In this document: positions 1-20,000 of the stretch, piece by piece
Layout of the letters: every line of letters begins with the position of its first letter
Position numbering within the stretch: position 1 is the first letter of the stretch
Assembly: GCF_011745625.1 (NCBI RefSeq)
Contig: NW_027191506.1
Location: 58,021-78,020, forward strand
DNA length: 20,000 bases
DNA from: Cladosporium halotolerans
Lineage: Eukaryota
Reading direction: 5' to 3'
Translations under genes and position numbers: made by a program
Notes under the pieces: model-generated
Databases searched by the model: none
What the model was told of the DNA's origin: nothing
What the model saw: only the letters and a program-made list of their open reading frames with translations

Positions 1-1
1 A

Positions 2-115
2 AAGGCGCATTTGAGGCAAAGCCATAGCGCTTTCGCATTGAGCGTCAGGAGAGAAATCGAAGCATTCGTGAACACACTCACAGACGTTGCGCATCGACAC
101 GAAGAAGTCTACCCC
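2..115 (+). pseudogene. Fragment of a TLH/YR-helicase family member (copy A), N-terminal zinc-finger region; begins before the window and is truncated near 110-120
   Basis: Frame reads KAHLRQSHSAFALSVRREIEAFVNTLTDVAHRHEEVYP. It aligns with HLQTHHKRLSIEQRNDFVSRVEGCTELAKIHADVVYP (copy D) and HLREHHPQVGKEKRSRIAAIGVALEEVAHSKEEVVYP (copy E). Similarity stops after YP. Confidence 0.7.
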
Positions 116-651
116 CCACGGGTCCCCGGTGAGACCGGGCCCTCCCCTACTTATACCGGTCCTCGGATAACCCCGTCGATCCTTCGATTTTTACCTCGAC
201 GGCTATCGTAGCTACGGGGCTCTACCTATTTTTACTATATACCGGATTACTTAGACTATAAGGGAAAAATAAAGTCCCCCTTCTAGAGCGGATTATAGAG
301 GCTAGAAAAATAAATAGGTCGAGGGAGCTAAGTATCCCGAGGCTAGATATTCCTTATATCTTAGCCGTCTTAATTTTCTTAGGCTATTCCTATTTTTTTA
401 CGGTAGTATAGGGTATATACTACTTATACCCTAAATATCTAAGCCGGAGAAAATCTAATACCTTTTAGAAAATTAGCCGAAGGATACTTAGGAGGCCTAG
501 GGTTAAAGTACCTATAATTCCTTAAGTATATATATTTAGAGGGTAACTCTTAATATAATAAGCTTAGGGAGGTAAACTCTACCTAGTATATAAGTATAGG
601 TATCCTAAGTCTCTTACTTTTAGATATAGTAAGATTAGGGTTAGGGTATAT

Positions 652-1122
652 TTAGTATAATACTTAGCTAATTTTATCTCGAGCCCTCGATTTTTTTAGA
701 GCTTAATTCTATTTTTCCTATATAGTCGAATACTAAAAGAGTCTAATAAAAATAAAAGCTAAATAGGAAAAAATCGGAGAGGCGAGATAAATTTCCGGTA
801 AAATATCCCTTATAATTTAAGGGCGGATATTAAGGTTATAGCTTTATCTAGATCGATCTTAGAGATAGATATATCTCAGAAATATAAGCTTAGGGTAGCC
901 CCGGTCCCCCTAGGGTAGTTTATAGATTTAAATATAAGGATATAATAATTATCTCTATTATACTCCGGTTAGAGGTAGGGTTAGTAAAGTATTTAGCTAA
1001 TTTTAACTCGAGACCTAGATTTTTTAGGGCTTAGCCCTATATATCCTATATAGTCCTATACGGATAGAATTTAGGAAAAATAACGGTTAAGTAAATAAAA
1101 ATCGGAGAGACGAGATAAAATT
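652..1122 (+). repeat. Two diverged ~140-bp direct repeats (652-793 and 981-1122), each preceded by TTAGGG-like sequence
   Basis: Shared blocks TTAGCTAATTTTA.CTCGAG, CCTATATAGTC and AAAAATCGGAGAG.CGAGATAAA at an offset of ~329. TTAGGGTTAGGG at 635-646 and TAGGGTTAG at 976-984. Confidence 0.8.
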
Positions 1123-1234
1123 CGATAGAGTTTTCTACCTTTTTTTTAAAGAAAGTATTATCTAACTATTACCTATATTTAGAAGATATATCCCGCTAAG
1201 TATTAAGAGATCTATAGGAATTATCTACTTTTCT

Positions 1235-4200
1235 TTAACCTTTCTTAGGCCTTCCTCTCTTATTAGTCTTTATCCTTTTAGGTCTTCCTCTTCCCTTCTT
1301 ACTAGGTTCTCTCTTCGGAGTATTTTCTTTTATATTTAAATTAATATTAATCTTCTCTTCTTCTTCTCTTTCTTTTTCTCTTTCTTCCTCTTCCTCTTCT
1401 CCTTCTTCTTCTTCTAAAGATAGACTATCTCGATTAATATAAGATCTTTTAGAGTTAATATTAGATCTAGCTATACTAGAATCTCTCTCTTTACGAGAAT
1501 TAGATATAGATCTATTATCTAAAGAGCTATAAAAAGCTAAAGGCGGAGTAGCTAGTTCTAAATTATCTAAACTTAAATCTATAGGATTATTATAAGTAGG
1601 AGATTCTAAATTAGTAGTATTAATAAAATCCTCTATTTCCTTATTTTTAGGAGGCGATTTAATATTATCTAAAGCTTTTAGATTAGTAGAATCTAATTTA
1701 TTAGTATATTTATTAGTATCTAAAGAATTAGAGCTAGAATCTATGATAATTCGCTTATCTAAATTAGGTATATTCCTTTTAGAAGATAGGTTCTTATTTA
1801 ATATATTAGAAGAGCTACTAGACGAGCTACTAGAAGAGCTACTAGTCGAACTTCTCTCTAAAATATCCTTATCCTTTATAGTAGTAGGAGCTATAGAATT
1901 AGCGTTAATATCTAAAGATTTAAAGCTAGAGCTAGAGCTAGAGCTAGAACTAGAACTAGAACTAGAGCTAGAGCTAGAGCTAGAACTAACCCTAGAATTA
2001 GATTTTAGTAGATCCTTAGGATTAAAATCCTCTATTATAGTATCTATAGTAATATCTTTATCTAAATTAAAATAATTAAAGTAAATTTTAGAATATTCTA
2101 ACGATCTAATAGTTATATCTCTAGTTTTATTACTAAAATAGTTCTCTTCTCTAGCGTAGTTTAGATTAGACGTTAAGCTAGATCTATTAGCTAATATATC
2201 CTCTATTCTATTAGGTTCTTTTCTTTTATTATTATTATTTTTAGTAGGACTTAGTAGGTTAAGATTATTATTAAGAATCTTTTCTTTAATTATATAAGTA
2301 ATTAAATACCGATAAGGCTTTAGGGTTAGACCTTTACTAAAGTATAGTTTAGTCTCTCTAAAAAGTAAAATACTTAATCTAGTAGAACTTATTAAAGTCT
2401 TATTATTTTTTAAAAAAAGCTTAGTTTCGATAGTTTTATAGTTTAGGTAAGTAAAGTTAAGATAGTCGATAAACGGTCTAAGGATAGTAATATAATATAT
2501 AACGACTCTAGTAAGTCGAGGAGGTAGATATCTGATATTTTTATTATCTAACTTAGTAAAATCTCGACTTTTACTATAGCTAGTATTAATAGCTATTAAG
2601 TTAGACTCTCTATTAAAAAAGATATTTCTAAATTTACTAATATTACTATTTTTATAATTTAGAATAATAATTTCTTCTCCTCTTAGAGGACTACTAGTTA
2701 ATAGATAGATATTTAATACTAGTAATTCTAGAAATCGATCTAGCTTTTTAAGATATTCCTTTATATTACTTAGGAGGTTATCTCCTCTATTAAGGAAGTT
2801 ATTAATAAGGGTATTAGGATCGAGAAAGCGCTCGATAAGTATATCTCTAAACCTACTTAGATAAGTAGTAGTAGATAGGTTATAGTAAGGAGTTCTATTA
2901 TCTATATTATCGTCTATTCTCGAATAGTCTATATCGATAGTATTATTATAAAGGCTATCGTTTTTAAAGAGAAGTAACTCTCTAAAGAGTAAACTCTCTA
3001 TATTAGTTAAGATATTATTAAATAGATTTTTTAGTCTAGGTATATAAATATTAATATTATCGATAGCGATCGTATTATTATCGATCTCTCTAATCGGTTT
3101 ATAAGAGCTAACTATTTTATAATTATAATATTTCAATTTATTCCTAATATAATATAGTTCGCTAAAATAGTTATTAGAATTAATACTTAGAAGATTTTCT
3201 AGAGTACTTTTAAAGAATAGAGTAGGATCTTCGATATAATCCTCTTTACTATAAATCTTATAATTTAAATATCCGAGAGTATATAATCTACTATTATATA
3301 TAATAGCCGAAATAGCTTTTTCTAAAGTATCTTATCTTTTAAAACTATTAGAAGTCCTTTCTAAACTTCTTATAATATAGAAAGTTAAGGTAGGATTATT
3401 AAAGTCTCTATTAGATAGAAGGTCGACTTCTAACTCTATAGAGAGAAGTTTATTAAAAAGTTTAAGAATAAGTATCCTTATATTATATAATTCTTTAGGA
3501 TTTAAGGTATTATCTTTACTATTAGTTAGGATTTCTTTATAATATTTTAGGTCCTCTATAATATTTAATATATCTTCGTTAATAATAGGCGTATTATAAA
3601 TATCTTTAGATTTAGTACTAATATTATAGATATAGACTAGTAGTAAGCTAAATTCTCTAAAGTAGGATCTTTTCGTTTCTTTCTCTAAAGCTTTAAAAGG
3701 TCTAATCTCTCTATTAGTAGAATTAGAATTAGTATTATTAATAAGTATTCTAGTACTTAGAGATAATAAATCTATATCTAAGGATATTTCGTCTCCTAAA
3801 GTAATAGTAAGATTATAGAGTATATTTAAAAAGGTATCTTTAGCTTCTAAATCTTTATAGATAAAATCGTTAAGGATAGATAGATCTTTTCCTTCTAAGT
3901 ATTTATAAAAATTAGTAGTTCTATTAAGGAAAGATCCTTCTTTATTAATATTAGTAATAGTATCTTCCTTATATATAGTAGAATTAGCTATAGTATTATA
4001 CTCTATATTGAAGTTATTAATTAGATCCTTAGAAGAAGGATTATTTAAATTAGATCTAAGTCTTAAGTTAGAGCTCCGATTAGAGCTATTACTATTAGTT
4101 ATATTAGTATTAATATTAGGTAGCTTAGGTATAAAGGTTATAGTCCTATTATATTTAAAACCTTTAATAATAGTAAGAGGGATATCTTCTAATATATTAG

Positions 4201-4758
4201 GATTCTTAATATTACTAATACTCTTAAGCTTATATTTATCGATTAAATATATAGATACTACTTTATAATTAATATTAGTAAAAGAATCTACTTTAGATTT
4301 ATACCCTTCTAAAGTTAGAGGTAGGTCTTTATAATAATATTTATTAAATTCTAATTTTTCTAGATCCTCTAAGGAATAAAATCCTTTATTAGTTATAAAA
4401 GGCTCTATAGTATTAAGAATTAGATTAGTAGATTTTATATTAGTTTTATTATTAGAAAGATAATCTTTAAGGTGATTTTTCTACGAAAATATTAGTAAAA
4501 GGACTTTTTAATAAATTAAAGAATAGATAAACTTACTTTTAGGTGGTTTTTTATAGTATTATAAGTAGGATTTATATATATTTTACACTTTCGGCAAATT
4601 ATTATCTTTATATCTTCTAAATATAATATAGGAGTATTAGGTAGACCTATAGTAGAGCTAGGTTTAATTTTATTAAAACTATCCTTAGTATAAGGCTTTA
4701 GATCTTCGAGAAGATTATTAAAATCTACGTTAAAATAATTCTTAATAAGGTTCGACAT
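1235..4758 (-). CDS. Copy B: spliced C2H2 zinc finger + tyrosine-recombinase-like protein with Ser-rich/acidic tail and two AT-hooks, no helicase; ~1155 codons; exon1 4758-4537, intron 4536-4481, exon2 4480-1235; one internal TAA at 3332-3334
   Basis: Manual translation joins the 80-aa and 633-aa ORFs. The intron has a GTAAGT donor, CTAAT branch and TAG acceptor (56 nt, phase 0), and splicing rebuilds CRKC...NHLKKNH. The protein is colinear with the 15291 ORF (ILEDIPLTIIKGFKYNRTITFIPKLP vs VLENIPLQVLEGFPNNKKICFIPRLP; IYNSRL; SPLRGEE; KGLTLKPYR; ANRSSLTSNLNY). It ends in GRGRPK and KRGRPKK. Confidence 0.8.
1925..1988 (-). repeat. Hexamer microsatellite (AGAGCT/AGAACT)n encoding a poly-Ser tract in copy B
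   Basis: Direct reading of the tandem hexamers, matching the Ser run in the translation. Confidence 0.9.
4481..4536 (-). other. Spliceosomal intron (56 nt) splitting the C2H2 zinc finger of copy B
   Basis: Minus strand GTAAGT...TACTAATATTTTCGTAG; removal keeps the frame and restores the second His ligand. Confidence 0.85.
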
Positions 4759-4910
4759 TTTTTAAAAGTAATAGATCTTTTAAAAAGATTTTTAATTTAG
4801 TAAAATCCGAGGGATAGTCGATAAAGTAATCGATAAAGTAATAATCGATAGAAAAGAAGAGGAAAGGGTAGAGAAAGGAAAAGCGAAAAAGAAGTCCTTA
4901 GATCTTCCCT

Positions 4911-5017
4911 ATCTACCCCTCTCTACCCTTCTCTACCCTTCTCTACCCTTCTCTACCCTTCTCTACCCCTCTCTACCTCTTTCTACCCCTCTTTTCCCCT
5001 CTCTACCCCTCTTTTCC
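4911..5017. repeat. Tandem 10-mer minisatellite (CTCTACCCYT)n upstream of copy B
   Basis: About 10 units with some degenerate 9-mers; the purine-rich stretch AAAGGGTAGAGAAAGG at ~4863-4878 is its reverse complement. Confidence 0.9.
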
Positions 5018-5212
5018 CGGTAGATATATCGGTAATAAGCCCGGCTTTATTAATAAAAGAAAAGGGAGCGGACGGAAGCGGAGCCTTAACCCTAACCCTT
5101 AGATAAAGACGAATATAATAATATAAATAGTCCGGATTTTAATAGTAATATAGAAGGATTAAGTCTAAGGGAGCCTTAATTATTACCTACTAATATATTC
5201 TCTTATCTTTAG

Positions 5213-5398
5213 AGATAATAGTAAGTACTTTCTCCTTTATAAAAAATAATAAAAAGGCTAGTTAAGATTACTAACTAAAGTTATAGATTTAGTTATAAGC
5301 TTTCTAGGAAAAGACGTTTATACTCTCGACTTTATTAAAGAGACTAGAGAGATCTATATTTCGAGTTCTTTAAGCTCGGAAAAAATTATCGATCTCCT
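5213..5398 (+). pseudogene. Fragment of a spliced gene divergent from copy B, product unknown; intron 5221-5286
   Basis: GTAAGT at 5221, perfect TACTAAC at 5269-5275 and TAG at 5284-5286, followed by an open frame LVISFLGKDVYTLDFIKETREIYISSSLSSEKIIDL cut at 5399. Confidence 0.4.
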
Positions 5399-5633
5399 TG
5401 TTACAGTGAAGTGAAGTCAGGACTCAGGTCACATGACTTGGTCACGTGACTCGGGTCGGGTCACGTGACTCGCGAAGCCACGCCTGGAGGGCGCTTGGCA
5501 GCTGCGTACGGCTCACCTGCGGAGCGTAGGGGACTCGTCCGCAAAGTAGCGATTAGTCTTGTACTGGGAGCAGTGATTGCTCAGCAGTGTCCTATACGTT
5601 GCGAGATTTATCTTTTTAGATAATCCTTTATCA
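5399..5633. mobile_element. Possible solo LTR or LTR fragment (not RIP-saturated)
   Basis: Starts TGTTACA and ends ...TTATCA; three GTCAC[A/G]TGAC palindromes at 5428-5470; GC-rich island with CpA/TpG inside CpA/TpG-free DNA; no clean TSD. Confidence 0.45.
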
Positions 5634-5641
5634 GTCTCCCC

Positions 5642-6733
5642 GATACGACTCTATTAAATAAAGTAGGAGATAATCTAATAGACTTAGACTACTTTAAAGA
5701 TCTTAAGAAAGTCCCGTACTTTCTAGATAGAATAATTACGCCGGGAACTCCGTATAATACTAAACTACTTAAAGGACTAAAAGATAATAAACTAATCTTT
5801 AAATCTAATAAAATAGAGAAGTATAATAGGGATATTAATCGATTTCTAGAGTACCTTACTCTAGCTATCCTATTATTTAGCGGAGGTCCTTTAAGAGCTC
5901 CCGAGCTAACTACTATAATATATAAGAATATAGAGTCGAAGAATCGCTCGCTACTTTATAATAAAGATAATAACCTATTTACTATAACTACGGACTACTA
6001 TAAAAGTAAAAATATTACTAGAAAAGAAAACTTAAATATTAGATATATACCGCCTATACTTAGTAAGATATTACTCGTTTATATTATATATATTATTCCG
6101 TTTAAGGAAAATATACTAAAAGAATACTATAACCTAGAAGATTATAATACTCCGTACTTACTAGTAAAGGATAATAAGCTACTAACTAGCTATAATATAA
6201 CTACTATACTTAAAAAAGAATCTAGCCTCTATTTTAATAAAGGATTAACTCTCTATAGTTATAGAAAAATAATAAACTATATAATTAAAACTAAATTTAA
6301 TAATAAAGACTACTTTAGTAGTTCGGATACTAATATAAGCGATAATATAGAAGATCGGCAAGCTAATAGATCTACTAAAACTAGCTTTAACTATTACTTT
6401 AATACCGGATCCTATTTTAGTAATTTAAATAATATCTATAACCTAAATAAAATTAAGGAATTTAGTATTCTATACTTTAATTATTTTAATCTTTTAAAGT
6501 CCCGGGATATATCTAATAGTCGAGATATTAGTAAGGCTATAATAGATACTAGTATAGAAGATACTCCTAATTATAATAGTAGTAGTAATAATAACCTAGA
6601 ATTTACTATAAATACTAAGGATTTAGAGAGTAATATTAGGCTACTTTATAAGAATAATAAGCTAGGGTTTAAAAGTAAAGAGCAAAAAGACGGATTAATT
6701 AATATTACTAATAATATACCTATTATAACCTAC
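5642..6733 (+). pseudogene. Copy C: internal fragment (364 stop-free codons) of a YR-helicase gene, spanning the recombinase domain to just before helicase motif I; truncated at both ends
   Basis: Absent from the ORF track because it has no start codon. It translates DTTLLNKVG...FSGGPLRAPELTTIIYKN...TDYYKSKNITRKE...KGLTLYSYRKIINYIIKTK...EDRQANRSTKTSFNYYFN...FKSKEQK...PIITY, closely colinear with the 15291 ORF. Confidence 0.9.
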
Positions 6734-7177
6734 CATTAGAGGACGAAAAACTCGAGTCGAGTTGTTTGAATTCTCACGTAAATGAACCCTTAGGGTTGGA
6801 AGTAGGGAGTCGAGTTCTTTGCTTTATCTGAGACGTGTTTTTCGCTTTTACGATACTTAAAATGCCCAAATTTGCAGCTGGGCATTGCGATAAGAATCAG
6901 CTCACCGCACGCTCGATCGCAGCCGAATATTCGGAACGATGGTGCGGCAATGGTGTGCTGCCATCTATTGCAGATAGACGAGTTTGGGGTTCAGGTAGGG
7001 ATTCTTCCCCACAATACAGTGCCCTAGGCACTTACAGCCGACTCCTTCCACGCCACTTTAATGACAGACGCGAGACAATACTGCACATAGCTGCATTAGG
7101 AAGCGCCGATACCGATTATAACAAGAGCAGACTCTGTACCATATTGGAAGAATGCATATCTCATAGTTGGAGGAGTG

Positions 7178-10100
7178 ATGGACGATTTTCGACGTATCTT
7201 TGAAATTGACTCTCGCCACCGCATTTTGATCTGCCTACCTTGTCAATACGCTGTAATACCTTCACATACCAAGACGCATCTCCAGACCCACCACAAGCGC
7301 CTCAGTATTGAACAGCGAAACGATTTTGTCTCGAGAGTCGAAGGATGCACAGAGCTCGCCAAGATACATGCTGATGTTGTTTATCCATTGCCAACTGAGC
7401 CTCCGATTCCTAGCATCCCAGTGTATTTCGATGGCCTGAGATGCGACGGCACCGATATACAAGGCGACAGATGCCAATACATATGTCGTACTATATACAG
7501 AATGCAAGAGCACTGTAAGCGGGAACATCAATGGGTGAACCGACAAACACGCGGAGGTGACTCGCGAGCGAAACGAAGCCACACACAAAACAAGAGGTGG
7601 ACGGAACACCATGCATGCCAACGGCTATTCAAAGTTTCTACTTGGCAGAAATATTTCGAAGTCGCCCGTCAAAACATTGGGAGTGGCAGTCAGAGTCGAG
7701 CAGAAGTAAGGCACGACTTCTTCCGCACTCAGGAAAACGATGTGCGACAAGCAGAGCATGACGCCACCGAAGATGCTAATCGAGTCCACGGCTTCGACGA
7801 CCATGTCTCCGCCGTAGTCCCTTGGCTTAGAGAGACGGGCATCGCGGATCATATCAACCATCTCAAAAAAGACGAAATCCGAACAGCGATAACGGTTCCT
7901 CCGCCAGGGGGTGAGAGTGATCTCCGGGTAATAATCGACGCGATGGAGTCACTGCTACGAGATGCCCACAGGCTATGTTTCGACGGGCCGGACTGCATGC
8001 TGACTTATCAATGTCGAGTCGTCCTCAGCCGCTTCCAGCCGTCGCAAGTCGACCTGACAGGCAAGACCAGACCGTTCGATCCGTACAAAGGACCGAAGAG
8101 TCTTACGGCATACTTTGGAATAGCGCTTCGATTCGTGTCATATTTCGCTAGGGTTGTAGCTCCTGATGAGTACCACTTTAGTCCAGCAGCAAATACCGAC
8201 AATGATAGCGAAGGACAGAGGCCGGAGGATATTATCGGGGCAACAGATGAGCAGTTGGCGGCATGGCGAGACATCCACCAGATGACACAGCGGAGGCGCA
8301 CAGAACGGACCGAGGATGACAACAACGACAATAGCGACAACGATGAAGAGGACGCCGAAAGGGACAGTGAAATGAAGAAACGGCTTCTGGAGCTGTGGCT
8401 GCTTCTCATCTGCCACACCACCGGCGCTCGGCGATACCAGTCGCCTCTACTGAGCTTTTGTGCCATGCTCAGCATCAAGCCGTCGACGCGGAGTTGGATG
8501 GAGCCTGGCAACTTCAACAGCAGCCTCTCCGCCATGATATGGGTCGTACAATTGCTAGTGTTCTACGACAGCGCCGTAAAGGAACAGCAGGGATGTGGGG
8601 AGACGCTGAAACTGGTGAAAGCCTACTGCGACCAATATCTTCAACAGACCGTGGAGACACCTATGGGAGAGATACTCAGATGGCGCTTGTTATTATTCAA
8701 GGTGTCGGGCGCGACCGTTGGCACCCATGAAGCTTCTTGGGACGAAAGTGAAGAGGTACTCACATACGGGGACACCGAATTACGGATGGACCACATCCCG
8801 TCCCTGCTTGCGTCTGAGTACCGGGGGTGTTGCCAGCTCCTTTACGACGATCTGATGCTGGGTCTCACGAGTCTTCGCCGAATGAGTCCTCGGCTCCTCA
8901 AAGACGGTGTCAACGTCGATACCGTGAGTTGGAACTTCGTCCAACACAGAGACAACGCGACGATCCTCGATGGCACAGAACGAGCATTGATAAAAGCAAT
9001 GGAACGATCTGAGCAATTATGTCGAATCTTTCTTGTTGAGAATAGTCAGTCGCCCGGTGGATTGGCATGGAGGGAGAGCGCAATGGCCAGTTACGAAGCT
9101 ACCGTGCAGGAGTTTCTGAAACGGCTCAGCGTCCTCATACACATCAGTGGCGGGCAACCTGTACGGGAGAGCGAGTTCTTTTCGATGACATATCGCAACA
9201 CGCAGCGGCGACGGTCTATCATCATCCGCTTCGAGCGTGTGATGGTACACGTGCAGTACCACAAAGGCCAGCAGCAGACGGGAAGCTACAAAGAAAATGT
9301 CCGCTTCCTCGCCAACCCTATCGGAGAATTGCTGCTCGACTACATCACTTACGTCCTGCCGTTACGTGAGAGGTTTCTACGGCAGACCTCACCTGGATCG
9401 TTACTTTCCCCGTACCTTTGGGAGAAGGATGGAAAAGTGTGGCCGGAAGGCCATCTAAGTCGGTACTTGGAGGAAGCAAGTGTTCGGGCGTGCGTGCCGC
9501 GGCTTCACGTCGCCAACTGGAGGCAGATCACGGTGGCCATCGTAAAGACCAAGTTTGCTAGCCAGATCGAATGTTTCGATCCCGACGAAGGCGACGAAGA
9601 CGCAGAAGAGATCGATGCAACGATCAGGAGTATGACCGAACAGCGTAATCACAAAACACGGACAGTGAACCGGGCATACGCCAACCAGGCCGGGGCAGTT
9701 TTTGCCAATTTGTGGGATGGGAAAGTCCGGACGGGACTACAGGCTTCGACGCTGTGGCAGGATTTCTGGGGCGTAGGAATGATCCTCAAGCAAAAGAAAC
9801 GTGGGAAATTGGAGCAAGAATCTCGCTTGGCGAAACGGGTCGCTATGGGCATCTACCGTCCTCGGAAGCCTTGGTCGACCGAAGCTCTCCTTGGAGGGGT
9901 GAGGAAGCTGTATGGCAATAAAGAAGCAGGCTGGAAATCCGTCGAGCAGGAGCAAGCTCTCGCGACGATAATGTCGTGGACCGAGCAGGTAGTCGCCATC
10001 CTTCCCACGGGAGCTGGGAAGAGCTTGCTCTTTATGCTTCCATGCACTCTACCCGACGCCGGGGTAACAATACTCATCGTACCGCTCGTTGCACTTCACG

Positions 10101-11681
10101 GAGACATGCTTCGGCGTGTGCGCGAGATGAAAATTGATCACCTCGAGTGGCAGCCAGGCGAAAGTCGAGAAGCAGCACTGGTACTAGTCAGCGCCGAGGC
10201 CGTTTCGTCGAAGGACTTTATGAAGTATGCTCGTAGGCTGATAGCAGAGCAGAAGCTCGATCGGATCGTGGTCGACGAGTGCCACCTGACTGTGACTGCG
10301 GCCGAATATAGGCCCAGCATTATCGAGCTCACAGCGATCAGGAGCCTGAGAACTCAGTTCGTCTACCTTACAGCCACCCTCCCGCCATCTATGAGGGCGG
10401 AATTCGAGGAGAGGAACTATCTGCACCACCCTACAGTGGTCAGGGCACCCAGCAATCGACCGAACATCTTCTATATGGTGCGTAGGATCGACGCTCACTT
10501 GGGAAGCCTTCTCAAGCAGGCTGCAACCGAGGCCAAAGAGGCATGGATGGAGTCGGGTTTCTTCGACCACGCCTACGACAAGATCATACTGTACGTTAGG
10601 ACGTGCAAAGATGCAGACGATCTGGCAGAGCTACTCGGCTGTGATGCGTACACGGCAGAGAGTGGGACACCGGCAGAGAAGAAAGAGATACTCGATCGAT
10701 GGGTTCGGACTCCGGACACGCCTTACATCGTCGCCACCACCGCTCTTGCCGAAGGGTTCGACTATCCACACGTCCGGCTCATCATGAACGTGGACGAGCC
10801 GGAGTCGTTGGTCATCTTTGCCCAAGAGTCCGGTCGGGCGGGACGGGACGGGAAACGTGCATATTCGATGGTATTACTTCCCGCAACCTGGCAGCCTCAG
10901 GTCTCAGATGTTCCGTTGGATGAGCCGCGCGGGACGAACAACTACAGAGATGACCCGACACTTCGGAAGCGCCACGATAAGGAAGCAGCGCATCGATACC
11001 TACTGGGCAAGCAATGCTACCGGACGTCCCTGAGTGACTACTTGGACGTCGCTCGCCATCGAAGATGGTGCATGCCCGAAGATGGTGCATGCCCGAAGAT
11101 GTGCCTTGCGACATTTGCAAGGTGGCGCATCAGGGCATGATCGAACCCGTGGATAAAGTCGAACAGGACGACACACAGGGCTTCAGCTCATCCAGCAAGA
11201 AAAGCTTCGGGCCCACACAGAACTAGCGCAGTATCGTCTGGACCTAGCGAGTGTGAAGGGAACGTGCTTGCTCTGCAGGACAGCCAGACACGACTGGAAC
11301 CATGATTTCTCGACTTGCCCACGGCGTTTCGACATCTTTGAAGAAAGGAACAAAGCCAGGCGGCGGCACGAAGAACGAGGGCGGAAATGGCTACAGGCAT
11401 ACTCAAGCTGCTTCTGGTGTCTGAATCCGCAATCGATCTGTCAACAAGCGGAGCTGGGAAGCAGGGGTGGTAGAGGTTGCGAATACAGAGACATTGTACT
11501 CCCGCTCTGCTTCGGAGTTTTCGGGAGCGTTGAAGGGCCAGGGTGGCTTTACGAGCAGTTCGAGCGGAAGTTCAAGAACGTGGAGGATTACTTTGACTGG
11601 CTAGGAGAGGAAAGTAGATTTGGAGGAGGAAGCGCGATACAAGCAGTGCGAGTAGCAGGGCTAGCTCTACGGTCAGTGTAA
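7178..11681 (+). CDS. TLH-like protein: C2H2/DUF3505-like N-terminus + tyrosine-recombinase-like domain + RecQ-type helicase + Cys-rich C-terminus; 3' end broken by two frameshifts (main ORF ends 11140, C-terminal part continues in the 11253-11681 frame)
   Basis: ICLPC...HLQTHH; GGQPVRESE, YHK, HVANWRQ, QRNHKTRTVNRAY; LPTGAGKS, DECH, TAT, QESGRAGRDG; CYR...WC...CDIC; CLLC, CFWC. ATG at 7178. Confidence 0.9.
11060..11101 (+). repeat. 17-bp tandem duplication CGAAGATGGTGCATGCC causing a frameshift
   Basis: Units at 11060-11076 and 11077-11093 followed by CGAAGATG; removing one unit gives WCMPEDVPCDIC. Confidence 0.9.
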
Positions 11682-11735
11682 GGATCCTAATTATGTTTTC
11701 GTACGTTGAGAAGTAGGAGACTAAACCCTAACCTC

Positions 11736-12776
11736 TTGGAAGTGAAATAGATAAAAAATGAAATTAAAGGTTAAATGAAAAATGAAATAGGAAGTAGGAG
11801 AAAGAATAGAATTAGATAAAGTAGATATTAGGTTTAGAATTAGGAAATATATATAAGATAAAATAGGAATAAAGTTTTTTTTTTTTTTGATTTAAGGAAA
11901 AGAAAAGAAGAGGGAAAAAGGGATAAAGGAGAATATTTTAAAGAAAAAAAAAAGTAAGAAAAATAGAAGGGAGTTAGGGTTAGAAGTAGAGTAGATTAGG
12001 AAGAGATTAAAAGGTTTATTATAGTAAAGAAATGATTAGAAGTTAAAGGGTAAATTAAAGAATAGTAGTAAATTAATGTTAGTAAGATTAAAAGTGTTAA
12101 ATAAAAATTAAAAAGATAAAGGAGAGAAAATTAATAAGAATAGAAAATTAGTAGGATTTAAAATAAATAAGAAGAAAATTAAGGAATAAAGATAGAAGAA
12201 TAAAAGATAAATTAAGAGGAGTATTATAAGTAAGATAATAATAAAAAAAGAGTAATAAAGAATAGAAGGATTTTAGAGTTTAGGGTTATAAAGAATTAGA
12301 AGTAAAGAGGTTTTTTTTTTTTTTTTTTTTTTGAAAAAAGAAAGAAGAAAAAGGGAAAAAAAAAAGAGAAAAGATTAAGAAGGTAAAAAAAAAAAAAAAG
12401 AGAAAAGATTAAAAAGGGAAAAAAAAAAAAAAAAAAAAAGAGAAAAGATTAAAAAGGGAAAAAAAAAAAAAAAAAAAGGAAAGTTAAGGATAAAGAGAGA
12501 GATAAGTAGAAAGAATAAGAAGAGAGAAAAGAGAGAAAGGTTAGGATAAGGAGAAAAGAAGAAAAGAAGAATAAAAGAGAAAGAAGGATGTTTAAGAGGA
12601 TTATAGAGGATAAGAATAAAGATAAGTAGTAGAAATAAGTGAAGGTAAAGGAGATAGAATATAGTATAGATATAAAATAGAAAGGATAGGAATAAATAGA
12701 TGATTATAGTATAAGATAGATAAAAGAAGAAGAAGAGAAGAGAAGGAGAGAAGGAGTAGGATTAGGATTAGGATGA
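11736..12776 (+). repeat. Cytosine-free A/G/T low-complexity tract with poly-T and poly-A runs, GAGAAAAGATTAA units and TTAGGG/TTAGGA motifs
   Basis: No C seen between the C at 11735 and the C at 12777. Confidence 0.9.
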
Positions 12777-12780
12777 CTCT

Positions 12781-14241
12781 CATTCTACGAAGAAATCACG
12801 GTGGTTTTTTTGAAACGTAGGCGAAATTTGAGGTGGGTCCGGCTTATCGAGACGGTGGTTTTTTTGAAACTTCGACGGTGGTTTCTTTGAGCATCTGATG
12901 TCGTAAAATCACGAGATAAAAGCAGAAGATACATTCTTGCATCGCAATACTAGAAATGTATTTAGATACGATAAACAGCGTTTTCTTAGTGTTGCATGTA
13001 TGAGGTCTTCTGAAGGGTTAGGGCATCGCGACGCGGGGCTGTGTAACAGAACACGCTGGCGTCGCAAATATAATGTCGGCGTTGACAGAAGAAGAAAGCA
13101 AGATTCTTTCTTGGGAGGGAAGGGCTAGGGAATAATTGCGATGCGGCGCGTAAATATATAGGCATCGCCCGTCGAGTTCAAGAAAGCGTTAGGGTTTACA
13201 CGAATTATTCTTTTCACAGCATCAGAAGTTGACACAAGAAATCTGGAGCAAAAATGGGTCGCGCTGGATGTGACTTTGACAGCATTCTTCAACACAGACA
13301 ACGATACAAGATCATCATATGCAAGCCGTGTGCTTTCGCTGTCGTACCGGAACAAATCGATCGTCACTTGCGTGAGCATCACCCGCAGGTCGGCAAGGAA
13401 AAGCGTAGCCGGATTGCGGCGATTGGGGTAGCGCTAGAGGAAGTAGCACACAGCAAAGAGGAGGTCGTATACCCGCAAGCGAACGAAGGACCGATTGAAG
13501 GGCTCGCGGTATACAAGGACGGGCTGCTGTGTATGGGACAGCGAGACGGAAAGGCTTGTGAATATGTCTGCCGAACGATTTCTGGAATGCAGAAACACTG
13601 CCGATCGGAACACGGCTGGGTGAACGAGAGAGGACGTGGAGGAAATGTGCGAAAGAAGGGGTTACAAGCGTTGAATCGAATGTGGGAAGACAAGCAGAGG
13701 TGTCAGCGATTTTTCGAGTACCGGCAGTGGCAACGATACTTTGCCGTATCACGAGAGGAATCGATCGGAGAAGACGGAGAGGGGGACGAAGCAAGGGAGG
13801 AAACGATCGATGGCGAGTCACAATTGCGAGAAGTGTTACGAGAGAGCCGAGCAAAGGTGTCTGACGCACGGCAGCGGCAGGCCGTCGACGGCAGCTTCAA
13901 ACGATACGTTGCAGACCCGTGGCTCGAATTCACAGGGTGGCACAGACACTTGCAAGGCTTTCAGTGGGACGATCTACTGCGGTTCGTCGAGCCGACGGCT
14001 AGAGAACAATTGCAGAAGCAGGGAAAGCGCGGGAAAAAGGCGGTCCGCATGCCGGAAGAGGATGAAGGAGAGGAAGAGCTAACGAGAGCTTGCAGAGGGA
14101 CGAGGAAGGTAGTACGAGAGGCATTCGAGGCGTGCAGACCGGGGACGACAGGCAGAGCGATATTAGAGTACGTCAACAGAAAGGAAGCGGCGGGGGATCA
14201 GCCGAGCATGAAGGCGTTCGATGGCAGCCGGAAGCCGAGAT
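12781..14241 (+). mobile_element. Copy E: 5' part of another family member (leader plus truncated gene)
   Basis: Sharp start after the C-free tract; three ACGGTGGTTTYTTTGA repeats; AGGGTTAGGG at 13014-13023; ORF homologous to the copy D N-terminus. Confidence 0.65.
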
Positions 14242-14288
14242 CTAACATTACCCCAGCTGGTGAAACCTGGTTACACCAGCAGTTTTGA
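13254..14288 (+). pseudogene. 3'-truncated TLH-like gene (DUF3505-like N-terminal ~330 aa); the last 14 residues are read-through into the copy F leader
   Basis: ICKPCAFAV...HLREHH, CEYVCRT...MQKHCRSEHGW, CQRFF...WQRYFAV and PWLEFTGW match copy D; ends NITPAGETWLHQQF, identical to the end of ORF 14463-15116. Confidence 0.85.
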
Positions 14289-14342
14289 ACCCGGTTACAC
14301 CAGCAAGGCTTTAGGGTTAGGGTTGTTGCTGGTGTAACCAGG
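14256..14342. promoter_or_regulatory. Four copies of GGTTACACCAGC (reverse, forward, forward, reverse) with TTAGGGTTAGGGTT between the last pair; putative recombinase or telomere-protein binding site (repeated at 15084-15170)
   Basis: Copies at 14256-14267 (reverse, 1 mismatch), 14269-14280, 14293-14304 and 14328-14339 (reverse); telomere repeat at 14311-14324. Confidence 0.6.
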
Positions 14343-14471
14343 ACAGCTACTGACAGGGGTAAGAAATTTCCATATTGTAAGCATTGTCCAACTTATGAAA
14401 AATTGTAGGTATTGCAGATTGAAATCCAATCGCAAAAACCTGTCGTTTAGGGTCGAAGCGAATTGGTAAGC

Positions 14472-15116
14472 ATGGAGTCGGACAACTTGGCTGCGACTTA
14501 CGCTTTCAACGATCTGCTGCGTTCCACTAGCAAGCTTTGCAGCCTGTCTTTCTACCAAAAACACATCCCATGCGCACCGGTGCAAGTAGTCAATGACTCC
14601 AGCATATGCTACAGTCAAGATCTCAAGCTCCTCTTGTGTACTACTTGCAGCAAAGTTCAGAGCCGAGATACGACGATCCGGCATCTAAAGCAGAGGCACC
14701 GCACCGAGTACAGCCGATTAAAGAAGGCCTTGAAATCGATTCAAGACGAAATCAGCCGTTTACCTATCAACGCTGCGGAAGCAATCAGCATCAGCCATAA
14801 TAAATATTACTTCTCTTGCTTGCCCATCACCTTCGACAACTTCAAGTGTAGAGAGTGTGCTTATGTCGACATCAATCGAAAGAACGTCCGAAACCACTTC
14901 CAGTCGCACCATTCTTGTCATATCAAGAGTACTAAGAGTACGAACCAGAGGGCAGACTACGTACTCGAAAACATTCCTCTTCAGGTCCTAGAAGGGTTCC
15001 CTAACAACAAGAAAATTTGCTTCATTCCCAGGCTACCAGTTCTCCAAACCGATACACCATCCACCCAGCCTAACATTACCCCAGCTGGTGAAACCTGGTT
15101 ACACCAGCAGTTTTGA
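14472..15116 (+). pseudogene. Truncated first copy of the copy F gene (two zinc fingers only)
   Basis: Identical to the first ~200 aa of the 15300 ORF, then reads into the second leader. Confidence 0.9.
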
Positions 15117-15299
15117 ACCCGGTTACACCAGCAAGGCTTTAGGGTTAGGGTTGTTGCTGGTGTAACCAGGACAGCTACTGACAGGGGTAAGAAATTTCCA
15201 TATTGTAAGCATTGTCCAACTTATGAAAAATTGTAGGTATTGCAGATTGAAATCCAATCGCAAAAACCTGTCGTTTAGGGTCGAAGCGAATTGGTAAGC

Positions 15300-18200
15300 A
15301 TGGAGTCGGACAACTTGGCTGCGACTTACGCTTTCAACGATCTGCTGCGTTCCACTAGCAAGCTTTGCAGCCTGTCTTTCTACCAAAAACACATCCCATG
15401 CGCACCGGTGCAAGTAGTCAATGACTCCAGCATATGCTACAGTCAAGATCTCAAGCTCCTCTTGTGTACTACTTGCAGCAAAGTTCAGAGCCGAGATACG
15501 ACGATCCGGCATCTAAAGCAGAGGCACCGCACCGAGTACAGCCGATTAAAGAAGGCCTTGAAATCGATTCAAGACGAAATCAGCCGTTTACCTATCAACG
15601 CTGCGGAAGCAATCAGCATCAGCCATAATAAATATTACTTCTCTTGCTTGCCCATCACCTTCGACAACTTCAAGTGTAGAGAGTGTGCTTATGTCGACAT
15701 CAATCGAAAGAACGTCCGAAACCACTTCCAGTCGCACCATTCTTGTCATATCAAGAGTACTAAGAGTACGAACCAGAGGGCAGACTACGTACTCGAAAAC
15801 ATTCCTCTTCAGGTCCTAGAAGGGTTCCCTAACAACAAGAAAATTTGCTTCATTCCCAGGCTACCAGTTCTCCAAACCGATACACCATCCACCCAGCCTG
15901 AAGTCGCAACACCCCAGCCTGGCAACAGTCGCCCACACTTCCTTGCCGAAGATGTTCGAACAGCGATCCTTAACGCACATGAAAAGAGCATCGAAGAGAG
16001 GGAGTGTGAACAGTCGTACAACGATGCAGCCTCTAACAACAAGAAATTACTCAATAGCTTCCTCACTAACTCCAACCTTCTCGACTTCCTCCAGGAGAAG
16101 GACAGAGACATCCTTGTCGATCTCATCAGCACACCCACTAGCACTAATCTCAAGCTCGAGAAAGATCTCGACCTCGAGCTGCTCGAGGCAAACATCCTTA
16201 GCTTCATGCTCGAGGCGCACAAGCACATCCCCCACCTCACGAGAAGATTGCGGCAGTTGCTGAGAACGGAAGACGTCTCGAAATCGTACAAGGAAATGAA
16301 AGACTTTATCCAGTTAACAAGGCCCGAACCGCACTTCAAGAAATACTGTCGACTGGCAACGTTCATAATCCGAGTCCATCTCATCCAGGAGAACTACAAG
16401 GAGGCGTCTTCTGATACGATCAAGAGTAAATACTTCGATGCCACCGAGCATATCCATCTCAGCGAGGAGACTAGAACGTTCATAAAGCGGCTCATGGACC
16501 TTGGAATCAAGCCGATCCAGGACGATACCGATCAGGAATATACCCCAGCTTTACGCAGCATCGTCGCTCGACTTTTCCACTCCCTGTTGAAGGATCAGAT
16601 CCACTTGAAGGTCAAAGAGAACAACACGTTCAGGAACTCGGTTGTCTTTTTTTACTTCTGTAACATCTTACACCCGCAGACAAAAGAGGTCCTCGACAGC
16701 CCCATGGTCAGCAAAATTGCCAGCATCTTCATCTACAACAGCCGGCTGATGTTCCTCGCCTACTACTACGCCGTTGAAGATAAACACGTGCTTAACGAAC
16801 ACGATATGAATCGAATGTACGAGAAAGAAGTTCGCAAATATCTCAGCAACGATTCGAAGAATTATTTCGAGGAACTCACGCAGATCCGGGCCTTCAGTTT
16901 GAAGCTCGCCAAACAGCACAAGTCGACGACTTATACCATCAAAGAGAGCCCGGCGGGCACAGTAGAGTTCAACGGCGTGCCATATCCTATCGAACACATC
17001 AAGAACTTCTTCATGCGGTTGGGCGTTCAATTGGAAGGGCAACTCAAGAGTAAGCTGCTGTTCGTCAATCACCTGGACACGCTCGGGATCGATTTCAGCC
17101 GGATCGAAGATACGCCGCTACTCAACAAGACTGGCCAGAGCATTGTCGATACCCCGCAACTCGAGCGATTCAAGTCATGGTTCCTCCAGGAGCTCGTCAA
17201 GGGGGACAGCGAGCACAATCGATTCTTCGTCAAAGACGTGCGGGGCGGTCGAATCCGATTTAAACAATCGAGCGTTCAGCGCTTCCTTGCGGATCTCAAC
17301 ACTTTCACGGAGCTCCTCGCCAATGCCATCAACCTGTACAGTGGTGGCCCTCTCCGAGGCACGGAGCTAAATCTGATCCTCTACAAGAACACTAGCATAA
17401 AGGATAGGAGCATGTTGTACAACAAGGATGCGGGGATGTTCTTTGTGAAGACCGATTACAACAAGACCAATAATATCACGCGCAAGGAAAGGGTCAGCTA
17501 CCGCTACCTCACACCGGTGCTCAGTAGGATCGTCATCATCTACGTGGCAGCCGTCTTGCCGCTAAGGGACTACATCTATCGCCAACACTATCGCGACGAG
17601 CAATACGACAATCCGTACCTGCTAGGCAGAAACCAAGGGGCCGTCAGCTCGTACTCGATCAGCATTCGCTTGCAGAAGGAGACGTCCACCTCTTTCCGCA
17701 AAGGACTGAGTCTACAGGCGTGGAGGAAGATAATCAACTTCATCATCAAGACCAAGATGCACGCATCCCCGCTCGATCCCGACGATAGTAGTGACAGCAG
17801 CGACGACGAAGACCTCGTGGAAGACAAGCAGGCCAACAGAACCACCCAAGTCAGCTTCAACCACTATTTCAACTCGGAATTCTTCGTGAACAGCACCGTC
17901 ACCCCAAAAGATCTAAGCGCACTTCGAGAGTTCAGCATCCGGTACTTCAATTACTTCAACCTGCTGGACGACTTGCAGCCCACGGATCAGAAGTACAGCC
18001 GTATCACCATGAGCACTGATCCAGGGCCGGTCGAGATGGTCACGCTCGATAACAGAGGCGTGCTGCAGCGCCTAAGGAGGCTGTACGGCGACCCGAACGC
18101 CAACTTCTTCAACAACGAACAGAGAAAGTGCGTTAGTCAAGTGCTCTCGGGTCGACCGTACATCACATACATCAACCGAACGGGCTCGGGCAAGTCGTTG

Positions 18201-19961
18201 GTGTACTTGCTGCCGGCGTTCATCAAGCGGAACCACCTGCACGTCATCATCACCCCCCGACTCGCCCTAAAGGACGATCTCTACGGAAAAGCATGTGAGC
18301 TCAAACTCCGTCCGAGTCGGTTCGAGGACGCGGTAACATACGACAGCAACCTGATTTTCTGCTCGGTGGAAGACCTCGACTCGCAAGGGCTGAAGCAAAT
18401 CATCGGCAGGCACAAGACGCTTGGAAGGGAGGTCACCATTATGCTCGACGAGGCGCACCTGTTCTTGATCGAGGCAACGTTCCGAGTCCAGCTTCGCAAC
18501 CTCATCACCATTCTGCAGTACAAAGCCGACGTGGTGTTCATCACCGCCACTCTCCCGCGGCCGCTCCTGCAGCTCCTCAACACGACGTTCGGCATCGCCA
18601 ACTTCAACAGCATCATCCGGGGTAGCAGCAACCGAAGCGACATCAGTTATCGAAGGGTGTACTACAGCGCCAAGGGAGACCGAGACGAGGTCGTTCGCGA
18701 GACGATCCGGGATATCGAGCGGGGAGACGACGACGTCCGAAACAAGGTCCTGATTTTCGTCACGAACAAGAAGCAGGGAGAGGATCTCGCGGAACTGTTG
18801 GGAACGGACACCGTCTACTCCGGCAAAAAAGACCTTCAACGGATCCTGCGCGAATTCCTCGAGAGCAAAACGCAAAGGTCACTGGTAACGACATCGGTCC
18901 TCGAGGTGGGGATCGATATCAAACAGATCAAGTACACGATCAGCGTCGAGCCGATCCATAGCTTGACTAGCGTCGTGCAATCCAGTGGACGGATCCGTCA
19001 GCGAGGGGTCAGCTACATCGTCTGCCAGCAGCCGAGCAAGAACAGTCGGAATCGGATCCAGCGGGATGCAAACGTGCGGCGAGAGGTTCGGGACATTGAC
19101 GATTTCAAGGAATTGGACCGGTCGTGGTACGGATTGCTGACTGTGGAAGAAGGCTGCCTCCGGACACCAATCAGCCAATTCTTAGACCACGTGCCGTATC
19201 GGTGTCAGGGCCATAGGGACGATCTCTGCTCGCTTTGCGTGGAGAACGAGCGGGTGAAGGAAGAGGGGCGGAAGAGGGAGGAAGGTGTAATGATGGAGAG
19301 ACGAAGCCGCTGGTTGGATCTGGAGGAGAAGCTGCTGCAGCTCAAGGAAATGTACTGCATGTACTGTGTGCTGGATCCGTACAACACCAGCAACAGCATC
19401 AACCACGCGGGGACAGAATGCCGAGCGATGCAGGGGGACAAGAAAATGAAGCTTGTACGTGGGCAGGTGGAAGGTGAGCTCCGACAGCAAAGGTTACCAC
19501 CGCACGAGTGCGGATGCATTCAGTGCCTGATACCGAAGAACATATGCTTGAAACAACAGGAGAACAACGGACTGGGGGAGGGAGAATGTTTGATGGGGCG
19601 ATTCCTGGTGGAAACGATGGCGGTGCTATTCCGTTTCCAAGAGCGGACGGAAGGGGCGATCGCCGGCCTACCAAAGCGGACGGAAGACTTGGGGGAGTTC
19701 GTGAAGAGGTTGATGGCGGCTCGGGGGTGGTTTACACTTAAAACAGTGCGATTAGTGGAGGTACTAGGAGGGTTGGATATAGTAGGGATGATAGAAGCGA
19801 TTGAAACCAAAGAAGAAGGGGAAGAAGGGGAGGAGGGACAGGTAGAGGAGAGGGCTTGGGTAGGACGGGGACGAAAGAGGCGGGCGAGCACGATGGGCAA
19901 GCCTAACCAAAAAGCAGCGGAGGGGAACACTTATCCCCAGCTAACCCCAAGTCGGCGCTAA
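15300..19961 (+). CDS. Copy F: uninterrupted ~1553-aa C2H2 + tyrosine-recombinase-like + RecQ-like helicase + Cys-rich protein (TLH-like)
   Basis: CTTC...HLKQRH, CREC...HFQSHH; SGGPLRGTEL, YNK, LQAWRK, QANRTTQVSFNHY; RTGSGKS, DEAH, TAT, TSVLEVGIDI, QSSGRIR; CLR...C...CSLC, CMYC, CIQC. First ATG at 15300. Confidence 0.92.
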   Translation: MESDNLAATYAFNDLLRSTSKLCSLSFYQKHIPCAPVQVVNDSSICYSQDLKLLLCTTCSKVQSRDTTIRHLKQRHRTEYSRLKKALKSIQDEISRLPINAAEAISISHNKYYFSCLPITFDNFKCRECAYVDINRKNVRNHFQSHHSCHIKSTKSTNQRADYVLENIPLQVLEGFPNNKKICFIPRLPVLQTDTPSTQPEVATPQPGNSRPHFLAEDVRTAILNAHEKSIEERECEQSYNDAASNNKKLLNSFLTNSNLLDFLQEKDRDILVDLISTPTSTNLKLEKDLDLELLEANILSFMLEAHKHIPHLTRRLRQLLRTEDVSKSYKEMKDFIQLTRPEPHFKKYCRLATFIIRVHLIQENYKEASSDTIKSKYFDATEHIHLSEETRTFIKRLMDLGIKPIQDDTDQEYTPALRSIVARLFHSLLKDQIHLKVKENNTFRNSVVFFYFCNILHPQTKEVLDSPMVSKIASIFIYNSRLMFLAYYYAVEDKHVLNEHDMNRMYEKEVRKYLSNDSKNYFEELTQIRAFSLKLAKQHKSTTYTIKESPAGTVEFNGVPYPIEHIKNFFMRLGVQLEGQLKSKLLFVNHLDTLGIDFSRIEDTPLLNKTGQSIVDTPQLERFKSWFLQELVKGDSEHNRFFVKDVRGGRIRFKQSSVQRFLADLNTFTELLANAINLYSGGPLRGTELNLILYKNTSIKDRSMLYNKDAGMFFVKTDYNKTNNITRKERVSYRYLTPVLSRIVIIYVAAVLPLRDYIYRQHYRDEQYDNPYLLGRNQGAVSSYSISIRLQKETSTSFRKGLSLQAWRKIINFIIKTKMHASPLDPDDSSDSSDDEDLVEDKQANRTTQVSFNHYFNSEFFVNSTVTPKDLSALREFSIRYFNYFNLLDDLQPTDQKYSRITMSTDPGPVEMVTLDNRGVLQRLRRLYGDPNANFFNNEQRKCVSQVLSGRPYITYINRTGSGKSLVYLLPAFIKRNHLHVIITPRLALKDDLYGKACELKLRPSRFEDAVTYDSNLIFCSVEDLDSQGLKQIIGRHKTLGREVTIMLDEAHLFLIEATFRVQLRNLITILQYKADVVFITATLPRPLLQLLNTTFGIANFNSIIRGSSNRSDISYRRVYYSAKGDRDEVVRETIRDIERGDDDVRNKVLIFVTNKKQGEDLAELLGTDTVYSGKKDLQRILREFLESKTQRSLVTTSVLEVGIDIKQIKYTISVEPIHSLTSVVQSSGRIRQRGVSYIVCQQPSKNSRNRIQRDANVRREVRDIDDFKELDRSWYGLLTVEEGCLRTPISQFLDHVPYRCQGHRDDLCSLCVENERVKEEGRKREEGVMMERRSRWLDLEEKLLQLKEMYCMYCVLDPYNTSNSINHAGTECRAMQGDKKMKLVRGQVEGELRQQRLPPHECGCIQCLIPKNICLKQQENNGLGEGECLMGRFLVETMAVLFRFQERTEGAIAGLPKRTEDLGEFVKRLMAARGWFTLKTVRLVEVLGGLDIVGMIEAIETKEEGEEGEEGQVEERAWVGRGRKRRASTMGKPNQKAAEGNTYPQLTPSRR

Positions 19962-20000
19962 CGGCAAGCGGCTACTGGATTTCCGTTTTGAGTAGCATTG

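Follow-up and report, generated by a model that had tools for sequence, protein, structure and literature searches.

Our best explanation for the 20,000-nt stretch of DNA analysed here (the window) is that telomere-linked helicase (TLH) units of a dothideomycete-like fungus form a subtelomeric array in it, and that these units are discrete self-mobilising elements, end-joined by one exact left end, with a recombinase-like domain of their own protein as the likely enzyme. We hold this explanation with about as much confidence as doubt.

The family found in the window is the TLH family, which is already known. TLH genes have been recorded at fungal chromosome ends since 1998, and the portions of the literature available to us leave their function and the TLH domain unexplained. 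The same portions describe a protein in which two C2H2 motifs are followed by a TLH domain, ~250 residues long and immediately ahead of the RecQ helicase domains. For Fusarium oxysporum they report arrays that combine full and truncated TLH regions with telomere repeats in interstitial positions. In Magnaporthe oryzae the upstream boundary that they describe is discrete; it lies at CCTAACC, on either the first or the second C of CCTAACCAGTAATA, and is accompanied by a 23-bp palindrome and, within the upstream repeats, by TTAGGG motifs. Relatives of the window proteins are named tlh1 and telomere-associated recQ-like helicase. Residues ~600-875 of the protein of copy D are the TLH domain and lie directly before the helicase at residue 924, and this domain matches 1319 cluster representatives at E-values up to 1e-3. 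Pfam finds OrsD (PF12013) in four of the copies, together with DEAD and Helicase_C in D and F (Table 1). A whole-protein profile (alignment A1) run against solved chains matched RecQ5, BLM, RecQ1, WRN and RecQ with E-values of 2e-34 to 1e-22, a result that the helicase part dominates.

Table 1. Features of the window, with positions, strand and the basis of each assignment.
Feature	Position	Strand	Basis and remarks
Copy A	1..108	+	N-terminal zinc-finger fragment; left cut is the window edge, right cut is the next unit
RIP-mutated leader-like pieces	109..1234	+	start CTACCCCCC; TTAGGGTTAGGG at 635-646; division into units ambiguous
Copy B, inverted, heavily RIP-mutated	1235..5165	-	tblastn and translation; end near 5165 approximate
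Copy C, RIP-mutated fragment	5610..6729	+	recombinase-like domain, about F residues 599-928; 3' side cut by D
Unit D, about 5.0 kb, without RIP mutation	6730..11740	+	Pfam OrsD (2e-22), DEAD, Helicase_C
Tyrosine-recombinase-like catalytic domain of D	9092..9787	+	residues ~639-870; AlphaFold model, pLDDT 81.7
RecQ-type helicase core of D	9947..10852	+	DEAD 6e-13, Helicase_C 1.8e-12
C-free tract	11741..12760	+	base composition, TTARRR count
Unit E	12700..14241	+	OrsD 6.8e-23; cut by F'; left end near 12700 approximate
F'	14242..15069	+	first 828 nt of the F unit (leader and ~200 codons); OrsD 4e-8; cut by the left end of F
Unit F	15070..20000	+	Pfam OrsD (2e-6), DEAD, Helicase_C; right end outside the window
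Tyrosine-recombinase-like domain of F	17265..17963	+	residues ~656-888; model pLDDT 74

Searching the window with four long ORF products by tblastn returned at least seven pieces of this one family, namely A, B (on the minus strand), C, D, E, F' and F, with 20-45% protein identity between copies except that F' equals F. The claim in the earlier note of at least seven highly diverged copies is thus borne out. These copies are akin at the protein level only, because a blastn comparison of the window with itself gave just the F'/F repeat, a 158-nt repeat near 640/970 and low-complexity matches. Copy A is free of repeat-induced point mutation (RIP) and is recognised by blastx at 2-118 (frame +2), where it matches the zinc-finger region of relatives at residues ~31-81 with a best E-value of 1e-4. 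The RIP-mutated pieces that follow contain the direct repeat, at 639-795 and 967-1123. The tblastn match of copy B runs from ~4354 down to 1235 at 30% identity to F and covers zinc-finger remains and the recombinase-like domain with no helicase, terminating in an AT-hook-like tail; a 10-nt tandem repeat (4897-5026) and a telomere-like motif (5084-5101) also lie within this copy. Its frame has 2 stops in 1081 codons and lacks Q, W, M and C, with 1 CpA and 4 TpG dinucleotides in 3246 nt. When copy B was considered as a RIP product of an F-like gene, the residues aligned to the glutamines of F gave no pattern. Copy C is 42% identical to residues 599-889 of F over 5627-6697 (tblastn) and has an open frame of ~375 codons.

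The leader of unit D spans 6730-7177 and contains a short palindrome as well as TTAGGGTT near 6790. The unit further has an ORF at 7178-11140, a C-terminal coding part at 11172-11681 that is out of frame, and a right-end motif, CCCTAACCTCT, ending near 11740. It is frameshifted relative to a 99.6% identical database allele by a 17-nt tandem duplication near 11067-11100 and a 1-nt indel. Unit E is 31-35% identical to D (tblastn) and comprises a leader with three copies of a ~19-nt half-site (12800-12890) and an ORF at 13254-14241 (13254-14288 as listed) that encodes the N-terminal part only, the first ~330 residues with the zinc-finger domain; its left end is approximate because the region is RIP-mutated. 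Unit F has a leader at 15070-15299 with a hairpin around TTAGGGTTAGGG and an intact ORF at 15300-19961 of 1553 residues. The RIP index (CpA+TpG)/(ApC+GpT) is 0.0-0.1 over 501-6500, 0.2 at 12001-12500 and 0.9-1.4 in D, E and F, and the abrupt composition shifts in the window are due to RIP. A mitochondrial source of the AT-rich block was rejected, as the near absence of CpA and TpG is the mark of RIP.

New units start at 109, 6730, 14242 and 15070, and each time the preceding copy is cut mid-gene. The sharp junctions that the earlier note had placed at ~110, 6733, 14242 and 15070 are thus present in the sequence, with the first two refined to 109 and 6730. The starts read CTACCCCCC at 109, CTACCATTAG at 6730 and CTAACATTACC at both 14242 and 15070, so that within the window the same element base is joined to two different partners. 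F' repeats F exactly, 14242-15071 matching 15070-15899 without a single mismatch over 830 nt. Because uninterrupted F has CT where F' is cut, the repeat measures 830 nt and not 828. E can be aligned to D as far as the serine codon at 14241-14243, which puts the E/F' junction within 2 nt of the left edge of the F'/F repeat. Microhomology at the junctions is just 0-2 nt, which is also compatible with end joining by host enzymes. In the leader of F a 15-mer occurs in two direct and one inverted copy around TTAGGGTTAGGG; allowing up to 1 mismatch, the window has 5 occurrences of this sequence where 0.14 would be expected. The structured leaders described previously hold for F, where DNA folding computed on the identical F' copy gave a z of -3.77 with 0 of 200 shuffles as stable, and not for D, where the z of -0.43 is not significant. 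No telomere repeat was found at the join in the 4 window junctions, in 6 left ends mapped in relatives (L006, L007, L008, L015, L019 and L029) or in L042 and L043. A telomere-like motif sits 54-69 nt inside the unit where this was measured (L007, L008, L019, D and F); the leader shared by L042 and L043 has none.

The relatives used for comparison are 48 metagenome loci (L numbers), in which near-identical units start at one exact base beside unrelated flanks. In L007, L008 and L019 the common sequence begins at -472 after three unrelated flanks, the 773 nt shared by L007 and L008 being 100% identical and their upstream sequences unrelated, and in L006, L015 and L029 it begins at -494, likewise with unrelated flanks. 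The unit start fits CTACC-NN-TAG followed by family-specific repeats. The wider pattern CT[AG][ACT]C-N2-3-TAG was present in 19 of 33 regions of 750 nt upstream of the start codon, compared with a background of 0.14-0.19 per kb, and 18 of the 19 positions fall into three classes (13 at -441 to -494, 4 at -182 to -194 and 1 at -616). The remaining match lies at -32 in the leader of F, away from the mapped end of this unit at -230, which reads CTAACATTACC and is outside the pattern. Among the flanks of the units are a LINE and an ORF for a class I tRNA synthetase, interrupted at profile position 214 of 414. In L042 and L043 one unit end meets the upstream copy at different points. Beside the left end lie repeats resembling binding sites, which differ in sequence among families and keep their layout. 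The right end is less sharply defined than the left. The window, L001, L003 and L013 have a motif resembling the left end (TAACCTCT then AGGAC or AGAG) 60-190 nt past the stop codon. The right ends inspected have no poly(A), for which reason retroposition via RNA was rejected. Ordinary genes follow some relatives downstream (BTB in L018, HhH-GPD in L017 and zf-MYND in L020), and given these and the inverted copy B, not every copy is terminal. A restored target on both sides was found in none of the loci examined. Compared for shared termini, as had been proposed earlier for the copies themselves, the relatives yielded an exact left end in diverged families, and the earlier picture of autonomous elements in nested or head-to-tail arrays gains from this conserved end beside unrelated flanks. 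Its nested insertion is unsupported, as the 3' part of copy C is absent after D.

The TLH domain looks like the catalytic domain of tyrosine recombinases in fold, judging from predicted structures, though sequence profiles miss the likeness. The two copies modelled, D and F, are 22% identical. For both, VIA-align gave XerA as the best match (Z 10.4, rmsd 2.9 over 149 residues for D; Z 10.6, rmsd 3.4 over 152 residues for F). Ranks 1-29 of D are recombinases or type IB topoisomerases with no others among them, ranks 1-31 of F are recombinases, type IB topoisomerases or protelomerases, again with no others, and unrelated chains first appear at Z 3.4-3.5 for the two models. The Crypton-derived host protein QRICH1 and Ndc10 are among the structural matches. 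At the level of sequence, Pfam gave no match to the domain at E-values up to 10, an integrase family matched in 0 of 41 family members among the 25 families listed at E-values up to 1, and a domain-only profile (alignment A2) found nothing significant among solved chains, the best E-value of 2.1 belonging to an unrelated chain. Foldseek gave no match at E-values up to 0.001 (best 0.048), though most of its top rows were recombinases.

The candidate active-site residues of D are R663, K696, R709, R782, H825 and Y834. Alignment A1 shows R782 and R709 each conserved in 40 of 41 sequences, K696 in 38 of 40, H825 in 37 of 40 and Y834 in 37 of 39; in alignment A2 (27 sequences) R663 is conserved in at least 90% and Y834 is invariant. 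R663, K696, R782, H825 and Y834 follow the canonical order of tyrosine recombinases, with the first His of HxxR not conserved, and F has an arginine at the position of the conserved histidine (H825 of D). Such near-invariant residues of catalytic type point to selection on an enzymatic activity. From the predicted folds and this conservation we infer that the domain may be catalytic. Together, the Pfam matches, the two predicted folds and the near-invariant R, K, R, H and Y describe a protein made of a zinc finger, a tyrosine-recombinase-like domain and a RecQ helicase, which supports the recombinase-RecQ fusion that the earlier note had proposed.

The link to telomeres comes from the C-free tract between D and E and from the relatives. 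The tract has no cytosine (A 573, G 230, T 218) and contains TTARRR 26 times, compared with a shuffle mean of 12.8 and maximum of 23. All 8 loci with C-free tracts carry them on the ORF strand, as does the window, and those of L045 and L035 lead into perfect TTAGGG repeats at the contig end. In L009 a copy breaks off at residue 620, where (TTAGGG)11 caps it, and in all three of these loci the units are oriented toward the telomere. The 20-kb window itself contains no true telomere. The tract is probably an old telomere tract decayed by G-to-A changes, and D would therefore once have been terminal. The missing 3' halves expected downstream did not appear: copy C does not resume after D, where the C-free tract stands instead, and no remainder was seen inside the 20 kb.

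These observations suggest how the array could have grown. Each unit is about 5 kb and consists of a leader and then one gene coding for the C2H2-type zinc finger, the tyrosine-recombinase-like domain and the RecQ helicase. Growth would be outward: new units would attach to the chromosome's distal end, always by the one exact left end. One such join may have been made onto a telomere tract (D, tract, E) and the others onto ends that were eroded or broken inside the last unit (A to the next unit, C to D, E to F' and F' to F). As the likely joining enzyme, the recombinase-like domain would work on the repeated sites next to the left end, and older copies would have been RIP-mutated afterwards. 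Several points count against this explanation: the inverted copy B, the ordinary genes downstream of some relatives, the less defined right end, the frameshift in D, the failure of sequence methods to see a recombinase, the HxxR histidine that is not conserved, the slight microhomology at the junctions and the absence of a true telomere from the window.

The published view, as far as its available text goes, is that the subtelomere is shaped passively. TLH genes would be host telomere-repair genes, the arrays would be built by truncation, telomerase healing, break-induced replication and ectopic recombination, and the recombinase-like domain would have another role, or none, at the junctions. 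Terminal truncation and healing are seen directly in L009, a probably telomere-derived tract lies between D and E, and 0-2 nt of microhomology fits end joining. However, healing and recombination between telomere repeats should leave TTAGGG at the junctions and none is present at the mapped joins, random breaks would not reuse one element base beside many partners, and the near-invariant catalytic-type residues point to a selected enzymatic activity. We regard this account as possible but doubtful. That the junctions, above all the perfect F'/F duplication, are assembly chimeras of collapsed repeats is very improbable. The absence of any mismatch over 830 nt would suit such an artefact, as would a metagenome assembly as the possible source of the window, but the left edge of the duplication lies within 2 nt of the independently defined E/F' junction and like junctions recur in separately assembled contigs. 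Sampled words of 13200-16400 occur in 20 runs from 15 studies, and 17 of these runs contain at least half of the words, a count that is no test of the junctions themselves.

A Crypton-like transposition, in which a unit is excised as a circle and its recombinase integrates it into internal targets that are often relatives, so that displaced 3' halves lie downstream, would account for the same recombinase fold and exact left end. The CT common to both sides of the F'/F junction (the 830-nt repeat) and the left-end-like motif after the stop codon would suit a shared core at both ends, and the inversion of B and the ordinary genes adjoining some relatives are also in its favor. Yet what follows the right end of D is the C-free tract and not the helicase half of C, the upstream partner loses its 3' part at all 4 plus-strand window junctions with no remainder within 20 kb, units point to telomeres in L009, L045 and L035, and among the 48 loci neither an empty site nor a circle junction was seen. 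We consider it unlikely. Weighing these points, we infer addition at chromosome ends over insertion. A bolder form of end addition, which we offer only tentatively, is that TLH units are a large unrecognised group of tyrosine-recombinase DNA elements specialised for chromosome ends, whose recombinase would cut at the exact left end and ligate it to the free 5'-OH of a broken or shortened end with RecQ assisting. In this type IB topoisomerase-like version each addition of a unit would heal and lengthen the chromosome end. If true, end-adding TLH units would parallel, as DNA-based elements, the telomeric retrotransposons of Drosophila, and this would explain the presence of TLH genes at telomeres across fungi and in a choanoflagellate.

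Much of what surrounds this proposal is already in print, going by the published text available: the TLH family, its arrays of whole and truncated copies, and an upstream boundary that is discrete and comes with a palindrome and TTAGGG motifs. The earlier claim of a single family stands, and that family is the known one. Our literature search found no paper linking TLH genes to tyrosine recombinases, in agreement with the earlier view of the recombinase-RecQ combination as unrecognised, and neither the recombinase fold of the TLH domain nor the exact unit start beside unrelated flanks in the 48 metagenome loci was found in print by that search. The fold, the conserved catalytic-type residues and the exact, repeat-flanked end make it a testable question whether the protein cuts and joins DNA there. 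If it acts at the left end, subtelomere growth in many fungi would be driven by elements and not be a by-product of repair alone, and a new kind of recombinase-helicase element would stand beside Cryptons, DIRS elements and Starships. If it has no such activity, the fold still annotates the structure of a domain that occurs in at least 1319 protein clusters.

Published TLH genes, in the accounts available, resemble the window units in being multi-copy and subtelomeric, with whole and truncated copies in arrays that have interstitial telomere repeats. The same accounts treat the domain as one of unknown function and the regions as subtelomeric host sequence, whereas our analysis assigns a recombinase fold to the domain. 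Also beyond them is the exact boundary in several diverged families, where the flank is variously a gene, a LINE or TLH sequence.

Cryptons are eukaryotic DNA transposons that encode a tyrosine recombinase. Compared by description only, they are like TLH units in having one recombinase-bearing ORF, no terminal inverted or long terminal repeats and very short identity at the ends. TLH units differ in fusing a RecQ helicase and an OrsD zinc finger to it and in being tied to telomeres. To our knowledge the Y' elements of Saccharomyces cerevisiae have no recombinase domain. Published descriptions, in the parts at hand, show Y' elements likewise to be subtelomeric, helicase-bearing head-to-tail units with telomere repeats between them, and to be amplified upon telomere failure. 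Y' elements spread by homologous recombination, while the junctions of the window units are without homology. Starships, with their Captain recombinase (DUF3435), are similarly described as fungal DNA elements moved by a tyrosine recombinase. The window units differ from them in being ~5 kb with one gene and no cargo, and Pfam gave no DUF3435 match in D, F or 41 family members at the thresholds used. Helitrons fuse a Rep/HUH endonuclease to a helicase; Pfam reported no Rep domain for either D or F, and their helicase is of the RecQ type.

Type IB topoisomerases and hairpin telomere resolvases (vaccinia topoisomerase, ResT, TelK and TelA) share the catalytic fold predicted for the TLH domain and are among the structural matches. 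Unlike TLH units, they have no helicase fusion and are not mobile. They cut at a defined site, after which the covalently bound strand can be passed to another 5'-OH end, and this cut-and-join chemistry is the one that we propose could join a TLH unit to a chromosome end.

A single protein family repeats along the 20 kb of the window, as found by a six-frame ORF listing and by tblastn of four long ORF products against the window. D and F carry the Pfam domains DEAD and Helicase_C with an OrsD zinc-finger domain at the N-terminus, and a profile matches human RecQ5, BLM, RecQ1 and WRN as well as bacterial RecQ (E 2e-34 to 1e-22). Among named relatives, those nearest to D are hypothetical proteins of Cladosporium, Hortaea, Friedmanniomyces and Recurvomyces, and more distant ones bear names such as tlh1 and telomere-associated recQ-like helicase. 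Given these domains, profile matches and names, the window genes are telomere-linked helicase (TLH) genes. The seven copies are listed in the table and agree with the count of at least seven in the earlier note, and its observation of an array is confirmed by the mapping of both the copies and their junctions. Identity is only about 23% between D and F and about 37% between B and C. Further leader-like pieces lie within 109-1234, where the division between pieces is not clean.

Copies of the TLH family in the window, in window coordinates
Copy	Position	Strand	Extent and state	Similarity
A	bases 2-118, frame +2	+		matches relatives' zinc-finger region, best E 1e-4
B	about 4354 down to 1235	-	long copy	30% identity to F (tblastn)
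C	5627-6697	+	fragment	42% identity to F residues 599-889 (tblastn)
D	ORF 7178-11140	+	1320 residues	
E	ORF 13254-14288	+	N-terminal part only	31-35% identity to D (tblastn)
F'	14242-15069	+	short copy of F start	matches F
F	ORF 15300-19961	+	1553 residues, intact	

The unit that follows A starts at 109 (CTACCCCCC), and D, whose left end is at 6730 (CTACCATTAG), cuts C. Around F', 14242-15071 equals 15070-15899 with 0 mismatches in 830 nt. E can be aligned to D as far as the serine codon 14241-14243, so that the F'/F repeat has its left edge within 2 nt of the point where E gives way to F'. This shared left edge means that one element base (CTAACATTACC...) has been joined both to E, near residue 330 of that copy, and to F', near its residue 200.

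Metagenome contigs scanned with the D protein gave 48 loci (given L numbers here), which were mapped by tblastn. Three of these (L007, L008 and L019) share their sequence onwards from a sharp point at -472 or -473, counted from the start codon, with L007 and L008 100% identical over 773 nt, and three others (L006, L015 and L029) do so from -494; in both groups the sequence upstream is unrelated. The common sequence of the left ends opens with the start motif CT(A/G)(A/C/T)C-NN-TAG(A/T)A. Next in the layout come a palindrome, about 20 nt, then a telomere-like motif (in some families the complement of TTAGGGTTAGGG, otherwise TTAGGGTTAGGG itself), and the half-site of the palindrome twice more in direct orientation. 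The sequence of the half-site varies by family while the layout is constant. The start motif is present in 19 of 33 upstream regions, against a background of 0.14-0.19 per kb, and 18 of the 19 matches fall into three classes of distance from the start codon (13 at -441 to -494, 4 at -182 to -194 and 1 at -616). The one other match, at -32 in the F leader, is away from the mapped end of F, which starts with CTAACATTACC and departs from the pattern. Among the 14 misses, several are slightly varied forms of the motif or contigs whose sequence begins within the leader.

The partners on the other side of these ends are of many kinds. The left flank is a LINE with endonuclease and reverse transcriptase in L008, an alpha/beta hydrolase ORF in L029 and, in L007, sequence 940 nt away from a forkhead gene. 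In L015 a class I aminoacyl-tRNA synthetase ORF (8044-9500, E 5e-74) breaks at profile position 214 of 414, exactly at the TLH left end. The break could reflect capture of a duplicated piece of this gene at a chromosome end, or insertion of the unit into it. In L042 and L043 the same unit end meets a related upstream copy, but not at the same point. L011 and L012 are the same from TACC onwards, the preceding C being found only in L011, and uninterrupted F reads CT at the point where F' is cut; from these two cases the identity at the junction is 0-2 nt. The right end is less sharp than the left. D-like homology stops about 600 nt after residue 1305, just beyond the stop codon, and a motif, TAACCTCT or TAA(C/T)AACCTTCT, is found 25-190 nt past the stop in the window (where it ends near 11740) and in L001, L002, L003, L005 and L013.

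The protein itself offers a candidate for an activity at such ends. Just ahead of the helicase lies the TLH domain, which Rehmeyer et al. 2009 (Current Genetics) reportedly defined. A search with D residues 560-910 against 1.84 billion cluster representatives gave 1319 at E <=1e-3 and 69 at E <=1e-30, and an AlphaFold model of the domain was built from a 41-sequence alignment (pLDDT 81.7, pTM 0.80). Foldseek of this model against the PDB gave no match at E <=0.001, the best rows being XerA (E 0.048), Cre, Flp and Tn1549 integrase. VIA-align against 48,161 chains placed XerA at the top (Z 10.4, rmsd 2.9 over 149 residues), followed by a second XerA entry (9.1), XerH (8.2), Cre (8.0) and XerD (8.0); the top 29 rows are tyrosine recombinases, type IB topoisomerases or proteins of the same fold (Ndc10, QRICH1), and the first unrelated chain is at Z 3.4. 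The F domain, only 22% identical to that of D, was modeled separately (pLDDT 74) and again has XerA first (Z 10.6, rmsd 3.4 over 152 residues), with ranks 1-31 all of the recombinase fold, protelomerases included, and unrelated chains from Z 3.5.

The canonical order of motifs is also present in the alignment. In D numbering, with the candidate active-site residues in brackets, these are GGQPxRxxEL (R663, at least 90% in a 27-sequence alignment), YHK...K...RFLP (K696 in 38 of 40 and R709 in 40 of 41), WRQI (R782 in 40 of 41) and QxxHxxRTxxxxY (H825 in 37 of 40; Y834 in 37 of 39, and in every member of the 27-sequence alignment). The first histidine of the HxxR motif is not kept in the TLH domain, and F carries arginine at the H825 position. 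Pfam found no integrase family in the domain, and a domain-only profile searched against solved chains gave no recombinase by sequence, its best match being an unrelated chain at E 2.1. From the predicted fold and the motif order, the TLH domain very probably has the catalytic fold of a tyrosine recombinase. Full-text literature searches, which covered mainly openly accessible journals, found no paper linking TLH genes to tyrosine recombinases, integrases or Cryptons, nor any with "telomere-linked helicase" and "tyrosine recombinase" as an exact pair. As far as these searches reach, the recombinase fold of the domain appears to be new.

Several loci tie the units to chromosome ends, and in these the units are all telomere-ward. 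The L009 contig ends in eleven TTAGGG repeats, which cap a copy cut at residue 620. L045, which L035 resembles, has a full copy followed by a 1.7-kb cytosine-free tract rich in TTAGGG-like hexamers that runs into perfect repeats at the contig end. Such C-free tracts (188-1723 nt) follow units in 8 loci (L001, L003, L004, L011, L012, L018, L035 and L045), always on the ORF strand, and have the look of telomere repeats that G-to-A changes have decayed; one locus begins with a G-free tract. The window has its own example, with 0 C in the 1020 nt of 11741-12760 and 26 TTARRR hexamers against a shuffle mean of 12.8 and maximum of 23 (500 shuffles). We read this tract, from its composition, as a probable old telomere tract decayed by G-to-A changes. 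If so, D used to be the terminal unit, and E, F' and F are now found on the far side of an earlier chromosome end. L009 and L045 are both of the contigs that show where perfect telomere repeats begin, and in each a GAGT/GTGA repeat run stands directly before the first TTAGGG (L009 2270-2301, L045 5985-6033); this run may be a mark of new-telomere seeding in these fungi.

Composition gives some indication of relative age. GC is 19-37% in the blocks at about 120-6729 and 11741-12775, and the ratio (CpA+TpG)/(ApC+GpT) is near zero over 501-6500 against 0.9-1.4 in D, E and F, which is the signature of repeat-induced point mutation (RIP). The sharp steps in composition are borders between older mutated and younger unmutated material. 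Despite being a perfect tandem repeat of 828 nt, F'/F is unmutated, so it arose after the most recent round of RIP. The 3' part of D is disabled (11067-11180): compared with a 99.6% identical database allele of 1444 residues it has a tandem duplication of 17 nt near 11067-11100 as well as an indel of 1 nt, leaving its cysteine-rich C-terminus out of frame.

Some other properties of the window can be recorded here. Copies B and C are both heavily RIP-mutated yet stay open. The 1081 codons of B (1235-4480, minus strand) include 2 stops and lack Q, W, M and C, and C (5610-6737), which has tyrosine in place of the WR-motif tryptophan, has 0 stops in about 375 codons. Simulating complete CpA/TpG mutation gives 76 stops in F and 87 in D. 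It is possible that RIP acted on this lineage for a long time while selection kept the frame open. The available text of the Zymoseptoria paper describes an open subtelomeric RecQ ORF of low GC (34.7%). B has zinc-finger remains and the recombinase-like domain without a helicase, and ends (1235-2000, minus strand) in serine and glutamate runs followed by an AT-hook-like GRGRPKR...KRGRPKKG; relatives without a helicase may exist. The stretch 13200-16400 occurs whole or in part in 20 public runs from 15 studies, many of them air, dust, urban or plastic metagenomes, with at least half of the sampled words in 17, and the host is probably a common airborne mould.

Taking the evidence together, we consider it fairly likely that the units are discrete and self-mobilising, with their own protein acting at the left end. 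A single, exact element base meets many unrelated partners, the 3' part of the upstream partner is lost at the junctions with the remainder not in view, and those junctions hold no telomere repeat. In one case a telomere-derived tract stands between complete units, and beside the left end are repeats that look like binding sites and co-vary with the family. These facts and the predicted recombinase fold, with its conserved catalytic-type residues, favour self-mobilising units over passive explanations. Telomerase healing followed by recombination in telomere repeats does explain the tract between complete units, but leaves the exact base with its many partners, the 3' loss and the telomere-free junctions unexplained, and random end joining also fails to explain why one exact base should meet many partners.

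How self-mobilising units would spread is less certain. We favour their addition to chromosome ends, to which we give about an even chance, over nested insertion through a circle, which we think unlikely. One chemically coherent route for end addition would be cleavage of the left end in which the enzyme stays attached to the bottom strand at its 3' phosphate; this strand would then be ligated to the 5'-OH of the recessed strand of the chromosome; type IB topoisomerases can ligate a held strand to a 5'-OH. The inversion of B, the ordinary genes downstream of some relatives and the odd junctions of L014 and L028 leave some room for both insertion and the passive model. In these two loci (L014 84-4079, L028 1048-3508) a diverged copy cut on its 3' side at about residue 875-896 is directly followed by a D-like copy from about residue 500-509 without a leader, a type of junction that fits neither simple model. 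The earlier note had proposed mobile elements, encoding a recombinase-RecQ fusion, that accumulate in nested or head-to-tail arrays. Such a fusion is supported by the predicted fold of D and F, the motif order and the RecQ profile, and the shared termini that it suggested looking for were found as an exact left end in diverged families. The fold and the general, site-flanked left end make the mobile-element reading credible but unproven, and nested insertion now ranks below end addition.

The TLH family itself has been described before, as has much of the architecture of its arrays. In Fusarium oxysporum, according to the available portions of a preprint (10.1101/2024.02.27.582403), TLH proteins have two C2H2 motifs, a "TLH domain" of about 250 residues just ahead of the helicase and RecQ motifs. 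TLH regions lie on most chromosome ends, single or arrayed, whole or truncated, with telomere repeats flanking them on both sides, and the function of TLH is described there as unknown. For M. oryzae the accessible text of Rehmeyer et al. 2006 (PMC1635262) reports a discrete upstream boundary common to TLH ends, upstream repeats containing a 23-bp palindrome and TTAGGG motifs, and frequent terminal truncation, and similar points appear in the available parts of a Botrytis preprint and the Zymoseptoria paper. To the extent of these published descriptions, the array, the truncation, the telomere motifs and the sharp boundary were therefore already known for the family. As far as our searches reach, what appears to be new from the sequence comparison is the generality of an exact, site-flanked left end beside arbitrary partners. 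The B leader contains a 10-nt tandem repeat of 13 units (4897-5026), and in an unmutated GC-rich island at 5400-5600 a CACGTG-centred repeat occurs three times; both recall the helicase-associated repeats of M. oryzae as far as the available text describes them.

Follow-up and report, generated by a model that had tools for sequence, protein, structure and literature searches.

A long open frame in RIP-saturated DNA of Cladosporium halotolerans suggests a telomere-linked helicase subfamily that persisted in a RIP-exhausted state

RIP, which targets repeats of at least about 80% identity, is usually seen as a dead end for gene families: duplicates gain stops, and families cannot expand. A minus-strand gene at positions 1235–4758 of the window (the whole 20,000-nt stretch of contig NW_027191506.1 analysed here) raises the question of how a reading frame of 1155 codons could hold a single internal stop in DNA that has lost almost all RIP targets. 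The initial annotation of the locus proposed a gene that had kept functioning under repeated RIP and had been recoded to escape genome defence.

The gene spans 3524 nt at a GC content of 24.6% and contains exactly nine CA or TG dinucleotides (four CA and five TG, each at 0.03 of expectation), the number first estimated by eye. On the plus strand they lie at 1744, 2533, 3134, 4009, 4473, 4544, 4586, 4595 and 4756; five of the nine fall in the ATG (4756), the Cys codons (4586 and 4595) and the His codons (4544 and 4473) of zinc finger 1. The protein has no Gln or Trp, one Met (the start, with none internal), two Cys and two His, in agreement with the earlier statement that its only Cys and His residues are finger 1 ligands. 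RIP indices, whose calculation the annotation had also suggested, are 0.04 for (CA+TG)/(AC+GT) and 1.48 for TA/AT, indicating CpA/TpG depletion with TpA excess; in the GC-rich genes of the window the same indices are 1.09–1.12 and 0.63–0.69. We judged them by the usual RIP thresholds.

An AT-rich frame of this kind might also have come from an AT-rich donor genome or from a general mutational bias towards AT, while selection held the frame open. AT-rich relatives that lack a RIP signature do exist, such as P0040, whose 1245 residues include 136 Gln and whose Cys/His fingers are intact. At this locus, however, the depletion is specific to CA and TG, while CT, AG and TA are over-represented. It extends across codon junctions (T|G, 0 against 94 expected; C|A, 3 against 54 expected), and thus sits in the DNA whatever the frame; it also reaches into the non-coding flanks of the gene and the flanks of its relatives. 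Three of the six strain single-nucleotide polymorphisms (1745, 4010 and 2308) fall at CA/TG sites, a RIP-type polymorphism. The block from 1 to 6800 is AT-rich throughout with relic-like RIP indices, whereas the adjoining DNA is 54% GC with normal indices. An origin of the AT-richness other than RIP is therefore highly improbable.

The gene model, all on the minus strand, begins with exon 1 (4537–4758; 74 codons), which carries the ATG at 4756–4758 and the codons for both Cys ligands and the first His of finger 1, and matches the Pfam OrsD family weakly, below the cut-off (E 0.001). A 56-nt intron (4481–4536) with GTAAGT, a CTAAT branch-like site and TAG joins the frames. This intron, predicted in the initial annotation, is backed by homology, as splicing produces a finger C-x2-C-x13-H-x4-H with the H-x4-H spacing of the relatives, and its position is common to the relative P0001 and the metagenome locus L001; the sole contig spanning it (X11, 4388–4949) is unspliced and may be DNA, and the four other runs, all of them contigs, showed no transcript and no splice junction at 4481–4536. 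Exon 2 (1235–4480) comprises 1081 codons, among them two stops, one internal and the terminal TAA at 1235–1237; the whole model has 1154 sense codons. The internal TAA, at 3332–3334, is the single stop noted earlier, and relatives carry Glu or another sense residue there. The zinc finger 2 remnant (4229–4303) reads YKSKVD...IYLIDKY against YKCKLC...KHLNIKH in P0001; all four ligands of this finger, which is present in relatives, are gone. Further downstream lie the TLH domain (2012–3154), modelled as a tyrosine-recombinase/topoisomerase IB fold, with conserved codons for R (2681–2683), K (2570–2572), R (2309–2311) and Y (2156–2158), and a Ser-rich low-complexity linker (1807–2002) built of tandem 6/12/24-nt repeats, in which strain X7 has a 36-nt deletion. 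X7 contigs differ in depth (55 versus 16), which is no measure of copy number. The C-terminal tail (1238–1300), conserved across the subfamily, contains two AT-hook-like GRP motifs, GRGRPKR and KRGRPKK (KKGRGRPKRIKTNKRGRPKKG). These are putative AT-hooks, a motif defined by a GRP core with basic residues on either side; Pfam AT_hook gave a weak match in 1 of 15 members (E 0.017).

Does the open frame exceed what chance would leave? One in-frame stop was observed, compared with 127.5 ± 9.8 (minimum 97) in 1000 dinucleotide-preserving shuffles, and the other five frames hold 49–272. The relic-like indices of the surrounding block and the RIP-type polymorphism at the locus would suit an ordinary relic, that is, a GC-rich TLH-type gene that was neutrally RIPed and stayed open by luck. 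When full RIP was simulated on the GC-rich paralogues, however, 66 (GC1), 87 (GC2) and 49 (GC3) stops arose per 1000 codons, no open run exceeded 101 codons and GC fell only to about 40%. This bears out the premise of the initial annotation that neutral RIP fills genes with stops, and frames as long as the observed one did not arise. When neutral drift was simulated from the gene itself, 32 stops had accumulated at 65% amino-acid identity (minimum 22 in 30 runs) and 63 at 40% identity (minimum 48), yet RIP-type relatives at 40–65% identity to the gene remain open in the same state. A neutral relic that stayed open by luck is thus scarcely credible, and the dismissal that the annotation foresaw would be mistaken on this point, although this particular copy does look recently disabled. 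As for what further RIP could do, no codon in the gene is convertible to a stop in a CpA/TpG context, and only six stop-making C>T or G>A changes are available in any context (all in CGA codons); GC1 offers 138 such changes and GC3 113. We relied on stop-count simulations and a site-rate correlation rather than on dN/dS, which is unsuitable because the AT-rich copies with DNA are 27–45% identical, where synonymous sites are saturated, and because the CA/TG ban limits synonymous choice.

The state of the gene is shared by its relatives on other contigs. All 16 homologues from a word-index search were poor in Gln, Trp, His, Cys and Met (0–15 Gln, 0–1 Trp), and a profile search recovered 3884 representatives at E ≤ 1e-3. 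In a tree of 114 core domains, 37 were RIP-type, a state that for database proteins is read from amino-acid make-up only. All 26 rows of the AT-hook group were RIP-type, with the gene as sister to P0001, in a topology that compositional bias may distort (59 rows were flagged for composition). DNA was examined for four open copies (the gene itself, a second copy in the window described below, L001 and L003) and two broken ones (L002 and L004). L001, with 13 CA/TG dinucleotides in 3982 nt, runs for at least 1141 codons with no stop in its exons; in L003 a stop-free frame of 1176 codons ends in AT-hooks. Scattered stops in AT-rich copies, which the initial annotation took as counting against its view, were found in the related pair L002 and L004 (7, and about 10 plus a frameshift) and are absent from L001 and L003.

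Constraint is also visible at the level of residues. Across 42 sequences, D, K, R, P, R and Y do not vary, the R of a PLRG motif hardly does, and RIP-type relatives retain the putative catalytic R, K, R and Y. Sites that vary more among RIP-type members also tend to vary more in the clade of normal composition (Spearman correlation 0.50, p 8e-17, 239 columns). Judging from the RIP-type clade, the retained catalytic residues and intron position, and the open frames of L001 and L003, we infer that selection maintained the lineage of the gene while it was exhausted of RIP targets. The claim that it kept functioning under RIP would hold at this level, and does not extend to present function of this copy. 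Many Trp positions had already been substituted in those members of the clade whose composition is normal, so part of the apparent recoding may predate RIP saturation. We separately considered that Gln-rich, AT-rich relatives (P0040 and others) might be RIPed copies whose stops had been called as Gln; this was rejected because conserved Trp columns hold F, L or Y rather than Q and the zinc fingers are intact.

Is the copy at 1235–4758 itself still a working, RIP-proof gene, with its TAA read through or with a functional 454-residue zinc-finger product? Several features would suit this. The five RIP-sensitive sites of the ATG and finger 1 are invariant in the runs covering them, while two of the other four CA/TG sites are polymorphic, and selection could still be acting on the N-terminal 454-residue product or on a read-through whole protein. 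The intron has canonical signals at a conserved position, and both halves are colinear with P0001 without a frameshift (56% identity over the N-terminal half and 65% over residues 1–470 of the C-terminal open reading frame). The terminal branch (0.19) is not longer than that of its sister P0001 (0.15), and thus gives no sign of accelerated decay. Against this, all four other runs that cover the site carry the same TAA, there is no in-frame ATG downstream of it for re-initiation, and finger 2 has lost every ligand. In addition, codon 2306–2308 (Y342) is TAT for Tyr here and CAT for His in strain X7 and most relatives, a CpA>TpA change by which a conserved His was lost in this strain. Nor does the open frame prove present function, as the truncated and certainly non-functional second copy is also free of stops. 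That this copy still works is therefore unlikely, and the initial reading of it as a functioning gene gives way to that of a recently disabled or truncated copy that is probably now dead.

Taken together, the likely explanation is a RIP-exhausted lineage of the TLH family whose frames were kept by selection, with the copy at 1235–4758 recently disabled. RIP would have struck the lineage until nearly all CpA/TpG sites were gone, and selection on the family would have eliminated versions that bore stops, so that Gln, Trp, His, Cys and Met codons came to be replaced save at the start and at a few zinc and active-site positions. Once this state was reached, RIP could still strike the locus and would have been unable to make nonsense codons, so that frames may stay open for long, even in copies no longer needed. 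The present copy would then have gained its one fixed TAA and been stripped of finger 2, and in this strain a RIP change would have removed a conserved His. Selection thus appears to have acted during the RIP-type state, by survivorship and not by directed recoding. The earlier idea of recoding to escape defence is right in that RIP can make no nonsense codon here, and goes too far in that the locus is still being struck by RIP.

Within the fungal telomere-linked helicase (TLH) family, the gene falls in a subfamily that lacks the helicase and has an AT-hook tail. Its N terminus appears to be of the OrsD C2H2 type; its TLH domain matches GC1 over 239 residues (BLASTP, E 3e-6) and is 37% identical to the second copy; and its profile recovers helicase-bearing members with OrsD, DEAD and Helicase_C domains that fall in one tree with it. 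The gene itself has no Pfam match to DEAD or Helicase_C and so lacks the RecQ helicase by this measure; in the alignment, the Ser-rich linker and AT-hooks occupy the place of the helicase. Sequence-profile matches to PDB entries (RecQ) concerned the helicase part and came from helicase-bearing rows only.

The TLH domain that marks the family is about 250 residues long; such a conserved domain after N-terminal C2H2 motifs is described in the available text of 10.1101/2024.02.27.582403 and 10.1101/2022.03.07.483234, the former of which calls its function unknown. Our AlphaFold2 model of the domain (pLDDT 86, pTM 0.85) predicts a tyrosine-recombinase fold. VIA-align placed XerA first (Z 10.7, r.m.s.d. 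3.2, 167 aligned), followed by XerH (9.3), XerD (8.6–8.9), IntI (8.2) and Cre (8.2), and most of its top 30 rows were tyrosine recombinases, topoisomerases IB, Ndc10 and protelomerases. Foldseek against the PDB ranked the same families at the top with weak E values (0.04–0.1), and Pfam matched no integrase-type family and no DUF3435 in 15 members, so the modelled fold stands on VIA-align. The R, K, R and Y residues come in the order expected of tyrosine recombinases, with His positions varying among the 42 sequences; their putative catalytic assignment draws in part on the R-K-H-R-H/W-Y consensus. A search of the accessible literature returned no paper pairing 'TLH domain' with tyrosine recombinase.

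The neighbours of the gene are of the same family. The second copy (5624–6739, plus strand) is a truncated RIP-type paralogue with a TLH domain and the start of a helicase, 371 codons open with four CA and no TG, and closest to P0020. GC1 (7175–11140, plus strand; 1321 amino acids) has OrsD fingers, a TLH domain and a RecQ-like helicase, and one of its relatives is labelled 'helicase tlh1' by its source. GC3 (15291–19961, plus strand; 1556 amino acids) has the same architecture and is nested among RIP-type helicase-bearing relatives in the core tree. Five (TTAGGG)2-like motifs, against 0.14 expected, lie beside TLH units, one of them (5084–5101, minus strand) on the strand of the gene and about 330 nt upstream of its ATG. 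An inverted-repeat site with TTAGGG as its spacer occurs at 14294–14336 and again at 15122–15164. No terminal telomeric array was found within the 20,000-nt window, no clear terminal structure among repeats around the gene, and no matches in tRNA and Rfam scans of the window. The little flank at hand upstream of L001–L004 has no telomere-like motif, so on that flank the feature is not general.

The predicted recombinase fold suggests a route by which subtelomeric TLH units might spread. A bolder reading, which we hold to be possible but doubtful, casts TLH units as chromosome-end elements that move or recombine by means of a tyrosine recombinase. One clade would have become immune to RIP inactivation by using up all the sites at which nonsense could arise, and would have swapped its helicase for AT-hooks that target the protein to the RIP-made AT-rich DNA around it; if true, a selfish or domesticated family would have adapted to the landscape of genome defence. 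More generally, the TLH-type family suggests a way through RIP: once saturated, a gene that has no CAA, CAG or TGG codons leaves RIP no means of truncating it, and a diverse clade appears to have evolved under these conditions while retaining its active-site residues. Among the AT-rich 'relics' that fungal annotations mask there may be real genes; conversely, an open frame in RIPed AT-rich DNA is weak evidence for present function. Literature searches on RIP escape or resistance, and on RIP with Crypton or AT-hook, returned no description of RIP-saturated intact genes, one of them being mostly noise from other meanings of 'RIP'.

Among known systems, fungal TLH genes as described in the available sources (Magnaporthe TLH1, Schizosaccharomyces pombe tlh1/2, Ustilago, Fusarium and Botrytis) share with the gene an N-terminal C2H2 region followed by a TLH domain, and the same window holds full-architecture paralogues and TTAGGG motifs beside units; the gene differs in having a Ser-rich linker and two AT-hooks instead of a RecQ helicase, in its destroyed finger 2 and in its RIP saturation. 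Cryptons and Starship captains (DUF3435) are alike in the modelled tyrosine-recombinase fold with its R, K, R, Y order and in that the TLH family is multi-copy with birth and death of copies, but Pfam matched no integrase and no DUF3435 in 15 members, and mobility is here a candidate property. In Leptosphaeria maculans, as far as the accessible portions of PMC3105345 and PMC2973834 describe it, effector genes lying in AT-rich isochores are likewise reached by RIP 'leakage' and gather RIP mutations even as some alleles remain functional, but those genes are small, partially RIPed and often inactivated, whereas here saturation covers a frame exceeding 1100 codons and the state is clade-wide. The low-GC subtelomeric RecQ helicase open reading frame of Zymoseptoria tritici (3480 bp, GC 34.7%, 7 full-length copies among 13; PMC4522978) is a long intact frame that belongs to this gene family too, from a Dothideomycete in which RIP is active; it keeps the helicase and is less extreme in GC than the 24.6% found here, and the available text of that study notes its low GC without linking it to exhaustion of RIP targets or to stop-proof codons.

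The gene (window 1235-4758, minus strand, 3,524 nt) has a GC content of 24.6% and contains exactly nine CA/TG dinucleotides (four CA and five TG; observed/expected 0.03). Its RIP indices are 0.04 for (CA+TG)/(AC+GT) and 1.48 for TA/AT, compared with 1.09-1.12 and 0.63-0.69, respectively, in the GC-rich genes of the window. As the initial annotation had counted by eye, five of the nine sites fall in the ATG and the four finger-1 ligand codons (two Cys, two His), and the other four are one TTG codon and three junctions between a codon-final C and a following A. The gene model comprises a 74-codon exon 1 (ATG at 4756-4758), a predicted 56-nt intron (4536-4481; GTAAGT, a CTAAT branch-like site and TAG) and an exon 2 that extends to the TAA at 1235-1237. 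Spliced translation of its 1,154 sense codons yielded no Gln or Trp, one Met, two Cys and two His, in agreement with the proposed lack of Gln, Trp and internal Met and the restriction of Cys and His to the finger-1 ligands. A single internal TAA (3332-3334), also described previously, interrupts this frame, compared with 127.5 ± 9.8 in-frame stops (minimum 97) in 1,000 dinucleotide-preserving shuffles of the gene; its other five frames contain 49-272. Codon junctions of T with G are absent (94 expected), those of C with A number three (54 expected), and NCA (ACA, TCA, CCA, GCA), CTG and GTG codons are never used, indicating that CA/TG loss acts on the DNA whatever the frame, as RIP does. On all of these points the initial description is borne out, and the pattern is a striking one.

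Neutral RIP does not explain the open frame. Simulated conversion of every CpA/TpG filled the GC-rich paralogues GC1, GC2 and GC3 with 66, 87 and 49 stops per 1,000 codons, as the initial annotation had expected, and left longest open runs of 61, 59 and 101 codons, with GC falling only to about 40%; the gene has 0.9 stops per 1,000 codons at 24.6% GC. None of its codons can become a stop by C>T/G>A in CpA/TpG context, and without that restriction the only candidates are six CGA codons; the corresponding counts of such changes are 87 and 138 for GC1 and, for GC3, 76 and 113. Comparison with other strains revealed six SNPs, three of them at CA/TG sites: 1745 and 4010 are TpG>TpA in other strains and synonymous, and 2308 lies in a codon that reads TAT (Tyr342) in the window and CAT (His) in strain X7. 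Two further SNPs are C/G transitions outside CA/TG (R>K in the AT-hook, and P>S). RIP still acts on the locus; with no CpA/TpG route to a stop, but with SNPs at CA/TG sites, the gene is nonsense-proof, not mutation-proof. The suggested escape from genome defence is best read as survivorship to a nonsense-proof codon set.

The only Pfam match in the gene was a weak one, to an OrsD-type zinc finger at the N terminus. GC1 (7175-11140) and GC3 (15291-19961) carry OrsD, DEAD and Helicase_C, GC2 (13254-14288) carries OrsD alone, and a second AT-rich fragment, copy 2 (5624-6739), is 37% identical to the gene. The alignment of the gene with GC1 covers the stretch just upstream of the GC1 helicase. One GC1 relative bears the source name 'helicase tlh1', and the named relatives come from Cladosporium, Hortaea, Friedmanniomyces and allied Dothideomycetes. 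The layout of these helicase-bearing paralogues corresponds to the telomere-linked helicases (TLH) of two papers, whose passages describe a pair of C2H2 motifs, then a conserved domain some 250 residues long and a RecQ helicase (10.1101/2024.02.27.582403; 10.1101/2022.03.07.483234). By contrast, the gene has no helicase; downstream of its TLH domain lie a Ser-rich repeat linker and two AT-hook-like motifs (KKGRGRPKRIKTNKRGRPKKG), a tail kept throughout a whole subfamily. This helicase-to-AT-hook swap is new relative to the literature searched.

An AlphaFold2 model of the TLH domain (residues 60-440 of the downstream ORF, 42-sequence alignment) reached a pLDDT of 86 and a pTM of 0.85. Foldseek ranked XerA, Cre, XerH and Tn1549 integrase highest, although weakly (E 0.04-0.1). 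VIA-align against 48,161 chains gave XerA as the best match (Z 10.7, rmsd 3.2, 167 residues), further matches being XerH (9.3), XerD (8.6-8.9), and IntI, a topoisomerase IB and Cre (8.2 each); the top 30 rows were mostly tyrosine recombinases, type IB topoisomerases, Ndc10 and protelomerases. None of the 42 sequences varies at K, R or Y, and the R of a PLRG motif is nearly invariant; these residues follow the order expected of a catalytic set, and the domain may be catalytic. Fifteen members of the family had no Pfam match to an integrase family, and no paper in the literature searched combined 'telomere-linked helicase' with 'tyrosine recombinase', relative to which the predicted tyrosine-recombinase fold is new.

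Two inverted-repeat sites (14294-14336 and 15122-15164) have perfect 14-nt arms (GGTTACACCAGCAA / TTGCTGGTGTAACC) around a 19-nt spacer with TTTAGGGTTAGGGTT; a third, direct copy of the arm lies 24 nt upstream of the inverted-repeat site, which itself lies about 150 nt before the GC3 start. With a telomere repeat in its spacer, the site resembles a lox/FRT-type core and is a candidate target of the recombinase-fold domain. A tandem duplicate (14262-15095 and 15090-15920) comprises the 5' part of GC3, that is, its upstream region and approximately the first 200 codons (ORF 14463-15116). Five (TTAGGG)2-like motifs (0.14 expected) occur in the window, at 635-646, 5084-5101, 14311-14322 and 15139-15150, beside TLH-type units. 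These motifs resemble the interstitial telomere tracts that separate yeast Y' elements; the short flanks of four metagenome relatives (L001-L004) contained no such motif. Downstream of the gene's 3' end, each unit of a tandem repeat of about 329 nt (645-795 and 974-1123) starts with a telomere-like motif. A 10-nt satellite between the ATG of the gene and the telomere-like motif upstream (4907-5012; CCCTCTCTAC, 10.6 copies) is polymorphic in X7. A 200-nt GC-rich island between the two AT-rich copies (5400-5600) has no RIP signature, holds three CACGTG/CACATG palindromes (gtcacatgac once, gtcacgtgac twice) and gave no tRNA or Rfam match. The AT-rich block between GC1 and GC2 (11500-13000) is extremely asymmetric between strands, with a GC skew of about 0.7, a purine-rich A/G strand and 40-nt A-rich repeats.

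The RIP-type state, judged in database proteins from amino acids only, is a property of the lineage. All 16 homologues from a word-index search (41-65% identity, up to 1,213 residues) are rich in N/K/I/S/L/Y and contain between 0 and 15 Gln and no more than one Trp. When 1.84 billion representatives were searched with a profile, 3,884 relatives passed E ≤ 1e-3, of which 367 also passed E ≤ 1e-30. In a set of 156 proteins, many long ones share this make-up, such as P0020 (1,697 residues, five Gln, no Trp) and others of 1,500-1,800 residues (for example, P0019, P0024 and P0038). A quick maximum-likelihood tree was built from 114 core domains. In it, 55 normal-composition sequences, GC1 among them, form one clade, and all 37 RIP-type rows fall in its sister; the 26 rows of the AT-hook group are RIP-type without exception, and the database protein P0001 is sister to the gene (SH-aLRT 96). 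GC3 and P0018, of normal composition, nest within the RIP-type helicase group that also holds copy 2, in a tree whose deep branches need care because 59 rows were flagged for compositional heterogeneity. Both have only 6-7 Trp in about 1,560 residues; their ancestor may have been affected by RIP and later have regained GC, or the clade may have been poor in Trp from the outset.

DNA was obtained for four relatives. L001 (3,982 nt, 25% GC, 13 CA/TG) has exon 1 followed by GTAAGT at the gene's intron position (between GHFK and GKH) and a second exon open for at least 1,141 codons, running to the contig end. L003 (31% GC, 57 CA/TG) has a 1,176-codon frame with AT-hooks at its end. One assembly contributed both L002 and L004, which share 87.5% identity, differ by 307 transitions and 100 transversions (3:1) and contain seven stops, and about ten stops plus a frameshift, respectively; in both cases the adjoining DNA has normal indices and a GC content of 54%. 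This decaying pair illustrates, in nature, how copies deteriorate after hardening.

Neutral drift simulated from the gene without ever creating CA/TG (30 runs) produced 32 stops (minimum 22) by 65% amino-acid identity and 63 (minimum 48) by 40%; the copies observed that far apart contain 0, 0 and 1. Column by column, variability in the RIP-type AT-hook clade (23 rows) correlates with that in the normal clade (55 rows; Spearman 0.50, p = 8e-17, 239 columns), and the 15 columns invariant in the former have half the mean entropy in the latter. At normal-clade Trp columns RIP-type proteins have Y/F/L/I, at His Y/F/H and at Gln L/S/H; many Trp replacements also occur in normal-composition members of the same clade and may predate saturation. 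The AT-richness control P0040 is AT-type, yet has 136 Gln and intact Cys/His fingers. The claim that the lineage kept functioning under RIP is supported.

All four other runs that cover 3332-3334 (X7, X11, X16 and X17) carry the same TAA, whereas relatives encode Glu or some other amino acid at this position, which answers the earlier question about a sense codon in other copies; the 698-codon frame downstream has no ATG. Finger 2 reads YKSKVD…IYLIDKY against YKCKLC…KHLNIKH in P0001, and Tyr342, where 20 of the 37 RIP-type rows have His, is a CpA>TpA loss in the window strain. That this copy is not dead is suggested by the CA/TG sites in the ATG and the finger-1 codons, all five of them invariant where covered while two of the other four are polymorphic, by the colinearity of both its halves with P0001 and by a terminal branch that is not long. 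Copy 2, shortened at both ends, is open for 371 codons (43 stops expected) and shows that such frames outlast function. Recent disablement of this copy remains the probable reading.

The openly accessible papers searched on RIP escape and resistance held no account of saturated yet intact genes, and a family-wide RIP-type clade is new relative to it. Passages of PMC4522978 describe a subtelomeric RecQ ORF of Zymoseptoria tritici (3,480 bp, 13 copies, seven full length) whose GC of 34.7% is termed 'extremely low', with no tie to RIP exhaustion in those passages, as well as a few RIP-mutated retroelements without stops. The nearest concept in the literature searched is RIP leakage into Leptosphaeria effector genes.

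Follow-up and report, generated by a model that had tools for sequence, protein, structure and literature searches.

A CA/TG-exhausted gene fragment in a chromosome-end-type array of zinc-finger/recombinase-fold/helicase paralogues of Cladosporium halotolerans

The telomere-linked helicase (TLH) genes of Magnaporthe oryzae, Ustilago maydis and Metarhizium and the Y' elements of yeast are described, in the parts of the literature cited here, as multi-copy, RecQ-like and placed at chromosome ends, and RIP-like changes are reported for the TLH genes of M. oryzae (PMC4522978, PMC11893274, PMC2621366). A low-GC telomeric RecQ helicase family of Zymoseptoria tritici, with a 3,480 bp ORF of 34.7% GC, is given in the cited part of its description as 13 copies, 7 of them full length, tightly linked to telomeres (Dhillon et al. 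2014, PMC4522978). For RIP-shaped proteins in AT-rich regions, a 'FYKIN-enriched, GAP-depleted' signature has been described (Testa et al. 2016, PMC4943192), and RIP-like SNPs are reported to be balanced by negative selection (Jones et al. 2024, PMC11615325), in both cases as far as the cited excerpts go.

The window, the whole 20,000-nucleotide stretch of Cladosporium halotolerans DNA analysed here, consists of paralogues of a single large gene in a chromosome-end-type array, and this gene resembles the fungal 'telomere-linked helicase' kind. The array gene combines OrsD-type C2H2 zinc fingers, a tyrosine-recombinase-fold domain and a RecQ-like SF2 helicase; to our knowledge, the first two are not described features of TLH genes. 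Five paralogous copies or fragments lie within the 20 kb, with mutual identities of 19-39%, far below what RIP requires, and these identities therefore speak only for past repetition. Copy F served as the reference for all comparisons.

1238 to 4758, minus strand: AT-type copy A, recognized by its frames and residual sites
4758 to 1238, minus strand, parts of copy A: ATG 4758-4756; exon 1 to 4535; frame 4480-3335; TAA 3334-3332; frame 3331-1238
4534 to 4481, minus strand: putative 54-nt intron of copy A, from GTAAGT at 4534 to TAG at 4481
5400 to 5632, no strand: GC-normal spacer between the two AT-type copies, 53% GC, 129 CA/TG per kb
5633 to 6733, plus strand: fragment B, an AT-type (CA/TG-exhausted) gene fragment, recognized by composition, open frame, relatives and junctions
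6734 to 6800, plus strand: junction past the 3' break of the fragment, where normal composition resumes; depth peak at 6623-6800
7100 to 11681, plus strand: GC-normal, very divergent paralogue D, with a frame change at ~11140-11157 and a long tree branch
13233 to 14288, plus strand: truncated GC-normal paralogue E, limited to the OrsD region; TTAGGGTTAGGG comes next at 14311
15279 to 19961, plus strand: GC-normal full-length paralogue F, 1560 codons, with OrsD zinc fingers, recombinase-fold domain and SF2 helicase

The sequence TTAGGGTTAGGG stands upstream of copy F at 14311 and 15139 and upstream of copy A at 5084-5101 (minus strand), so that TTAGGG repeats lie upstream of both copies; a degenerate telomere-like seed (TTAGGGTTGG) lies at ~6790, upstream of copy D, and a terminal array of TTAGGG closes the metagenome locus L002, which is closely related to F. 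A blastn comparison of 5400-5632, 6734-7100 and the 5' flank of copy A with the window and seven loci returned no informative repeats. Adjacency to telomere repeats is a likeness by description between copies A and F and the TLH genes, as the cited parts present them. In one set of 22 relatives, 1 bears a name from an annotated genome. Over the analysis as a whole, the relatives with names are all hypothetical proteins (Neohortaea, Elasticomyces, Agaricus and Serendipita). No member of the Z. tritici family is named among the matches, and that family is likened by description: it too is a large subtelomeric helicase ORF of very low GC in a Dothideomycete with RIP. The cited part of that account gives low GC only, however, and leaves the absence of CA/TG, a reduced alphabet, a mapping onto catalytic residues and a recombinase-like domain unmentioned (PMC4522978).

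Copy A has no helicase domain, and its C-terminus is Ser/Glu-rich with two RGRP motifs. Its residual CA/TG sites are the ATG, two Cys, two His and four silent sites, and its closest relative is protein P0022 (47%). One in-frame stop is present in copy A and one in the metagenome locus L003, which shows that decay is under way in some AT-type copies. Several organism-labelled public runs contain more than 80% of the stretch, but a listing for 1200-6800 gave no RNA run, and no splice joint appeared in the four runs compared. A 562-nt contig from run X11, RNA only by guess, is unspliced across the putative intron of copy A and is uninformative either way.

RIP changes C to T at CpA, seen as G to A at TpG on the opposite strand, and is usually portrayed as a one-way road to pseudogenes; RIP-affected DNA is recognized by a TpA/ApT ratio above ~0.89 and a (CpA+TpG)/(ApC+GpT) ratio below ~1.03. 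An earlier note on this DNA had pointed to 364 stop-free codons at 5642-6733 with no TpG and only two CpA, both in CAA codons at 6359 and 6683, and a direct count agrees: the 1092 nt contain 0 TG and exactly 2 CA, each forming the first two bases of an in-frame CAA codon (contexts IEDRQANRS and KSKEQKDGL). The stop-to-stop frame spans 5624-6739 (371 codons), and the extent of the fragment itself was corrected to 5633-6733 by comparison with the relative P0004 and by the junctions in other public runs, whose contigs have loose ends at 5633 and 6730/6742. CA+TG occurs at 1.8 per kb in 5642-6733, whereas F and D, the paralogues of normal GC, have 127.7 and 133.1 per kb. The RIP indices of the same stretch are 1.59 for TA/AT and 0.022 for (CA+TG)/(AC+GT); both AT-type copies and their non-coding flanks, which are as CA/TG-free as the frames, give 1.48-1.59 and 0.00-0.025, against 0.63-0.68 and 1.09-1.13 in copies D and F. 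The avoidance extends across codon boundaries, since none of 53 codons preceding a G-starting codon ends in T, though T makes up 173 of the 364 third bases, and none of 189 codons preceding an A-starting codon ends in C.

A chance open frame can be ruled out as the source of this stretch, because shuffling the sequence 1000 times with its dinucleotides preserved gave longest open frames, over all six frames, of 49 codons on average and 99 at most, against 364 observed; the remaining five frames of 5642-6733 hold 21-89 stops. A mitochondrial or alternative genetic code is likewise rejected, as a sequence with no TG has no TGA and the frame is open under the standard code.

That RIP would be the mutator behind the CA/TG loss is our inference from these indices. 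An AT-richness unrelated to RIP, arising from a general AT bias, an AT-rich donor through horizontal transfer, or an organellar or plasmid origin, would fit the low GC (25%) and the fact that Asn/Lys/Ile/Tyr-rich proteins also occur in AT-rich genomes. However, the depletion is specific to CA and TG: CpG stands at 21.1 per kb in 5642-6733, less depleted than CA/TG, and persists at 13.6-31.7 per kb while CA/TG is nearly absent. AT-rich genomes generally keep ATG, TGA, CAA and CAT, a TGA-as-Trp code is impossible with no TG present, and GC-normal paralogues lie within a few kb. Differences between sequencing runs tell against it as well, in that, of the 11 listed between contigs of three other runs and the window, 10 belong to the C>T or G>A kind and 8 fall at CA/TG of the window. 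One contig of run X16 (5217-6143) carries six differences, all in the 233-nt CA/TG-bearing spacer and none in the 183 and 511 nt of CA/TG-free DNA that flank it; this contig has a depth of 4.7 and is flagged as possibly erroneous, and three of the six recur in X17 or X11. Taken with these points, a cause other than RIP is scarcely credible.

The fragment matches residues ~630-990 of full-length relatives, that is, the tyrosine-recombinase-fold domain, a linker and helicase motif 0. It is cut off at both ends and lacks a start codon (with 0 TG in 5642-6733, it holds no ATG at all), the zinc fingers and Walker A, breaking off 16 codons past motif 0. It is 39% identical to copy F, 69% to P0005 and 98% to P0004, which extends 628 residues beyond it at the N-terminus. 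A Pfam search matched no family in 5642-6733 or in copy A; full-length relatives and copies D and F have both DEAD and Helicase_C. Since the fragment has no Pfam match and ends before Walker A, it is a piece of a helicase gene and not a helicase. As judged from sequence, it is best described as a dead, non-functional, doubly truncated piece of a gene that is an AT-rich paralogue to the zinc-finger/RecQ-like helicase genes beside it, and its 98% identity to the longer P0004 points to a recent origin. A 364-codon open frame with both CAA codons intact could be taken to mean that 5642-6733 is itself a working gene or exon in which selection keeps these codons, but this is very improbable: there is no ATG, 628 N-terminal residues of the nearly identical P0004 are missing, there is nothing for a motif-0 Gln to bind where the ATPase site is missing, and the ends of the fragment coincide with the junctions where contigs of other runs diverge.

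The two remaining CpA sites and the domain that holds the first of them are located as follows.

5894 to 6397, plus strand: tyrosine-recombinase-like domain, with conserved Arg85 (5894-5896), Lys121 (6002-6004), Arg208 (6263-6265), Arg243 and Tyr252 (6395-6397)
6359 to 6361, plus strand: CAA, Gln240 of the fragment (EDRQANR), first residual CpA site
6683 to 6685, plus strand: CAA, Gln348 of the fragment (KSKEQK), second residual CpA site, the helicase motif 0/Q-motif Gln

Both positions are Gln in copies F and D, as the earlier note had stated, with CAG at each site in each copy. Its assignment of the second Gln to motif 0, the Q motif of RecQ helicases, is borne out by HMMER: Gln348 lies upstream of where Walker A would stand, the fragment's KSKEQ aligns with the NNEQ of copy F, and the Gln of NNEQ, ahead of Walker A, is paired in the alignment with its counterparts in E. 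coli RecQ (1oyw, E 2.9e-4) and human RecQ5. The best whole-domain PDB matches of the helicase are DEAD-box RNA helicases (DDX17, 4.9e-10), with the matches to RecQ5 and RecQ confined to motifs 0 to Ia; a RecQ-like helicase is favoured by the DExH box and by the Cys cluster at the C-terminus. The first Gln, on the other hand, is not a helicase residue but is predicted to lie within the tyrosine-recombinase-fold domain, in a Q-A-x-(H/R)-S...Y motif 12 residues ahead of the invariant Tyr.

The central domain of the fragment is predicted from structural models to have the fold of the tyrosine recombinase/topoisomerase IB catalytic domain, and its catalysis is putative. Foldseek E-values for this domain are 0.05-0.2, and several of the structural alignments end at model residue 251-252, which we take, by chain numbering, to be the place of the catalytic Tyr of Cre, lambda Int, HP1 Int and human Topo I. 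In the family, the candidate residues are conserved in 56 of 58 (Arg85), 61 of 61 (Lys121), 60 of 60 (Arg208) and 53 of 53 (Tyr252) sequences; position 243, Arg in the fragment, is His in most relatives (His 38 and Arg 14 of 55). None of the 61 family members matches Phage_integrase (PF00589) or a related Pfam model at E<=0.01, and Pfam found only helicase families among these 61, from the longer members. Relative to tyrosine recombinases and type IB topoisomerases such as those of Cryptons and the Starship 'captain', the domain differs in being fused to zinc fingers and a helicase. A literature search on tyrosine recombinases with subtelomeric fungal helicases, or on Cryptons with RecQ, yielded nothing relevant.

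Full-length relatives, drawn from protein and metagenome searches, place the two glutamines in a wider set. In four of the five AT-type loci from metagenomes, a frame of 1553-1709 codons with 23-35% GC runs through without interruption; a single stop breaks the fifth. Their residual CA/TG sites fall in Met/His/Gln/Trp/Cys codons in 21 of 21 (L006), 29 of 35 (L001), 28 of 33 (L005), 26 of 30 (L003) and 33 of 70 (L007) cases, compared with 170 of 629 in the GC-normal L002. In 10 AT-type proteins, these five amino acids fill 103 alignment columns, of which 27 are common to 9-10 proteins, 9 to 2-3, and 67 are singletons. AT-type copies have no internal Met, and most have no Trp. What is retained is the start Met, the eight ligands of two C2H2 fingers, five Gln (among them the EDKQANR, motif-0 and motif VI Gln), the DExH His and a C-terminal Cys/His cluster. 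Copy F has 169 Met/His/Gln/Trp/Cys residues, 25 of them conserved in distant GC-types and 144 variable; 22 of the 25 are kept in at least 70% of 13 AT-type proteins and the remaining three in 9 of 13, whereas none of the 144 is kept (Fisher p = 1e-24). The earlier note had proposed that residual CA/TG in full-length relatives should map to conserved residues, and these counts are the predicted result.

Within the span of the fragment, its two Gln are the sole columns of this kind kept family-wide in the alignment with 10 full-length AT-type relatives, and by our arithmetic the chance that two random codons among 364 would match both is ~1.5e-5. Both positions are Gln in 6 of 6 distant GC-types and in 9 of 13 AT-types, with Leu in the other 4 AT-types; across the family, 39 of 55 sequences have Gln at the position of Gln240, and 12 have Leu there. 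Because Leu stands in the second AT-type clade and, for the first Gln, in copy A, the other AT-type copy of the window, the two glutamines are not strictly essential, and they are the least constrained of the retained set. The suggestion that purifying selection spared RIP targets only at essential residues is supported in full-length relatives and needs correction for the stretch for which it was made: the fragment is dead, and selection acted on its two CAA codons in an ancestor, from which the fragment inherited them, and not in the fragment itself.

Selection within the AT-type state is seen in four AT-type pairs with dN/dS of 0.28 (dS 0.68), 0.17, 0.17 and 0.23, calculated by NG86, which assumes even base use, and with three of the four dS values near saturation. 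These values place the AT-type genes under purifying selection. In the family tree, AT-types split into two clades, each sister to a GC-type clade (support 100 and 99), from which the AT-type state appears to have arisen at least twice; all sequences in the tree violate its composition assumption, a bias that should favour one AT clade and not two. The family is broad, with 496 cluster representatives matching at E<=1e-3, and the AT-type state is common in it: among 164 relatives fetched, 53 have less than 4.5% Met+His+Gln+Trp+Cys in a bimodal distribution, with proteins of intermediate composition also present.

One could regard the AT-type frames as unselected relics, saturated RIP leaving no targets and hence only very slow decay. 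This accounts for the open frame of fragment B, which has two RIP-mutable sites and 98% identity to a longer relative. It leaves unexplained how saturation was reached free of stops, as copy F carries 598 CA/TG and 76 Gln+Trp codons, 19 of these codons in the part aligned to fragment B. It also does not explain the low dN/dS (0.17-0.28) between AT-type pairs, or how 1550-1700-codon frames outlive dS of 0.7-1.7 at 23-35% GC, where single substitutions readily make TAA or TAG. We regard it as highly improbable.

The reading that we favour, and think quite probably correct, is that the AT-type genes represent RIP run to exhaustion, with purifying selection removing protein-breaking variants, and that the fragment is a recent dead derivative. 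The gene family exists in two states, GC-normal (~600 CA/TG per gene) and AT-type; in the latter, RIP would have run until its targets were exhausted while purifying selection discarded every protein-breaking variant. The end state is a 1550-1780-codon frame written in ~15 amino acids, in which CA/TG survives only where a codon has no CA/TG-free spelling and its residue no substitute, namely at the start ATG, the zinc-binding Cys/His, the His of DExH and a few Gln. An AT-type gene then offers 21-35 RIP targets instead of ~600 and 1-5 nonsense targets instead of ~75 and, with so few, could stay multi-copy without being destroyed. On this reading, the frame of the fragment is still open because it derives recently from an intact AT-type gene and has only two CAA codons left for RIP. 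Exhaustion of targets may thus protect the AT-type genes, which are presumably expressed and active.

The earlier note had framed the loss of CA/TG as recoding. Its observation that CA/TG is lost while conserved residues are kept stands; selection for RIP-proofness as such does not follow, because the flanks are equally CA/TG-free, and 'recoding' is therefore RIP saturation filtered by purifying selection. It might still be that RIP-proofness itself was selected, selfish multi-copy chromosome-end elements that shed RIP targets having out-competed others, an adaptation and not a by-product. The recurrence of the AT-type state and its persistence over dS 0.7-1.7, its frequency in the family (53 of 164 relatives), the telomere-repeat-bounded arrays, like mobile or amplifying units, and the recombinase-fold domain carried by these elements would all suit such a history. 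We nonetheless consider it doubtful, as the non-coding flanks have lost CA/TG to the same degree, so that mutation pressure alone explains the depletion and selection is needed only for what was kept, and the data do not separate robustness selection from ordinary purifying selection under a strong mutator.

One-step RIP products, sought opposite the xCA, CAY and ATG codons of today's GC-types, show no excess (ACA to Ile 0.08 vs ACT to Ile 0.20; TCA to Leu 0.00, CCA to Leu 0.06, GCA to Val 0.04), and only Trp to Tyr (16 of 26) and His to Tyr stand out, in a comparison for which AT-type and GC-type sequences are too diverged. With no one-step enrichment, the AT-type proteins are not simple RIP derivatives of present GC-type genes, and their history was probably long and stepwise.

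The principle shared with earlier work, as its cited parts present it, is that RIP or its leakage pushes coding toward Phe/Tyr/Lys/Ile/Asn and off Gln/Trp/Arg while selection purges the damage; those studies (PMC4943192, PMC11615325) describe statistical shifts over many genes, whereas here an end point is seen in a multi-copy gene of 1600-1700 codons, reached at least twice, with nearly all of the CA/TG that is left at residues for catalysis or metal binding. A search of the literature outside subscription journals found no description of CA/TG-free intact ORFs. Avoidance of target sites is familiar from phages that avoid restriction sites and from CpG depletion in viruses facing ZAP. The likeness is that an attacked genome loses the short motif used by the defence; unlike in those cases, the RIP mutator removes its own targets, so that avoidance can be passive, and avoiding the dinucleotides costs five amino acids.

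We give slightly less than an even chance to the notion that at least two lineages of a telomere-associated zinc-finger/recombinase-fold/helicase element became effectively RIP-immune through selected rewriting to a ~15-letter alphabet, in which Met, His, Gln, Trp and Cys are left only at the start codon, at metal ligands and in catalytic motifs. If the proteins are active, this would be the first described gene family to outlast a mutational genome defence by target-site exhaustion. The data give a testable answer to how genes survive RIP: surviving copies keep no targets except those that selection defends. The 27 columns in which 9-10 of 10 proteins retain a RIP-sensitive codon are in effect a saturation-mutagenesis screen run by nature for indispensable residues, and the AT-type genes are a large natural test of the minimal amino-acid alphabet for a complex enzyme; active proteins would show that a three-domain enzyme of 1700 residues can work while nearly devoid of Met, Trp, Gln, His and Cys. 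The AT-type frames also mark a blind spot of annotation, since they contain at most one ATG, have 23-35% GC and lie where RIPped repeats are masked. Confirmation of the recombinase-fold domain would change the view of telomere-linked helicases, and activity of the proteins would be evidence that the fungal 'telomere-linked helicases' are recombinase-bearing, possibly mobile, chromosome-end elements.

The frame at 5642-6733 spans 1092 nt, or 364 codons with zero stops, and lies in a stop-to-stop frame of 5624-6739. When this stretch was shuffled 1000 times with dinucleotides preserved, the longest open frame in all six frames had a mean of 49 codons and a maximum of 99, and the five other real frames hold 21-89 stops each; an open frame of 364 codons is far beyond chance. 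As the earlier note had claimed, the frame contains no TG and only two CpA, at 6359 (IEDRQANRS) and 6683 (KSKEQKDGL), each an in-frame CAA codon. The CA+TG density is thus 1.8 per kb versus 128-133 per kb in the adjoining paralogues of ordinary composition (GC-normal), with a (CA+TG)/(AC+GT) ratio of 0.022 and a TA/AT ratio of 1.59, while CpG persists at 21 per kb. The avoidance extends across codon boundaries: T-ending codons precede G-starting codons in 0 of 53 cases, though the third base is T in 173 of the 364 codons, and C-ending codons precede A-starting codons in 0 of 189.

One large gene is represented in the window by five paralogous copies or fragments:

1238-4758, minus strand: copy A, AT-rich
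5633-6733: copy B (fragment B), AT-rich
7100-11681: copy D, GC-normal, very divergent
13233-14288: copy E, GC-normal, truncated, OrsD region only
15279-19961: copy F, GC-normal, 1560 codons, with the Pfam OrsD zinc-finger region, DEAD and Helicase_C

Fragment B shares 39% identity with copy F along its length and has no ATG. Over 340 residues it is 98% identical to P0004, its closest relative, which has another 628 residues at the N-terminus, the OrsD region included. Fragment B ends 16 codons past helicase motif 0, ahead of Walker A, and flank-covering contigs of other public runs part from the window at 5633 and 6730/6742. Because P0004 has this extra N-terminus, the frame stops before Walker A and the contigs diverge at these positions, fragment B must be cut at both ends, and we take it to be a non-functional fragment. 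In copy D, the longest branch by far in the family tree, the helicase part ends at 11140 and a Cys-rich C-terminal frame runs from 11157 to 11681, a switch that could be either a frameshift or an intron. Downstream of this Cys-rich part lies an AT-rich block (11700-13100, 28% GC). Its purine skew is extreme (GC skew about 0.7), it contains degenerate GA-rich repeats and long runs of A and of T, and its CA/TG is depleted only in part (38 per kb).

The CA/TG void extends beyond the reading frames. Only ten CA/TG occur in 131-5398, and the non-coding flanks of copy A contain 0.0 and 0.9 per kb, which argues that the depletion is a mutational outcome, namely saturation by repeat-induced point mutation (RIP; C-to-T at CpA). 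The question left is why long frames survived, since the stretch of copy F that aligns with fragment B holds 140 CA/TG, and RIP would make stops of 19 codons there (17 Gln, 2 Trp). Copy A retains the start ATG and the first CxxC...HxxxxH (C2H2) finger; five of its nine residual CA/TG fall in the ATG and finger and four are silent. The H-x4-H spacing of the finger is restored on removing a putative 54-nt intron (4534-4481; GTAAGT, a TACTAAT branch-like site, TAG). Copy A is interrupted by one in-frame TAA (3334-3332) and lacks a helicase; its tail is rich in Ser and Glu and carries two RGRP (AT-hook-like) motifs. Judging from its nearest relative, P0022 (47%), copy A may represent a helicase-less derivative lineage. 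In its 5′ flank, about 13 tandem 10-nt units (CCCTTCTCTA-like, 4897-5026) adjoin degenerate telomere repeats at 5084-5101.

Fragment B matches 496 cluster representatives at E<=1e-3. Among 164 fetched relatives, 53 contain <4.5% Met, His, Gln, Trp and Cys combined and the distribution is bimodal, although an AT-type query (AT-type denoting the CA/TG-exhausted state) biases matches toward AT-type relatives. The full-length relatives recovered by protein searches with fragment B are 1550-1780 residues long, with 1-4 Met, 0-1 Trp, 4-19 Gln, 6-11 His and about 15 Cys. A metagenome scan yielded DNA of five AT-type genes (L001, L003, L005, L006, L007) and two GC-normal genes (L002, L004). Four of the five AT-type loci have uninterrupted frames of 1553-1709 codons at 23-35% GC; L003 has one stop in frame.

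Residual CA/TG inside codons that have no CA/TG-free synonym (ATG, CAY, CAR, TGG, TGY), out of all CA+TG
L006, AT-type: 21 of 21
L001, AT-type: 29 of 35
L005, AT-type: 28 of 33
L003, AT-type: 26 of 30
L007, AT-type: 33 of 70
L002, GC-normal: 170 of 629

The L007 gene (2636-7492, 35% GC) has 37 of its 70 CA/TG at replaceable positions; the gene seems to be gaining CA/TG again, which could reflect a relaxation of RIP in its lineage.

Aligning ten AT-type proteins places the five residues in 103 columns, of which 27 are common to 9 or 10 proteins, 9 are common to 2-3, and 67 are confined to one protein. Five of the 27 are Gln, including those of EDKQANR, motif 0 and motif VI. The others are the start Met, the eight C2H2 ligands of two fingers, the DExH His and twelve Cys/His at the C-terminus. 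Conservation of copy F residues among distant GC-normal relatives served as an independent yardstick for the earlier note's proposal that residual CA/TG map to conserved residues. The distant GC-normal set conserves 25 of copy F's 169 Met/His/Gln/Trp/Cys residues; 22 of these 25 are kept in >=70% of 13 AT-type sequences (the remaining three in 9 of 13), versus 0 of the 144 variable residues (Fisher p = 1e-24), as the proposal predicted. The commonest replacements are Trp by Tyr, His by Tyr or Asn, Gln by Lys, Asn or Glu, and Met by Leu, Ile or Phe.

The motif 0 glutamine contacts adenine. The identification of the Gln at 6683 with this motif is supported by HMMER, which pairs its copy F equivalent with the Gln found in E. 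coli RecQ (1oyw, E 2.9e-4) and with that of RecQ5. The Gln at 6359 lies outside the helicase. AlphaFold models of the central domain of copy F (pLDDT 82.8) and of fragment B (pLDDT 81.0) each have structural matches among tyrosine recombinases and type IB topoisomerases. Across 61 family members, Arg85 (56/58), Lys121 (61/61), Arg208 (60/60) and Tyr252 (53/53) are conserved, and position 243 is His in 38 and Arg in 14 of 55. The 6359 Gln sits three residues ahead of position 243 and twelve ahead of Tyr252; this position is Gln in 39 and Leu in 12 of 55 sequences. The claim that RIP targets were retained only at essential residues is supported in full-length relatives, and the two CAA codons are the only family-wide retained columns within fragment B's span. 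Of the retained set, however, these two glutamines are under the weakest constraint, with Leu (TTA, CTA or CTC) at both positions in a second AT-type clade. Copy A also has Leu (TTA) at the first.

Pairs of AT-type genes gave dN/dS values (NG86) of 0.28 (dS 0.68), 0.17, 0.17 and 0.23, indicating that purifying selection persisted in genes already free of CA/TG. In a maximum-likelihood tree in which all rows fail the composition test, 13 AT-type sequences form two clades, whose sister groups are copy F's clade and the GC-normal P0031 (support 100 and 99). At least two AT-type origins is a conservative reading, since shared composition should pull AT-types together. Some proteins are intermediate in composition (4-8% of the five residues), in keeping with a gradual process.

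Four public runs were compared with the window over 1200-6800. Ten of the eleven listed differences are C>T or G>A, and eight of the eleven fall on window CA/TG: seven in the 233-nt GC-normal spacer at 5400-5632 and one at 4010, one of the four silent residual sites of copy A. RIP seems to act on this locus itself and to spare the CA/TG void. In one run, a contig covering 5217-6143 (X16; depth 4.7, flagged possibly erroneous) has six differences, all within the spacer, with 0 in the 183 nt of CA/TG-free sequence to its left and 0 in 511 nt of fragment B; some recur in other runs (5497, 5499 and 5561 in X11; 5561 and 5566 in X17). This pattern is the most direct, though small, indication that target exhaustion protects sequence. 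The spacer separates the two AT-type copies, and three of the other public runs differ from it by C>T or G>A changes at its CA/TG. Contig depth is very high at 5501-5687 and 6623-6800 in two metagenome-like runs, so the units flanking the spacer appear to be repeats elsewhere.

TTAGGG repeats lie directly upstream of the starts of copies A and F. The TTAGGG repeats of the window and of metagenome loci, short interstitial ones just before element starts together with the terminal array of L002, are as follows:

635-646
5084-5101, minus strand
about 6790
14311-14322
15139-15150
L002, 237-248 and 5172-5255
L004, 3-14

L002, a close relative of copy F, ends in a terminal TTAGGG array. Like yeast Y' elements, the elements here have telomere repeats at their boundaries. 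An 830-nt direct repeat (14242-15071 and 15070-15899) is 100% identical, implying no RIP since the duplication. Each copy starts at the point where a truncated gene copy ends and consists of about 70 nt, then TTAGGGTTAGGG and then the copy F 5′ end, an arrangement suggesting that eroded ends have captured an F-type element more than once.

In the available text of earlier reports, multi-copy low-GC telomeric RecQ ORFs are described in Zymoseptoria tritici (PMC4522978), where that text has no analysis of residual CA/TG sites like the one made here; Hane and Oliver leave unclear how function is preserved in some RIP-affected telomeric RecQ copies of Parastagonospora nodorum (PMC3017866); RIP-affected proteins are called 'FYKIN-enriched, GAP-depleted', with fewer Gln, Trp and Arg (PMC4943192); and RIP-like SNPs balanced by negative selection are already known (PMC11615325). 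In open-access papers and bioRxiv we found no description of CA/TG-exhausted intact frames or of a recombinase-fold domain in such helicases.

We infer the following order of events. A multi-copy chromosome-end gene would be struck by RIP during sexual cycles, with tolerated and silent changes building up and those that create stops or destroy essential residues purged by selection; non-RIP substitutions would replace Gln and Trp codons at tolerant positions. The end state would have 21-35 RIP-mutable sites versus about 600, and 1-5 nonsense targets versus about 75. Fragment B would be a recent broken copy of such an AT-type gene, its frame persisting because little can hit it. Robustness to RIP may itself have been selected or may be a by-product. 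A gene with so few targets could remain repeated at little further cost, and the AT-type state is an extreme, apparently undescribed end point, although both the process and this kind of gene family are known.

Follow-up and report, generated by a model that had tools for sequence, protein, structure and literature searches.

A kilobase-long cytosine-free tract at the 3' end of a telomere-linked helicase gene, a probable relic of a fungal chromosome end

Here, we describe a 1041-nt tract of A, G and T (11736..12776, + strand) that contains no cytosine and follows a telomere-linked RecQ-like helicase (TLH) gene, within a 20-kb window that is the whole stretch of DNA analysed. The tract is real, and tracts of the same kind recur 3' of related helicase genes, always with the same polarity; two of them run into telomeric repeats, two have almost the base composition of the tract described here, and two share its proximal boundary. 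The tract is probably the telomere-adjacent, G-strand-polarised distal spacer of a TLH subtelomeric unit, present in this window as a relic chromosome end.

In yeasts, a strand bias of telomere-adjacent DNA is already on record. The bias described here is absolute for one base over a kilobase and comes with one composition and no conserved sequence, beside genes that differ by about 25%. This combination separates two ideas that are usually confounded, namely that telomere-like sequence is inherited and that some strand-specific process goes on acting at chromosome ends. The fungi concerned are common and culturable, and the question is testable.

The tract and its setting in the window

The run from 11736 to 12776 is the longest cytosine-free run in the window and consists of 579 A (55.6%), 237 G (22.8%) and 225 T (21.6%), base counts that bear out the original prediction of a 1041-nt + strand stretch without C. 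The second-longest such run spans only 59 nt, and the longest runs lacking one of the other bases measure 117 nt for G, 65 nt for A and 48 nt for T. A chance origin is ruled out because the neighbouring AT-rich DNA contains about 11-13% C. GC skew is +1.0 over the whole tract, and purines make up 78% of its + strand. G and some TpG persist, as had also been claimed, the latter as 14 remaining dinucleotides at an odds ratio of 0.27. No Rfam family matches the tract, and no meaningful ORF was found in it; the ORFs there encode low-complexity sequence and lie on a strand whose sole type of stop is TAA.

Sequencing data from several independent studies support the stretch indirectly. From positions 11300-13300, a span of which the tract makes up 52%, we sampled 196 words and looked them up in a 31-mer index. 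Three sequencing runs from three studies (X1, X2 and X3) hold fractions of 0.92, 0.91 and 0.90 of these 31-mers. At least half of the sampled 31-mers are present in eight sequencing runs, one of which may be the window's own source, and parts of the span occur in 20 index rows from 15 studies, among them metagenomes of air, dust and plastic. No RNA data set is among the runs listed.

The tract starts 54 nt past the stop codon of the TLH gene, which we call copy D (7100..11681, + strand). The helicase frame ends at 11681 and the last C stands at 11735, in keeping with the predicted location at the 3' end of this copy. Copy D comprises an ORF at 7100-11140 and another, in a different frame, at 11157-11681, with an intron or frameshift between 11140 and 11157; the 174 codons downstream of the frame change still fit the family's C-terminal consensus. 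The gene carries Pfam OrsD, DEAD and Helicase_C domains, and PF00270, PF00271 and PF12013 were found both in 7100-11140 and in 15279-19961. Relatives of the copy D protein share 99-86% identity with it and include proteins named for Cladosporium fusiforme, with other Dothideomycetes also among the closest named; more distant relatives are labelled tlh1 or telomere-associated recQ-like helicase. Based on these domains and named relatives, we assign the locus to a TLH subtelomere of a Cladosporium-like fungus.

The window holds four members of the helicase family. Directly downstream of the tract lies a second, divergent TLH-type element (12777..20000, + strand), with an OrsD ORF at 13233-14288 and an ORF at 15279-19961, whose protein shares only 24% amino-acid identity with copy D. 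Upstream of copy D lie AT-rich family members of about 22% GC (1235-4480, - strand; 5624-6739, + strand), and the region 200-6740 has CpA and TpG odds of 0.02, a saturated signature of the type left by repeat-induced point mutation (RIP). The GC-normal elements on either side of the tract are without this signature (CpA odds 1.09-1.14). The AT-rich copies nevertheless retain reading frames that stay open for 698, 382 and 371 codons, and their proteins are 24-30% identical to those of the GC-normal copies. The second element also contains a perfect (100%) 830-bp tandem duplication (14242-15071 and 15070-15899), which covers an OrsD-type region including the ORF 14451-15116 and the start of the ORF 15279-19961.

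Related tracts, their polarity and their telomeric neighbours

A profile of the helicase C-terminus identified 18 loci in metagenome contigs, the helicase lying on the + strand in all of them, and in 11 of the 18 the 3' flank is 2.3 kb or longer. Four of these 11 well-flanked loci have a tract that lacks C or is poor in it, on the helicase-sense (+) strand in every case and continuing up to the contig end: 1292 nt with 0 C in L002, 1168 nt with 0 C in L003 (L002 and L003 come from the same metagenome), about 1300 nt in two blocks with 2% C in L011, and 436 nt without C inside a larger block of 1.3% C in L013. The idea that other copies end in C-free tails of the same orientation thus finds direct backing in these four loci, and the tract, recurring 3' of related helicase genes, is neither unique to this locus nor detached from the 3' ends of elements. 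This recurrence and common orientation identify it as a recurrent, G-strand-polarised feature that lies between a TLH gene and a telomere.

Two of these relatives run into telomeric repeats. The L011 contig terminates in (TTAGGG)11, and in L013 A-rich, C-poor DNA passes into variant repeats (TTAAGGG, TAGGG, TTGAGGG and TTAAGAGGAGGG) and then into TTAGGG at the contig end. Terminal (TTAGGG)n is thus found at contig ends in L011 and L013, whereas the window itself holds relic seeds only; across loci, tracts of 1.0-1.3 kb adjoin a telomere in these two relatives and a degenerate seed in the window. One of the two readings first offered for the tract, that of a telomere-G-strand-like tail, is supported by these loci. 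The L007 contig breaks off 46 nt inside a tract that has the boundary seen in the window, those of L006 and L008 break off in purine-rich DNA with little C, and that of L016 within a G-rich ORF. Since short-read contigs break in the tracts, these mark chromosome ends in draft and metagenome assemblies. As a counterpoint, L004, L014 and L018 have no tract despite 5-8 kb of 3' flank. No G-free counterpart was found on the helicase strand among the loci, save in L010, whose left end lacks G over 188 nt; this end was considered as a mirror-image tract and rejected as plain A/T-only DNA.

The tracts share composition rather than sequence. Their A/G/T fractions are.556/.228/.216 in the window,.564/.227/.209 in L002 and.562/.212/.226 in L003, and TpG is depleted across tracts (odds 0.06-0.36). 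No colinear alignment exists between these three: BLAST returns many equally good off-diagonal matches at 60-67% identity, which therefore reflect compositional likeness and not colinear homology, and 12-mers common to the tracts are only slightly above Markov-2 expectation. The adjoining helicase genes of L001-L003 are 74-76% identical in DNA, and the L007 protein is 65% identical. Such equal composition in tracts that cannot be aligned would fit an equilibrium.

A faint hexameric pattern also links the tracts. T positions are autocorrelated at lag 6 in four of six tract segments, with z = 5.2, 4.3, 3.9 and 6.9 in the window, L002, L003 and L013, respectively, although the signal is weak (r = 0.11-0.34). 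In the same four tracts, the fit to TTAGGG with G>A tolerated lies slightly above Markov-2 expectation (z = 2.1, 4.1, 1.8 and 4.1). Neither the lag-6 autocorrelation nor the TTAGGG fit gives a hexamer signal in L011b.

The proximal boundary is conserved in sequence. In the window it consists of CTAAACCCTAACC, a C-strand-type telomere motif, followed by TAACCTCTT-GGAAGTGAAAT (11721..11749, + strand). TAACCTCTT together with 12-mers of the RGAAGTGAAAT type occurs once each in the window (11729), L003 (5723) and L007 (3736), always at the tract start and on the + strand. The boundary TAACCTCTT is preceded by telomere-type motifs, which in L007 form the palindrome GGTTAGGGTTAG/ACCCTAACC, and the boundary 12-mer family also closes L003, just ahead of ...GATAGGGTT at the contig end.

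The loci differ in what else accompanies the tract. L003 (5081-5659), L007 (3035-3697) and L016 (2496-3626) have a small, strongly G/A-rich ORF between helicase and tract, with a GC skew of 0.3-0.6; in L002 this place is taken by a different small gene that appears to contain introns, and the window has no small gene there. In L013, a TTAGGG seed (5288) is separated from the C-poor tract by a degenerate tandem array of about 40-nt AACTACTAACTACTTAGGTTTTAAGAAGGAT-like units (5290-6460). L008 carries two helicase ORFs in tandem, and its contig end (9610-9689) consists of about eight copies of the 8-mer CCCGCTAA in C-rich orientation, following a C-poor stretch with several TTAGGG-like islands, an arrangement that does not fit a simple order of gene, tract and telomere.

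Internal structure, origin and upkeep of the cytosine-free state

Within the window tract, telomere-like sequence is found at a few discrete places. Two TTAGGGTTA islands (11974..11982 and 12280..12288, + strand) begin exactly where the original prediction had placed them and are enriched over simulation: against the 2 observed, the expected number is 0.023, and not one of 2000 second-order Markov simulations produced as many as 2. The TTAGGA repeats predicted at the tract's end are present as well, in the form of a degenerate telomere seed in G-strand orientation, a 6-nt array of 3.8 copies of AGGATT (TTAGGA) at 12752..12774 (+ strand). TAGGAT occurs five times against 0.8 expected and TTAGGG twice against 0.6-0.7 expected; no tandem TTAGGG array was found in the window tract, only the two islands and the 3.8 TTAGGA units. 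We also considered and rejected two further ideas about its makeup. One was that the tract is throughout a decayed array of the 12-mer GAAGTGAAATGG, but this 12-mer accounts for only 3-8% of sliding windows in the tracts of the window and of L003, where it is confined to the edges, and is absent elsewhere. The other was that the tract is extra rich in telomerase-primable 3' ends: 3' ends in telomerase-template register with a match of at least 4 nt make up a fraction of 0.056 in the tract and 0.047 in the RIP-mutated flank.

The tract had been described as non-periodic, a description that holds in part. The spacing of T has a weak though significant period of 5-7 nt (r = 0.17 at lag 6, with z = 5.2 relative to Markov-2), and there are a few clear tandem arrays, such as that at 12356..12477 (+ strand), about three copies of a ~40-nt unit (GAGAAAAGATTAAAAAGGG plus an A run) that we read as recent. 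The TRF score of this array is 161-186, whereas the best row from Markov-2 shuffles scores 75 +/- 21, and the TRF excess of the tract over shuffles is modest (z ~1-4). T stands singly 93 times against 35 TT, with a dinucleotide bias of 1.79 for TT. The remaining k-mer statistics are near those of a Markov-2 random three-letter sequence, in agreement with the description.

We propose that in terminal copies the low-complexity spacer sits between the helicase gene and (TTAGGG)n, its A/G/T strand running 5' to 3' towards the chromosome end. In the window, a short telomere seed, now reduced to 3.8 units of TTAGGA, would have been capped by the second TLH-type element in the same orientation. Such a capping event onto a former chromosome end would resemble the stacking of yeast Y' elements on internal telomere tracts, and a stacking context is seen in the tandem helicase ORFs of L008 and in telomere-type motifs near other element borders of the window. 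The window would then record the growth of a chromosome end, with helicase elements stacked on old telomere seeds.

The tract itself may have been assembled from short C-free units, telomere-like hexamers and a family of 12-mers related to GGRAGRTGAAAT, and would turn over by slippage and unequal exchange, with G lost to A or T. It would stay free of C because its seeds lack C and because changes that create C on the + strand are very rare or quickly removed. An origin from telomere-like repeats has counterpoints, since most of the tract looks Markov-2 random and L011b is without the hexamer signal. Simple G>A decay of (TTAGGG)n fails to give the tract, because its T is mostly single and stands at 22% rather than 33%, and because the period is weak. 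Moreover, TTAGGG/CCCTAA, read directly, contains neither CpA nor TpG, so that strict CpA-type RIP cannot act on it, and the A-richness is left without a demonstrated cause.

How the absence of C is upheld is a separate matter from how the tract arose. The count of C is zero in 3501 nt over three lineages (window, L002 and L003) whose flanking DNA is about 25% diverged. With a generic eukaryotic mutation spectrum, roughly one in four substitutions at A, G and T sites would create C. In nine of 16 tandem arrays, on which these tallies rest, copies within an array differ by A/G 26 times, A/T 23 times, G/T 12 times and A/C once (in L011 only), so ordinary substitutions, transversions included, do occur in the tracts. 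Since substitutions occur and no C is left, either renewal would outpace mutation or C would be removed or selected against. Zero C over this length and divergence needs an extra exclusion process, which is a point against the proposal. One tentative and rather unlikely reading is that chromosome ends of these fungi carry an actively maintained three-letter (A/G/T) buffer, in which a strand-specific process at the end strips every new cytosine from more than 1 kb of essentially non-repetitive DNA. Candidates for such a process include recurrent exposure of the 3'-ending strand with removal of C, and selection on an A/G/U transcript or on the G-free C strand. If this were true, the tract would not be a passive fossil but would stand at an equilibrium set by mutation or selection (A.56, G.22, T.22), and it would act as a zone, sacrificial or held in reserve, that separates telomere and helicase gene.

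Another explanation, compatible with the spacer reading and in itself unlikely, holds that the tract is a selected functional element from which C is excluded as its A/G/U transcript or G-free complement serves a telomere function, for example as a back-up telomerase seed, a recombination substrate or a boundary. The near-constant composition across unalignable tracts, the conserved boundary motif with its telomere-type sites and the absence of C-creating changes despite about 25% flank divergence all favour such a role. However, the density of telomerase-register 3' ends no greater than that of RIP flank DNA, the lack of an Rfam match and the lack of a sensible ORF argue against it.

The original prediction had proposed that the strand is persistently single-stranded and deaminated during helicase-driven displacement. 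More broadly, ordinary DNA whose 3'-ending strand is repeatedly exposed by end resection, R-loops or helicase unwinding could have had all its C converted to T. The polarity is that of the strand that resection would expose, the tracts lie at or near chromosome ends, and something must exclude C from C-free tracts whose array copies vary among A, G and T without yielding it. Nevertheless, we consider deamination quite unlikely as the tract's origin. It predicts about 45% T, but T makes up only 21.6% of the tract and 20% of the un-mutated flank, with A at 56% in the tract and the strand mostly purine; this lack of T enrichment is at odds with ordinary DNA in which deamination has turned every C into T. 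The hexamer periodicity, too, would not be expected of converted complex DNA.

Alignment and substitution counts bear on the same point. Converted alignment (C>T/G>A, C>A/G>A and plain, both strands) of the tract against the rest of the window and the 18 loci, with five shuffles as controls, found no source sequence, the best scores lying no more than 11 above the maximum of the shuffles. We also scored polarised singleton changes in a helicase alignment of window positions 7175-11681 with L001-L003 and L006. On the coding strand C>T and G>A are balanced, at 27 versus 27 in the last 900 nt and 118 versus 103 over the whole gene, so the part of the prediction that ascribes the tract's origin to deamination is unsupported. 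A>G outnumbers T>C by 73 to 34 overall and by 21 to 5 in the last 900 nt, next to the tract, counts that are confounded by codon selection; the shortage of T>C there is a point in favour of deamination. As upkeep of a C-free state that arose otherwise, strand-specific removal of newly arising C may take part.

Two further explanations are very unlikely. The tract could be an extreme RIP relic of a duplicated sequence: like RIP-mutated DNA of filamentous ascomycetes, it is AT-rich and TpG-depleted, and it lies near DNA with a genuine, saturated RIP-type signature. Unlike such DNA, it is one-sided, with 23% G and 0% C, and converted alignment revealed no duplicated source; RIP acts on both strands and spares C outside CpA, and the tract lies between two elements that RIP has not marked. 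Because the saturated flanks keep 13% C and the tract keeps 23% G, RIP alone fails, as had been argued from the one-sided loss of C. Similarly, a template-independent or low-fidelity end synthesis, terminal-transferase-like and seldom inserting C, would account for random-like k-mers and equal composition in independent tracts, but not for the dinucleotide biases (TG 0.07-0.36, TT 1.79), the 6-nt period of T or the conserved boundary with its 12-mer array. Finally, an assembly or base-calling artefact is extremely improbable: low-complexity DNA is error-prone, but a fraction of 0.90 or more of the sampled 31-mers is present in each of three runs from different studies, others hold them in part, and equivalent tracts stand on four metagenome contigs, two of which share one metagenome.

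Relation to known telomere-adjacent DNA and to other features of the window

The closest known case would seem to be the R element of Kluyveromyces lactis. Nickles and McEachern reportedly described, in 2004, this distal subtelomeric element as kilobase-scale DNA beside telomere repeats with a strong purine/pyrimidine strand bias. Judged from that description, the tract is like the R element in its kilobase scale, its direct adjacency to the telomere and its purine-biased strand. In contrast to the R element, the tract and its two closest counterparts in composition lack one base altogether (0 C in 1041, 1292 and 1168 nt), while T makes up 22%; the host is a filamentous Dothideomycete-type fungus, and the tract is attached to an OrsD-RecQ TLH gene, unconserved in sequence between loci and internal in the window.

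RecQ-like TLH elements are known from several fungi, including Magnaporthe TLH, Ustilago UTASa, S. pombe tlh1 and the telomeric RecQ genes of Zymoseptoria, the last with low-GC copies of 34.7% GC (PMC4522978), and the Y' elements of S. cerevisiae, which also carry helicases, share a strand bias (PMC3698924). As in yeast Y' and fungal TLH elements, the RecQ-like helicases described here occur in several copies, form tandem stacks with short telomere-like tracts inside them and in two relatives lie near terminal telomere repeats, and, as in Zymoseptoria, low-GC helicase copies are present in the window. The excerpted account of fungal TLH elements in PMC4522978 describes no C-free spacer between helicase and telomere, and no description of a cytosine-free subtelomeric tract was found in the literature searched.

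Outside fungi, telomere-associated sequences that evolve from simple telomeric repeats are known in Chironomus (Nielsen & Edstrom 1993, in PMC3698924), and HeT-A/TART arrays have a G/C strand bias (PMC3698924). Like both, the tract is complex subterminal DNA in which the strand polarity typical of telomeric repeats is preserved; unlike these regular long tandem units or retrotransposons, it is largely non-repetitive three-letter DNA.

Other parts of the window contain smaller features of related kind. Telomere-type motifs (GGGTTAGGG and TTAGGGTT) occur at 636-650, 975-985, 6786-6793 and 13014-13022, near element borders or in 5' regions, and are candidates for binding sites or for relics of seeds. 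At 4902-5018 the 10-mer CCCTTCTCTA forms an array of 117 nt without G, which is C-free and G-rich on the opposite strand and lies beside CCTTAACCCTAACCC (5085-5100); this array may correspond, on a small scale and in inverted orientation, to the polarised tract.
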